This document shows positions 1 to 64,000 of a DNA stretch of 64,000 nt, piece after piece. The position numbers and the translations under genes were made by a program. The stretch comes from an uncultured Planctomycetaceae bacterium (GTDB taxonomy: Bacteria; Planctomycetota; Planctomycetia; Isosphaerales; Isosphaeraceae), in assembly GCA_963833985.1 (NCBI GenBank), contig CAWIAD010000002.1:5280001-5344000 (forward strand), read 5' to 3'. Below the pieces are notes generated by a model. The model made no database searches and was not told where the DNA came from. It worked only from the letters and a program-made list of their open reading frames with translations. The stretch's first letter is position 1, and each line of letters opens with the position of its first letter.

Positions 1-2
1 CG

Positions 3-1134
3 TTTCCTGATTCGTATCGCAGGGCGTTCGTATCGGCATCGCGGCAGATGGCCGAGCACATGCTCGCCCGGCGGTACACTGAAACGCTGTTCCACGGGTT
101 CCTCAACAACAAGAACAACTTCAAGCAGGGCGGATGGTCGCGGGGGTCGTCCCCCTGGCTGCTGGACGAACCGGCCAGCTTTCAGGATTTCTGGGCGCTG
201 CGCTACTTCGGCCGCGCCTTTCATGAGGGGGTCAACCAGGCCCGGCCAGTGGTCACGAAGGCCCAGGCCGCGGCATCTCGCGCCCAGGCCGCGGCACCTC
301 GCACCCAGGCCGCAGCCGCAGCAACTCGCGCCCAGGCCGCAGCCGCAGCAACTCGCGCCCAGACTGCGGCACCTCGCACCCAGGCCGCGGCACCTCGCGC
401 CGAGGCCGCGGCACCTCGCGCCGAGGCCGCGGGTTTCCCCCGCATGGTCTTTCGCATCGACGACTCGCGGCCTCAGTGGCGGCGTGACGCCCTGGACGGC
501 CTGGTCGACTACCACGTCGTCGGCTCGGCGCTGAGGCAGTATCCACGGCTGGTCCTGGAGCGCAAGCGGCGGTTCGGCGAGATCGTCGTCGAGTACGGCG
601 GCACGAACGCCCTGCAAGGCTCGAACCTTCAGCCGGTGGGCTGGTCGCTGGACGCCTGGTCGCTGGGCATCGACGGGGTCTTGCCCTGGCAGACCATCGG
701 CACGGAGCGCTCCTGGCAGCAGGCCGACGAGCTTGCGCTCTTTTATCCGCTGCCGCGCTGGAGCCGTTCCCGGCCCGGCTGCCGTCAGCGCCGAACCTGG
801 CGCGGTTCCGTCCATCCGGCTGAAGGCCTATCGCCGCGGCCAGCAGGACGTCGAGTACCTGACCCTCTGGTCGCGGCAGGCCGGGTTGCCACAGGTGCAG
901 GCCGGCCGGCTCGTGCGTGCGGCACTGCATCTCGCCGGCACGCGCCGGGCCACCGAGACAGGGGGCGCCGAGGATGCCGGCAGGATCGACTACTCGGGCC
1001 TGCTTCCGCAGGATCTCTGGGCCCTCCGGATGCGCATCGGCGAGGCCCTGTCGCAGGCTCATCCGCAAGCCCGCGACCGGCTCGTTGATTTCCGCACCCC
1101 CCGGCGCTCTCCGGACCTGGTTCCACCCCGATGA
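3..1134 (+). CDS. DUF4091-like (glycoside hydrolase-associated) protein, 5' truncated by window, one frameshift near 760-800
   Basis: Frame is open from base 3. C-terminal PSIRLKAYRRGQQDVEYL in the 733..1134 frame resembles the DUF4091 signature, preceded by LFYP in the 48..1088 frame. Confidence 0.55.
261..431 (+). repeat. In-frame tandem repeat, 8 units of 21 or 27 bp (last partial), encoding AQAAAPR-like units
   Basis: Direct reading: gcccaggccgcggcacctcgc and variants. Confidence 0.95.
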
Positions 1135-1247
1135 CGCCGCCGGCACCCGGGGTGCCGCGTGATTGTGCACCGGCCGCCGATCCGGCAAGATGACGCTCTG
1201 TGCCGCCCGTTCCGGCACGTCGTTCCGAGGTCAAGGTTGGACAGGAT

Positions 1248-4127
1248 ATGCATGCTCTTTCACATTGGGATCAATGGATTCGCTGGCTGTCCTGCCTGGC
1301 ATTCCTGGCCTTGTCGTGCGCGGCGGATGCCGCAGCCGCGGACGATACCCTGGACCTCGCGGGCCCGTGGCGGTTCCACATTGACCGTGACGATCGCGGA
1401 CTGGCCGAGAACTGGGCGAGCGCCCCGCTCGCCGGTGACGCAACGGTCCAGCTTCCCGGACTGATGCAGGCGCAGGGCCAGGGTGACCCGGTGGCGGTGG
1501 ATACGGCCTGGACCGGCCAGATCGTGGACCGGTCTTACTTCACCGCGCCGGAGTACGCGAAGTATCGCCAGAGCGGGAACATCAAGGTGCCGTTCTGGCT
1601 CCAGCCAGAGCTGCACTACGTCGGGCGCGGCCTGGTACCAGCGCGCGCTGGACATCCCCGAAGGCTGGAAGGGCCGCAACCTGCTGCTGACGCTGGAGCG
1701 GCCGCACATCGAGACCCGCGCCTGGCTGGACGGCCGCACGCTGGGCAGCCGCAACAGCCTCTCCACGCCGCACCAGTATGAACTGGGCACGAGCGTCACG
1801 CCGGGCAAGCACCTGCTCACGCTGCGCATCGACAACCGCCTGGTCGTGGACGTGGGCATCAACTCGCACAGCGTGAGCGACCATACGCAGGGGAACTGGA
1901 ACGGCGTTGCGGGTGAGATTTCGCTGCGCGCCCTGCCGCCGGTCTGGATCGCCGATCTCCAGGTCTTTCCCCGCCTGGCCGCGCGGAGGGCGACGGTGCG
2001 CGGCCGGATCGGCAACGCAACCGGCCTGGCCGGCAAGGGCGTGCTGGAGCTGGCCGTGACCCTGCCGGGCAAGTTCAAGCTCCCCCCGCAGATGAGCGAG
2101 GTGCAGTGGTTCGAGCAGGGCGGCACGTTCAGCGACGAGATCCGGGTGGAAGGGGCTGCGCCCTGTGGGACGAGTTCTCCCCGGCGCTCTACCACGTGAC
2201 CGCCACAATCGACCACGAAGCCGCCGGCGCGCGTTCCGTGGCCTTCGGCCTGCGCGAGCTGCTCACTTCCGGCACGCAGTTCAAGCTGAACGGCCACAAG
2301 CTGTTCTTCCGGGGTACGCTCGAGTGCGCGGTCTTTCCGACAACCGGCATGCCGCCCACCGACGTGGCGAGCTGGAAGCGGCTCATCGGGATTGCCAGGG
2401 ACCACGGGCTGAACCTGTTTCGCTTCCACTCCTGGTGCCCGCCCGAAGCGGCCTTCCAGGCGGCCGATGAACTGGGGTTCTACTTTCACGTCGAGTGCGG
2501 GTCGTGGGCCAACACATCCACCAGCCTGGGCGATGGTAAGCCAGTCGATGCCTGGCTTTACGAGGAGGCCGACCGCATCCTCACCGCGTACGGGAACCAC
2601 CCCTCGTTCTTGCTCATGGCGTACGGCAACGAGCCCGCGGGCAAGCACGAGGATTACCTGCGCGCCTGGGTGAACCATTACCGCTCCACGGACGCGCGTC
2701 GGCTCTACACGGGCGGCTCGGGCTGGCCGCAGATCTCGGCCAACCAGTTCCATGTCACACCGGACCCGCGCATCCAGGCGTGGGGGGCGGGGCTGGCGTC
2801 ACGGATCAACGCCCGGCCTCCCGAGACGATGACCGACTATCGCGAGTACATCGGTTCCAGGCGCGTTCCGGTCATCGCCCACGAGATCGGCGAGTGGTGC
2901 GCCTATCCGGGCCTTGCGGAGATCGCGGCCTACACGGGGCCGCTCAGGCCCAAGAACTTCGAGGTCTTCCGCGCCTCGCTGGCGGACCACGGCATGGAAG
3001 CCCAGGCACACGAATTCCTCATCGCCTCCGGCAAGCTCCAGGCACTCTGCTACAAGGAAGAGGTGGAATCGGCCCTGCGCACGCCCGGGATGGGCGGCTT
3101 CGAACTCCTGGCGCTGTACGATTTCCCTGGTCAGGGAACGGCGCCCGTGGGCGTGCTCGATGCGCTCTGGAAGCCCAAGGGGTACATCACCGCGGCCGAG
3201 TTCCGCCGTTTCTGCAACAGCACAGTGCCCCTGGCCCGCTTGCCGAAGCGCGTCTTCGCCAGCACCGAGAGCATCGAGGCCCAGTTCGAGGTCGCTCACT
3301 TCGGCGCGGAACCGCTGCGCGAGGCATCCCTGGCGTGGAGGCTCGTGGGCGAAGACGGAAAGGCCCTGGCCTCGGGACGCAAGTTCGCACGCGAGATACC
3401 GGTGGGCAACGGCTTCTCGCTGGGCTCGGTGTCGATCCCCCTGCACAATCTCAAAGCGCCGGCGCGCTGCCGCCTGGTCGCCGAGCTGGAGACCACGCCG
3501 TTCGTCAACGACTGGGAGGTGTGGATCTATCCGCCGGGCGCCGAGACCCAGTCACCGCCTGGCATCCTCATCACCGGTCGCATCGATGCGCAGGCGCAGT
3601 CCGAGCTGAACCGCGGGGGCCGCGTGCTCTGGCTCGTTCCGCCGGGGAAAGCACGCGGCGATCGGCTGGGCAAGGTTGAGCTGGGCTTCTCGCCGATCTT
3701 CTGGAACACGGCCTGGACAGGTCGCCAGCCGCCACACACGCTGGGAATACTGTGCAACCCCAGGCACCCCGCGCTGGCCGGTTTCCCCACGGACTCGCAC
3801 TCGAACTGGCAGTGGTGGTACCTGCTCTCCCGAGCCGATGCGCTGATCCTCGACGGTTTGCCCGGCGCTCTTCGGCCCGTGGTCCAGGTCATCGACGACT
3901 GGTTCACCAACCGGCGGCTGGGGCTGGTGTTCGAGGCCCGCGCCGGCACAGGCAAAGGGAAGCTGCTGGTTTGCGGCATCGATCTGGAGCACGGCCTCGA
4001 GAGCAACCTGGTGGCCCGCCAGCTTCGTTCCAGCCTGCTCCAGTACATGAACAGCGACCGCTTCCAGCCCGAGGTCGAGGTGACCATCGAGCAGGCGCGG
4101 TCGCTGATGAAAGACGAGTCGCGATGA
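1248..4127 (+). CDS. Secreted glycoside hydrolase family 2 (beta-galactosidase/glucuronidase-like), frameshifts near 1625 and 2160
   Basis: Signal peptide, LDLAGPWRF sugar-binding domain, FGLRE...LNG..LFFRG, GLNLFRFHSW, NHPS...GNE acid/base and HEIG nucleophile across three overlapping ORFs. Confidence 0.85.
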
Positions 4128-4129
4128 CG

Positions 4130-5011
4130 TCAGATCTGCTTCGAGGGAGCAGCCGCCTGTGATGAGGGCGCGCCCTGGCCCGACGGGGCCGGCGTGGTCT
4201 GCATCGACGGGGCGACAGCCGGCGCGTAGGTGGCGGGGGCGCAGGGGACCATGTGGCTCACGGGCCGGTAGCAGGTCACGGCCACCTGCTGGCAGACGCG
4301 ATGGGGAATCTGCCGCGTGACCGTCTTGGGCACGCAAGTCCAGGTGACGCAGGCGATCTTCTCGGTCACCATCTCCTGGACCATCCGGCAGGTGCGCACC
4401 TTCCGGACCGTATTGACGACTTCCTGGACGTAGTGGGTGCGCTGGATCGGTACCTGGCGGGTCTGGGTCTCGGGGACCATGGTTGTCACGACCACGTCGC
4501 GAGTAACCGGAACCGGCGTGTAGCAGGTCTGGGCCACGGTCCTGCAACCGCACGGGTCCTTGTGGCAAAGGCCGCACTTGCGGCCGGTGGCCACGGTGAC
4601 CATCTGGGTTGTCGGCTGCATGCAGTAGGTCGTCACCTGCTGGGTCGACTGCACGGGCTTGCACACCGTGATCGTCTGGGTGACGTAGTCGGTCTCGTGG
4701 ATCGGCTTGCAGACCACGCGCTGCACGGGGACATCGACGACGTCATAAACAGGCTTGCACACCATGCGCTGCCGTTCCACAAAGTTGGTCACCGGCTGGC
4801 GCACCATCACCGTCTGCTGCACGGTCTCGTATTCGGTATGCCACTGGTTCCGCATCACTGTGTACGGCACCATTTCGGTCACACACTGGTACGCCGGCTG
4901 AGCCACCAGCACACAGGGATTCTGCCTGCACGTGTGGCAGGCCGTCGCCGTCTGCGACGTCATGACCACCGCCAGCAAAGCCACAATGGAACCCATTACT
5001 CGAACTTGCAT
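4130..5011 (-). CDS. Secreted Cys/Val/Thr-rich repetitive beta-strand protein (planctomycete type)
   Basis: GGAGG RBS before ATG 5011, signal peptide, repeated VCKPV/TCYxPV units. Confidence 0.75.
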   Translation of the reverse strand: MQVRVMGSIVALLAVVMTSQTATACHTCRQNPCVLVAQPAYQCVTEMVPYTVMRNQWHTEYETVQQTVMVRQPVTNFVERQRMVCKPVYDVVDVPVQRVVCKPIHETDYVTQTITVCKPVQSTQQVTTYCMQPTTQMVTVATGRKCGLCHKDPCGCRTVAQTCYTPVPVTRDVVVTTMVPETQTRQVPIQRTHYVQEVVNTVRKVRTCRMVQEMVTEKIACVTWTCVPKTVTRQIPHRVCQQVAVTCYRPVSHMVPCAPATYAPAVAPSMQTTPAPSGQGAPSSQAAAPSKQI

Positions 5012-5603
5012 CGTTGTGATCCTCCGGTTGTGTCGAGCTTCGCGTACTTCTGGTCGCCCGGATCCTGCGAATTCGTAGGAAACGGGGGACACGAAACGAT
5101 TCTACAATATGGGCAATATTAGAAAAACGGAAAAACTGTAAGGTCTGCGGGTTCTTGATAGGAATTAACCGCGCGGCACGGGATGCCGTGTTTCTGCCTT
5201 GGTTCGGTTGTCAGGGTGGTATTGGTGGTATGGGCCAAGGCGGGAGCTTGCCACGAAAAGTCGCTCAAGCTGATGTATCTTAGCGCGCCCGGGGCACGTA
5301 CAAAAGCTGTACTATTGTCCTGATTCGTTTTGAGAGGCGATCTTGCCCGCGGCAGCGGAGCCGGAGCGAGGCCACGCGACGCGAAGGATGTTTGGCTTTT
5401 GTTCGGGCTTATGCACGGAATGCTCGGTAAAGTGGGTATTCAGGGGGCGGGGAACCCGGCCGCGGCGAGCCCAGGTCGAATCGACGGCTCGGCGGTAAGG
5501 ATCGGACGTGTCCTGCGTAATGAAGGTATCGGCAGGACACGGAGGACGCTCTGGAAACGTGGGCGGCCCGAGTCACCGGCATCCTTCAGGAAGGCACCAG
5601 GCC

Positions 5604-6958
5604 ATGCAGATCGACCCCCAGCGCAAAGGCAAGCTGCCAAAGGTGGCACCGGCCGCTCCGTTCCAGAGTCGCGACGGCCGTTTTCACGGCTGGAGAGTGG
5701 ACTTCCCCGGTAAGCGTCCCCTGGCCACGCCGGCGGTGGTGGACGGCCGGGTGTTTCTGGGCGGGGGTTTCGGCAGCTATGAGTTCTACGCGCTGGACGC
5801 GCGCACCGGCGCGATCCTCTGGGAGTACCAGACAAGCGACGACGGGCCGACCGCGGCCGTGGTGGACGATGGCTTCGTGGTCTTCAACACCGAGAGCTGC
5901 GAGCTGGAGGTGTTGACCGTCGAGGGCAAGCCGGTCTGGAAGAAGTGGCTCGGCGATCCGCTCATGAGCATGCCCGCCGTGCGCTCGGGACGCATCTTCA
6001 TGGCCTATCCCGCCACCCGGGGCGATCGTCGCCACTACCTGGCCTGCTTCGACCTCCGCAACGGAACGGAGTACTGGAAGGAAGCGATTGAGGGCGAGAT
6101 CATCACCGCGCCGGTGCTGGCCGAGGAGCACGTGCATTTCGCGACCCTCGATGGCACGCTGTACCGCGCCCGGCAGAGCGACGGGCACCTTCTATGGAAA
6201 GAGCCCCGCAACGCCACGTCTTCACCGGTGGTCTGGGAGGGGGAATGCTACTTCAGCCAGCGCAAGGAGGTGCCCGCGGGCGAGCCCGCGCTGAGGGAGT
6301 GGAGCAAATGGAGCAGATCGCCGTGCGCGCCGCGGCCCAGGGACGAATGAAGCACTACGAGGGCACCGTCCGCAAGGCCGATTACCTGGACCATGAGAAA
6401 CGGAAGCGCGGATCGGCCACGTACGCCAGTGACCAGCACCGCGACGCCGCCGTTGGCTTCGGTCACACGAAAGGCGACGCGAAGATGTATCAGGCGATGC
6501 ACAACCTGGGCAAGGCGCACGTGCACTCGATCTGGGCCCACCAGGGCTCGAAGCCCTTCGTGACACGAGGACGGCTGTACGCGGCCCAGGGCGATACCGT
6601 CTCCTGCGCAGACACGCGATCGGACCAGGTCTTCTGGAAGAAGACGCTGGGCAAGCCGAAGGAACAGCAAGAAGAGCTACTGGACAGCACGCTCACTCCG
6701 CCCGCGGTGGTCAACAACAGGCTCTTCCTGGGCACCGTGCACGGCGAGTTGCACTGCCTGGCCGCCGGGTCGGGCGAGCCGCTCTGGAGCACGCAGGTGG
6801 GTGAGCCCGTCGTATTCCAGCCCGCCATCGCGGGCGGCAGGGTTTACCTGGGAACCGAGTCCGGCAGCCTCATCTGCCTGGAAACAGGCGACCCGGGCGA
6901 CGACGGCTGGCTCATGTGGGGCGCCGACGCGGCCCATAACGGAAGGCTCGACGCGTGA
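5604..6958 (+). CDS. PQQ-like (BamB-type) beta-propeller repeat protein, frameshift near 6295
   Basis: Repeats such as ATPAVVDGRVF, YALDARTGAILW, LHCLAAGSGEPLW in two overlapping ORFs. Confidence 0.85.
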
Positions 6959-8606
6959 TGAGCACCTCGATCATCAGGCCCACGCTGGAAATCATGAAGG
7001 GCACCACGATCCTGCGCACCTGCGAGATCAGCGGTCCGGACTTCCACATCGGCCGCCTGCCCAACCTCGACCTGTTCATCGACGACAACCGGGTCTCGCG
7101 TCCGCACGCCCGCATCCAGCGCCTGGCCGACGGCTCCTACCAGCTCATGGACCTCAAGAGCCAGAACCAGACGTACCTGAATGGCCGGAGACTGGGCGAG
7201 TATCAGCCCGCACTCTTGCGCGACGGCGACCGCATCAAGATCGTCGAATACGAGATCATCTTCCATCACGCCGGTTCGGTCGTTCACGCCTACGACGACC
7301 GGTCCGTGACGGTGCTGGAGACGCTCAACGACCTCAGTTCCGACCATCTGGTCAGCCGTTCCAAGCACCCGTCGGCCACGCTCAAGGCCATTCTGGAGGT
7401 GGTCCGGCGCTCGGCGGCGGCAGCGACCTTGGCGACGTGCTGGGCCATGCGCTGGAGGGATTGATGGGGGTCTTTCCCCAGGCCGAGCGCGGCTTCATCC
7501 TCATGGCCAGCGACGACGGCCTGTTTCCGCTGGCCGCTTACCGCTGCCGGCCGGGGCACAGCTCCGCGCCCACCTTGAGCACCACCATTCAGGACCGCGT
7601 GCTCCGCGAGGGGCAGGCCGTGCTCATCAAGGACGTCACCCAGGACGAGGTCCTCAGTGATGAGGGGAGCGTCATCTCCACCATTCGCTCGGCCGTGTGC
7701 GTGCCGCTCTGGTCGAACGACGGCAAGCCGATCGGCATGATCCAGCTCGACCGCATGGGAAGTCACGATTCGTTCCAGGAGCAAGACCTGGAACTGCTGG
7801 CGACCCTGGCCCTGCCCATCGGAATGGTGATCATGAACGAACGGCTGCTCAAAGAGCAGGCGTCCTGGGCAGCCGCTCAAGGGATCCAGCGGGCCCTCCT
7901 GCCCCGAGCCCGTCCCGCCATTCCCGGCTATTCGTTCTGGGAATGCTATCGGCCGGCGCAGTGCGTGGGTGGCGACCTGTACGACTACATCCCTGTCGGC
8001 AGTGCGGCGGAATCAGCCGGCGGCCAGGTGCGCTGGGCCGTGACCCTGGGTGACGTTGCCGGCCACGGCATGCCCGCTGCGCTGCTGATGGCTGGCATCT
8101 GCCCCGAGGTACGCCACCTCGTCCGCGACGGCGTTCCCGCCGCCGACGTGCTGGCCCAGGTGAACCGCCACGTCTACGACAATGGCATGGACGGGCGGTT
8201 CGTCACGCTCGCGATCTCTCTCATCGATCCGCAAACGCACGAGCTGACCGTGGCCAGCGCGGGGCATCCGCCGGCTCTCCTGCGCAGGGCTGGCGGGCGC
8301 ATCGATCGAGTCGGCGACGAGACTGCAGGAATGCCACTGGGCGTCTTGCGCGAGGCGGAATACAGTTCGTCCGTGGCCACACTTGAGCCCGGAGACGTCG
8401 TCGTTCTCTACTCCGACGGTATCGAAGCCATGAACCCGAAGAGCCAGACACTCAGTTTCGGGCGACTCTGCGGCCACCTGCTGGAAGCGCCCGCGGGCGT
8501 GGCGGCAACCGGCGAATCGCTGCTTGCGGCCGTGCGCGACCACGCCGCCGGCCGCCCCCAGTTCGACGACCTCACCATCGTCTGCTTCGGCCGCGATCCT
8601 TGCTGA
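6958..8606 (+). CDS. FHA-GAF-SpoIIE (PP2C/RsbU-like) protein phosphatase, frameshift near 7415
   Basis: FHA motifs IGR...VSRPHA...SQN, GAF SAVCVPL, PP2C motifs GGDLYD, GDVAGHG, LYSDG, DDLT. Confidence 0.9.
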
Positions 8607-8666
8607 GCCGTAACGGTGACACTCTTCGGGAGCCGCGGTGCTCCCGAGCTTCACGGAGCTGCCCCG

Positions 8667-10364
8667 ATGGCGACTTCCAGTCCGCAGCCGCAGCCGCCGG
8701 TGCTCGAGATCTGGAAAGGAGGAAGGCTGGTCGGCGTGCACCGGCTGGAGGCCGGACGTCTGACCATCGGCCGCGGCGCCGGCAGCGACATCCGCCTGGA
8801 TGATCTGCGCGTCTCTCGCACACACGGGCTCATCGAGCGTCGCAGTTCGGGCGGCTTCGTCGTCATCGATCTGGCCAGCCGGCGCGGGACGCTGCTCGAC
8901 GGCCGGCGCCTCCTTCCCGAGCATCCGGCGCCGTTGTACCACAACAGCCGGATCACAATCGTCGAGCGCGATTTTGTCTTCCGGGATCCAGCGCACGCGC
9001 AGGCACAAGAGTCTGCTCCTCCACCCACCAGTAGGCTGGCCGAAGACTTGATGGTCTTGAGTACACGGAACGTTGGCGCGGGCCTGACGCCTTGCGCGGC
9101 CAGCCCGGATGACCGCAATCCGCCAGGTCCGTTCGGACGGCTGCTGGAGGTGAGCCGGATTCTCGGGAACGATTGCAGCAGCAGCTCGGCCTTGAACCGG
9201 GAACTCGATCGGCTGCGGACAGAGTTCCCCGCGGCCGACGGATGCATGCTTCTGGCCGCGGACGCCGGTGCCGGACTCTCGGTTCTGGCACGCGCTCCGG
9301 ACCAGCCGGACCTCGGACCGGGGACTCGCGAATTCCACGAGGTCCTGGCGGAGCGCTCGCTCCAGCTTTCCCAGGCCATGCTCGTCACCGAGGTACCAGA
9401 AGCGTACCCCGACCGGAGCACCTCGTATGGCAAGTGGGTCCGCGCCTGGCTCAGCGTGCCTGTCCTGGGAATGGACGAACGCCCCATCGCGCTGGTCCAG
9501 CTCTTCAGCAAGAAGTTCCACGCTCATTTCGGCTGGGAGGAGCTAGCGAAGCTATGCAGGAGCGATGGTCGCGTTCACGATCCTCCATCCGAGATCCGCT
9601 GGACTTCCAGCGATCTGGAGCGGCTGGTCGAGCAGACCAGATCGTTGGGCCTGGCGATCGATTTCCAGCACCTGGAGGGACGGGTGGAACTCGCGGTTTG
9701 CAGGCAAATCCAGGCAAGCGTCACCCGGGCGGCACACTACGAAATGCCGGGCTATGCCTTTCAGAGCGGCGTCATCCCTGGCCAGGAATACCGGGGAAGC
9801 TTCACTGGGCTTGTCCCGGTGCCCAGCGATGACGCGCCCGCGAGCACCCCGTCCAGCGCGACCCTCGTGCTTGGTGAGGTGGCCGTCAAGGGAATTCGTG
9901 CGGCCCTGATCATGGCGGACCTGAATCTCGAGATCCACCGCCTGCTCGAGATCGGGCTGGATTTACCCGAGGTGCTCGCGCGTGCCAACGGGCTCCTGGT
10001 CGCCGCGCTGGGCACCTCGACCCAGGCGAGTGTGCTGCTGGCCCGCATGGACACGGCGAACCACACGCTCACCGTGGCCAGCGCGGGGCAGAGTTTTCCG
10101 GTGATCCTCCGCACTGCCGACTTCATGGAAATACTCGATTCGACATACCACGCAATCGGCCCGCCGCTGGGCCTCGAGGCCAACCCGATCTACCGGACCC
10201 TCACGACGAAGCTGGAGCAGGGAGACCGGGTTCACTTCACACCCAACGCTTTGGCGAGCTTTCTTCCGCTGTGGGAAGATGACCCCGACTCCGACCCGCG
10301 GCGAGGCAGCCGCCGGCCTACCCAGGGTGATGTCCCGCTCGCGTTCCTGAGGCGCAACCGCTAG
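8667..10364 (+). CDS. FHA-GAF-SpoIIE-like protein with degenerate phosphatase motifs
   Basis: FHA IGR...VSRTHG and GAF WLSVPV. The PP2C-like region is colinear with the upstream gene but its Asp motifs are altered. Confidence 0.75.
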   Translation: MATSSPQPQPPVLEIWKGGRLVGVHRLEAGRLTIGRGAGSDIRLDDLRVSRTHGLIERRSSGGFVVIDLASRRGTLLDGRRLLPEHPAPLYHNSRITIVERDFVFRDPAHAQAQESAPPPTSRLAEDLMVLSTRNVGAGLTPCAASPDDRNPPGPFGRLLEVSRILGNDCSSSSALNRELDRLRTEFPAADGCMLLAADAGAGLSVLARAPDQPDLGPGTREFHEVLAERSLQLSQAMLVTEVPEAYPDRSTSYGKWVRAWLSVPVLGMDERPIALVQLFSKKFHAHFGWEELAKLCRSDGRVHDPPSEIRWTSSDLERLVEQTRSLGLAIDFQHLEGRVELAVCRQIQASVTRAAHYEMPGYAFQSGVIPGQEYRGSFTGLVPVPSDDAPASTPSSATLVLGEVAVKGIRAALIMADLNLEIHRLLEIGLDLPEVLARANGLLVAALGTSTQASVLLARMDTANHTLTVASAGQSFPVILRTADFMEILDSTYHAIGPPLGLEANPIYRTLTTKLEQGDRVHFTPNALASFLPLWEDDPDSDPRRGSRRPTQGDVPLAFLRRNR

Positions 10365-10435
10365 CCAGGGCCTACCCGAGATCGTGTTTCACGCCCGCCG
10401 TGCCGCCTCGCCCCGAGGCCGCGGAGCAGCTCGTC

Positions 10436-11773
<1,338 letters not shown>

Positions 11774-12346
11774 TCAAGGTCTCAGTTCTCCATCGTGAGT
11801 TTTATCCGACTCCTGCGCCCTGGAGCAAGGCAGTGCTGGAGGCGCACGGAGCCGGAAAAGCCCGCGATCTTGCGAGCGGACGCAGCTCGGTAGAGGACCC
11901 ATTCCCGCAGCGACTCAACAGGTGTGACACGTTTCCGGCGAGAATCCAATGCGGGCGGCCCCGCCCCTCCGGTGCATGGGCAAGAGAGGGTGGGGTGTCT
12001 CCTTTATGAAAAGGCGGAGACCGCCACGCGGTGCGGAGCCACGGTGCCTGTTCTCGAGGGCGCAGAAGGACCAAGGTCGGGAGCGATGCTCCCGGCCTTC
12101 GGCTTCCTCGAGACGCGATGCGCCCGGAGCGAGGCCCGGGGCCGGCCTGTCTGGCCGGCGCCCGATCGGGCCGCGGTCGGGACGCTCGCTTGCAGTGAGG
12201 GAGGAGGTTTCTGAATCGCCTTGATTCCCTCGAAAGGCCGGAGACCGCGTTCTGTCCACCAGGCTTGACGCCGCCAAGAGGCACGCGACCCTCGGGCCAT
12301 TAGGATATCGGCCCGGCGTCGGACCGGCTTGATCTCCGGCTGCATT

Positions 12347-13136
12347 TCACGGCGCGCTCGCTGCTCCGGTCCGCAACAGGGGCACAACGTATCTCTTGAG
12401 GAAAACCGGTGAATCCGGCCCCAGGTGACCCCCCAGGTAGCCGCTCGCCGCCATGCGTGGCGACCAGCGCACCTGCCGCAGCATCGCATAAGCGCCGTCC
12501 GGCGCGGTCGCGGGTACGCGAAAGCCGACCAGCCCCGCGCTGGCGGTCCGCACCCGATCGGCCGTGCCGAAGACGCGCGTCCCGGCGCCGAGGATGAATA
12601 CGTCCAGCGGCGACCAGAAGACCACCAGCTCGCGCCGGACCGCGCAGGGCGGCCGTCAGGTCGTAACCCGGCGACAGCGCGGGAGCCAGCAGCACGGCAC
12701 GCTCCACGGCCCCTTCCTCGAGCAGCTCCAGCGCCTTGACGACCACTCCCGAACCGCCCGACTTGCCGACCAGGAAGACCGGAGCGTCCGGCAGCCTGCG
12801 GCGAAACTCCTGGACGGCCTCGGCCATGAGCGCGGCCTTGAGATCGCGATTGGCGATATTGCTGAGGTCCGCCCACCAGCGGCCGAACCCGTGCCCCCAT
12901 GGGAAAACATGCACCGCGTGGTTCTTCAGCCCCGCGGCGGCCAGCACATAACGCAGGGCCGTACCGCAGAGGTCCAGCCCGCCCACGCCGTCGGCGACAA
13001 GCACCAGGGCCTCGGTGTTTCGAAGAGCGGTCCCGGAGAGACCAGGCACCGGCCAGACCGGCAAGCCGTCGGCGACCGGCTCCCCGAAGAAGTGCCGGTA
13101 AAACGGCTCGACCAGCAGCCGGGTAATGGGAATCAC
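12347..13136 (-). CDS. Alpha/beta hydrolase-fold protein, frameshift near 12640
   Basis: VFLVGKSGGS nucleophile elbow, VLLAPALS; continues in the 12347..12625 ORF (SPLD...GGH). Confidence 0.7.
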
Positions 13137-13245
13137 GGCAGCGTCTTCCTGCTTCGTGGTGGGCGGCGGATCTCGCCTCCGAGAACCGGCAGAGCACGGC
13201 GCGGCGGACCGCACTGGTGACGACGGCACAGGCGACCGACCCGGG

Positions 13246-14304
13246 CTACGACACGCGCGGAGGCGCCGAGGGCGCGGGATCGGCCGGTTTGGCGGGGGCC
13301 GGCTTCTCCCGGTCGCGGTCACGCTCCCGGTCGCGGTCGCGTTCTCTCTCGGAACGGTTGGGCGCCGGAGCCGCTGGCTCGGTATCCGTATCTTGCCATT
13401 TCATGGCGCGGGCATGCCGCATGGGGGCCACGCGCAAGATGACCTCACCGCCCTGGAAGAGCCGCACGGCGCCGTTGGACTGGCTGACCACCACGCCCAC
13501 GGCCTGGGTCACAGCCGTGATGGCCGCGGCCGCCCAGTGCCGCGTGCCCAGCCCCTTGGGCACGCTCAGGCCGGTCACGGGGGCGTCAACCAGGCGGCAG
13601 GCCGCCTCCACCGTACCGTCGCGCGCCACGATGAACGCTCCGTCCATCTGGGCGATCTCCTTGATCGCCTCGCGGACGCGGGGATCGCGGACGTTGCGCT
13701 CCTTGCGGCGATAGCCCTTGAATGGGTCGAATCCCAGGGGGCGGGTGCGGGGCAGCACGTTGCGGGCGTCGCCAACGACGATGAGCGTGCCGACGGCCTT
13801 CCCTTCGCGGCCCTCGCGGCCGATCTCCACCGCGGTGTCCACCACGGCCTTGAGCGTCTCGAAGGGAACGCACGTTTCCAGGGCGCGGAGGTCGCGCGCG
13901 GTGAGCCGCTCCAGGTGTTCACCCAGGCGGATGATCGCCAGCGAGTCCAGCGCCTCGGCCTCGAACCCCGAGTAGACCACCACCACGCGGGCGCCCGCCT
14001 TGAGCTGATCGTTGGAGACCGCCTCGATCAGGGCCAGGCTGATGCGCTCGGCGATGGCGGCCTCGGTGGGCTCGAGCTCGATCGCGGCCAGGCCCACCTT
14101 GCGCACGACTTCCGCATGCCGCGGCGAGGTGGACGCCACGAACACCGCGACGCCTCCCGCGCAGACCGAGCGCACCAGCTCCCATTCCATCGGGCCCTCG
14201 GGCATGATCAGCACGCCCGCCGCGCCCAGCCGCTCGGCCGCCTCGCAAGCAAGCGAGAGGATCGGCAAGGGCGCGGTGGCCTTCGAGACGAGATTGGGAG
14301 TCAC
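13246..14304 (-). CDS. Diadenylate cyclase (DisA_N/DAC domain) with N-terminal PK_C-like domain
   Basis: GREGREG, MDGAFIV (DGA motif), GLGTRHWAA, VVSQSNG. Confidence 0.85.
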   Translation of the reverse strand: MTPNLVSKATAPLPILSLACEAAERLGAAGVLIMPEGPMEWELVRSVCAGGVAVFVASTSPRHAEVVRKVGLAAIELEPTEAAIAERISLALIEAVSNDQLKAGARVVVVYSGFEAEALDSLAIIRLGEHLERLTARDLRALETCVPFETLKAVVDTAVEIGREGREGKAVGTLIVVGDARNVLPRTRPLGFDPFKGYRRKERNVRDPRVREAIKEIAQMDGAFIVARDGTVEAACRLVDAPVTGLSVPKGLGTRHWAAAAITAVTQAVGVVVSQSNGAVRLFQGGEVILRVAPMRHARAMKWQDTDTEPAAPAPNRSERERDRDRERDRDREKPAPAKPADPAPSAPPRVS

Positions 14305-14382
14305 GGTGTGCGGCCTCAGACGGAGAACGGGCCGCGATCGGCCGGAACCGAGCGGCACAGCCCGGGGAAAGGTCCGTGACCG

Positions 14383-15099
14383 CTACTTCTTCTTGGGCTC
14401 TTCCTTCTTTGCCTCGTCCTTCTTGGGCTCGGCGGGCTTGGGCTCGGCGGGCTTGGCCGCAGAGCTTGGCCCCTTGGCCTTGCGGACCTCATCAATATAC
14501 TTGTTCAGCATGTTGGCGCGCTGATCATACCACTGCTTCAGGCCGGCGCTCGGGTTCACGATGCGCAGGTCGTTCTGAGGGTTGATGTTCACTCCCTCGA
14601 GCGTCTTGTTGTAGCCGGTGAACCAGCCGCAGAAGACCTCGGGCGTCACGGTCCAGACGGGCTTCTTCGCGGCGGGGTTCTTGAGCGTCTTCGCATCGAA
14701 CGCGTAGCCCTTGATCAGGATGTCGAGGATGGGCGGCGGGTCGATGGAGCTATCGACGAGCCCCGCGTCCTCGGCGGCGACGATGGCCTCGGCCACGGCA
14801 TGACGGGCCTTCTCAAGCTTCTCTTCCACCTCCTTGGGAATCGTCGGCGGAGGAACCTCCACCGGCTTCTCAGCCTCCTTCTTGGCGGCCTCCTCCTTCT
14901 TGGCGGCCTCCTCCTTCTTGGCGGCCTCCTCCTTCTTGGCCGTATCAGTCTGGGGAGCCTCCGGTTTGCTGGCCTCAGCCTTGGCGGCCGGCGCGGCCTC
15001 CTTCTTCGTCTCCTGGGCCAGCGAAGTCCCGGAACAGATGATGGCCAGCCCCAATCCCAGCCCCCATGGCAGCGCGAGTGCAACGACGCGACGGATCAC
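14383..15099 (-). CDS. Secreted hypothetical protein with Lys/Glu/Ala/Pro-rich termini
   Basis: AAGGAG RBS before GTG, signal peptide, KKEEAA x3 repeat. Confidence 0.75.
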   Translation of the reverse strand: MIRRVVALALPWGLGLGLAIICSGTSLAQETKKEAAPAAKAEASKPEAPQTDTAKKEEAAKKEEAAKKEEAAKKEAEKPVEVPPPTIPKEVEEKLEKARHAVAEAIVAAEDAGLVDSSIDPPPILDILIKGYAFDAKTLKNPAAKKPVWTVTPEVFCGWFTGYNKTLEGVNINPQNDLRIVNPSAGLKQWYDQRANMLNKYIDEVRKAKGPSSAAKPAEPKPAEPKKDEAKKEEPKKK

Positions 15100-15547
15100 T
15101 AGCGGATCTCCTTGTTCAAAGCCACATACGGATACGCCCGCCCCTGTGCGAATCGGGACGGCTCGCAACGCAATCGGTTCCGCGGGCCAGGCGACCTCCC
15201 GGTGCTGGACCCGCCGGAACACTTGGTTGAGCCGAGTTTAACGGCGATCACGCCGGCGTGCCAGGGACATCGGGCCCGATGTCGTGTCCAGCAGAGCGGT
15301 CCGGAGGTCGGGCCCAGGACCGTGGTCCAGAAGTCGGGCCGCAGACAAGCCGTGTGCCATGGGTTCGCCAGATCTCCTACCTTCCCTGGTTGCTTAAGTG
15401 CTGGGGGTCCGCTCGTGCCGGGCTTGCCAGAAACTTACGTTATGCCGAGAAGACGGATTGCCGAAAGAATAACAGGTCGTCTGGCAGCGACCGAAGGCTG
15501 CCAGGCAGGGTTCGTCACGCGATCGGCGGAGGTCAGGGAGGACCGTG

Positions 15548-17647
15548 ATGGGACGCACATCGTCAAGCAAGCCGGGCAATCCGAAGCGACGAACCAGGCC
15601 GAGGGTCGAAGGGCTGGAGCAGCGCTGGGTTCCCAGCCAGGCCGCGGGCGGCATGGCGATCGCCCCGGCTTCGAGCCCTTTGACCGGTGAGTTCTTCCAT
15701 AATTATCAGCAGTTCAACTACACCACGCCACAGGGCACGCATGTCGAGCTGAAATTCGTTGGCCGGGGCAGCTTCCAGGGCACAAGCGTGGACTCGTCGG
15801 GTGCCTTGCACCTGTTATTCAGCAAGACCAATTCCTACACCAAGATCACCAGCAACGTGCACGGCGGCACCGGCCAGGCCGACCTGGCCAGTATCTATAG
15901 CGCGGACCTTTACAACAACTACGCCGTGACCAGCCTGAGCGGCATCGGCGGCACGGTGCTCGCCGGAATCAGCCTGCCGAACTTCAACCTCATCCCCGGC
16001 GGTATCATCAACCTCACCGCCGGCATCGACAATCTGAATCTGAATTCGGCGGGCCCGAACTCACAGATCGAGATGCGGTACCTGCCGCAGAGCACATCGA
16101 GCTCCAGCACCAGCTCGAGTTCGAGCTCCACCACGAATACCTCGTCCAGCTCGACAACCGGCTCCGCTTCCTCGACAACGCAGGGCACCAGCTCGACCAT
16201 CAGCTCGGGGACCAGCCAGAACAACAACTCCAGTATCATCGTCACCGGAGCGTTCACCGTGCAGTCGCTGGCCGGGATCAGCGGCGAATTCATCACGGCG
16301 GGCAACATCGTCAACGTCACGACCAACGGGACTCCGCCACCTCCGCCAGCGCCGCCGGGCGTGGTCCTGAAGATCAATCACATCAACGGCAACATCACCA
16401 CCCCGCCGAACCTGCTCACCGACAAACTCATCTTCGGCTACGACGCGGCAACCGGGCAGGTGGTCCGGTTCAACATCACGCCCACGATCGACGCGGCCGC
16501 GGGCAACGTCGACATGGCACGGCAGACCGGAACGATCGACCCGACCTGGACGCCAATTCAGGTACAGGCGCCCGGAGCGACATCGCCCGTGGCGATTTCC
16601 GTGGGACGTGACGGCCCGCGCCTGGTCCTCCTGGTGAGCACGGGCTCGAAGATCTACACATTCGACGCCACCTATGGAACGCCCATCGGCTCGTTCACCG
16701 CTCCGGCCGGGTTCACCGTCACCACGATGGGCTCGACCGACACGCTCACGGTGCTGGGTGATACCGCGACCAACAAGTTGGAGATGATTGACATTCCGCG
16801 CAGCCTGGCCGCCGGCACAGCCGAGCCGCCGGTCAACCCCAGCCCCTTTCCGCAGCCTTTCAGCTATACGCCGCCGGCCGGGTTCACGCTCGTGGGTGGA
16901 CTGACGGGACTGGTCGGCTCGAACCAGGTCTACCCCACCATCGCGGCCACGTTCAACTCGTTCCAGCCCAGCACCACGGAACTGGGCCTCCTGACGGCAA
17001 GCACCTCGAACACAATCCCCAACGCCGCCGGCGGCCTGACCCTGGTGCGCAGCTTCGGCACGGTCTCGGAGCAGGCCATCAAGGTGGGCAGCAACTACAT
17101 TCCCGTGAACCCCAGCAGTAATCCTGGCTACATCGGTGTCTCGGAAGGCTCGGTCGATTCATCGCTGGCCATCAATACCCTGGGCGCCAGTACGACCACC
17201 CCCACGACCTACTCCAACCACGTGACCCTGCTCGGCCCCAGCTCGCTCACCAACCGCGGCACGATCACGCTGAAGACGACCGACCCGATCACGGACCTGA
17301 GCGAGAGCTTCCGCGCTGACCTCACCGGCTCGACGGCCAACGGCCCTGGCCCGGTTGTGGTCGACGTGCAGGGAACACTCCAGTCGCTGCGCGGGCTTTC
17401 GGCCAACGGCCTGGTGCTCAACAACACCGGCTACCTGAACCTCATTCGCACCGGCACGATCTCCAACTCCACCATCCTGGCCCAGCCCATCGGCCACATC
17501 CTCACGCCGCAGTCGAAGCGCAGCAACGTGCTGCTCATCTCCACGAACAACCGCGACTTCGGCCACCGCGGTGGCGTGAACTACCTGGCCGCCGGACTGT
17601 ACCAGGTTGGCCCGCTGGCGCTGACCAATGACCGCCCGGCGCCGTGA
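15548..17647 (+). CDS. Planctomycete extracellular protein (LEQR motif) with Ser/Thr-rich linker
   Basis: Basic N-terminus plus RPRVEGLEQRWVPS, 700-aa ORF with strong codon bias. Confidence 0.8.
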   Translation: MGRTSSSKPGNPKRRTRPRVEGLEQRWVPSQAAGGMAIAPASSPLTGEFFHNYQQFNYTTPQGTHVELKFVGRGSFQGTSVDSSGALHLLFSKTNSYTKITSNVHGGTGQADLASIYSADLYNNYAVTSLSGIGGTVLAGISLPNFNLIPGGIINLTAGIDNLNLNSAGPNSQIEMRYLPQSTSSSSTSSSSSSTTNTSSSSTTGSASSTTQGTSSTISSGTSQNNNSSIIVTGAFTVQSLAGISGEFITAGNIVNVTTNGTPPPPPAPPGVVLKINHINGNITTPPNLLTDKLIFGYDAATGQVVRFNITPTIDAAAGNVDMARQTGTIDPTWTPIQVQAPGATSPVAISVGRDGPRLVLLVSTGSKIYTFDATYGTPIGSFTAPAGFTVTTMGSTDTLTVLGDTATNKLEMIDIPRSLAAGTAEPPVNPSPFPQPFSYTPPAGFTLVGGLTGLVGSNQVYPTIAATFNSFQPSTTELGLLTASTSNTIPNAAGGLTLVRSFGTVSEQAIKVGSNYIPVNPSSNPGYIGVSEGSVDSSLAINTLGASTTTPTTYSNHVTLLGPSSLTNRGTITLKTTDPITDLSESFRADLTGSTANGPGPVVVDVQGTLQSLRGLSANGLVLNNTGYLNLIRTGTISNSTILAQPIGHILTPQSKRSNVLLISTNNRDFGHRGGVNYLAAGLYQVGPLALTNDRPAP

Positions 17648-17861
17648 GCGGTCGGCCCTCCAGCGGGGTGGAGGTGACGCAAAGGTTCGCTTTCTTAATC
17701 AAAACTTCGTCAAAAAGAAGGGAAAATCACTCCCCGCTTACCGAAAAAAGTGGCTATAGTCCTACCTCACCGCCGACGCTGATATCGCCGTTGATCGCAG
17801 ATGATTGATGAAAGCAAGCGTGTACTTTGCACCGTTGCGCGGACAATCGCGGAAGGTGAAC

Positions 17862-18791
17862 ATGAGAACGAAGCGTGATCTGCTGGCGCCGTTGCCGTTG
17901 CCAGTGCTGGCGCGGCTGCTGGCCTGTGCCCTGCTTGCGGTCTCCGGGGCGAGTGGCCAGGAGCAGCGGGTGGAGCACGTGGTGATCGTGGGGGTGGACG
18001 GGCTCAGCCCTGACGGCGTCCGCAGGGCGCAGGCGCCGAACCTGGCACGGCTCATGAAAGAGGGGGCATTCACGCTGCATGCGCGGGGCGTGATGCCCAC
18101 GGTCAGCAGCCCGAACTGGGCGTCGATGATCATGGGCGCCGGGCCCGAGCAGCACGGCGTCACGTCGAACGACTGGGAGCCAGGCAAGGGAAGCATCGTG
18201 CCCACGGCCGAGGGCGCGCCGGGCATCTTCCCCACAGTCTTCGGAGTGTTGCGGGCCCAGCGGCCGAAAGCCAGGATCGCGGTCTTCCACGACTGGGACG
18301 GTTTCGGCCGGCTCTTCGAGCGCCCGGCCGTCGACCGCATCGAGGACAGCGACGGCCCGGTGAAGGCCGTCGAGCACGCCGTCGACTACATGAAGAAAGA
18401 GCGCCCGGCGCTGCTCTTCATCCACCTCGACCATGTGGACGACGCCGGGCACGCGCACGGCCACGGGTCGCCCGAGTACTACGCGTCCGTCGCCGAGGCC
18501 GACCGCCTCATCGGCCTTGTGCTCCGCGGGCTGGAATCCGCCGGCATCGCCCAGAGCACCGTCCTGCTGGTGACCTCCGACCACGGCGGCGTGGGCAAGA
18601 AGCATGGCGGCAACACCATGGCCGAGATCGAGATCCCCTGGATCGTCCACGGCCCGGGCGTCGTCGCCGGCAAGGATCTGGCAACGCCGGTCAGCACCTG
18701 CGACACGGCCGCGACCGTGGCCTTCCTGCTGGGTTTGAAGCCGCCGGCCTGCTGGATTGGCCGCCCCGTCACCGAGGCGTTCGGCTACTGA
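17862..18791 (+). CDS. Alkaline phosphatase superfamily / nucleotide pyrophosphatase-phosphodiesterase
   Basis: VGVDGL, PTVSSPNW, DDAGH, VTSDHGG, signal peptide. Confidence 0.9.
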   Translation: MRTKRDLLAPLPLPVLARLLACALLAVSGASGQEQRVEHVVIVGVDGLSPDGVRRAQAPNLARLMKEGAFTLHARGVMPTVSSPNWASMIMGAGPEQHGVTSNDWEPGKGSIVPTAEGAPGIFPTVFGVLRAQRPKARIAVFHDWDGFGRLFERPAVDRIEDSDGPVKAVEHAVDYMKKERPALLFIHLDHVDDAGHAHGHGSPEYYASVAEADRLIGLVLRGLESAGIAQSTVLLVTSDHGGVGKKHGGNTMAEIEIPWIVHGPGVVAGKDLATPVSTCDTAATVAFLLGLKPPACWIGRPVTEAFGY

Positions 18792-18827
18792 TCGTTCCCC
18801 CAGCGAAACCACAGAGGCCATTTAGTT

Positions 18828-19387
18828 ATGTGCACGCGTTGGCTGTTCGCAGCTGCTCTGCTGGCTGTGACCTGCGCTTCCTGTTCGCGATCAAGCCTGG
18901 GACTTTACCCGGTCTACGGCACCGTCACGTACAATGGTCAGCCCGCGGCCGGTGCCATCGTCTACTTCCACCAGAAGGGTGGGACAGCCGCCGGTTTTCA
19001 GGGTCAGATCCCGACAGGGATCGTCGACTCGAACGGGCATTTCTCGCTCGAATGCGGCGTCTGGCCCGGGCTCTGGCTGCCGGCCAGTACGTTGTGCTGG
19101 TGCAGTGGCCCGATGATTCTGTCTCGCAAGCCCAGGCCGCTGAGGAGAATGCCAAGACAAAAGGCGCCAGGGCTTCGGAGAAGGTCAGGGCCCGCAAGAT
19201 GAAACTTGACCATATTCCCAGCGACCGGCTCAAGGGTCGGTATGCAGCTGCCGATCGGCCCTTGTTGACCGCCGAGGTGAAGGCCCAGACCAATACCCTA
19301 CCTTTGTTTGAACTTCAGGATGGTCTCCCACCCGCCGAGGAGAAGAAGGCGCGACGTGCACTCAAAGGCACAGGGGACCCAGGTTGA
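18828..19387 (+). CDS. Carboxypeptidase-regulatory-like lipoprotein (DUF1559 partner), frameshift near 19060
   Basis: Lipobox-like CASC, YPVYGTVTYNGQP..GA.V.F, GQYVVLVQW...DRLKGRY. Confidence 0.75.
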
Positions 19388-19477
19388 TCAGACTCGGTTC
19401 GTCACAACGCCAACAACTGTGGTCGCTTCCATTAACCGGTTTGCCGATTTCGTCACCTTCACCTTGATGAGGACCCC

Positions 19478-20624
19478 ATGAATCGATCGCGGAGAAAACA
19501 ACAAGCAGCCTTCACACTCATCGAACTTCTCGTCGTGATCGCGATCATCGCGGTGCTGATCTCGCTGCTGCTTCCGGCCGTTCAGTCAGCGCGAGGCCGC
19601 TCGACGGGCTCAGTGTGTCAACAACATGAAGCAAATCGGGCTCGCCACGATGAACTTTGAAAGCGTTAATGGCTGGATGCCCCCCGACGTCGATTACCTC
19701 ACCCCTCCCTATCTCCCGGATCCAGACCCATCGGTTCAAGGCTAGGGGACCAATGGGCAAGAGAGAGCCGGCAACTTCACGTCGGTCCTTCCATTCCTCG
19801 AACAACAGAATACCTATAATCTGATCAACCTCAGTCGCAGCGCCTTCGACCAGATCAACATTCCCCCATTCACACCCAACTCCGGCAGTTTGTACAACGG
19901 GGTAGGTCAGTGTTCGGCCTATTCGACGGTGATCAACACATTCCTCTGCCCGTCCTCGCCCGTTGATGGGCCCATCAATTACTACAACACCGTGTATAGT
20001 GGCTTCGGGGACGGCAGCGGAAATCCCATTCCCAGTCCTCCGACCAATATCTGGAGTCGGTCAGACTACTTCGCAACGCCGGGGTTCCATACATCGCTGC
20101 TCCTCAAGCTCGGATACTCCCAGACTGCGGCGAACCAGCTCACGAATACCGACAGCGGAGTGATATGCGATCTCTCGACAGTGAACCAAACCACCGGACT
20201 TGTGAACACACCGATTCCCCACGTGCGAATTTCCAGCATCACGGATGGCACGTCGAACTCCATGATGATCAGTGAGGACGCGGGCCGGCCCGTCGGCTAC
20301 AACCACAACCGGCAGATCTACGCTCAGTATGGTGCTCCCGTCGATGGTGTGCTCAATCCAGTCAGCGGTGGTGGCGGCGCCTGGGCCGACCCCTTCTCGT
20401 TCGCTCACCTCGCCGGCTCCTCCGCCGACGGCCTTCGGGGCAACGGGATCTGCTTGATCAACTGCACCTCGAACAATGAGATCTATTCCTTCCACCCCGG
20501 TGGAGCGAACATGCTCTTCGCCGACGGCTCGGTGCATTTCATCAAGGAATCCGCGAATCCGTTGATCATCGTCGCGCTGATCACTCGCGCCGGTGGTGAA
20601 ATCATCAGCGCCGACCAGTACTGA
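19478..20624 (+). CDS. DUF1559 prepilin-type N-terminal cleavage/methylation protein, frameshifts near 19592 and 19775
   Basis: [71 protein letters not shown]. Confidence 0.95.
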
Positions 20625-20856
20625 GCCGAGCCGCCCCCTGCACTTCTCACCCTCTCCCCGGCGCCCGCAGCACCCCCTCCGGGCGTTCTGCTTTACAGCC
20701 GGCGGCCGGCTTCGCAAGAATCGGCAAGAACACTCGAACTTCCGGTAGGCGGCCGACTCCGGCACCCCGGCGCGGGTCGATTCGGTCCGGTCCAGTCCAG
20801 TCCGGTCGGCACCCGAAGCGAACGGGAGTCGCACCATCACAAAAAAGGGGGCGACC

Positions 20857-22275
20857 GTGCGGCGCATTCTTTGGCCACCCAGTCAGGCGCTCGCAGCCTG
20901 GGCGATCGCGGTTTGTCTTTCCAGTCCTCTGCTGCTGGCCGGGCCTGTGCCGCCGCATTCCGGGGAACTCCCGGCGCGCGTCGAGGCCTACATGGCGGCG
21001 CGGGTGCAGCGCGACCACTTCAGCGGCTCGGTCCTGATCGCACGCGACGGCCAGGTCCTCTTCAGCAAGGGCTATGGCATGGCGAACTTCGAGCACGACG
21101 TTCCCAACACCCCGCATACCAAGTTCCGGCTGGGCTCGATCACCAAGCAGTTCACCGCGATGGCCGTCCTGATGCTCCAGCAGCAGGGCAAGCTGAACGT
21201 CCATGATCGCGTCAAGGTCTACTTGCCGGACGCACCCGAGGCCTGGAAGGACGTCACCATCGAGCACTTGCTGACGCATACCTCGGGCATCTTCAATTAC
21301 ACCGAATCGCTGATGTTTCTGAAATCGCTCCCCGTGCACACGACCCTCAAGGAGCTGATCGGCACGTTCAGGGACAGGCCGCTCAACTTCAAGCCGGGCA
21401 CTCGCTTCAGCTACAGCAACTCGGGCTACATCTTGCTCGGCCAGATCATCGAGACCGCCTCGGGACAGAGCTATCCCTCGTTCCTCAAGCAGTCGATCTT
21501 CGACCCGCTGGGAATGAACGAGACGGGCTACGACAGTGCGGCCCCGCTGCTCAAGCACCGCGCCTCGGGCTACGTCCGCCGGCTCGGGTTCGTGCTGTCC
21601 AACTGTGACTACATCGACATGTCCATTCCCCACGCCGCCGGTGCACTTTATTCCACGACGCTCGACCTGCTGAAATGGGACCAGGCACTGTACGGCGAGC
21701 GGCTCGTCCCGCGATCGGCGCTCGATGCGATGTTCACGCCTCACCAGGACCACTACGGCTACGGCTGGATGATCGGCCAGAAGTTCGGCCGGAAGCGATA
21801 CGCGCACGGGGGCGGGATCATGGGGTTCGTGACCATGATCGAACGCTTCCCCGAGGAGCGGCTGCTTGTCGTCGCGCTCAGCAACCTGGAAAATACCCCC
21901 ATCGGACCGATCGGCGATGACCTGGCCGCCATCGCGCTGGGCCTGCGCTACGTGGTGCCCCGCGAACCCAGCGTCGCCCGGCTGGACGACTCCGCCCTCG
22001 ACGCCTGCCCGGGCCGTTACGAGACCGGCGGCGACCCCAGGAACCGCAAGCGTTTCACCGTCACGCGTGGTGGTACCCGCCTCTGGTGCGAGCCCGACGG
22101 TAAGCCGCGTTTCGAGCTGACGCCCGAATCCGAGACCCTGTTCTACATCAAGGGCATCGATTCCGAGGCCCGGTTTGTCAGGGACGGGGCCGGCAAGGTG
22201 ACCCACCTGGTCCTGATCGAAGACGGCCACGATCTGACCGCCACGCGGTTACCGGCGGACAAGGCCCACCCCTGA
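20857..22275 (+). CDS. Serine hydrolase (beta-lactamase/AmpC-like family) with C-terminal DUF3471-like domain
   Basis: SITK (SxxK), YSN, HGG, LLTHTSG. Confidence 0.92.
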   Translation: MRRILWPPSQALAAWAIAVCLSSPLLLAGPVPPHSGELPARVEAYMAARVQRDHFSGSVLIARDGQVLFSKGYGMANFEHDVPNTPHTKFRLGSITKQFTAMAVLMLQQQGKLNVHDRVKVYLPDAPEAWKDVTIEHLLTHTSGIFNYTESLMFLKSLPVHTTLKELIGTFRDRPLNFKPGTRFSYSNSGYILLGQIIETASGQSYPSFLKQSIFDPLGMNETGYDSAAPLLKHRASGYVRRLGFVLSNCDYIDMSIPHAAGALYSTTLDLLKWDQALYGERLVPRSALDAMFTPHQDHYGYGWMIGQKFGRKRYAHGGGIMGFVTMIERFPEERLLVVALSNLENTPIGPIGDDLAAIALGLRYVVPREPSVARLDDSALDACPGRYETGGDPRNRKRFTVTRGGTRLWCEPDGKPRFELTPESETLFYIKGIDSEARFVRDGAGKVTHLVLIEDGHDLTATRLPADKAHP

Positions 22276-22495
22276 GCCCGGTGAACGCTCCGGCAGCCAG
22301 AAAACTCCACGCAGCGTCGGGCGGCAAGGCTCGCGCTGTCCCGAACCCAGCAGACCCAGGTGCGCCGTGCGGTGGCTTCCCGCCTGGGCTGACGGAGCGC
22401 CGCGACGCGGACGCTTTACCGGTGACTGCACCCAGGTGGGGCGAGTATGCTTGGGATGTCTTGCCCGATGCACGATGGTACCGAGGGATGCCTGG

Positions 22496-24706
22496 ATGCT
22501 TCACTCTCTGCTGGCTCTTGCCTTTTGTTGCACGGCAGTACCGGCGGACGGTGGTGAAACTCCCCACCCGGCGCCGCGAATCGACTTCCAGCGCGACGTG
22601 CGGCCGATCCTGGCCGGGCACTGTTTTGCCTGCCACGGCCCGAGCAAGCAGAAGGGCGGGCTGCGGCTCGATCGCAAGCGGCCCGCGCTTCAGGGGGGCG
22701 ACAGCGGGCCGGTCATCGTGCCGGGCAGGGCCGAAGAGAGCCTGGTCTTGCGGCTTGTCGCCGGCCTGGACGACGACCGCATCATGCCGCCAGGCGGGAA
22801 AAGGCTCGATGCCTGGCAACTGGCCACGCTCCGCGGCTGGATCGACCAGGGGGCGGACTGGCCCGCGGGAACCGAGAGCGGCGAGGACCCGCGCGATTGG
22901 TGGTCGCTGCGGCCGCTGGTGCGCCCCGCCGTGCCGGTGCTCGCTTTGGATGATCGTGCCGGCGCACGTAACCCGATCGACGCGTTCATCCGATCGAAGC
23001 TGCGGGAAAAGGGGCTGCCGTACGCGCATGAAGCAGACAGGCGCACGCTGGCCCGGCGGCTCCACTTCGATCTGATCGGCCTGCCGCCCACTGCCGGGGA
23101 GCTGAATGCTTTCGTGCGCGACGCCGCGCCGGACGCTTACGAGAAGCTGGTCGATCGCTTGCTGTCCAGCCCCCACCACGGCGAGCGCTGGGCACGGCAC
23201 TGGCTGGACGTCGTTCATTACGGAGACACCCACGGCTACGACAAGGACCAGCCCCGCCCCTGGGCCTGGCCCTATCGTGACTACGTCATCCGCGCATTCA
23301 ACGCCGACATGCCCTTTGGCCGGTTCGCTCGCCAGCAGATCGCCGGCGACGTGCTCGAGCCGGGCACGGCCGACGGCGTCATGGCCATGGGCTTCATCGC
23401 CGCGGGCCCCTGGGACCTGATCGGCCACGCCGAGGTGCCCGAAACGAAGCTCGACGGCCAGGTCGCCCGCCACCTGGACCGCGACGACATGGTGACGACC
23501 ACCATCAACACCTTCCTCAGCCTCACCATCCAGTGCGCCCAGTGCCACAACCACAAGTTCGATCCGATCCCGCAGGAAGAATACTACCGGCTCCAGGCCG
23601 TTTTCGCCGCGCTCGATCGCGCGGACCGGCCGTATCCGGGCAGGCCGGGATCGGCACCCGCGGGCATGGTTTATGCGGGGACCGTGCACAACGGCGGCAA
23701 GGCAGCGTTCCGCGGCACCGGCCCGGATGGCGGCAAGCCGAGGCGCATCTTCGTGCTCCGCCGGGGCGACATCAAAAGCCCGATCAAGGAGGTCGGCCCC
23801 GCGGCGCTTGGCCTGCTGCCCGAGCTGCCGGGAACCTTCGCGCTCGCCGCGCAGCACACCGAGGGCGACCGCCGCGCGGCACTGGCGCGCTGGCTGACCG
23901 ACGCGCGCAATGCACTCTTCTGGCGGTCGATCGTCAACCGCGTCTGGCAGTACCATTTCGGCCGCGGGATCGCCGCCACGCCCAACGACTTCGGCCGCAT
24001 GGGCCAGTTGCCCACGCATCCTGAGCTGCTCGACTGGCTGGCGGTTGAGTTCCGCGACGGCGGCCAGTCGCTCAAGGCGCTGCACCGCCTCATCGTCACC
24101 TCGGCCGCGTACCGGCAAGTTTCCGATGGCAACCCCGCAGCCGCGGCGAGCGACGCCGACAACGCGTACCTCTGGCGGATGAACCGCCGCAAGCTCGAGG
24201 CCGAGGCCATCCGCGACGCGGCGCTGAGCGTCGCGGGCAAGCTGGATACCACCATGTACGGCCCCGCCTTCCGCGACTTCGTGGTCGAGCATCCCGAGCA
24301 CTCACCGCATTACGAGTACGAACGGAACGATCCCGCCGACCCGAGCACCTTCCGCCGGGCGGTCTACCGGTTCCTCGTCCGCTCGCGGCCTCAGCCGTTC
24401 ATGGCCGCGCTCGACTGTGCTGATCCCTCGATGCAGGTCGACCGCCGCAACGAGACCGGCTCGCCGCTCCAGGCCCTGGCCCTGTATAACAACGGCTTCA
24501 TGCTCACCATGGCCCGATACCTGGCCGATCGTGTCGCGGGGAGGGGAAGCGCGCAGGACCAGGTCGCCGCAGCCTTCCAGGTGGCCCTGGGCCGCACCCC
24601 GACAGCCAAGGAACGAGACTTACTGGCCGATCATGCCGTCCGTTTCGGCTTGCCCGGCGCCTGCCGCGTGATCTTCAACATGAACGAATTCCTCTTCGTG
24701 GATTGA
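22496..24706 (+). CDS. Planctomycete cytochrome c / DUF1549 / DUF1553 protein
   Basis: CFACHG, NPIDAFI, GERWARHWLD, CAQCHNHKFDPI, PTHPELLDWLA. Confidence 0.95.
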   Translation: MLHSLLALAFCCTAVPADGGETPHPAPRIDFQRDVRPILAGHCFACHGPSKQKGGLRLDRKRPALQGGDSGPVIVPGRAEESLVLRLVAGLDDDRIMPPGGKRLDAWQLATLRGWIDQGADWPAGTESGEDPRDWWSLRPLVRPAVPVLALDDRAGARNPIDAFIRSKLREKGLPYAHEADRRTLARRLHFDLIGLPPTAGELNAFVRDAAPDAYEKLVDRLLSSPHHGERWARHWLDVVHYGDTHGYDKDQPRPWAWPYRDYVIRAFNADMPFGRFARQQIAGDVLEPGTADGVMAMGFIAAGPWDLIGHAEVPETKLDGQVARHLDRDDMVTTTINTFLSLTIQCAQCHNHKFDPIPQEEYYRLQAVFAALDRADRPYPGRPGSAPAGMVYAGTVHNGGKAAFRGTGPDGGKPRRIFVLRRGDIKSPIKEVGPAALGLLPELPGTFALAAQHTEGDRRAALARWLTDARNALFWRSIVNRVWQYHFGRGIAATPNDFGRMGQLPTHPELLDWLAVEFRDGGQSLKALHRLIVTSAAYRQVSDGNPAAAASDADNAYLWRMNRRKLEAEAIRDAALSVAGKLDTTMYGPAFRDFVVEHPEHSPHYEYERNDPADPSTFRRAVYRFLVRSRPQPFMAALDCADPSMQVDRRNETGSPLQALALYNNGFMLTMARYLADRVAGRGSAQDQVAAAFQVALGRTPTAKERDLLADHAVRFGLPGACRVIFNMNEFLFVD

Positions 24707-24711
24707 CCCCG

Positions 24712-26184
24712 ATGAACCGGCGCAATTTCCTCTGGCAGAGCGGTGGCGGACTGGGCGGACTGGCGCTCGCGGCGCTGCTGGCGGAAGAAGGGCTGCTGGC
24801 GGCCGATGCCGGCAGCAGCGCTCCTGGAGTCCGTCCCGACGGCGGCTTGCATCATGCTCCGAAGGCCCGGCGCGTGGTGCAGCTCTTCATGGCCGGCGCG
24901 GCCAGCCACATCGACCTCTTCGACCACAAGCCCGAGCTGGTCAAGCGGCATGGCCAGCCCGCGGATTTCGGCGAGCCGGTCGAGGCATTCCAGAACGGGC
25001 TGGGGCCCTGGCTGAAACCCGTCTTTCGGTTCCGGCCGTACGGCGGCTGCGGCAAGATGCTCGGTGCGGCCGTCGCGCCACTGGGGGCCGTCGTGGACGA
25101 CATCGCGTTCATCCACAACATGGTGGGCAAGACGGGCGTGCACAGCCAGGGAACCCTGCTCCAGACGACCGGCTTCAACCGCCCCGGGTTCCCGTCGATG
25201 GGAAGCTGGGTCTGCTATGGTCTGGGCCGGCTGAGCGACAACCTGCCCTCATTCGTGGTCCTGCCCGACCCGCGCGGGCTCGCCTCCAACGGCACCAAGA
25301 ACTGGGACGCGGCGTTCCTGTCGTCGCGGTACCAGGGAACGGTCATCGACCCCGGCGCGAAGACGCCGATCGCCGACCTGTTTCCGGACCCGCGCGTGCC
25401 CTTTCCCACCCGCGCCGGTGATGCCGCGGGCATTGCACTGCTCAACCGCCTGAACCGCGAACACGCCGCGGCACGACCCGGTGATGACCGGCTCGACGGC
25501 CGCATCAGGAGCTACGAGCTGGCCGCCCAGATGCAGCTCGCCGCGCCGGAGGCGCTCGACCTTTCCTCCGAGCCGCCCGCCGTGCTGCGGCTTTACGGGC
25601 TCGATCACGGCAGGTGCTCTTTCGATAAACAGATCAACGCACTTGAAGAAACCGATATTTTCGCCCGTAAGTGCCTGGCGGCGCGCCGGTTGCTGGAGCG
25701 CGGCGTCCGCTTCGTGCAGATCTGGAGCGGTAACGACAACGGCTTCCCGCGCCGCAACTGGGACTCGCACGAGGACGTCGAGCGCGACCACGGACCGCTC
25801 GCTCTGGGCATGGCCCGGGGCACCGCGGCCCTGATCCAGGACCTGAAGCGCCTGGGTCTGCTGGACGACACGATCATCCTCTGGACGACCGAGTTCGGCC
25901 GCATGCCTTCCAGCCAGGGGGGCAAGGGCCGCGACCACAACCCGTACTGCTTCACGAACTGGCTCGCCGGTGGCGGCATCAAGGGCGGCATCTCCCACGG
26001 CCCGAGCGACGAGTTCGGCTACAAGCCGCTTGACCGCAAGAGTTCCACAGAGGTTTATGACATTCACGCCACGGTTCTGCACCTGCTGGGCATCGACCAC
26101 ACCCGGCTCACCGTCCGCCACGATGGCATCGACCGCCGCCTCACCGACGTGCATGGGCATGTGATCCACGAAATCCTGGCGTGA
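24712..26184 (+). CDS. DUF1501 protein (Tat-like signal)
   Basis: NRRNFL, SHIDLFDHKP, ARRLLERGVRFVQ, EFGRMP, GRDHN, RLTDVHG. Confidence 0.95.
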   Translation: MNRRNFLWQSGGGLGGLALAALLAEEGLLAADAGSSAPGVRPDGGLHHAPKARRVVQLFMAGAASHIDLFDHKPELVKRHGQPADFGEPVEAFQNGLGPWLKPVFRFRPYGGCGKMLGAAVAPLGAVVDDIAFIHNMVGKTGVHSQGTLLQTTGFNRPGFPSMGSWVCYGLGRLSDNLPSFVVLPDPRGLASNGTKNWDAAFLSSRYQGTVIDPGAKTPIADLFPDPRVPFPTRAGDAAGIALLNRLNREHAAARPGDDRLDGRIRSYELAAQMQLAAPEALDLSSEPPAVLRLYGLDHGRCSFDKQINALEETDIFARKCLAARRLLERGVRFVQIWSGNDNGFPRRNWDSHEDVERDHGPLALGMARGTAALIQDLKRLGLLDDTIILWTTEFGRMPSSQGGKGRDHNPYCFTNWLAGGGIKGGISHGPSDEFGYKPLDRKSSTEVYDIHATVLHLLGIDHTRLTVRHDGIDRRLTDVHGHVIHEILA

Positions 26185-26273
26185 CCGATCGTGATCCCGG
26201 GCCGACCTGCTTGCCGGCCTGTCCTGTATAATGCGGACAGAACGATCCCCTCCGTATTTCAAGGAGCCATACC

Positions 26274-26726
26274 ATGGAGGCCGCAACGTTGGGAAAGATT
26301 GTGGTTCCCGCCAGGATCGAGAACAACTATGACCTGGAGAACCTGGCCCGTGGCCTGGTGTCCGATGACGAGGTGCGCAGGATCGCCGTGCAAGACGCAC
26401 GGATCGATACGGGAGCCACGTACCTGGCCATGCCAAAAGGGATGATCGATCAGCTCGGGTTCCGACAGCTTCGCACGTCACGAGCCAGAACAGCCGCCGG
26501 CACGATCTCGTTCGGCATCTATGGGCCAGCGAAGCTGACCGTACTGGGGCGCGAGTGCATTATCGAGGTCTCCGAACTTGCTGAGGATTGCCCGGTGCTC
26601 ATTGGCGTTATACCGCTGGAGATGCTCGACTTCGTGGTCGATCCGCGCGGCCAGAAACTGATCGGCAACCCCGAGCATGGCGGCGAGTGGATGATCGATA
26701 TGTACCTGAATGCCATTGGAACGTGA
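26274..26726 (+). CDS. Clan AA (retropepsin-like) aspartyl protease
   Basis: IDTGAT, VLIGVIPLE, AAGGAG RBS. Confidence 0.9.
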   Translation: MEAATLGKIVVPARIENNYDLENLARGLVSDDEVRRIAVQDARIDTGATYLAMPKGMIDQLGFRQLRTSRARTAAGTISFGIYGPAKLTVLGRECIIEVSELAEDCPVLIGVIPLEMLDFVVDPRGQKLIGNPEHGGEWMIDMYLNAIGT

Positions 26727-26748
26727 TTCCTGCCTGGAGCCCAGATTC

Positions 26749-28733
26749 ATGCGATCTCGACTGGCGAGCCTTGTTCTCGGCGTACTCATCGCTCTGCCGC
26801 TGCCTGCCCGTGGCCAGACCGCTCCCGCACTCGTCCCCGTTCCTGTGCCCGAGAGCATCCGCGCCGAGGGCGTGCCGCCGGTGCCCCGCGCACTTTACCA
26901 GGCACTGAACCGCTACCAGAACATCCGCTCGGCGAGCTTCCAGGACTGGGATGATACAAGCGACCGGGCCATGTACGTCACCACGCGGTTTGCCGACACG
27001 CCCCAGGTGCACTACGTACCTTCGCCGGGCGGTGCGCGACGCCAGCTCACATTTTCCAATGAGCGCGTATCGAGCGTGCACGCGCGGCCCAGGCACCGCC
27101 AGTTCCTCTACGTCGCCGACGAGGGCGGGGCCGAGAACAACCAGCTCTTCCTGCAAGACCGCGAGGGCGGTGAACCGCGGCGGGTCAGCGACGGCAAGAG
27201 CCGCAACACCAGCCCGCGCTGGTCGCCCACCGGCGAGCTGCTCGCCTGGAGCAGCAACGCGCGCAACGGCCGCGACATGGACCTGTACCTCGCCGCTCCC
27301 ATCGACGCCCACTTCCAGCGCCGGCTCAAGGAGGTGACGGGCGACTGGCGCGTCGCCGACTGGTCGCCCGATGAGACCAGGGTGCTGGCCGAGGAATACA
27401 TCTCCATCAACGAGGCGTATATCCATGTCATTGATATCGGCAGGGGCCAGACCACCACGGTCACCCCGCCCGATCCGACCCCAAAGCCGAGCCCGTCTTC
27501 TCCGGCGATCCGAAATGGTCGAAGGACGGCAAGTCGATCTTTTACATCACGGACAAGGATTCCGAGTTTCGCCGGCTGTTCCGGCATGATCTGGCAACTG
27601 GCTCCGAAACCGTGATGTCCGCCGGAATTCCCTGGGACATCGAAGGCTATGCTGCGAGCGATGACGGCCAGCTTGTGGTCGTCGTTGCGAACGAGGGCGG
27701 CTACGACGTCCTGCACGGCATCAATATCGAGAACTCCCAGGAATATGCCATGCCGGTATTGCCGCGCGGTCAGATCTCGGGGCTGAAATTCCGTAAGGGC
27801 TCTCGTGAGCTGGGACTGGCACGGAGCTCATGGTACGAGTCCACTGACGCATGCTCAATCGCCATCGGAGCGACCCCGATCCCCAGCTTCGAGCGCTGGA
27901 CCCAGAGTGAAACCGGCGGCCTCGACACCTCATCGTTCGTCGAGCCCTTGCTCATCGGGTACACGAGCTTTGATGGCCGGAAGATTCCAGCCTTCGTGTG
28001 CCGCCCATCGAAGATGCGTTTTCCCGGTCCACGGCCGGTCTTGATCGACATCCACGGCGGGCCCGAGTCGCAGTTCCGGCCTGGTTTCCAGGGACGGCTC
28101 AACTACCTGATCAACGAGCTGGGCCTGGTGCTCGTCATGCCCAACGTGCGCGGGTCTTCGGGGTACGGGAAGTCGTACGTGAAGCTGGACAACGGCATCT
28201 TGCGCGAGGGGGCCGTGAAGGACATCGGTGCACTGCTGGACTGGATCGGCCAGCAGCCCGACCTGGACAGGAACCGCGTGGGCGTGATCGGCGGGTCGTA
28301 CGGCGGCTTCATGTCGCTGGCCGTGCAGACCACGTACAACGAGCGCATCAAGGCGGGCATCGACATTGTGGGCATCTCCAACTTCGTCAGCTTCCTCAAG
28401 AACACGCAGGGCTATCGCCGCGACCTGAGGCGCGCCGAGTACGGCGACGAGCGCGACCCCAGCATGCGCGAGTTCCTGGAGCGGATCTCGCCGCTGACCA
28501 GCGCGGGGAAGATTCACACGCCGATCCTCATCGTCCAGGGCCAGAACGATCCGCGTGTGCCGCTCTCTGAGGCCGAGCAGGTGCTCGCGGCCGTGCGCAA
28601 GAATGGCGTGCCGGTGTGGTACGTGGTTGGCAAGAACGAGGGGCATGGCTTCGCGAAGAAGGCCAACCAGGACTACTTGCAGGCCGTCGAGGTACTGTTC
28701 CTCAGGCGGTTCCTGCTGGGTGAGTCGCTCTGA
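26749..28733 (+). CDS. S9 family peptidase (prolyl oligopeptidase-like), frameshift near 27470
   Basis: TolB-like propeller, IHGGPESQ, GGSYGG, NDPRVP, EGHGF. Confidence 0.92.
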
Positions 28734-28736
28734 GGC

Positions 28737-29963
28737 TCAGATCCTCACATAGAGCTTCTTGCGGTACATCCAGAAGAGGATGAGCCAGAGGACAAGCAAA
28801 ACGGCCACGCCCTGAAGGAAAGGTGCGTAGGCGTCGCCCACGATCTTGAACGCATCGCGGCCGAGGTGCGTTCTGAAACTGTCGGTGATGAAGCCGTCGA
28901 TGAGGTGGCTCAGGCAGTACGCGGCAATGGAATTGGCGCCGATCACCCGGAGCGGGAACGACCAGGCGTGCCACCCCGGCCAGTCGATGAGCGCGAAGAA
29001 CAAGGCCAGGAACAGGAAGCAGAGCCCCCCCGAGAAAAGCACCCAGCTCGGGGTCCAGATGCGCTTGACCACCGGGCAGAGGCCCAGCTCGCCCGCGCCC
29101 AGCCGAGCCCAGGCTGATCAGACCGGCCATCACCAGCCACATGAATTTGAACCGGGCGGGGCGGTCGTCCTTGAGTACGCCGCCGGCGATGAGCCCCAGG
29201 ATCATCGTCGCCAGCGTGGGAATGAAGCTGAGCGTGGCGTAGCCGCCGCCGTTATCGACGAACGGCCGGGACCGCGGGAACAGGTTCAAGAACCAGACGT
29301 CGAACGCCCAGGCCGGGTTGCTGTTCTTGTTCCAGTGCGCGGCGAAGCCTTTCATCAGGTGCGGCCAGTCCGCGGGAACCTGAACCGCCGGATAATCAAA
29401 ATCCGGGCGAACCGGATAGGCCGCGAAGAGCGCCCAGTAGCCCACCACGATGGCCCCGAAGGCGATCCACTGGCGCGGACCGACCGCAGGCCCAGCAGGA
29501 AAAGAAACGTGTAGCCCAGGCCAATCTGCGAGAGCGTGTCTTCAAACGTGAAGTTGGTCTGGCGATGACCGATGGAGCGGAGAAAGACGCCCAGGAACAC
29601 CAGCACCAGCGACCGCCAGAGGGCATGTGCGGTCATCCATCCCGGCGTCTGCCCGCGCCTCAGCCGGCTGGCAATCGAGAACGGCAGAGCCACGCCGACG
29701 AGGAACGAGAACGAGGGCTGGATCAGGTCGTGCAGCACGCACCCGGTCCACTCCACGTGCGACTGGTGGTGGCAAAGCAGTTCCCAGAACACATTCCCTG
29801 GCAGGGCGCTGGCCACCTCGCAGCAGCGCAGGACCTCGGCCATCATCAGGAACATGACCAGCCCGCGATAGGCGTCGATGGAGCCCATGCGCCCGCGCAC
29901 GAGGGTGCCGCCGGCCGGCAACACCGGCCTGTCCGCCATGGCCGTATCGAGATCAACGCTCAT
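28737..29963 (-). CDS. DUF5009 / heparan-alpha-glucosaminide N-acetyltransferase-like membrane protein, frameshifts near 29470 and 29100
   Basis: [39 protein letters not shown] across three ORFs. Confidence 0.85.
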
Positions 29964-30047
29964 TCGCACTCCTTGCTCGTGTCGGCCAGGTGGGCCGGCA
30001 CGACCGCTCGGCCCACCCCGCCACGACGTCCCGCGACATCCCGGCCA

Positions 30048-32245
30048 TCACGCGAGGCTGATGCCCAGACCACCTCTGGCAATAACGAACAGCGCATCGC
30101 TGCTCGTGAGGTACGCTCCGGCCGCACTGCTGATGCCGGAAGGCGCGGAGGTGGTGAGCACGATCTGCCCTCCGTACTTGAAAGCCTGCTTGCCGGTGAC
30201 CAGCTCCACGCTGGTGTTCGAGAGGTACTGCACCGAGAAGCCTATCGGCTTGTATCGTGTCTGGAAAGTGTATGACCTTCCAGACTTTACCCGGACCCGC
30301 ACACCGGTCTCAACTTGGTAATTGAAGAAGTTGTCGGCCGTTGATGAGTTCATCGGCTGGCTGAAGCTGAACCTGTAGCCGCCGAGCACCGGCCTGCCCA
30401 TGGGCTTACCATGCTTGTTGGTCTTCTGTGTGGTCACAACCGCCGCGCTCATCACATACGGCACCGGAGGCGGAGGCGGTGCGGGCGACTGCACCTGGAC
30501 TGAAGTGGAGGTGGCGGAAGCCAGTCCGGCGGCGGAGAAGACAAGCTGATCACTGCCCGCGCTGCTCAGGGTGAGCGACGGGAAGGTCAAGGAAGGGCCA
30601 TTCATCACTCCAGAGGTGAGAATGGTACCTGGGCTCGAGCTCAACGCCACGTAGACGCTGCCGCTGAATGTGGTGAGGTTGTTGAATTTGTCCTTGGCAA
30701 CGAGGGTCACGGGAAAGCCAGCTCCCGTGCTCACGCTCGAAGGCGGTTGCTGAGTGAGGACGAGCCTGGAAGCCGCGGCCGCGACGATGCTGAAGTTGCT
30801 GGGATTCGCAGCGCTCAGGCCAGGGGCCGTTGCCGCGACCGAGTATCCTCCGGCCGTGTCCAGCACCAGACCGGAAAAGGTGGCCACACCCTGGCTGGCA
30901 GCCACCGTTACCTGGGCGAGATTGCCTCCAGGGTTACTGGCAAGGTTCATGGTGATATTGCCGGTATAGGTCGGGTCGACATTCCCGGATGCGTCCTCGG
31001 CCGTGACACTCACCGAAAACCCGGTCCCGGCCGTTCCCGTCATCGGGGCGGAGGACACGACAAGGTGCGTTGCCACGTGCTTGACGTCGATGGCCCCAAT
31101 ACTGTCAGCGAACCAGATATTGCCGTCCGGGCCGGTCGTGATCCCCTGGAGGATCGGGGTGCTCGTGGTCGTCACCGCCTCGGTCGCGAAGAGCTGGGTC
31201 GAGGGATCGAACTTGTAGATGGCACCCAGGTCATTGTCCGTGAACCAGATATTGCCGTCCGGGCTGGTTGTGATCCCGAACGCCAGGGGAGCCGGTGACA
31301 CCGGCTGGCCAGTTGCCGGGTTCGTGACCTGGTACTCGTGCGTGGCAGGCTCCGAACCAGGGACGATCTCCCAGATCGATGAGTAGGCGATGCCCGGTGC
31401 GCCTACCTTGGAGACCGACTCGGTGAACCAGATGGCGCCGTTGGCTGCCGCGGTGAGGCCGTTGGGCGTCTCCCAGTTTCCATCAGCCCCCGCCGGTAGC
31501 TTGACCTGGTACCACGATCCCGTCTTTGGATCATAACCGCCGATGGCGAACTCGCCGGTCGACGCGTTCCTCTCCGTGAACCAGAGGGTATGGTCCGCGT
31601 CCGTCCCGGCCACCATCTGGGAGCCATAGTTCGTGAAACCGAACATGGCACTGCCGTTCTGGTCCGTCTTTCCAGCCAGCGCGATGGGCGTCGAAAAGCT
31701 ACCGGTGGAAGGATTGAAGCTTTCGATCGCGCTGTTCGTCTTGTCCGTGAACCAGATCGCCGTGTGCCCGCCCTGATCGACGCCGGCCGCGATGCCATAA
31801 GGAGAGGCACCGCTGCCGAGCGGACCACTTTGAGGAAAGTTCGCGATTGTCGGGGTGGAACTCGTGCTGCTGAACTTCCCGATCCTCCCCTGACTGGGCT
31901 CCGTCACCCAGACGTTGCCGCTTGCGTCCGTGGTGATTCCGATCGGCGTAGCAACCGCTCCGGTGACCGCCGTTGGAGTGCCTGTGCGCTGGGGTTGATC
32001 ATCCAGACGTTGCTTGTCGTCGGATCCGTGAACCAGAGCTTCCCGCTGGACTGGACAATCGCCGCGGGACTGCTTGAAGGAGATGATGGGTACGCGACGA
32101 TGTTGGCCGAGAGCAGGCAGCGCGACTCCAGGGCATCCACTCCTAGCTGCCGCGCCCGTCCCCGCTTTGACTGCGAACGTACATGCGTGATACCTGGATG
32201 GGACGATTGCCCGCGGCGCGTGACCCATACAGACAAGCTTCTCAT
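30048..32245 (-). CDS. Extracellular Vgb-like (streptogramin lyase-type) beta-propeller plus Ig-like domains, frameshift near 31990
   Basis: LESRCLLS planctomycete motif, GITTGPDGNIWF repeats, GVATFSGL Ig-like repeats, Pro linker. Confidence 0.85.
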
Positions 32246-32534
32246 GGATGTGATTCCCTGGTGTGCGATTTTGACAGCAACTCTGGACCGAAGAATAGGC
32301 ATTCGTAAATCTTCAATCAACCGAACTCAACCAATGTCGCGTTTTAGCAACAAAGGCTTCTCCCTCACGTGCCGTCTGAAGCGACCATGACGAATAGAAG
32401 ACCGGGCGGCTTCGTGGCCCGTTAGAAAGGAGGTTGGATCGAAGCAAGATTCCATCCCCCACCAGTTGGGTGGCCGTTTGCAGGGGCCTCAGACTCGTCG
32501 GGCTACGTCCGACCGTCCGCCGTCGAATGTGGCG

Positions 32535-34087
32535 TCAGACGTTGTACAGCTCGCCGTACCTCTGCCGTAACGACGCGATGAGCGGCTCATGGTGCGGCCT
32601 GGCACCGGTTGCCCGCTCAATCAGTGCAACGGGTCGGTAACGTTGGCCGTGGCGATGGATGCGCTCGCGCAACCAGTGCAGCAGCGCTCCATAGTCTCCG
32701 CGGGCGAATTCCTTGTCCAGGTCGGGCAGGTCATGTCGCGCCGAAGCGATGAGCTGCGCGGCGTAGATGTTGCCCAGCGTGTATGTGGGAAAATAGCCAA
32801 AGAGCCCGGCGCTCCAGTGAATGTCCTGGAGGCAGCCAACGGCATCGGATTCGGGACGCAATCCCAGTGCCTCCTGGTACTTCTGGTTCCAGGCGAAGGG
32901 CAGGTCCTCGATCGGCAAATCTCCGGAGAGGAGGGCCAGCTCCAGCTCGAAGCGGATGATGATGTGCAGGTTGTATGTGACCTCGTCCGCCTGGACCCGG
33001 ATGAGACTGGGCGTCACATGGTTCACCGCGGCCAGGAACTGCTCGAGGCTGACATCGTGGAGGGTCTGGTGGAACACGCGGCGAGCCATCGGGAACCAGT
33101 AAATCCAGAACGGTCGGCTGCGCCCGACCGCGTTTTCCCAGAGCCGCGATTGTGATTCATGCACACCCAGCGACGCTGCTTCACCCAGCGGCGTCCCGTA
33201 ATGCTCGGCAGGTAGCCCCTGCTCGTAAAGTGCATGCCCCGTTTCGTGCAGGATGCCGAAAAAAGCGTCGCCGAATTGCCGCTCATCGTATCGTGTGGTG
33301 ATCCGGGTGTCACCCGGGCCAATTCCGGTGCAGAAAGGGTGGGCCGTGACGTCGAGCCGGCCGCACCCGAAGTCGAAGCCGAGCGCCGCGGCAACGGCTT
33401 CCCCGAAGATCCGCTGGCGCTCCAGCGGATAAGCCCGGCTGAGAATCGAATCTGCGGCCGGCCGCGAGCCGGACGCATCGAGGGCCTGTACGAGTGGGAC
33501 CAGCTCCCGGCGCAGCGCCTCAAATAACACGGCCAGCTCGGACGACCGCGCACCCGGTTCGTACTCTTCCAGCAGCGGGTCATAAACTGCATGCCCGGGA
33601 TCGTGGTGTCTGCCATCCTGGCAGCGCCGGCGGCGCCCAAACACGCCGATTCCTGACGCTTGAGCTCGAGAACCTGTTCGAGCCATGGCTTGAACTGATC
33701 GAATTGATTGTCGCGCCTGGCCGCGATCCAGGCTTGCTGCGCAAGTGAAGTGGTGCGTGCGATCGCTTCGACTAACGCACGAGGCAGCTTACGTTTACGC
33801 TCATAAACGCGGCGCAGCTCGCGGACGTTGGACGCTTCTGGCGACTGGGGATCAATCGTTGATTCCGAGTTCTCGACCGCCTCCAGCAGTTCACTGTATC
33901 GAGGATCGGTAGCCCGTTCATGTAGAATGCCGGCCAGCAAAGCCAGTTGCTCACCCCGGTGCGCCGCGCCGCCCACGGGCAGCCAGGTCTGCTCGTCCCA
34001 GTGCAATACCGCGGAGCAGGATAAGAGCACCGCAAGTTCGCGTGCACGGCGGATGAGCTCCGGATAGGCTTCAAGGGCTTGGGTCAT
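32535..34087 (-). CDS. Carboxypeptidase M32 (Taq-like), frameshift near 33600
   Basis: LHWDEQT, HPF, HETGH, HESQSR, GCLQDIHW, GYFPTY. Confidence 0.95.
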
Positions 34088-34124
34088 ACCGGATACCAGG
34101 AAGAGAGGCCGCGGGGCGCATTCC

Positions 34125-34161
34125 AAAAAAAAGCGAGGCGAGGGCCCGTAAGCCCTCGCCT
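34125..34161 (-). terminator. Rho-independent terminator after the PEP-CTERM gene
   Basis: 10-bp stem aggcgagggc/gccctcgcct with 6-nt loop, followed on the minus strand by a T8 run. Confidence 0.85.
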
Positions 34162-34246
34162 GCAGAAACGAACCCCCGGATCCAGGTCCAGGTCGTCACA
34201 TCTGGCCTCCCGCGAAGAGCCCGTGCGGGATCTTCGCGGCAGATCA

Positions 34247-34927
34247 TCAAGCGACCGCGGAACGCTTGAAGAACCGGCGGAAGGTGAACAGACCGCTCAG
34301 GCCGATGCCGAGCAGGGCCATCGAGGCGGGCTCGGGAATCGCACTGTAAGACCCCGACGCCTCCACGATCAGGCCGGTCGTGAAACCGAACACGTTCCGG
34401 GTGTCGAAGGTCAGCGTGTTGGTGCCGAGCTTGAACGGATCGGAGCCGGTCAGAGTGAACGACGTCAGCGGACCGATCGGGCCGAGCGGGCCGCTCAGTC
34501 CCAACTTCGTGCCGTTGAGCTCGATGTTGGTGAGCTGATCGTCGACAGAGATCTTCAGGTTGACAAGCACGGTCGCCAGGTTCGCGCCTGGGCCGATGGT
34601 GAAGGTGGTCTGGTAGCTGTACGGACCGTTCGGCTCGGTGGCGTTGGGTACCGGCGCGTCCCACTGGGCAGTCGGGGTGTTCACCCACGGGGGAAACGGA
34701 AACATGGTAGGATTGGCAACCTTGGCATCGTTGCCAGCCGGCGCAGCCGGGTCCGACGACACGGTGAGCATGTAATGAGTGTCGGTGGCATCGGGGGCGA
34801 GCAAGGCATGAGAGTTATCGACGCCCGTGCTGTACAGGTCGGCGATCGTAACCGTGCCCGCTCGCGCCTGGCCGGCGGTCAACGCAACCGCCAGGCCGAA
34901 CGAGAGCAACAGGGACTTCTTGAGCAT
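34247..34927 (-). CDS. PEP-CTERM sorting domain protein
   Basis: Signal peptide, C-terminal IPEPASMALLGIGL...RRFFKR, GGAGG RBS. Confidence 0.95.
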   Translation of the reverse strand: MLKKSLLLSFGLAVALTAGQARAGTVTIADLYSTGVDNSHALLAPDATDTHYMLTVSSDPAAPAGNDAKVANPTMFPFPPWVNTPTAQWDAPVPNATEPNGPYSYQTTFTIGPGANLATVLVNLKISVDDQLTNIELNGTKLGLSGPLGPIGPLTSFTLTGSDPFKLGTNTLTFDTRNVFGFTTGLIVEASGSYSAIPEPASMALLGIGLSGLFTFRRFFKRSAVA

Positions 34928-35775
34928 CTAATCTGCCTCCAAGGAATCAGGAAACGAGGAAAAGCTCTGGCTGCCAGATTCGTCGCGATCTGACGATGAA
35001 GAGACTCACATGAAGTCAAACCACCGATCGCGGTCACCGAGTGCCCCGGGAGGTTGCGAGAATGTAGCCTCAATAGGATCCAATGCGTTACACGCTGAGG
35101 TACCCTTGGGCCGCGAGGGCCGACCGGCCTGCCTTCGCTCAGTAAGCGACGTCAACGGTCTCCTCGCCTCTACAACCAGCCCGATCCACAGAACCACCCC
35201 GGGGCACGATCATAACAGAGACGCCCGAGCATGCGTCAAGATCACCAGGAACCACGCGTACCGACGCTCGATTCGGTCTTGGCTTGATTTCCCGGACTTC
35301 ACCGGTCCTATGACGGCAAAAGACAACCGATGGCTCAAACAAGACGCGGAATCCAAACAGATCAGAACCAGGTTCTGTTCAAGCCAAACTTAATGGGTCA
35401 TTTGCAGAATCAGACAGGCTTGGGTCGCTACCGTTCCTTTGTGCTCTTCGTGAACGCACCGATAATCACCCAGGGACGAGTCTCGTTACACCAGGGATGA
35501 AACTCAAAACTTGTACCTGGCGAACGGTTTCCGACCTATCGGCATGCCTCTAACTGCTTCGTCGGCCCTTTGTACTTTATCTCCGGCGGGAAATCCACCC
35601 AAATCAGATGATGTGACAAAAAGCACCAAGAACTTCACGCCGTCCACAACCTGATGTTGAAAAAAGTCTTCAGTGACAAGGATTCATAGCACCGTGCATC
35701 GTGAGCAGCGTGCACGGCTGCTCACTACGGGGAAGAGATTTCGGTGTCCCGCTTCCCGCATTGCGAGGGACATGT

Positions 35776-37851
35776 TCAGAACGGCGGTGGAACGGCCGCG
35801 TCTGGGAGCGAGGGAACTTCCCGGCTCGTCAATTCGACATCTCCGTCCAGTGGTGTGCGCAGGCGGATGCCGCGATAATGGGCAATCCGCTGGGGACCCT
35901 CACGGAACCGGCTCTTGCTGAGTTCTGGAATGGCTGCATGGAGGTCGCGACCGAAGGCCGGCTCGTCACCAATGGCGTCGCGGCCTTGCTCCTGGCACCA
36001 GCTTCGCCAGGCGTCGTAGAGTGCCGCGACTGACACCTGTTCACCGGCACCGAGGACACAACGATCGCGCAGAAACGCTCCGATGGGGCTGCCCAGGTCC
36101 TCCATCGCGGCCATGAGAGCGCGGCCCGATTGCGGCTGCAAGAACCGCCCCCGCTCCCTGAGGCGCTGCCAGCCCTCCAGGGCCCAGAGCAGGATGCCCG
36201 GCAGCTCCCGGAGCAACCGTTCGTACAGGCCCGTATCTTCGCGGTCGTAGAACGATCGGGTGAACCGCAGCAGGATGAGCCGGCTCGCCAGGGCCCCGCT
36301 GGCATCACGTAACCGCGGCAGCTCATTGGAGATGAGCACGAAGCGCGTGGGCAGCCGGCCCGTCCAGGCCGGCAAGTGTTTGCGATCGATGGTCTGGTCG
36401 TCCTCGCCGCTGATCGAGAGCAAGCATTCCACGATGGCGGCATTGTCGGGCCGGCTGGAAAGCCGGGCGTCCGGAAAGATGGCCACCGGTTTGTCGATCA
36501 GCACGGACAGCCCGAACGGCCGTGCCAGAGTCGAAAGGGTTGGATTCGCGACGTTATTCGCCCCCACGAGCGCCTTGAGCACCCGCGCGATGGTTCCCCG
36601 GCCCGACCGCTTCGGGCCCACCAGCATGGCGATCTTCTGCTGACGCGTGTCCGTGGTCAGCAGGTAGCCGAACCACTCCTGCAAGCAGGCAATGCTCTCG
36701 ACGTCGTCTTCCCAGATCTGCCGCAGGAACGCCAGCCATTCCGCGGGCTCGCTCGCTCCGGGCACGAAATCGTAGTCCAGGGCGAAGCCGTTGAAGAACT
36801 CCGGCGTCGCCGCCAGCGTGCATGGGCGGCCCTCCACAAAAGAGGGCAGGTGAACTAGCCCGTTGCGTGCTGGCAAGATCTCCTGGACGGGCCATGGTGC
36901 GGCCCCGGCCGCATCCGGGCGGCCCGCCACCCAGGCTGGCTGCCGGGGACACTCGCTGGTGGGCACGAGGACCAGCCCCGTGATGGCCTGGACCACGTCG
37001 CTCACCATGCGCCCGGTGACCGGGATGGGCCGGAGAATCCGCTGGACGCTCGGAGAGCCGGGAGAATCCTCCCGTTTATGAAGGCGCGCTTCCATCTCCG
37101 CCTTGTATAAACGGTCGAATTCGCCGGCGAGGAATTGCGAAAGCCGTGCGCGAACCTCACTCATGGGAAGCGTGCGGTAGGCACATCCATCCCATGAATA
37201 AAACAGATCGCGCCAGTACCGCAGTCCGATCCCTCCCGGAAACGTGAAGTGGGCGTCCAGGAAGAGACGGGCCAGGCGGTGCGGGTTGGTCTCCTGGCCC
37301 ACCGGGCAGACGACGCCAGCGGCCTGGCCCGCGCGCGGCCTGGCTGCGCGGCCGCCTGCCGGCAGGGACGGCGGCCTGCCCGCGGGCGGCGGTTTCCTGT
37401 CTGATCTGAGATATCCCCTGGCGCGATCGTCGGCCGTCTTGTCAGCGCTTCTGAGCTTGTGCTCCAGCTCCTTGGGGCCCCAGGGAGGCAAGCACCGCTG
37501 GTTCCATTCCAGGAGGAACGGCCGGGCCTCGTCGATGGAGAGCCCGAACCCCTTGACGAGCACGCAGGCGACGTGGAAGGTGCGGTCATGGCCGCGCTCG
37601 CCAGAGACGGCGGGGGGAATGCGGGACAGGTAGGTGGCGATTCGCCGCGGCAGGGTGGTCGAGCGGTCATCGTGCCGGAGCGGCCCGGCCGGGGTCTTCG
37701 CCGGGTGGGAACCGGTCTGATCCGGCAAGGCCGGAGTGGGCCGCCGGGTACGAAGCCACGCGACAAGATCGAGAGGCAAGAGGGGAAGGGCAGTTCGTGA
37801 AGCTCCGCCCGGCAGTGGCTCCGGGCGGCTGTTCTCGGGGTGCATGGTCAT
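35776..37851 (-). CDS. P4/D5-family primase C-terminal (PriCT-like) + SF3 helicase protein
   Basis: PPAVSGERGHDRTF...WNQRC.PPW...EL.HK, D5_N-like WLAFL...LQEWFGY, Walker A GPKRSGRGT, ISGED...IDRK, LISNELP, C-terminal LYDAWRSWC. Confidence 0.9.
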   Translation of the reverse strand: MTMHPENSRPEPLPGGASRTALPLLPLDLVAWLRTRRPTPALPDQTGSHPAKTPAGPLRHDDRSTTLPRRIATYLSRIPPAVSGERGHDRTFHVACVLVKGFGLSIDEARPFLLEWNQRCLPPWGPKELEHKLRSADKTADDRARGYLRSDRKPPPAGRPPSLPAGGRAARPRAGQAAGVVCPVGQETNPHRLARLFLDAHFTFPGGIGLRYWRDLFYSWDGCAYRTLPMSEVRARLSQFLAGEFDRLYKAEMEARLHKREDSPGSPSVQRILRPIPVTGRMVSDVVQAITGLVLVPTSECPRQPAWVAGRPDAAGAAPWPVQEILPARNGLVHLPSFVEGRPCTLAATPEFFNGFALDYDFVPGASEPAEWLAFLRQIWEDDVESIACLQEWFGYLLTTDTRQQKIAMLVGPKRSGRGTIARVLKALVGANNVANPTLSTLARPFGLSVLIDKPVAIFPDARLSSRPDNAAIVECLLSISGEDDQTIDRKHLPAWTGRLPTRFVLISNELPRLRDASGALASRLILLRFTRSFYDREDTGLYERLLRELPGILLWALEGWQRLRERGRFLQPQSGRALMAAMEDLGSPIGAFLRDRCVLGAGEQVSVAALYDAWRSWCQEQGRDAIGDEPAFGRDLHAAIPELSKSRFREGPQRIAHYRGIRLRTPLDGDVELTSREVPSLPDAAVPPPF

Positions 37852-37910
37852 CCGCCGGCACGATCAATTCTTGCAGGTCTTTTCAGTTGCCTTGCAAGCG
37901 AGGACGGGGT

Positions 37911-38663
37911 TCATTGGCCTGTTCCCTTACCATCCAGAGTAACCGGACGCCAGGGCCGATCAGGTCTGGAGGAGCCTTTCGCCTTGAGCGTGCCGGGCAA
38001 GCCGATCAGTCGCGCCGGGTTGACCGTGGCGGTGTCAATGACCACCGCGTGATCGTTGTACCGCCGCGCCAGCATCGAGACCGCCTCGGCAACGCAAGCC
38101 CGGTGCGCAGGGTCATTCGGGTAGTCAGGTAAACGGATCAGGACCCAGCAACCGTTCCCGGATCGGCCCCAGAGCGCGGCAGACGCCAGCTCCGGGCAGT
38201 CCGTAAGGATCGCGTCGCGCCGGGCCACTGCTGCCGCCAGCTCCGCGTCGGTGCTGCTGGTGTCCGGGGGGCGTACCGGGTCGATGTCAAGAAAAAGCCA
38301 GCGCAGGCAGGCGATGTTGTCGTCGCGGGTGGTGTGCCGGGCCCGTGCCAGGCGGTGGTCGCAGCGTGCCAGCAGATCGCGGCGCACCGGATTGATGGTG
38401 ACGTATGCCGAGACGCCGCGGAGCCTGCGGGAGTGCGCGATCAATTGCTCCACATCCTCGTACCATCCGGAAATCGTGGCGCCACCCTGATGCAGGCCCA
38501 GCTCCGCCGCGCGGTGAACGTTCCCCCGGCGGTCGAATCCCGCGTGCAGGATACGCAGTTCCGTGCAGCCCACCTCCGGCGCTCGCAAGAGCGACAGGAA
38601 CTCTCGTGTCGCCCCCGGATCGCCCGCGGCAGGCAGCGATGAGGCCGTGTGCAGCGTGTTCAC
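37911..38663 (-). CDS. Stand-alone primase-polymerase (AEP/RepB'-like) domain protein
   Basis: YVTINP, WLFLDIDP (DxD), SGNG, IDTATVNPARLIGLPGT; GTGA overlap with the sigma gene. Confidence 0.7.
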   Translation of the reverse strand: MNTLHTASSLPAAGDPGATREFLSLLRAPEVGCTELRILHAGFDRRGNVHRAAELGLHQGGATISGWYEDVEQLIAHSRRLRGVSAYVTINPVRRDLLARCDHRLARARHTTRDDNIACLRWLFLDIDPVRPPDTSSTDAELAAAVARRDAILTDCPELASAALWGRSGNGCWVLIRLPDYPNDPAHRACVAEAVSMLARRYNDHAVVIDTATVNPARLIGLPGTLKAKGSSRPDRPWRPVTLDGKGTGQ

Positions 38664-39685
38664 GAGAGGCACTTTCTGAACGCCGTGCGCAATTTCTCCA
38701 TGGCGGTTCGCTCGAGCTTGCGGACCAGGTGGACCGAGATGCCCAGGGCCCGGCCGAGGCGGGTATAAGTCCATGGATCCGGGGGAAGAGGCGGCACTGA
38801 GCCCGGCTGCGCATCGGCATCCTGAGGATCGTCCAGGCCGTAACGCCGGCGGATCAGCCAGGCCTCGAGCGGCGTCAGGCTTGCCAGCGCTGCGTGCATC
38901 TCGTCGAGCAGCTCGATCCGCTCGCATTCCTCCTCCGGATTGGAAGGGTCGGCGATGATGTCCTCGAGTGAGATCGGTTCGCCATATTCGTTGATGCCAT
39001 AATACGACGAGCGAGAAATCCGCGACTGGTCCAGAAGCTCGAGCTGGCGGCTAGTCAGCCTGGGCTCGTCGTTGTCCGCGGTGGGAGTGCTCGATGCATC
39101 GACCGGAACCAGGGCGGACTCGCCCGAGCACTGGCGCTGCTCCGCTTCGCGGCGCGACTTGATGCTCAGCCGGAACAGATAATCAGGCATTCGGATGAGC
39201 GAGAAATTGGCGGCCACGGCGCGCTGGATGCTGTTCTTGATCCAGTACATCGCATACGTGGAAAAACGCGTGTTGTGGGTTTCCGGTTCGAACCGCTCGG
39301 CCGCCTTGATGAGACCCTGGGTACCTTCCTGGATGAGGTCTTCGAGAGTGGCCCCGAACGAGTAGTAGCGTCTGGCGATGATGGTGACCAGCCGCTGGTT
39401 CGCCAGGATCAGGGCGTCGCGAGCGGCCAGGTCGCCGGCTTTGACCCGCACCGCCAGCGCATTTTGTTCGGCTGCGGAGAGAATGTCTGGCCGCGTCAAC
39501 GGAGCATATACGGGCCTGGCTACCTGGTGGCTGGCGTCCGCGGTTTCGGCCTGCCCAGCCTGCTCACCGGGCCGGCTGCCATGGGGGCGGCCTTTGGACC
39601 AGAACCGGGCTTTGCGGCGCCTCGCCAACCGCGGCGCCGGCCTCGCGGGATAGGGTTCCGGGCAACCTGTCAACGTTGCGATCAT
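38660..39685 (-). CDS. Sigma-70 family RNA polymerase sigma factor
   Basis: ANQRLV..IARRY, DLIQEG..GLIKAAERF, RFSTYAMYWIK, ISLE, region 4 RRRYGL...LG..LGIS...VRKLE; GAGG RBS. Confidence 0.92.
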   Translation of the reverse strand: MIATLTGCPEPYPARPAPRLARRRKARFWSKGRPHGSRPGEQAGQAETADASHQVARPVYAPLTRPDILSAAEQNALAVRVKAGDLAARDALILANQRLVTIIARRYYSFGATLEDLIQEGTQGLIKAAERFEPETHNTRFSTYAMYWIKNSIQRAVAANFSLIRMPDYLFRLSIKSRREAEQRQCSGESALVPVDASSTPTADNDEPRLTSRQLELLDQSRISRSSYYGINEYGEPISLEDIIADPSNPEEECERIELLDEMHAALASLTPLEAWLIRRRYGLDDPQDADAQPGSVPPLPPDPWTYTRLGRALGISVHLVRKLERTAMEKLRTAFRKCLS

Positions 39686-39737
39686 GTTGATTTCCTCGAC
39701 TATTGCGGGCTGCGCGCCGGGTGTCTTGCTTGGTGAG

Positions 39738-40280
39738 TCAGACCGAGGCCGCCTTGCTCCGATCGCGAGCCGGAACCTGCCAGATGACCCGCAGCCGCCC
39801 GGGTGCGCTGTGGCCGGGCCCGACGCGGACGCTCCAGCGGCCCTCGGCCACGCCCTCGACGGCACTGCGGGCCGTGGGAAAGCTGCGGCTCACCGGTTCC
39901 GCGCCAACATGAGCGGCCCGGCGCACGTACCATCGCCCGGCGATGTGCCCCGCGTGGTACTGCTGAACGAACCGGGGAGTGTAGACGACAAGCTCTTCGC
40001 CGGTGAACCGATCGAGCACCCGCAGGCGGCCGTCGGGCTCGCGCGGTGCGACATGCAGCCGCGAGATCAGGGGATTGTGAATCGGCAAAAGCGTCAACAT
40101 CGCCAGGGCGCCGCGGGACGAGCTCGATGCGCGGCGGGAGCGCCCGCGGGATCGAGGGGCGGGCAAGGCGGGCGCTCCAGCGGGCAGGCCGGTGCCGGCT
40201 CCCTCGGCCGGTCCGGCGGGCGGGTGCGGTGCCGTGGCCGGCCGGGCCGGGCCGAGACGCGATTGTGTAGTGAGCGACAT
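39738..40280 (-). CDS. Hypothetical protein
   Basis: GAGGAGG RBS before ATG 40280, globular-looking C-terminal half. Confidence 0.6.
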   Translation of the reverse strand: MSLTTQSRLGPARPATAPHPPAGPAEGAGTGLPAGAPALPAPRSRGRSRRASSSSRGALAMLTLLPIHNPLISRLHVAPREPDGRLRVLDRFTGEELVVYTPRFVQQYHAGHIAGRWYVRRAAHVGAEPVSRSFPTARSAVEGVAEGRWSVRVGPGHSAPGRLRVIWQVPARDRSKAASV

Positions 40281-40335
40281 GGCCGTGAGCCTCCTCATCT
40301 GGAACAGTGTGAGGCGAGTCTTTCAGGAATTGCGA

Positions 40336-41082
40336 TCAGCCCTGGCGCACGACGGCTGGACCGCCGCGACGAGTCCAGAGCATCGGCACGACTGCCGGCG
40401 GCGAAGCACCCGGGCCTCCCCATGCGGAGGGCACGTCCGCGGCGAGCCGGCGCAGCAACTCGGGAGCGTTGTCGCCAGGCCGCATGGACCGGGCAAAGAC
40501 CTCGAGCGCCAGCGCGGCTTGCTCTCCCCGACCGCTGCCCAGTCGCTTGATCCATGCAAAGGGCCGTGCGTCGTCCTGGAAGGCGAGTTCGGCGACCAGC
40601 TTCAGCGCGGCGATCGAACACTTGCCGTCGCGGCGGACGAGCTCGACGGGAATCGCGCTCCATCTCCAGTCCAGGATGGCTCCGTCGAGCTGGGCTCCGG
40701 TGAGCACGGCGCCGCGGAGGTCGGCCCCCACCAGCCGCGCCCCGGCGAGGTTCGCCTGGCGCAGGTCCGCGCTGCGGAGGTCGGCCTGGCGGAGATCGGC
40801 AAGGGCCAGAGAGGCGCCGCGGAGATCGGCCCCCACCAGCCTGGCGGCCCGCAGGTCCGCCTTCCGGAGATTGACGCGGACCAGCTCGCTGCCGCCCAGA
40901 TCGGCGCCGCGGAAGTCTCCCTCCTCCAGATCGGCCGCCTGCACCTTGATTCCTTTCAGGTCGGCGTAGAGCATCCTCACGCCCCTGGCCACGGCCAGTT
41001 CCAGGGCCTGCGGATAGGTATCGGCCTCCACCATTGCGATCGGCCGCGTACTCCAGCGATGAAAGATCGGGAAAGTCATCAT
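40336..41082 (-). CDS. Pentapeptide repeat protein (phage type)
   Basis: Tandem ADLRG/ADLRQ/ARLVG repeats. Confidence 0.9.
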   Translation of the reverse strand: MMTFPIFHRWSTRPIAMVEADTYPQALELAVARGVRMLYADLKGIKVQAADLEEGDFRGADLGGSELVRVNLRKADLRAARLVGADLRGASLALADLRQADLRSADLRQANLAGARLVGADLRGAVLTGAQLDGAILDWRWSAIPVELVRRDGKCSIAALKLVAELAFQDDARPFAWIKRLGSGRGEQAALALEVFARSMRPGDNAPELLRRLAADVPSAWGGPGASPPAVVPMLWTRRGGPAVVRQG

Positions 41083-41336
41083 GGCATGAGCCTTCTTGAA
41101 AGCAAACCGGCGAGAATCGGCTTCGGCGCGTACCATCTCCGTGTCAGGCTGGCGGGCGGCGCCCAGTCTGAATGGTTTCATCACGACTTACTGACGTGGT
41201 GGACTGAGAATGTGTTTGCGGCCCGGTGCCGGAGCCCCGGCAGGCGATGGCGGGGCTCCGGCTCGCACACGGGCTCACCGGGACAGCGTCGTCCCGGGTC
41301 GTCGACCTGCAAGGCGAGCAGGGCGGGAGAAAGCGA

Positions 41337-41549
41337 TCAACCGGGACCGACGGGCCCCGAAGGCCTGATCGGCGGCTGGACTATCGGCGGATCATCGGTC
41401 GGCAGGTCGCCCGGATCGTCCTCGGGGTCCGGCAGCGGCTCGTCGCCGGGCGGCGCGACCACCGTATGCGCGACCAGACTGCTGAGGCTCAGCTTGGTTT
41501 CCAGCGCGTCAAAGGCGCTCATTCCCTCGATGACAAACATGCGGCACAT
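41337..41549 (-). CDS. Small Pro/Asp-rich hypothetical protein
   Basis: GAGAGGGG upstream of ATG, co-oriented with the cluster. Confidence 0.45.
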   Translation of the reverse strand: MCRMFVIEGMSAFDALETKLSLSSLVAHTVVAPPGDEPLPDPEDDPGDLPTDDPPIVQPPIRPSGPVGPG

Positions 41550-41908
41550 CAGGATGCCCCCTCTCTCGAAGTTGTTGTTCCCGGTTCCGAAGAACCAGCC
41601 TTATGAAACAATCAGGCCACCGGCCTGGTTGTCTCCGTTACCTCCCGCTCACTGCAACTGTCTCCCGTATAATCTGGATATTGTGTTGTGAAGTTGCAGG
41701 AAAATGGGAATTCTTTGGAAGATTTTCCGCAGAGGGCTGAACCAGCCCGATCCGCCGGGATTGCCCCGGCAGCAAGGTCCATCAGTGCCTGGCGTGTGCC
41801 AGGTCCCGCAGGAGAGTGGGAGCGTTGATTTGCTGCGCTCTTGCAAGTCAGGGAGTGGCTTGCGGCAAAAGTGACGTGCCCGGAGTATGCCACTCCCATC
41901 AACGCGTC

Positions 41909-42202
41909 TCAGCCGGCGTCGCGCGACAGGTCCCCACGCAGAATACGAGCGACCCGTTCGCATGCGGCGATATACATCTGGTCGAACGCGAACTGGACTC
42001 GTGCGCTCGGATCGGTCTCGTGGTTGCGAAGCTGCAAGAGCGGAACGACGGCCTTCAGCCAGAGCCGGTTCTGAACGTCCGCGTCAGTGGTATCGAGACA
42101 CAGGTCCGCGGCGCCAGGGTCTTCTGCCTCGGTCCGGGCAGCTGCCGCTTCGGTGTCGGCATCATCGGATGGATCGGGAGTACTGGATGCTTCGGGATTC
42201 AT
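41909..42202 (-). CDS. Small hypothetical protein
   Basis: Co-oriented ORF, acidic N-terminus and helical C-terminus. Confidence 0.55.
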   Translation of the reverse strand: MNPEASSTPDPSDDADTEAAAARTEAEDPGAADLCLDTTDADVQNRLWLKAVVPLLQLRNHETDPSARVQFAFDQMYIAACERVARILRGDLSRDAG

Positions 42203-42248
42203 GGCCGTCTCACTTCTGGGCGATGAGGACACGCGCCGGGCAGCGGGC

Positions 42249-42629
42249 TCAGTACAGCGCAGCGGTGCGGAGGCAGGAGATGCAGTCGTGGTGGTTCACC
42301 AGGCCCCCGCGACCGCGCCCCTGCCCGCAGTGCGCCAGGCCTCCGCAGCCGCAATCGGTCTCGGACTCCCGGTACGGGCACGCGTACATCTGGTTGAGAA
42401 TGCTCCGCATTTCCGCCGCGTTGGGAAGGTCCGGAGAGGGGGACTTCGATCTGGGGTCATCGCCCGGCACCAGCGCTCCGGGTGTGAGAAGCGGGAGGTA
42501 GGCCGGGTTGTAAGCCGGGTGGTCCGGATCCACGAGCTCGCAGAGCCGTGGTACGTCGGTCCCCGCACAGTGCAGGCCCGGCGCGGTCGGACAGTTCGGG
42601 CACCGCGCCGGCTCAAGGGCGAGTTTCAT
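42249..42629 (-). CDS. Cys-rich hypothetical protein (10 Cys; CPNC, CGC, CISC)
   Basis: Translation; position at the end of the tail module. Confidence 0.7.
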   Translation of the reverse strand: MKLALEPARCPNCPTAPGLHCAGTDVPRLCELVDPDHPAYNPAYLPLLTPGALVPGDDPRSKSPSPDLPNAAEMRSILNQMYACPYRESETDCGCGGLAHCGQGRGRGGLVNHHDCISCLRTAALY

Positions 42630-42654
42630 CGCGTGTGTCTCGGAAGGCTCCGCT

Positions 42655-43413
42655 TTACTGCGTGATCGTGAATGTGCTGTAGCCGTTGGCCCAGAGTACC
42701 GGGCAGATGTTGCTGTTGATGGAGTACTGAAGCAGAAAGGGACTGCAACTGTAACTCGAAAGCAGCAGCCCGAACGGGTCGGACCCCGGGCTGGTGCAAC
42801 TCTGGCTCTGGCCCCCGGGGCAGGTGCCGGAGAGGAAATACGTCACGTTGAACTGAGTTCCCCTCCCCGGGCACAAGAGCGAGAAGACCAGCTGGTTGGC
42901 GCAGGCCGAGATCCACTGGCCCGGGGGAACGAACGCGAGCGCGGCGGACCCGTTGCCCACCAGGTTGTTCTTCCAAGAGATTGTCAGATTCTGCCTGGGA
43001 AGGTTGCACGGGGAGCAGTTCAGCGAGGGTGTGGACCCGCCTGACTCGGCCACCCACCGGCCACCGACAGCCAGCGCCGGAAGGATCTGGCCGACCTGCG
43101 GTGGGGCGTTGCCGATGACCACCACCGGAATCTGGCGGGTCGCGTCCACCACGAATGCCGGCGCCGCTCCCTCCCGCTCCGTGCCACCAATCCGTACCGG
43201 GTTGACCAGGTAAACATGCTTCGTGTTCGAGGGCATGGCACCGCCGTTTGTCACCTGGCCCAGCAATCGGGGCGTACCCCGGGGCAGGCGTGCATGAGCG
43301 GCCAGTGCAACGGCCGCGAGACCGGGAGCAGGCGAGGCGGGCTCGCTTCGTTCCTGCCAGCGCAGCCGCAGCAGGCGCGTGGGATCAAGCTTCTGGCTGG
43401 ACCTGCCGATCAC
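42655..43413 (-). CDS. Putative tail tip protein; N-domain paralogous to 43429..43755, C-domain with 8 Cys
   Basis: Translation, synteny after the hub-like gene. Confidence 0.6.
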   Translation of the reverse strand: MIGRSSQKLDPTRLLRLRWQERSEPASPAPGLAAVALAAHARLPRGTPRLLGQVTNGGAMPSNTKHVYLVNPVRIGGTEREGAAPAFVVDATRQIPVVVIGNAPPQVGQILPALAVGGRWVAESGGSTPSLNCSPCNLPRQNLTISWKNNLVGNGSAALAFVPPGQWISACANQLVFSLLCPGRGTQFNVTYFLSGTCPGGQSQSCTSPGSDPFGLLLSSYSCSPFLLQYSINSNICPVLWANGYSTFTITQ

Positions 43414-43428
43414 GAGTGGTCCCTCAAT

Positions 43429-43755
43429 TCAGCCGTCGTACCGGAAGGCCCAGCGCCCGCCACTGGCGTGCGCGATCACGATGGTGCCCACGGGAGGCAA
43501 CTGGCTGCCCACGTTGAAGGCGTAGAGAGTGCGCGTACTGTCGGCCGTGAATGACGCGGCCGCGCCCTCGTTCTCGAGGCCGTCGACCAGGACCGGATTG
43601 CACCCGTAGCACGCCCCTGCGGTGGTCGGATAGGCGGAGACGGCGGTGGTCTGAACCAGGATGGCAACGCCTCCATCATGGGCGAAGCCCGCGAGCCGAT
43701 CCGCGGCCGCCAGTGCATCGGCCTGGCGCTCGCGGAGAATGCGCGTGTCCATCAT
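43429..43755 (-). CDS. Putative small tail tip/spike protein
   Basis: Translation, synteny, similarity to the neighbouring gene. Confidence 0.6.
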   Translation of the reverse strand: MMDTRILRERQADALAAADRLAGFAHDGGVAILVQTTAVSAYPTTAGACYGCNPVLVDGLENEGAAASFTADSTRTLYAFNVGSQLPPVGTIVIAHASGGRWAFRYDG

Positions 43756-43795
43756 GAGTGCTTCACCAGGGTATCGAAGAAGGATCCAGGGCGGT

Positions 43796-45934
43796 TCACG
43801 GCAGCTCATCCGGCGCACGCCGGTCTGCCAGCTCAAGGATCGTCGACTGCCGTCCGGCGGCCAGATCCCAGGTCACCGCGACGACCACGGGGTAGACCGG
43901 CGACTCTCCCTGTCCCGTGCCGATATTTGTCTGGAACGAGATGTCGCGGCCGTTGATCTGGCCGATGCAATCGCCCACCCGGAAGGCGGTGATCAGGCTG
44001 GGAACGGTCACGCTGCCGGTGAGCGGCGGAAACTCATGCGCGGCGCGAAGCTGCTCGGCGTGCGCGATGGCGAGTTTCGTGTCGTCGCGCACGCTCACCT
44101 GCTGGCTACCGGAATTGTAGAGCGAGCCTGCGGCCACGGTCTCCAGGGCGAAGTGATCACGGGCATCCACTCTGCGGCGGATGGTGAAGGTCGTGGGGGA
44201 AGCCGGGCGCGGGGGGACAACCGCGGGAAGCATCAGGTCGTCATCGATCGTCGTGGTGAGTCGAAGCACGAAGCGCGTGTTCGGGCCGCCGGGGCTGGCC
44301 TGGCTGGTGACACCCCGCAGCGTCTGGCTGGGTTCCTGCGGGTTCGTTCCCGTGTAGTCGCCGATCGGCCATGATTCGGGATCTTCGATGGTGACGAGGA
44401 TGCCCAGCCGGTCTGGCAAGAGCTCCCAGCCGCCGGCGATCGGCTGCCAGGTTCCCGAGCCGTCCCAGACGCCGGGAACCGGACCCGCGTAATTCCTGGA
44501 GAGGGCAAGCTGGGCCTTCAGGGGCTGGCCCAGCGAATCCACCGAGAACAGGGTGTTTGACCCCGTCCGCAGCCTGCGCACGTACGTGAGGTTTCCCTTG
44601 GAGTCATCCGGGAAGATCGGCGAGAGGTCGAGCGCCCTGGCGACCCACTGGCCGCTGGAGGAGTCGTAGTGTCCATCGCCGGCCTCATCGGCCACGTAGT
44701 AACGGTACTTGCGGCGGATCTCACCGCTGGCCGTGGAAAGGTTCGTCCGCAGGAACTGGAGACGGTTTGCCGCGGTCTGGTCGCCGGCCGCGGCAGTGAA
44801 CCCAGGCGCCAGCACCACCGAAAGCTCGACACGCCTTTGCGTGGTCTCGACGGTGATCGCGTTGACGATGGACCGGCCGTCGTGCGCCAGGTTCAAGGCT
44901 GCCACGTTGCAGCGAGCCGGGTCGAGGGTGCTGCCGCTGGTGAGCAAGTCAAGGTTCAGCGGCGCGGCCTGGCTGGCACCGTCCTTGCGATAGAATTCCA
45001 GGGTCTGGCACGGGTTTCCCGAACCGTCCTCGGCGGTGACGAAGCGCATGCCGAAGCCGGCGTACCCGAGCTGAAGCGAGAGGGCGTCGGGCCAGGCCAG
45101 GTTGGTGGCGTCGAAGTCGCGGATCACCACGTCGGCCGCGGTGTAGTCGCTGGCGATCTCCGGGTCGAGATACCCCGATCCCGCCACCGGCGCACGGGTC
45201 TGGAGCAGCGCGTCGAGCTGCGAGAGATCGGGATTCTTCACGTAGGTTCCGTCGTTGCAGACGCTCAGGATGTAACGCGTGAACTTACCCAGGGTCCAGT
45301 AGGCGCGCGGGTCCGGCTGGCGGTCGAGGTTCTCATCCAGGAAGACGGGATATCCGATCGACGGGTTGGATTGGCTCACGTCGTAGCCGTCCGGCGTGCA
45401 GTTGGGCTGGCCGTTCGGGTTGAACCGGGTGGGCAGGTCCACGGACACCACCGCGCCGTTCTTGGGGTCGTCCGCATGCCGCTGGTAGCGGCCGCCGATC
45501 GGGCTGTCCCAGCATCGGATGGCCGCGCCCAGGGCCATGAACGAGACGCGCTGGGAGGCGGGGCCCAGGTCCACGCGGGGCACCTGGGCAAAGCCATCGA
45601 AGAGCACCCGGCTGCTGCCTGATGGGCCCGTCGCCAGCACGATGATTCGCTGATCATTCCGGACCACGTACGGACCCGCCGCGGCGAGCGGCCAGAGCAG
45701 CTCGAACTGCGAAGGGTAATCGACGGCGGCATCCGAATCGTCGAGCAAGTAGCTGAAGTGCGCCACCGGCGGCTCGGGACCTTCGCGATACTGGATTCGA
45801 TCACACCAGACATTGGGCAGGAGCGTGTAGCCCTCACCCGCCGGCTGAGTGGAATCGTACGCGAAGACCGCCACAACGGCCGCGCTGGTGGAAAGAGGCG
45901 CCGGGTAAGGATCAAGATCGAAGCTACCGGCCAT
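43796..45934 (-). CDS. Putative tail hub (Tal/gp27/gpD-like) protein
   Basis: 712 aa; VLFDGF, C-terminal GSVTVP...FRVGD.I...VVAVTWDL...STILEL pattern typical of hub folds; synteny; GGAGG RBS. Confidence 0.55.
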   Translation of the reverse strand: MAGSFDLDPYPAPLSTSAAVVAVFAYDSTQPAGEGYTLLPNVWCDRIQYREGPEPPVAHFSYLLDDSDAAVDYPSQFELLWPLAAAGPYVVRNDQRIIVLATGPSGSSRVLFDGFAQVPRVDLGPASQRVSFMALGAAIRCWDSPIGGRYQRHADDPKNGAVVSVDLPTRFNPNGQPNCTPDGYDVSQSNPSIGYPVFLDENLDRQPDPRAYWTLGKFTRYILSVCNDGTYVKNPDLSQLDALLQTRAPVAGSGYLDPEIASDYTAADVVIRDFDATNLAWPDALSLQLGYAGFGMRFVTAEDGSGNPCQTLEFYRKDGASQAAPLNLDLLTSGSTLDPARCNVAALNLAHDGRSIVNAITVETTQRRVELSVVLAPGFTAAAGDQTAANRLQFLRTNLSTASGEIRRKYRYYVADEAGDGHYDSSSGQWVARALDLSPIFPDDSKGNLTYVRRLRTGSNTLFSVDSLGQPLKAQLALSRNYAGPVPGVWDGSGTWQPIAGGWELLPDRLGILVTIEDPESWPIGDYTGTNPQEPSQTLRGVTSQASPGGPNTRFVLRLTTTIDDDLMLPAVVPPRPASPTTFTIRRRVDARDHFALETVAAGSLYNSGSQQVSVRDDTKLAIAHAEQLRAAHEFPPLTGSVTVPSLITAFRVGDCIGQINGRDISFQTNIGTGQGESPVYPVVVAVTWDLAAGRQSTILELADRRAPDELP

Positions 45935-45967
45935 GCGGCTTGCCTCCTCTCTGAAAAGCGCGAAGGG

Positions 45968-46758
45968 TCAACCGGTCAGCCCGGCCGCGCGGAGGTCATC
46001 CAGCAGCGCGTTCTGCACCTGAGCGACGTTCTCGACGAACTGGCGCAGGTTCTCATAAGCAAGGCGGAGGTTGTTCAGATCATTCGCCTGGGCATACGGC
46101 GTACCGCCTTGACCGGTGGCGATGCCGACAAAGGCAGTGGTCTCGACGATGGACGTGTAAGCGGCCAGCGTCCTGGTGGCCGTGCTGTAGACCTGAGTGT
46201 ACGGAGACGGCCGGGCGATTGGACTGGCTCCCCAGAAGCCCAGCTTCTGCGTCGCCGACGTGCCGATCTGCGTGCCCGTATTTGCTCCCAGCCCGATGCT
46301 GGCGCCATCGCCGAGCGTGCCGCCGGCCAGCGGCAGGAACGGCAGGGCGTCGCTGCCGGCCAGCGCGCAGACCACGCGGTCATCGTGCAGGCTGGTGACG
46401 CTGCCCGGGCCGGTGACGACCGTGGCCAGCGGCACGTGCGAGGTGGAGGGGTAACCGGTGCTGGAGACGGAGAGTGTTCCCGTGGGAAGGAGGTAAAGCA
46501 CGCTCGTCTGGCTGGCCCCCAGCGTCACCAGCGGCGCCCGGCGTACGTCGCCACGGTTCCGTTCTGCAACTGGTAGCTGCCGGCGGCCACCTGGACATTC
46601 AGGCTGGCGCTGGGGACCTCGGCCAGCGAGACGCAGAGCCCGCCCACTGGCGCCAGCGCGTCGAGCAGGTCGGCGTTGGCGTTCAGCGGCACGTTCCAGT
46701 TGCGGTCGGCCACCGCGGGCTTGCCCAGCTTGGCGTTCGGCGTGTATGTCGTTGACAT
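45968..46758 (-). CDS. Putative tail fibre/minor tail protein, frameshift near 46530
   Basis: N-terminal TYTPNAKLGKPA..DRNW..PLN.N.DLLD and FLPLAGGTL motifs resemble phage fibre modules; C-terminal coiled coil. Confidence 0.65.
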
Positions 46759-46817
46759 GAACTCACTCGCATGTTGGATTCTGAAAATTCATCGGTCAGG
46801 CAAGACGACAATGATGA

Positions 46818-47510
46818 TCACTCCGGGCTGGGCTGCCAGCTCAGGGTGACCGCGCGGGACGCCGCGTCATAAGCGTACTTCAGCCTGCTGCCATCCGGAT
46901 AAGCCGCCGGCGGGCGCGGAGGGGCGTTGATGGCGAGCGTGGTCACGGCGGGCGTGCCCCGGTTGCCCGCGGCGTCCACCGGGACGACCGCGAACGACCA
47001 GTTGCCCGACGCGAGCCGCTTGCTGGTCCACTGGTACGAACTGGCTGACCGGCCGAACCCACCCTGGCCGTAGCCGCCCAGCCCGTAGCCGTCGGTGAGG
47101 ATGCCGCCGGGATAGGCTGGGATCTCGGCCAGCACCACGGTGTCGTCGACCGCGGCGCCGGGAGCGTTCGCGCCAAAGACCAGGAAGCCTGCCACGTCGT
47201 CGCTGCCGGTCGGGTCCAGATACGAGCCGCCCAGCCAGGAAAGCTGGGCGCGGTTCCCCGGCGCGGGGGGTAGCTGAGCCGAGAAATCCGTTGCCTCCTC
47301 ACCGGGCAGCACAGCCCCGATGTCAATGCGCACCTGGCTGACGGGCATGGTGATGGCCACCCAGCGCGAGGTGCCGTGCCACACCAGCGCGCCGGCGACA
47401 TAGACCTGGAAGACCGTGCCGGGGGGCGCGGATGAGGTCCACTCAAGCTGGAGCGCCGCGCCATCCCAGACCGGAGGCTTCACTTCGGTGATGGTGGATT
47501 GGTCAAACAT
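46818..47510 (-). CDS. FN3/Ig-like virion-associated protein
   Basis: LEWT, LSW, FAVVPVDAAGN, VTLSW; GYGLGGYGQGGFG motif. Confidence 0.65.
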   Translation of the reverse strand: MFDQSTITEVKPPVWDGAALQLEWTSSAPPGTVFQVYVAGALVWHGTSRWVAITMPVSQVRIDIGAVLPGEEATDFSAQLPPAPGNRAQLSWLGGSYLDPTGSDDVAGFLVFGANAPGAAVDDTVVLAEIPAYPGGILTDGYGLGGYGQGGFGRSASSYQWTSKRLASGNWSFAVVPVDAAGNRGTPAVTTLAINAPPRPPAAYPDGSRLKYAYDAASRAVTLSWQPSPE

Positions 47511-47541
47511 TCCAGAAGATCACCCATGGGTTTGGCGGCCA

Positions 47542-47916
47542 TCAGGTCAGACCGTAGAACTGGGCCTTGTACGGCAAGGCCCATCCGCCGCCGGCCGTGA
47601 GGTAAGGGCCGCGCAGGTCGGGGACGAACTCGCCGCGGTAAATCACGTTGGGCCAGGCCCGGCCGCGTTGATCGACGAGGGTTCGCGCCACGCCATCGGC
47701 ATAGCTCTGGAGCAATGACTCGGCCGCGTTCAGGTCGTCCATCGTGTCGGCCAGCAGGATTCCCTGGATCAGGAAGGTCCGTCCGCGGCCGCCGCCAAAC
47801 AGAGTTTGCGTGCCCGTGACACCGAAGAACGCATTCATTTGCTGGGCGTTGGCGCTGGCGACTTGCTGCAACTGAACCGCAGCGCCGAAGATGTTGATGC
47901 CATCGTAGGTAACCAT
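47542..47916 (-). CDS. Putative distal-tail/tube-initiator-like protein
   Basis: 124 aa, GRGRTFLIQGIL beta-strand pattern, position after the tape-measure slot. Confidence 0.5.
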   Translation of the reverse strand: MVTYDGINIFGAAVQLQQVASANAQQMNAFFGVTGTQTLFGGGRGRTFLIQGILLADTMDDLNAAESLLQSYADGVARTLVDQRGRAWPNVIYRGEFVPDLRGPYLTAGGGWALPYKAQFYGLT

Positions 47917-47978
47917 ATCTCCACTTGCTCCCATTCGATTCGGCCGCGAGATCGGGCGGAGCCGACAAGCCTCAAGCG

Positions 47979-48908
47979 TCAACCGTCGACACGGCCCCGG
48001 AAGGGCCGGGGCGCCGCGGCCGGGGAGGATGACCGGGATGTCTGTTGTGCCACGCGTTCGGCCGCTTCTTCGAGGCGGGTGACCGCCGCAAGCAGCTTGG
48101 AAGTCAGATCGCCCAGGAACTCCATGCCGCCGGAGTCGAACCCGGGCGGAACCGCGGAGGCCGATGCGACGGACCGGCTGCTTCGGAAGTCGTCCTTTCC
48201 TTGTCCGGTCCAGCGGGCGAGCGGGGCCGGATCGGCCGGGGCGTTCAAATGAGGCAGCATGCTGATCGGCGACTCCGAGTTCACGGTCGGTCCATCACCC
48301 ACGGAAGGGGTGCCTGGCGAGAGCGCCGGTGGACCATCCATGGGAAGGCCCGAGATGAGCATGCCGGAGAGGGGCTCATCCCGTTCCAGGTCGCCGGGCC
48401 CCGCACCGGAGGCCGCAGGGCCAATTGCTGGCGGTTCGCCGATCAACACCCGGTCCAGCGATGATCGATCCTGAAGCTGGAGCCCCTGCTGGTCTCCGCG
48501 AGTCGCGTGGTTCAAGCTCCCGAGAAGCGGCTCCAGGGCGGCACTGGTTTGCGTGACGACCGCGTTCATCGCCGGAAGCTGGGAATGCGCGCTCCTGGAA
48601 TCGGCAACGAACCGATCAAGCAGCGGTGTATCCAGGTGGGGAACAGGTCGCTCAGCTTGCAAAGAATGCTGTGGATTTGAAGTTGGGCCAGAATTGCCGG
48701 GCGCTTCCCCTGACACCCCGGCTGGCGCGATGACGGGCGGCCGCGGCGCGACCGTCAGCGGATCGTGGCCCTGGCCCTGCTCAAGGCCTGTCAGCGACGC
48801 CAGCTCCAGTCCGGCATCATGGATGAAAGGCCGCAGCGACTCATCGGCAGCCGCCACCTCCAGACGCAGTGTGCGGGTCTCGTCGGTATCTGGTCTTTGC
48901 GGGTTCAA
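47979..48908 (-). CDS. Hypothetical low-complexity protein in the tape-measure position
   Basis: Only ORF between the chaperone and the distal-tail-like gene; C-terminal amphipathic helix; TTG start uncertain. Confidence 0.45.
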   Translation of the reverse strand: MNPQRPDTDETRTLRLEVAAADESLRPFIHDAGLELASLTGLEQGQGHDPLTVAPRPPVIAPAGVSGEAPGNSGPTSNPQHSLQAERPVPHLDTPLLDRFVADSRSAHSQLPAMNAVVTQTSAALEPLLGSLNHATRGDQQGLQLQDRSSLDRVLIGEPPAIGPAASGAGPGDLERDEPLSGMLISGLPMDGPPALSPGTPSVGDGPTVNSESPISMLPHLNAPADPAPLARWTGQGKDDFRSSRSVASASAVPPGFDSGGMEFLGDLTSKLLAAVTRLEEAAERVAQQTSRSSSPAAAPRPFRGRVDG

Positions 48909-49087
48909 TCGTGCGTCCTCGACTCAGAGTCCATCTTATTCGGGAAGCATGGGGCCCTTGGTTGTCCTGGCGTGCCGAGCAGGGAGTCGGACCGGACCCT
49001 GCCTCCCCGGACCTCAAGCCCGGGTTCTCAGGTACGGAAGAATGCAGCGGAAACCTGCGACGTGGAAATCTGCGACGTGGAAGATTC

Positions 49088-49653
49088 TCAGAACAAGGCT
49101 TCGAGAGCGGCGTCCGCGGAGCGGGTGGAGAGGCTCTCGATCGCTTGCGCGGGTGGTCGCGCACGGCCGAGGGAAACGAGCATCAATGCGATGCCGATGG
49201 CGTCCTCCCAGGGCAGGTCCTGGGTGATCCCATTTGCAATCAGGGTGTGGCGGACCCATCGGCTGAAGGTTTTGGGGGACGGCCCAGAAGCACCTGGTTG
49301 ATCGCGGCCCAGCGCACTTCGCAGGCGGGGTCGGCCACGTCGATGACCAGGAGCGTGCGGAGGTCGGGGTCGGCAAGGTGGTAATTGCGGCACAGGAGCT
49401 CCGCGGCCATCTGAAACTGCAGGGCCAGGCGTCCGGCCGTGTCGGCGGGGTCGCAGTCCACCAGCCGATCGACCAGATCGTCGTAATCCCATCCATGGCT
49501 GAGCCCGCCCCCGACCGTCAGCTGGCCGTCGGCTCCCCGCACCGGGTAGAGCCGGAGCCAGGGCTTTGGAAAGGTCCACTCCTGGCCGTCACCGAGGATG
49601 ATCTTCGTCCCCTCGGTGAAGCCGGGCTGTCGCAGTGCGCGTTCATCAAGCAT
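49088..49653 (-). CDS. Tail assembly chaperone pair G (49240..49653) / GT (to 49088) via -1 programmed frameshift
   Basis: AGGAGG RBS; in-frame C CCA AAA heptamer at 49276..49270 shortly before the stop; -1 frame stays open for about 60 codons. Confidence 0.75.
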
Positions 49654-49945
49654 GGCCTGCCTCCTGCACGAGGAAGCCGTGCTCGGAGCCGTCGGGCTGC
49701 GGCACCCAGTGATAGCGGGGCTTGCCTTCGCGATCATTACCGACCGGAAATTGCAAGGTGTCGAGCGGGTCGGCCGTCACGAACAGCCGGCCGCCCGGCT
49801 GGCGGCGGATGTAAGCGCGCTGGCCGCGCGAGCGGTCCACGTTCAGCAGCGGCTCGGCGACTGCCAGGATGGAATCGATCCGGTCAAGCTGTGTCTGGCC
49901 CTTCTTCCATGCCTCGGGAAGAAGGAGTGCATCGGGAGAATTCAT
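49646..49945 (-). CDS. Hypothetical protein, overlapping the chaperone start
   Basis: 99 aa; stop codon overlaps the first codons of the chaperone gene. Confidence 0.6.
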   Translation of the reverse strand: MNSPDALLLPEAWKKGQTQLDRIDSILAVAEPLLNVDRSRGQRAYIRRQPGGRLFVTADPLDTLQFPVGNDREGKPRYHWVPQPDGSEHGFLVQEAGHA

Positions 49946-50009
49946 GGTGATATTGGGGAATGCGAATGGAGAATGCGGAAGCGGGAACACGCAGGTCGGC
50001 AACCCGTGA

Positions 50010-51775
50010 TCAGCGGCCGGGCGAAGCGGACCGCTCCCAGACTTGCCAGGACGGGCCGGCCTCAAGCTGCGTCCAGTTGTGATGGGTCAGGTACGGGGGA
50101 ACGGGCTGGTCCGGGCGAAGACCCACGTAGCGAACGCGCAAGCGGTCGAGCGTGGGCTCGGGGTCCCTGACCACATCGTCGAAGGCGGCAAGGCGATTGG
50201 CAATTCTGCGGCGGGAGTCGGCGGGGTCCCGGGTCCACGGTCCCCAGCTGGCACCTGACCCGGTCTGAAATGTCCGCTTCTGGGAAGCCTCGAACATCTC
50301 GCGGCTCTCGCCCAGCAAGAAATGATTGAGCGCCACCCGCTGGTCCAGCTCGGCGTCGGTCACACCGGGACTGAGGAACACCCAGTAATTGTCCAGGGGC
50401 CGCTGATTCTCGAGGATCGACGCGAGACTGACGAACCGATCCTCGCCGGCGACCGTGGAGTTGGCGGCAAGCCGCGCGGCTGGCCCGGTCAATCGCTGTT
50501 TCTCGTAATTCTGAAACGCTTGAACCTGCTCGAGACCTGCCTGGGCACGCGCCCCTCGGCGGCGCGCAGGCCCACACCCATGAGGACATCGGCAATTGTC
50601 AAGAGTGCCAGCAGCGCCAGCCCCAGACGTGCTTTCCATCCGCGCTGCGGTAGCATCGAGGCAGCCATGGCCAGCTGCAAGAGCGAGGAGCATGGGCCCC
50701 AGAGGTACATCCAGTGATAGTTCTCAACGTTCAAGCCAGTGAATACATGATTTTTGAAAAGCAGCAAGCCGGCCAGGCCCATGGCCCAGAGGTAGACGAG
50801 CTCGCGCCGGCGCATCCAGACCCAGACCAGGCTGGCGGCCAGGACCAGGCTGGCCACCAGTGGGAACCTCATGTCCGTGAAGCGAGCGACGTGCACGAAC
50901 TTGTCGGACCGGATCAGCCAGTCCGGCGCCGAGTTTTGCTTGAGCGAGAAATCGTGGAAGAGGCGGAAGCTCCCCAGCACGCCGCCGACCAGTCCGGTCC
51001 AGAGATACACACGGCGATGGCCCGGGTCGATCAGGAATGCCAGGGCGAGCGCCGAGGTCGCCGTGGTCCAGAAGTAGGGGTAAACATGGAACAGAAGCCC
51101 GTAGCTCAGGCCCGCGAGTGCCAGGGACCAGGTCGTCGGCGACTGGCGCGCGCGGACGACCAGCCAGAGGTTCAGCAAGAGATAGGCCATGGTCAGCGCG
51201 GGAGTGGCCACGCGCCATTCCGCGTGAAAGAAGTCTCCGCCCGTCGGGTTCGAGCTGCCGCCCAGTACAGCCGCAGTGGCCTGAGCCTGGCGGAAGAACA
51301 GGCCACAGGAGAGTAGCCCCGCGTCCACGAGCAGGATCACGGTGAGTGCCGCGGCGATCCAGGGCCGCGGGAGGACTTGCCGGACGAGCAGGTACCAGGT
51401 GATCCCCAGGCTCAGCCCAGAGAGGATGCGCCACCAGAGGTCGATTGCCAGCGGCCCGCCTCCAGACGCCCATGCCAGCCAGACGCCAGGCAGCAGTGGA
51501 AGCTGCCGGAAGAGGCTGGCACCGCCGGAGACCAGGACGGGATCCGAGAGGTAGGCCGGATGATTGAAGTATGCCTGGCTTCCCAGGGCGAGCATGAACA
51601 GCTCGTCCCCGTTGCCGATCCAGATCAACACCCCGCGACTGAACCACTGCACCACCGCGGGAAGCAACGCCATGACCAGGCCCACGATCAGGCAGGTCGT
51701 GATGGGCAAGAGCTCGGCCAGAGACCGGCGATCGTGTTCACCCTGGAGTGCGGTCTCGGATGCAAGTCGAGTCAA
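50010..51775 (-). CDS. Polytopic membrane protein, GT-C glycosyltransferase-like, frameshift near 50550
   Basis: Many hydrophobic segments, GDE after the first TM segment, soluble C-terminal domain in the second ORF. Confidence 0.55.
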
Positions 51776-51945
51776 CGGTTTCCTGCCCTCTGGGACATGA
51801 CCCGGAGATCACGGGATCAAGGCTGACGCCATGGCGACACAGCGGGAGGTCGCGCACCCCAAGAGAATACCCGCTGAGTCGATGCGTGGCGAGCCTGGAT
51901 CACCCCGGCCGGCGGGGCACCGAGGTGGAATGCACCGGAGGTTGC

Positions 51946-52362
51946 TCAAGCCCGGGTAAAGCTCAGCGGGTTGGTTTTTCCATCGCTGGAGAAGGCCACG
52001 AGCTGGAGCGTTGCGGTGCCGAATTCGTTGTGCGAGCCGGAGGTCTGGACGTTCTCGCAGACGGCGTTGGCCATCACGTAAAGAATGTCGCCGCCAGTCG
52101 CCCCGGCCGCATCCTTGTGAGTCGCGCTGAAGGATGCGTTGGTACCCGGTGCGATGCCCATCAGCGTTGCGGTATCGGCGCTCGTGACCGAGGCGCGAGG
52201 CTTGTTCATGAGGTTCACAACCACCGTGGGGTAGTGATCCCCGTCCGCCGAGTATGATGCCAGCGAGCCACCCTGGGAGAAGGTCACCTGGGAGACCCGG
52301 GTGATGCTCGTGGTCCCAAGGGAGACCGCCGTCCAGTTTGCTTGCAGCCTGGTTGCCGCCAT
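51946..52362 (-). CDS. Putative major tail tube protein
   Basis: 138 aa, Thr/Ser/Ala-rich beta pattern, GAGGAG RBS, between the terminator-like gene and the chaperone. Confidence 0.65.
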   Translation of the reverse strand: MAATRLQANWTAVSLGTTSITRVSQVTFSQGGSLASYSADGDHYPTVVVNLMNKPRASVTSADTATLMGIAPGTNASFSATHKDAAGATGGDILYVMANAVCENVQTSGSHNEFGTATLQLVAFSSDGKTNPLSFTRA

Positions 52363-52413
52363 GGAAGAAACTCCTCTGCCAGGTCATGACCTGTTCTGGA
52401 GAAAGGGAAACAC

Positions 52414-52869
52414 TTACTCCGATGTATTGAGCCCATTCCAACCTGAGCCGAGATACTGGAGTTCGAGCACCGCCGAGATTCTCCGCTCCGGCGCCCTCGG
52501 CTTCTGCCATGCCCAGGAGGTGACCTGGGTCCGGGCCGGAAGCACCAGGCCGCCCAGCGAGCTACCCCCGAGGGCATCGATGGCGACGTTCAGCAGCAGT
52601 TCCGCGGTCTCGTCGCGAAGCTGGGGATCCTCATGCCGCGCCAGGATGATGAGGTTCACCCGGCAGGACAGCAGCGGATCGCCCTGGTAGTCGTCCGAGG
52701 GCTGGGCCTGGGCTGTCTGCCAGGGCTCGATGGCCACGGCATGGCTGTCGGCTGCCGACTCACCCCGGTCTTCGGGCAGCCCCGAGAGGTAGACGCCGTC
52801 GAAGGCGCCGGTCTGCTCGAGCAGCTCCGCAACCTGATTGCGAATGTCTCTTTCGCGAAACGAAAGCAT
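52414..52869 (-). CDS. Putative tail terminator/completion protein
   Basis: 151 aa; R.IRN.V.ELL N-terminal helix, DALGGSSLGGLV, terminal beta strand; immediately upstream of the tube gene. Confidence 0.6.
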   Translation of the reverse strand: MLSFRERDIRNQVAELLEQTGAFDGVYLSGLPEDRGESAADSHAVAIEPWQTAQAQPSDDYQGDPLLSCRVNLIILARHEDPQLRDETAELLLNVAIDALGGSSLGGLVLPARTQVTSWAWQKPRAPERRISAVLELQYLGSGWNGLNTSE

Positions 52870-52886
52870 GGCGAACCTCGTGGTGC

Positions 52887-55800
52887 TTACCGCCAACGTT
52901 TCCGGAACGGCACGAAAAGCTTCCTCGTCCTGGATGTGGGGGCCGGCGGCGGAGGCGGAGGCGGCGGAGGCGGCGTCTGTGCCATCCATTCATTGAGCGC
53001 CTGCAAGCGGACCGCATCGCACTGGGCATCCTGGTTGGTCGTGGCCGCCTTGGTATAAGTCTGCCCGGGCGTGGCCAGGCAACGGCGGTTGACGAACCCT
53101 CCGTTCGAGCCATCGCCCTTGCCCGGTTTCTGCCCGGGCCAGTGCTTGAGCCCCCAGTTGTTCGAGTAGCTGTAATAGATGGAGTAGGAATAGAGGTTGA
53201 TGCCGGGGAACCCGGCGCTCTGGAACAAGGCGTACATATCTTTCTCAATGATCAGCCAGTTCGGGTCATAGGGCATGTCGCGCGAGCGGGGGGTCACGTT
53301 GCCGGCAGCGGCCGGCACGCCCGTCTCGAACCCGCCCTCATATCCCCAGAATCCAGCAGACGTTCCCATCGCGGCGTTATAGGCCGCCAGGGTGGACGCA
53401 TTTCCCGCCATGAAGGCCTGGAAACCCTGTGTGTTGTAGTAGAGGTCATGAATCCAGAGGTCGATCGCCTGCTGGATGTCGGCGCTGTTCCAGGCCGCCA
53501 CACTCGCCGCCGAGTTGTCGGGATCGATGTACGGTGCCAGGCCCAGGGCATCGATCGTCACCGAGTTCGCCTGTGCCTGCGCAAGCTGCATCTGCGCATT
53601 GCCTGGCGCGGAGTACTGGCAATTGATGAGCGCCTGGATCTCTCCCGCGCGGCTGCCGAACACATTGCGATAGATCGCCCGGATCTGCCCGGTACGGATC
53701 ACGTACCAGGCGTAGGGGCTTGAATACCCCGCGAACCGGCTTATCAGCGTGATCTGGCCGTACTGGATCTGGGCAAAGTTCCACGGCTCATCGGAGAGTT
53801 CCAGGTAGATCTTGCGGCCCGCCGGGAAGTTGGCCAGGTCCTTGTTAGCCATCGCGTACACGTAGCTATCGGTAGCGATGAGGGGGATGTTGCGGTGCAA
53901 GTTGCAGCCCCCCACCGATCCGGTCACCATGGCGGTGAACTCGGGTGGGAAGCCGATATCCGGCATGGCGAAATACGTGGTATTGGTGGCCGGATTGAGC
54001 GTGTAGGTTTGGGTCAGCGTGGTCGTGCTCGTCGACGTGTTGTACCAGAGCTGGAAGAAGGAGTTCGGCCCGGTCACCCAGACAGGCTGGCTGCCTCCGG
54101 TGATGTTGAAGCTTGTGCCGTCTGTCGTCGTGAACTGCGGAAAACTTCCCCCCGGAGCGATCTGGAGCCCGGACTTGAGCCCATGGGGGTTCTGCGTGAC
54201 AAACTCCACGACCTGGGTGTTCACTCCGCCCAGGTTCGAGAGCGACGTCCAGGCCCAGCGGTTCATGGCGGTGATCGGCTCGCCCGCGGCGTGCGTTACG
54301 GGAGTGGTGCCGGACGATCCCCGCTCCACCACCGCCGTGTTGCCGGAAATCGACTTCACCCGCAACTTTTCCGTGGGGCCGATTTGCAGCAGGATGCCGG
54401 CGAAGAGATCCGTCGGAATTGCCGAAAGGGTGATCGTCTCGAGAGTGCCGACAGCGGGGGCGTCCAGCACTGCGGCACCGAGGGTGACTGCCGAGCCGGC
54501 AACCATGGGCGTCCATGGTGAACCCAGGAAGTCGCCGTAGACATACGGGCTGGTTGCCACCGAAAGCGGCCTGGCGGCGGTGTAGCCAATGGTGTAGGTG
54601 TTATGCAGGCTGTTGTTCCATGAGAAGTCCGTGAGCTGGTGCAGCTCCCACGCCTCGGTCTTGTTCGACATGCCACCGAACGTGTCGGTCGAGTCCAGCC
54701 AGCGCATCGAGCCGATACCGTTTGGTAGATCGGCCAGGAACTGTCCGGACAGCGCGTAGGGTTGGGAACGGTCGAAGGAGAGCGGCGTGCCGGGCGTGTA
54801 GCTGAAATCGCCGGGGGCCAGGATCCAGAGATTGCTGATGTTCGGCGTCTGGCTTGGGCACGTCCACTGGAGACCGATCGGCAGGCTAGCTGATGTCGCC
54901 CCCGCAGGCGCCGAGACCGTGAAGGCGTAGAACTGGCCGACGCCGTTACTTCCGGAATTGCTTACCGATGCAACTGGTGTCACCGTGCACTGCGCCGCGT
55001 TGAGCGACACCATGGCAAGCTGACTGGCCGAGTTCGTGCCGAAGGCGTTGTCGTCGAAGCCGATCGCCCACACGCCGGCGATCCCCGGGTAATTGGTGGA
55101 GTCGATATTGTTGCTCATCCCGGTATAGTCAAGTATCGACAACGTCTCGGTGGGGTGCAGCATCCGAGTGGGGTAGCCGTCGACGGTGTTTGTCGACCCG
55201 GCCTCGGAGGGCGAGAGCCGATAGCGCCAGTTCTTCGGGATGTTGTACAGGGTGCCGTTGGACGCACCGCTGTTGCTGAAGTTCAGTCCGGGGCGAATTG
55301 TTTTGGCGAGAGAGTCCGTCCCGAAGCAAGACATGCCCGTGTAGTTGCTGATCGGCAAGTTCGTGACGGCGTTCACCGACCCCGCGCCGCAAGTCATCCA
55401 GGAGGTCGGGGTCGAGATCGTGACGGTGTCTCCTGGGTTGATCTGCTGGCCGCTTTGCAGGCTTAAGACTGCACACTGGTGGTATCCGGTGACCCACGCG
55501 TTGACACCAGGGCCAATCGGGTTGCCGTTCTGGAAGATGCTGGGTGCGTAGTTCAGTGCGGTGGGATTGACCGGCGTGTTCCCCGAGATGGTGGAGAAGA
55601 AGAAAACGATCGTCTTGCCGCTGGTGCCAACGTAAGCTCTGGAAATCTGGCAGGTTGGAGGAGGCGGTAACGGGTCCTGAACGACCACGTTGCCGACATG
55701 AATTCCGGTCGTGGCGGTGACCGGCGTCGCCTGGAAGTAAGGCCCGACGCCATAAGCGGAGGGCAGCGAGGTCGGCAGGACCGTGAAGGGGTTGACCGGC

Positions 55801-57236
55801 AGCAGTGTGTTCCAGGTGCTGCCGCCGTTGGTCGAGTAGTAAGTCCAGATATCCGCATATCCGGAGTTGCTCTGGTTCGGCTTGACCTGGATCCTGATGC
55901 GCCAGGTCACCCCGACAGCCGGTCCCGCGGTAGACCCTGCGCCGGCGTCCGAACCGTTCTGCACCAGGCGGATTGACCCGACGCCGTCGGCGGGATGGAA
56001 CCGCAGGTAGAGCTGGTTCGAGCCGCTACCCGACGACATGAAGATCATCTGGGCGTACTCAGTCGTCACGGCCGAAAGATAGGCGAGGTCGAACTGGATC
56101 TCCAGCGGTGTGATGGGCGAGCCCGAGATGGCAGGCAGCGCGCCCTGCCAGAGCGACTGGGTATCAGGAGCCGCTGCCTGGAAGGTGCAGCCATTACCGT
56201 CGAGCTGGATGGCCCCGCCGGTGGGCGCTGACCACCCGCCGCCAGACTGGCCGCTGAGAAGCGTGTTGCTGATGTGGCCAGAGATCAAGATGCCCGGGGC
56301 GCCTGTGAAGCTGTCCTGAAGATAGATCCCCGTGGAGATGAAGCTCACAGCGCCCGGGTTGGCCAGGGTCCCGGAGTTCGTGAACGTCCAGGTGATCGTG
56401 TCCGCCGACAGCGGCGTGAACTGCCAGTTGATGGAGCTCTGGGTGCCGTCGCAGGAAATCACGATCGGACTGAAGAGCTGCGCGCCAGAGGGCGTGGCCG
56501 TGATGGTGCCGGTGAATGCTGACCCGGCGGGCGTGAAGTTGATCGTTGCCGATGCGGTCGTTTTCTGATGCCCGCCGCCTGGCATCGCGACCGAGTATCC
56601 GGTGGCCTGTGAAAAGCTCGGGACGTCCTGCACGACCAGGCCGACGATGTGTGTGCCGGTCGTGGCGGTTGCGGCGGTGGCGGTGTTCGCCACGAAGCCC
56701 ACGTTCACGGGCGCGGTCGGGGTGGTTGTGGTGTAGGAGAACAGCGGGTTCCACGGACCGCCGTTGATCGTCGCGTACCTGGCCGTGAACGTCGTGTTGC
56801 CGCCAGAGGTCGAGACATCGACCTTGATCCACCACTTCTGGCCGACCGCGGGAGAGAGCCCGGTCGACGCCTTCGAGGTTGGACCGTTGTAGAGGCCGAA
56901 GCCGCTGCCATCGGTGAACATCAACTTCCAGTTGTTGGTCGTCGGCGGCTCGGTCGAGAATAGCGTGACGCCGGTCTGGCTGGGGTTGACCGCGGTCATG
57001 CGGTAGACCGCGAAGAGCACCTCGAAGTTGACCGTTCCGGGCATCGCGGCCGTGCTGAGGATGCTGCTGGGCGCGGTCGTGGACAGATAGACCCCGCCGC
57101 TGCCGTCGAGCGCCAGGCCGTTGCCTCCGTTGGAATGGTTGCTGTCGTTGGGCCAGGCGGCGCCGCTGTCCGAGGTGTGCGCCGAGAGCAGCGTGCCGGA
57201 CGTCCCGCTGAAGGTATCATTCAAATAAACTGCCAT
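52887..57236 (-). CDS. Large virion spike/fibre: two lectin-like beta-sandwich repeats plus a clan GH-A-like catalytic domain
   Basis: About 1450 aa; MRWLD, NIP..ATD.YV, IYLELSDEPWN, GYEGG motifs; poly-Pro linker and basic tail. Confidence 0.65.
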   Translation of the reverse strand: MAVYLNDTFSGTSGTLLSAHTSDSGAAWPNDSNHSNGGNGLALDGSGGVYLSTTAPSSILSTAAMPGTVNFEVLFAVYRMTAVNPSQTGVTLFSTEPPTTNNWKLMFTDGSGFGLYNGPTSKASTGLSPAVGQKWWIKVDVSTSGGNTTFTARYATINGGPWNPLFSYTTTTPTAPVNVGFVANTATAATATTGTHIVGLVVQDVPSFSQATGYSVAMPGGGHQKTTASATINFTPAGSAFTGTITATPSGAQLFSPIVISCDGTQSSINWQFTPLSADTITWTFTNSGTLANPGAVSFISTGIYLQDSFTGAPGILISGHISNTLLSGQSGGGWSAPTGGAIQLDGNGCTFQAAAPDTQSLWQGALPAISGSPITPLEIQFDLAYLSAVTTEYAQMIFMSSGSGSNQLYLRFHPADGVGSIRLVQNGSDAGAGSTAGPAVGVTWRIRIQVKPNQSNSGYADIWTYYSTNGGSTWNTLLPVNPFTVLPTSLPSAYGVGPYFQATPVTATTGIHVGNVVVQDPLPPPPTCQISRAYVGTSGKTIVFFFSTISGNTPVNPTALNYAPSIFQNGNPIGPGVNAWVTGYHQCAVLSLQSGQQINPGDTVTISTPTSWMTCGAGSVNAVTNLPISNYTGMSCFGTDSLAKTIRPGLNFSNSGASNGTLYNIPKNWRYRLSPSEAGSTNTVDGYPTRMLHPTETLSILDYTGMSNNIDSTNYPGIAGVWAIGFDDNAFGTNSASQLAMVSLNAAQCTVTPVASVSNSGSNGVGQFYAFTVSAPAGATSASLPIGLQWTCPSQTPNISNLWILAPGDFSYTPGTPLSFDRSQPYALSGQFLADLPNGIGSMRWLDSTDTFGGMSNKTEAWELHQLTDFSWNNSLHNTYTIGYTAARPLSVATSPYVYGDFLGSPWTPMVAGSAVTLGAAVLDAPAVGTLETITLSAIPTDLFAGILLQIGPTEKLRVKSISGNTAVVERGSSGTTPVTHAAGEPITAMNRWAWTSLSNLGGVNTQVVEFVTQNPHGLKSGLQIAPGGSFPQFTTTDGTSFNITGGSQPVWVTGPNSFFQLWYNTSTSTTTLTQTYTLNPATNTTYFAMPDIGFPPEFTAMVTGSVGGCNLHRNIPLIATDSYVYAMANKDLANFPAGRKIYLELSDEPWNFAQIQYGQITLISRFAGYSSPYAWYVIRTGQIRAIYRNVFGSRAGEIQALINCQYSAPGNAQMQLAQAQANSVTIDALGLAPYIDPDNSAASVAAWNSADIQQAIDLWIHDLYYNTQGFQAFMAGNASTLAAYNAAMGTSAGFWGYEGGFETGVPAAAGNVTPRSRDMPYDPNWLIIEKDMYALFQSAGFPGINLYSYSIYYSYSNNWGLKHWPGQKPGKGDGSNGGFVNRRCLATPGQTYTKAATTNQDAQCDAVRLQALNEWMAQTPPPPPPPPPPAPTSRTRKLFVPFRKRWR

Positions 57237-57342
57237 GGTTCCCGCCAGGGCAAAGCCCTGCACCTACGTGTTGGGGCCCTTGCGAGGCCGTTGGAACAGG
57301 CTCTGCGCCACGCCGCGCGATGGGGCCCGAAGTCCTTGCACA

Positions 57343-58308
57343 TCATTCCTGGCTGGTGGCAACGGCCTGCAGCGCATCGACCAGCGCGGGAGGAGTACCG
57401 TCCGCCAGGATGGTCAGGACGGTCGTGTTCGATTCCTCGCCCACGCCGTTGAAGGCGCGGACCGCCAGCGCGTAGCGTTGCCCGGCGGTCAGGCCGGTCA
57501 GGTTCGCCGTGAAGCAGCCGAACCGCCCGCTGGACCAGGGTACCGTCGCGACAGCCGTCGTATATTCTGGCAGCCCGCCGGTACCCACGTATACGTGAAA
57601 GCCAGTCGGCTGCCTGAGCGGGATGCCGCAGGGACAGCTCCACTCGGCTCGGACGATGCCGCCAGCCGTCGAGAATGCTCGCAAGCCCAGCGGAGCGGGT
57701 GGCACCTGCGTGATGTCGTTGCCGCCGGCGTCGAGCACCAGCTCGACCACCGCATCGATATTCTGCTCTTCCAGGCCGGTGCTCGGGTTGAAGGCCCTCA
57801 CGCCAAGCTTGTAGCTTCCCGGAGCGGTCAGGGTTCCACTTGTCCATGCGGGCCGTGTAACCATTGCCACCGCGCTGGCGTAGCTGATCGGATCGCCAGT
57901 ACCGGAGTTGATGTAGATATGGTAGGCGAGTGATCCCTGGTTGTCCACACCGCCCAGGGCCATCCCGCCGCCCGCGGCGACAGCGTGTGCCGTATGAGCG
58001 GCCGCGGCGCCGGCCAGGGCGGAGCCGCCCCCGCAGGAGACCGAAGCCGCATGGACCGGTAACGCCGTGCCGGCGATGGCCAGTCCGCCACTCGCGGTCG
58101 CACTGGCGTTCTGCCGGACACCCAGCCCCGACGAGCCGAGAGCCACGCCGCCCGACGGCCAGACCACCAGGTGGGTCACGCCGCTGAGGCCCTGAAGCAG
58201 GACCGGGCCGCCAAGGCCCTGCGTGATGAGATTGGGCGCCACCGGGGCAGACCACCCCTGGGTGACGACCTGGCCGCCAAGCAACCCCTGTGCAATGATG
58301 AGGCTCAT
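57343..58308 (-). CDS. FN3 domain virion-associated protein
   Basis: YKLGVRAFN, YALAVRAFNGVGEE, N-terminal xTQGL repeats; TGATG coupling. Confidence 0.7.
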   Translation of the reverse strand: MSLIIAQGLLGGQVVTQGWSAPVAPNLITQGLGGPVLLQGLSGVTHLVVWPSGGVALGSSGLGVRQNASATASGGLAIAGTALPVHAASVSCGGGSALAGAAAAHTAHAVAAGGGMALGGVDNQGSLAYHIYINSGTGDPISYASAVAMVTRPAWTSGTLTAPGSYKLGVRAFNPSTGLEEQNIDAVVELVLDAGGNDITQVPPAPLGLRAFSTAGGIVRAEWSCPCGIPLRQPTGFHVYVGTGGLPEYTTAVATVPWSSGRFGCFTANLTGLTAGQRYALAVRAFNGVGEESNTTVLTILADGTPPALVDALQAVATSQE

Positions 58309-59093
58309 CACGACCTCTGCGTCGGGGTCGAGGCGCTATCGAGCGTGAAGCTTCGGACGACCGTCGCGCCGTCGCCCGCATAGAGCGTCAGCGTCGTGCC
58401 CGAGAGCACCCACCGCCCAAAGCCCTGGGCACGGGCGGCGTTCAGGGCGTCACCAACAGTCTGCGCGGTGTTGGAGGTTGGAATGGACTGTGTCAGGTTC
58501 AGGCTGTAGCCCGTCTTGTCGTTGTTGGTGGTGACGGTCACCCCCGCGGTCACCGAGGCCACCCCGCCGGCCACGTTTCCCCCCACATTCCCCGTCACCG
58601 AACCCACTGCTCCGGTCACACTGCCAACCGAGCCAGTGGTGCTGAAGGCCTGGCTGGCGGCCAGGCTGTAGCCCGTCTTGTCGTTGTTGGTGCCCACCGT
58701 CACGGTCCCTGAGACCGGCACCGCGCCTGCGCTGGGGCTGATCTGCCCCGAGCCGGTGCCGACCGTGAGTAACCCCCCCGCGGCCGCGGGCGCGGCGGTC
58801 GGAAGGTTCTCGAAAGTCACGGTGATGGGCAGGATGACAATGCCCGCGGTCGAGGACCTGCCCGCAAGCGTGCCCACCTGGCACTGCGCCTGCGCGGCCG
58901 TGACTGTTGCCTTGTAGACACCCGGGCAGCTCGCGGCATCAACTTCCGACGCCGTGGGGATGGTGGTGGTGTCCTCGGTGCCGTCGTGTACCCACCGAAG
59001 CGCGTGGTTCGCCGCGTCGCCCGTCTTGCCCACGTTGTTCATCGTGTCCCAGGCAAGGTATTGCAGCGTGACTGTCTGGCCGTAGCTGGGCAT
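58308..59093 (-). CDS. Putative virion structural protein with GSV repeats
   Basis: GGGAGG RBS; GVY Ig-like N-domain, TNNDKTGYSL x2, VGSVTG repeats. Confidence 0.7.
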   Translation of the reverse strand: MPSYGQTVTLQYLAWDTMNNVGKTGDAANHALRWVHDGTEDTTTIPTASEVDAASCPGVYKATVTAAQAQCQVGTLAGRSSTAGIVILPITVTFENLPTAAPAAAGGLLTVGTGSGQISPSAGAVPVSGTVTVGTNNDKTGYSLAASQAFSTTGSVGSVTGAVGSVTGNVGGNVAGGVASVTAGVTVTTNNDKTGYSLNLTQSIPTSNTAQTVGDALNAARAQGFGRWVLSGTTLTLYAGDGATVVRSFTLDSASTPTQRS

Positions 59094-59140
59094 GACCGTC
59101 CCTCCCAAAACATGTGTGCGGTACGCAGGCGGCGAGTCGA

Positions 59141-59975
59141 TCACACGAACTGCTTGAAGAACTCCCAGATCCATAAGGCCGCAGGCACGTCAGCCACGAG
59201 CGGGCCGCCCTTGCCCCCGTCCACGGCGATTCCACCGGGCCACTGGTGGCCACCGCCCGGTAGCTTGTAGAGCACCACCGGGTGTGTGCCGGGGTACGTG
59301 CCGCACTCGTAGTCCGTGCCCGTCGTGACCTGCGTGGGACCGCACTTGTTGACCGTGGTCCAGGCGCCTATGACCTCGGGGATCGGGGTGTGGAAGCAGT
59401 GGTCGATCGAGTGGGCACCGTAGCCACCATTGAACGGGCAGTTCTGATCGAGTATGCCGTGGAAGTGGATCACGGGCATCGGATTATGCGGAGGCGGCGT
59501 CATGATGCCCATATCGCCCGAAACCGGACCAATCGCCGCAACCAACCCCGGCGCCATGCGGGCCAGCTGGTAGCAGAACATCGCGCCGTTGGAAAAGCCC
59601 GTGGCGAAGATGTTCTTGCGGATGATCGGGAACCGCTTTTGCACGTCGTTCACCACCGCTCTGGTGAACTCCACGTCATCGACGTTGTTGCGCGGGCGCA
59701 CCACAGCACGAACCCGCGTTCCAATCGAGCAACGATGTCGCGCCCGGATTCTCGTTGGTTCCGTTGGGGCAGACCAACAGGAATCCGTTGTCGTCCGCGA
59801 CCTTCACAAACCCGCTCTGGCGCTCGAAGCCCGCACCATGGCCGGCGCCGCCGTGAAACCCAAGAACCACCGAGAGCGGAGTGGTCCCGTCCCAGCCGGC
59901 CGGTGTATGGACGATGTAGCTGCGTGTCCTGCCACCCTTGGTCGTCAACTCGTAACTTGGATCCTGAAGGGCCAT
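59141..59975 (-). CDS. PHB depolymerase / LpqC-like esterase, frameshift near 59695
   Basis: FHGGAG, WNAGSCCG, DDVEF, GFSNG, HGILD, GGGHQWPG. Confidence 0.88.
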
Positions 59976-59990
59976 TGAAAACTCCGGCGG

Positions 59991-60659
59991 CTACTTGGCA
60001 CGGCCGCAATTGAAAAGGTGAACGGGTACGATTGGAATGTCACGTACAAGCAGGTTTCCGATGTGCGTGCCGGCCGTGGCGGTCGCGGTGCCGCCGCCGT
60101 TTGGATTGATGACCGGTCCGACGTTCGGCGTGCATGTGACGCCCGATGCCGTGTAGGACAGGAGCGACGTCCAGGGGCCAGAGGTTCCCGCCGTCGCATA
60201 TTTGCACGTAAACGTGACGTTGGCTCCGCTGTAGGTCACGTCGATCTTGATCCACCACTTCACCCCGACCGCCGGCCCGAGCGAGGTTGACGCCGCCAGA
60301 CTCGGGCCATTATAGATCCCGAATCCGGACCCGTCCGTGTAATACAATTTATAGTTGTTTGTTGAAGTGGGTATCGTGTTGAGAATGAGGATGCCAGTCT
60401 GAGCCGGCGGGAGCGCCGTGAGACGCTCGATCCAGTAAACAATTTCAAAGTTGCTGGTTGCCGGCATGACGGCAGAACTCAGATTGCTTGCCCCGGAGGT
60501 TCCCGACGAATTGAAGATGCCGCCGTTGCCGTCCAGGGCAATGACGTTTGAGTTTCCGTGGTTCGCGTCGTTCGGCCAGGTGGCGCCGCTGTCTGCCGAA
60601 TGGGCGGTCAGGAGTGTGCCGGCGGTCCCGGCGAACGTATCAAGCAGGTAGACGCTCAT
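59991..60659 (-). CDS. Single lectin-like beta-sandwich protein, paralog of the N-domain of 52887..57236
   Basis: Colinear similarity visible by eye; GAGG RBS. Confidence 0.8.
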   Translation of the reverse strand: MSVYLLDTFAGTAGTLLTAHSADSGATWPNDANHGNSNVIALDGNGGIFNSSGTSGASNLSSAVMPATSNFEIVYWIERLTALPPAQTGILILNTIPTSTNNYKLYYTDGSGFGIYNGPSLAASTSLGPAVGVKWWIKIDVTYSGANVTFTCKYATAGTSGPWTSLLSYTASGVTCTPNVGPVINPNGGGTATATAGTHIGNLLVRDIPIVPVHLFNCGRAK

Positions 60660-60707
60660 GAAGGGTTCCTCGTGGGCAGGCGGGAACGCCCGCGCAGATC
60701 GACTTCG

Positions 60708-61163
60708 TCACGCGTTCTCGAAGACCGGCGTGAGGCTGAGCGTATCACCGGAGCCGAGCGTGCGCGGCGTGGCGAACGCCTCGGCGCAGATCAGGTTGCC
60801 GGACGTGGCACCGATGATGAAGTAGCCGTAGACCGTGTCGCCGGTCGTGCCGCAGGTCCACACTTGCGGAGCGTTGCCGTACTGGCTGTGCCCGACCTGG
60901 CTGCGGCCGGTCCACGGAGGGCTGCCCGAGGGGGGTTGGCTGACCGGCGTGCTCCACGTGGTGCTGGAGATGCCGCGGGTGAGCGTCATGCGGCTGTAGC
61001 CGGAAAACACGGCCTCATGCGCCGTGTAGGTTGCGGCTGTGTCGGTCTCGCTGGGCGTGATGTTCGTGTTGAACAGCCCGAGCTGCCAGTTCTCCAGAGC
61101 GCCGCCGGCCAGCAAGTCGGTCAGGAGCTGGACGTCGCCTTGATGAGGAACAAGAAGCGCCAT
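60708..61163 (-). CDS. Putative phage virion structural protein
   Basis: LGLF, E...SGYSR, TVYGYFI, PRTLGSGDTL pattern recalled from small phage structural proteins; GAGGTG RBS. Confidence 0.65.
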   Translation of the reverse strand: MALLVPHQGDVQLLTDLLAGGALENWQLGLFNTNITPSETDTAATYTAHEAVFSGYSRMTLTRGISSTTWSTPVSQPPSGSPPWTGRSQVGHSQYGNAPQVWTCGTTGDTVYGYFIIGATSGNLICAEAFATPRTLGSGDTLSLTPVFENA

Positions 61164-61171
61164 GATCGAAT

Positions 61172-61852
61172 TCACCTCACGATTCGTGTACAGAACCAGT
61201 TGGTCGCTTGCGTGTCCGAGCCGCTGGTTCCCCACCGAAGTTGCAGCCGCGCGAGAACCTCGGATAACTCTTGTTTGATCTGAGTGAGCTTGAGCGCGAA
61301 GTCACCTTCACTGCCGCGCGTCTCGCTTGCGTAGCGCTGGGACAGCACGGTGAGCACACAGGCCTGGCGGAGATCGCGCAGATCGTAAACGTCGGCCGGC
61401 GTTCGGCCAGGGATGTTCGGGTCAATCCAGTACCGCCGGTTGAGGTCGAAGCTGGCCTCTTCGATCTGGGGGTCGAAGGTGGCGATCAGGAATTCAACCC
61501 CGGTGAGCCCCGCCGCCGGCGCGGGAGACTGGCCGACGCTCAGAGCGGCCCCCAGACGACGGAGCACAACGCCGCTGTCGGAGGCGCTGTCCACAGCCAG
61601 TAGCTCGCCTCCCCCCTTGAAGACCGTGTTCGGCTTCCTGAGCAGGACCACGTGCTGCTGCGTCACTCCCGCGGCGAGGAAGTCGACCGATGGCGAGCTC
61701 AGGACCCACGGCGATCCGGCGGCGAAGGCGCCGTCGCTGCCGTAGGCCAGCTTCTGCCAGTCCGGGCAGAGCATCGAGAAATCGCCACCAGCACGGATGG
61801 CGATGTTCTCGTCGGTAGCATAAACAGTCGTCAGAGTTGCTGGAGCAGACAT
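61172..61852 (-). CDS. Putative head-tail connector/adaptor-like protein
   Basis: N-terminal YAT..I, IEEASFDLN, LRQAC.L helical pattern; position downstream of the capsid gene. Confidence 0.5.
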   Translation of the reverse strand: MSAPATLTTVYATDENIAIRAGGDFSMLCPDWQKLAYGSDGAFAAGSPWVLSSPSVDFLAAGVTQQHVVLLRKPNTVFKGGGELLAVDSASDSGVVLRRLGAALSVGQSPAPAAGLTGVEFLIATFDPQIEEASFDLNRRYWIDPNIPGRTPADVYDLRDLRQACVLTVLSQRYASETRGSEGDFALKLTQIKQELSEVLARLQLRWGTSGSDTQATNWFCTRIVR

Positions 61853-61953
61853 TGGTGGTGCTCGCCTTGTGGTTTTGCGGTGTCGGGCCGAGGGCCGGAT
61901 GAGGGGAGCGGGGCTGGGACATGCAGTCGGCCCTGCCCCTGCCTCTTGCCTGT

Positions 61954-62702
61954 TCAGGGCAGCACCCAGCGCTGGAGCGGCATGCCGACGGCGGTCATGC
62001 TGCTGCTCACGGCCGCGGGCAAGTTGTTGACAACCAGGCTGCAAGACTCGCCCAGGGCCTGGTTCCAGAGCGCCACGACTCCCTGCCAGCTTGTATGCTG
62101 ACCGATCACCATGCGGCGCTCGATCGGATAGCCGGAGAGGTAGTTGCTCAGGTCTTCACTCAGGCGCTCGAGCGTCTTTTCCGTGATCGGCAGCGGCAGC
62201 AGTGAGTAGATCCGCTGCACATGGGCCCCGGCGCCTGTGGTGTTCTGGTTGGGGGTCGACTGCGTGGGCTGGTCCGCGGGGATGGCGTACGACAGGGCGA
62301 ACGTGGTGCCCGTCACGCCGCTGGCGTACAGCGTCTCGGTGCCACTGGGCAGGTTCGGGTCGGTGAGGTAGATGTTCATCGCCTGGCAGCCGGCGGGGAG
62401 GCTGGGCAAGGTGACCGTCGCCAGGTGCGCGCTGTCGGCCTGTGTGAACTGGCGCTCTCGCTGGTGCCGAGCGTGGTCTCGCCGAACGGGTCGACGAACG
62501 TGTAGGCCACGAAATACGTTCCTACCGGCAGGCTGGAACCGGCCGACGTGATGGACACGGTGGCCTGGGTGGTCGGGTTCGCCTTGGCGACGTTGGCGGC
62601 GATCAGGTTGTCGAGCACGATCTTCAAGCCGCCCGTCTTGTACTGCGCCCAGGTTGTACCGGAGGGCGTGATCACAGGCGGAACATAGGTGTCTCGGGCC
62701 AC
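61954..62702 (-). CDS. Hypothetical virion-associated protein, frameshift near 62430
   Basis: GSSLPVGTYFVAYTFVDPFGET...LPAGCQAMNIY Ig-like pattern across two ORFs. Confidence 0.65.
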
Positions 62703-62705
62703 GGG

Positions 62706-63035
62706 TCAGCCCCTCCGTTTCTTCTCGGTTTTGGTGTGGGTGTTCGTCTCGGTGAGGGCGAAGGCCGGCGCCGGCAGTTCCAGCGCGGTGGTGACTTCCA
62801 GGATCGCCGCATCGGCGCCTTCCAGCGCCAAGGCCAGCGAGTCCCTGGTCGCGACGACGTGTTCCAGTAATTGCCGCTGGCTGACCGGATCAAGCCGAGG
62901 AAGCTGGCCGAGTGCGTCCTGCATCTGAGACAGATGCCAGATCTGCCGGCAGCGGCCTGACTGGTGCAGGTTACGCCCGGTCTCCGCGGCGACTCTCTCG
63001 ATGAACGGCCAGATGCCGGGGAACGTGTATGACAT
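62706..63035 (-). CDS. Hypothetical protein
   Basis: 109-aa co-oriented ORF. Confidence 0.65.
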   Translation of the reverse strand: MSYTFPGIWPFIERVAAETGRNLHQSGRCRQIWHLSQMQDALGQLPRLDPVSQRQLLEHVVATRDSLALALEGADAAILEVTTALELPAPAFALTETNTHTKTEKKRRG

Positions 63036-63139
63036 GTCTCTCAGTTGCCATTGGCCGGTGGCCGGTTAGAACCAGTGGGCAGTGGGCAGTGGGCCATGAG
63101 GTATTGGGTACGGACCCTGGCACACTGCCCACTTCATGG

Positions 63140-64000
63140 TCAGGCGGCCGCGAACGCGGTGACGCCGGTGACCCAGGCGTGATGGGCTTCGTTATCCAGC
63201 TCGATGGCGCCTTCCATGATGATGTCGCCCTCGAACGCATCGCCGCGGCTGCCACGGGGCTTGTCAATCATGGCGCGCTTGAGGCGGATGCGGACCTCGG
63301 CGTCGGACAGGCAGATCGCGGTGCCGGGCCGCAAGAGAGGGGCAGGGATGATGCTGATGCCCGAGAGGAAGGGCGCTTCGAAGAGGTCGATCGGCGTGCC
63401 GAAGACGTTCGAGCCGGCCGGAATCCGCATGGCCGCGTGGCCCCAGACCGCAAAGCCGGAAAGGAAATCAGTGCTGACCACCAGCACGCTCGGGTTGCCG
63501 CCTCCGTTGAAGCAGGCCTGGATCGTGTCGCGCACCAGGTCCGAAGGCTTGTAGGCCGCGGCGTTGATCGGCGCGCTCACGTTATTGCTCTGGACCAGCG
63601 TCGAGACTCCCTTCATGAGCGGCCGGCTCGTCGAGGCCGAAAGGGGCACGCCCTTGCCGTAGTAGCAGGCGCTCTCGAAGTCGTCCATCACGTGCTGCAT
63701 CGCCAGCATGCGGTCGCGGTCCAGCGGGGTGGCGAAGCCGGTGACGTAGTTGCTGTCGGCTTGCAGGGCGCCGCCCACCTGGTAGGCATGCTGCACGGTC
63801 TGGCAGTACTGGGTGACCGCCTGGGGAATGCGGCTGACGCTGGCGACGTTCAGCTCGGCACCGGTGCGCGTGTTGCTCACCAGGTAGGCCGTCGCACCGC
63901 TGGCGTGGCTGGCCGCGGTGGTGCCCGCGTAACCAGGCTGCACGCTGATGGTCGTCGCGCTGGTACCGGCCGAGCCGGCGTCGGGCGTACCGGTGACCAG
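63140..64000 (-). CDS. Major capsid protein, SU10/DUF5309-like (HK97 fold), 5' truncated by window
   Basis: TQYCQT....QVGG, DFESACYYG, R.LMKGV, KPRGSRGDAFEGDIIME..IEL.NE.HHA match the family pattern as recalled; frame open to 64000. Confidence 0.8.
   Translation of the reverse strand: MVTGTPDAGSAGTSATTISVQPGYAGTTAASHASGATAYLVSNTRTGAELNVASVSRIPQAVTQYCQTVQHAYQVGGALQADSNYVTGFATPLDRDRMLAMQHVMDDFESACYYGKGVPLSASTSRPLMKGVSTLVQSNNVSAPINAAAYKPSDLVRDTIQACFNGGGNPSVLVVSTDFLSGFAVWGHAAMRIPAGSNVFGTPIDLFEAPFLSGISIIPAPLLRPGTAICLSDAEVRIRLKRAMIDKPRGSRGDAFEGDIIMEGAIELDNEAHHAWVTGVTAFAAA

Follow-up and report, generated by a model that had tools for sequence, protein, structure and literature searches.

The gene transfer agent (GTA) RcGTA is encoded by a compact cluster that runs from terminase, portal and capsid through neck, tube, chaperone and a short tape measure to the hub, and its tube protein is small. 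According to the relevant sections of the sources, RcGTA-like agents (Rhodogtaviriformidae) reside in the chromosome and pass down by vertical descent, and some lineages show losses and pseudogenes (PMC9662315; PMC10883770). Sections of the former also report tail-less or short-tailed particles for B. henselae and list as features of GTAs proteins derived from tailed phages, full endogenization, mostly vertical co-diversification, packaging of mostly random host DNA, a head too small for the locus, and delivery to cells (PMC9662315). The heads of cf-PICIs acquire phage tails, according to part of a preprint (bioRxiv 10.1101/2025.02.11.637232). The recognized GTA groups are few, and the 2022 GTA classification paper does not mention planctomycetes. 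The initial annotation of the locus considered here knew of no such planctomycete system, and our search of the literature, mainly of open-access main texts, likewise found no description of the cluster in the passages covered of PMC9938248, PMC12673574, PMC12603096, PMC13626063, PMC11237797 and PMC8718954; PMC7947584, in the part that touches the subject, holds just an unrelated Zavarzinella prophage.

The window analysed here is a stretch of 64,000 nucleotides from a planctomycete of the family Isosphaeraceae (genome G000), and its genes suggest a bacterial particle, hitherto undescribed, that packages DNA and is possibly a GTA (Table 1). As annotated, capsid and tail genes form a co-oriented run, every cluster gene from 35776 to the window end being on the minus strand. 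The capsid gene, single copy in this genome, starts 294 nt beyond the window end, and the adjacent DNA, proposed as the place to look for terminase and portal genes, holds both together with the scaffold gene (64388-68518) before host genes begin. That the run leads directly into the sigma factor gene did not quite hold, however: four small ORFs and a pentapeptide-repeat gene separate the tail end (42655) from the sigma gene (39865). Within the run there are also two insertions, a membrane protein and an esterase. The claimed absence of an integrase is borne out and extends beyond the window edges. The tyrosine integrase (Pfam) closest to the locus is about 570 kb away. Of serine recombinases the closest, a 626-aa element present in several copies, lies about 20 kb past the right edge, with host genes intervening. 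The window has no tRNA gene, and the repeat scan found no att-like pair at the edges; a 15-nt exact repeat (33131 and 73417, the latter an extended coordinate) sits in host genes outside the cluster edges and is treated as chance. The integrase and att repeats of a temperate prophage, named beforehand as what would speak against domestication if found at the right end, are thus both missing from this cluster. GC3 is host-like, in line with the stated codon style, and in codon adaptation 37 cluster ORFs range from the 2nd to the 96th percentile among 3314 host ORFs, with the capsid at the 96th, the portal at the 89th and the terminase at the 78th. No sigma-70 consensus promoter was found in the head region.

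Table 1. Features of the G000 cluster in window numbering; positions beyond 64000 are extended coordinates (L001 position = extended coordinate minus 60000).
Feature	Position	Strand	Basis or remark
PriCT-like + D5/SF3 helicase	35776..37851	-	phrog_6088 E 4e-54, DUF5906, Pox_D5
Stand-alone primase-polymerase-like domain	37911..38927	-	motif reading
Sigma-70 factor	38660..39865	-	Pfam Sigma70_r2 + r4
Pentapeptide-repeat protein + four small conserved ORFs	39738..42629	-	
Two paralogous tail-tip genes (108 + 252 aa)	42655..43836	-	conserved after hub
Baseplate hub	43796..45934	-	predicted structure: gp27/Tal/VgrG-N fold with large insertions
Tail-tip gene	45968..46758	-	263 aa in relatives; G000 frameshift near 46530
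Distal-tail-like gene (124 aa; putative Dit, by position) + Ig/FN3-like gene (230 aa)	46818..47982	-	weak phrog_31, Pfam Ig_J
Tape-measure slot, degenerate	47979..48908	-	Pro/Ser/Ala/Gly-rich
99-aa gene + tail assembly chaperone	49088..49945	-	programmed -1 frameshift
Membrane protein gene(s), inserted	50010..51775	-	outside conserved core
Tail tube protein, 138 aa	51946..52362	-	Atlas features and position
Tail terminator-like protein	52414..52869	-	Atlas 0.94-0.95 with Phage_tail_U/terminator families
Variable spike/fibre block	52887..60659	-	phrog_1101 E 1e-4, fn3, Abhydrolase_2
Esterase, inserted, frameshifted (spike block)	59141-59975	-	
Gp80-like gene + 226-aa candidate + 244-aa gene + 109-aa gene	60708..63035	-	244-aa gene frameshifted near 62460 in G000
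Candidate head-tail adaptor, 226 aa	61175-61852	-	label from position
Major capsid protein, SU10_MCP family	63140..64000	-	Pfam PF17236 E 7e-41
Scaffold	64388-65134		phrog_206/phrog_145/phrog_2, jointly for scaffold, portal and terminase
Portal	65238-~66883		as scaffold; frameshift near 66530
Large terminase	66929-68518		as scaffold
Candidate small terminase	68454-68807		putative label
Two small membrane proteins + HTH gene	to ~70318		

The cluster shares with the RcGTA-like agents the compact gene order, the small tube protein and vertical chromosomal inheritance with losses and pseudogenes, and differs from them in its SU10_MCP capsid, its in-cluster sigma factor, its tail-less variants and its phylum. 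The sequence homology to RcGTA structural proteins that defines that family was not found: neither the tube and hub profiles nor the capsid matched RcGTA among PDB sequences, which include the RcGTA particle. The capsid search returned 9in6 as its sole match, and searches with the profiles of tube, hub and terminase yielded no useful match there. The hub model (pLDDT 56.7) aligns by VIA-align with 33 chains at Z>=8, every one a baseplate, tail-tip or VgrG protein (best Z 16.9, rmsd 3.6, 252 aligned), and RcGTA chain 6tba_8A ranks 40th with Z 6.9; the fold, which was also compared by Foldseek, does not separate contractile from non-contractile tails and was dropped as a sign of tail type. The Atlas features of the tube protein (0.93-0.95 with phage tube families, for a minority of members) are a lead. 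With 51 nt between them, the genes for terminator and tube leave no slot for a sheath gene and hence for a contractile killing device; a tailocin or contractile injection system is a tail and sheath without a head, whereas here the head genes are the best conserved.

In 14 of 16 chaperone homologues the slippery heptamer is present (CCCAAAA at 49276-49270 in G000), leading to an extension of about 60 codons, and in type B copies the extension is fused in frame. The tape-measure slot is short, as claimed, and degenerate, with just the last ~35 aa common to the relatives. The spike block of G000 contains a 1458-aa protein, an FN3/PKD protein, 261-aa and 222-aa genes and the esterase, and that of relatives LamG, beta-helix, pectate-lyase-like and Gp80 domains. 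The inserted membrane protein gene(s) are missing from that slot in relatives, similar DNA being found in G006 and G011. No Pfam or PHROG family was matched by the 108-aa and 252-aa tail-tip genes, nor, beyond weak matches, by the peptidase, the 74-aa protein and the HTH genes; because the 74-aa protein has one clear hydropathy segment and no family match, "holin" and "lysis cassette" are guesses. The Walker A, Walker B and nuclease aspartates of the terminase are invariant in 19/19 copies, tail-less lineages among them, which would say only that DNA packaging is possible.

BaGTA (Bartogtaviriformidae) resembles some cluster copies in that structural genes adjoin phage-derived replication genes, and the tail-less or short-tailed particles of B. 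henselae may be a further likeness. The sigma gene, a candidate activator of the cluster, is present in all ten type-A copies with full context, whereas the primase/helicase pair is missing from six of them and from every type-B copy examined. The product of 37911..38927, a putative AEP protein by its motifs, has no Pfam or PHROG match. In off-cluster homologues primase and helicase are fused in one protein of 800-990 aa, and in the cluster they are split. The deviant replication motifs of the initial annotation are real: primase motif II reads SGNGxW, and the helicase Walker A reads GPKRSGRGT, with R for K in 8/8 cluster-type helicases as against K in the three off-cluster homologues in which the motif was read. 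The His-to-Trp change in motif II was rejected as cluster-specific, one Trp and one Tyr occurring off-cluster. With a dispensable pair and the Walker A K-to-R change, both unlike BaGTA, the proposed coupling to Bartonella-type run-off replication finds no support, and the idea, although the pair is present in G000, is a weak one. In capsid-negative relatives the pentapeptide/small-ORF block is still there, next to the M32 gene.

Of 73 other genomes of the family, 55 have the capsid, in most cases as one match, a count to which at least one prophage and some matches with frameshifts or in fragments contribute. It was not found in 18, among them all three near-complete genomes of genus g55. The terminase profile hits 46/57 family genomes and none of 343 genomes from 24 other families of the same class; the hub profile hits none of 397 genomes of the phylum outside the family. 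Named cultured Aquisphaera, Paludisphaera, Tundrisphaera and Tautonia strains have the terminase. The synteny that was to be checked is conserved, gene order being the same in the fetched contexts, at two fixed chromosomal sites (the low-GC genome G014 was read by tblastn, not by gene calls). Type A adjoins an M32 peptidase gene in 9/10 full contexts from four genera, and type B adjoins EgtD/PFK/S4 or Trm112/PSP1 genes in 18 contexts from 12 genera; G000 has nothing at the B site, where EgtD and Trm112 are 62 nt from each other. Loci range from ~8 kb (g56) to 35 kb (G000), and the smallest could therefore fit their own head. Several genera have lost the whole tail and kept a terminase with intact motifs, these loci running from terminase through terminator between host genes, and a seven-gene head module is found in 5/5 genomes of g56. 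Decayed remnants occur in G003, G006 and G011, in the last of which the terminase has two stops. In the G000 copy itself three conserved genes, the portal gene among them, are frameshifted, and a three-gene cassette is absent; since host genes of G000 are also frameshifted (7/62 loci), three breaks in ~4600 aa are not clearly above background (P about 0.12), and they may be assembly errors.

Congruence with the species tree, here a single-gene rpoB tree for 45 genomes, holds at genus level and in part fails at deep nodes. The head-gene tree shares 22 of 42 splits with rpoB (shuffle maximum 2) and all nine multi-genome genera are monophyletic in it; five of 25 strong splits conflict, or 2/23 once G085 and G042 are dropped, and the capsid-only patristic correlation (0.16) is inside the shuffle range. 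dN/dS, predicted to be well below 1, is 0.03-0.26 for the capsid (21 pairs), a sign of purifying selection, 0.05-0.32 for the terminase (16 pairs) and 0.12-0.31 for the hub (8 pairs), the highest value for any gene pair being <=0.64. Cluster dS is no higher than that of the neighbouring M32 gene in two of three pairs and straddles it in the third. GC3 tracks host GC3 (r 0.92 for capsid, 44 genomes), but prophage copies track the host just as closely and we dropped this as evidence of domestication; purifying selection and host-like GC3 alone do not set the cluster apart from phages. Integrase probes match one of 63 fetched contexts, that of the tree outlier G085; many contexts are short (3-20 kb) and so the check spans both ends in only ~20. 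A quick terminase tree suggests separate captures of types A and B, but an AU test (29 of 75 rows, groups named after the trees had been seen) does not reject one clade (p 0.31).

Matches of capsid, portal, scaffold and terminase, together with the hub fold, place the structural proteins among those derived from tailed phages, endogenization is full on the genomic side (fixed flanks, no integrase or att), and inheritance is mostly vertical. The earlier proposal of a domesticated, GTA-like system on an SU10-type capsid therefore stands as a genomic claim. Judged from sequence, the cluster is very probably a host-kept viriform, and we somewhat favour its being a working GTA.

Temperate phages related to the cluster exist in the same host family (for example G079:C18, G080:C114, G085:C3, G057:C2 and G098:C7). 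Like the cluster they have homologous head, neck, tube, chaperone, hub and tip genes in similar order, and two have a C1-type peptidase near the terminase; unlike it they have tyrosine integrases (four above the Pfam cut-off, one below), DnaB or other early genes, long tree branches and tape measures of 497-924 aa. That the loci belong to an active phage or satellite family which repeatedly integrates at favoured sites would agree with these prophages, with the position that phage-like rows take in the terminase tree, intermediate between the two types, and with near-full terminases on 32 IMG/VR contigs. It is nevertheless the least probable reading, given resident loci in which no integrase was found, both ends being covered in ~20 contexts, and multi-genome genera that are all monophyletic; moreover, two of the closest contigs (L181 and L194) bear the same host flank genes, HlyIII and UvrA respectively, and so look like pieces of chromosome filed as viruses. 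The tail-less loci resemble cf-PICIs in having head, terminase and neck genes without a tail. cf-PICIs, however, are equipped with an integrase and a replication module, package DNA of their own and cross species, whereas integrase probes are negative at the tail-less loci, which have no replication module and follow the host tree.

A cryptic prophage remnant drifting to loss, its conservation reflecting past selection on the phage, is hardly more plausible. The G000 frameshifts and missing cassette, the G011 stops, the remnants in three congeners and the degenerate tape measure are what it would predict, but between species that share the locus, at dS 0.2-1.2, whole capsid and terminase genes keep dN/dS of 0.03-0.3, the G000 breaks are compatible with host background, and the g56 head module is kept in all five genomes. 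Less probable than gene transfer, and still to be taken seriously, is a domesticated particle with another job, such as DNA-filled decoys, killing particles or an anti-phage device in which heads and terminase disturb the assembly of related temperate phages and tie up the tails of these phages. The genomic evidence of domestication fits it equally, several tail-less genera retain the head and terminator-like genes, and the same genomes also house close prophage relatives; PBSX of Bacillus packages DNA of its host but is not known to transfer it. The tube, chaperone frameshift and hub of tailed copies are, however, under purifying selection, which fits delivery, no toxin or defence domain is among the Pfam matches of the cluster, and the missing sheath slot argues against a contractile killing device.

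We return to gene transfer, for which the whole explanation, from phage capture through host locus to GTA, has in our estimate a probability of about 0.6. Ancestors of the family would have captured the module of a temperate long-tailed phage, which, after losing the integrase and most of the early genes, became a host locus making DNA-filled particles. The operon would be turned on in some cells by the cluster-linked sigma factor in type A and by a small HTH gene ahead of the terminase in many type B copies. Terminase and portal would load the SU10-type head with chromosomal DNA, and a peptidase/small membrane protein cassette may free the particles, which would attach to kin by a tail that is very short and non-contractile or, where the tail has been lost, by a head-borne spike. 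As the locus cannot excise and its replication genes are dispensable, the packaged DNA should be mainly host DNA. Much more tentatively, and with a low probability, the cluster could be a GTA lineage of a kind new to the phylum, taken in one or two captures from a phage family still active in these hosts, in which tail-less, host-owned heads deliver DNA via a spike or via tails borrowed from co-resident prophages, as cf-PICIs do but to the benefit of the host, a reading that draws on the terminator-like gene being kept without tube or hub.

If true, this would be a family-wide, independently captured system whose parent phages are still present. Its graded stages (full copy with sigma factor and primase, tail without tape-measure body, head only, decayed, and empty site) would make how and why a phage becomes a GTA testable by comparison and in culture. 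Loci of this kind are meanwhile catalogued as viral in IMG/VR. In our judgement a host group with few genetic tools may also gain from the system a native means of delivering DNA.

The phage-derived head-tail gene cluster of the source genome G000 (10.16 Mb, two contigs) is best read as a viriform kept by its host, with a probability of about 0.85. The window spans G000:C2:5280001-5344000. Every gene called between position 35776 and its end is minus-strand, and the series extends to about 70300 in coordinates continued past that end, which bears out the single co-oriented run from capsid through tail genes to sigma factor and prim-pol/helicase pair described in the initial annotation. In its own direction the cluster opens with an HTH gene, two small membrane proteins, a candidate small terminase, large terminase, portal, scaffold and capsid. 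There follow neck candidates, a variable spike block, a terminator-like gene, tube, chaperones and the tape-measure slot, then distal tail genes, hub, two tip genes and small ORFs, and finally a pentapeptide protein, sigma-70, a primase-like domain and a D5-type helicase. The adjacent DNA held terminase and portal; no integrase, tRNA or att pair was found at the cluster borders in G000.

Coordinates and assignments of features in and around the cluster (L, numbered sequence records; L001 position, extended coordinate minus 60000; G, genomes; g52, a genus)
Feature	Coordinates	Assignment or remark
Large terminase		phrog_2
Portal		phrog_145
Scaffold		phrog_206
Capsid	L001:3140-4294	Pfam SU10_MCP, E 7e-41
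Terminator-like gene and tube		Atlas feature matches (leads) plus position
7-nt tandem repeats	L001:3068-3099	Just downstream of capsid gene
Same kind of repeats, inverted	L001:13052-13191	Host intergenic region 10 kb off
Surface-glycan-type inserts	window 50010-51775; L022:4568-5524; L010:18732-19511	Membrane protein in G000; GT2 glycosyltransferase in g52
G+T fusion, then G-only paralogue	L031:12941-13926	G057; 179 aa and 148 aa
dpdA (deazapurine DNA modification)	L044:14939-15721	G085 prophage; Pfam E 3e-88
Host genes frameshifted versus G004	window 28737-29969, 30048-32228, 32535-34126	Left of cluster
Serine-recombinase element, one copy	G000:C2:5370342	About 626 aa

Across the 63 contexts compared (3 to 62 kb each), the genes keep one order as far as each contig extends, and flanking genes recur at two kinds of chromosomal site. 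At the type-A site, that of G000, the sigma gene is present in all 10 full contexts, and an M32 carboxypeptidase gene lies downstream in 9 of them, spanning four genera. For type B, 18 contexts spread over 12 genera place the cluster next to EgtD/PFK/S4 or Trm112/PSP1 genes; in 12 type-B contexts the terminase was found to be preceded by a small HTH gene. The type-B flanks of G000 lie together 1 Mb from the cluster with an EgtD-Trm112 gap of 62 nt, and this junction is an empty type-B site. The type-A carriers for which rpoB was included group together as a single clade (support 0.999); type A arose either by a new capture replacing an old type-B copy or by the move of one copy, between which the terminase data do not decide.

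The capsid gene is single-copy in G000. Of 73 other Isosphaeraceae genomes with completeness of 85% or more, 55 have it, and identity follows genus: 75-78% in 8/8 genomes of g52, 48-52% in 5/5 of g54 and 51-52% in 5/5 of g56. A search with a terminase profile, scoring three candidates in each genome, had matches in 46 of 57 Isosphaeraceae genomes, six of them over part of the protein only, and in 0/343 from other families of the class; a hub profile matched 0/397 genomes outside the family in the same phylum. Among named records, those with the terminase belong for the most part to Isosphaeraceae or to planctomycete bins that lack a classification; cultured strains of Aquisphaera, Paludisphaera, Tundrisphaera and Tautonia are among them. 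Near-full-length matches at 47-61% also come from five bins (L277, L302, L331, L333, L334) labelled Mycobacteriaceae, Acidobacteriaceae, Geminicoccaceae or Kuenenia, which may reflect mislabelling, misbinning or true phage spread. A named Singulisphaera plasmid record (L310) includes a terminase of the same family, which means that related phage modules are found on plasmids too. IMG/VR contigs (L181, L194 and others) are filed as viruses; they hold the resident cluster together with its flanking host genes and, in the terminase tree, group within the resident copies.

The proposal of vertical inheritance holds for the most part. In a terminase+portal+capsid tree 9/9 multi-genome genera are monophyletic, and 22/42 splits are shared with rpoB (45 genomes; maximum of 2 in 500 shuffles). 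Agreement is incomplete: 5/25 strong splits conflict with rpoB, or 2/23 after removal of G085, in which an integrase follows the last tail genes, and G042, whose contig stops too early for a judgement. The capsid-alone distance correlation with rpoB is within shuffle range. By simple counting over 22 non-independent species pairs, dN/dS is well below 1 (capsid 0.03-0.26, terminase 0.05-0.32, hub 0.12-0.31; never above 0.64 for any gene). Phages too are under purifying selection, so the weight lies with low values between integrase-free copies at one locus. Capsid dS is below that of neighbouring genes in several species pairs, hinting at high expression.

Extra copies in four genomes (G079, G080, G057, G098) and the G085 copy are set among many small ORFs and have tyrosine integrases, of which four score above the Pfam threshold and one below it; G058, G098 and G057 have DnaB or replication-O genes (97 chosen proteins scanned, a subset of all). 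The G085 prophage also has a dpdA gene. Prophage tape measures span 497-924 aa, and the one read, from G079, resembles an ordinary helical tape measure. The very short slot noted initially is degenerate in G000 and G004, a Pro/Ser/Ala/Gly-rich protein with only the last ~35 residues shared; resident slots range from none (G061) to 521 aa (G048), overlapping prophage sizes at the top. We infer a very short resident tail.

The hub's predicted model (pLDDT 56.7) matches gp27/Tal/VgrG hubs (top Z 16.9). In 14/16 homologues the chaperone gene closes with CCCAAAA, after which a -1 frame of ~60 codons is conserved, the layout of lambda G/GT; in G057 and other type-B copies an in-frame fusion and a paralogue stand in place of this frameshifted pair. 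Capsid residues ~67-144 weakly match tail-protein profiles, which suggests a putative inserted surface domain. Surface-glycan-type genes are inserted at differing places in type-A clusters, and another transferase-like insert (labelled by eye) occurs in G008 and genera g33/g47.

The primase-helicase pair is at the locus in G000, G007, G077 and G081, lies near the hub by coordinates in G008, G051, G070, G079 and G080, and is missing in G004, G013, G078, G049, G068 and G048. Its motifs depart from consensus as first noted: homologues outside the cluster are single fused proteins that have GKGT, and cluster copies are split genes with GRGT in 8/8 (G069 among them, context unverified). A Walker A Lys to Arg change usually spares binding and impairs hydrolysis; dN/dS is 0.19-0.27 despite it. 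The pair is probably a tamed accessory rather than a run-off replicon.

In G000 frameshifts break the portal gene and two others, of 244 and 263 aa. Host genes show frame changes at 7/62 loci, so a count of three does not clearly exceed this background (P about 0.12). The frameshifted host genes left of the cluster suggest assembly indels or local decay. A cassette of type-A relatives (membrane protein, papain-like peptidase labelled after inspection of its residues, 74-aa protein) was not found anywhere in G000. The serine-recombinase element has 11 copies across G000, with equal scores. The G000 copy could be whole or in the first stages of decay, and decay appears in G011, G003 and G006; the case for the system rests on cleaner relatives.

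Prophage, cf-PICI and tailocin were each ruled out by that system's defining genes, and no published description of the cluster was found in the literature searched. PMC9662315 gives six defining features of gene transfer agents, and the cluster shows the three visible in genomes; it is not homologous to RcGTA by sequence. A working gene transfer agent is somewhat better than an even bet.

Some copies are tail-less. In g56 (5/5) the locus comprises terminase, portal, scaffold, capsid, two neck genes and a terminator-like gene, then host genes; the tube-to-hub block is absent also in g54 (4 contexts), g50 (2), G041, G054, G022 and G023, and in several such loci a beta-helix or pectate-lyase-like/Gp80 protein takes its place. 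The tube profile had no match in 8/8 tail-less genomes tested (controls 2/2), nor the hub profile in 5/5 (with a control search). In their terminases Walker A, Walker B and the nuclease aspartates are retained, at dN/dS 0.05-0.22, which argues that these loci would serve DNA packaging rather than form an empty compartment. Tail-less forms with a kept terminase are the most surprising part of these findings.
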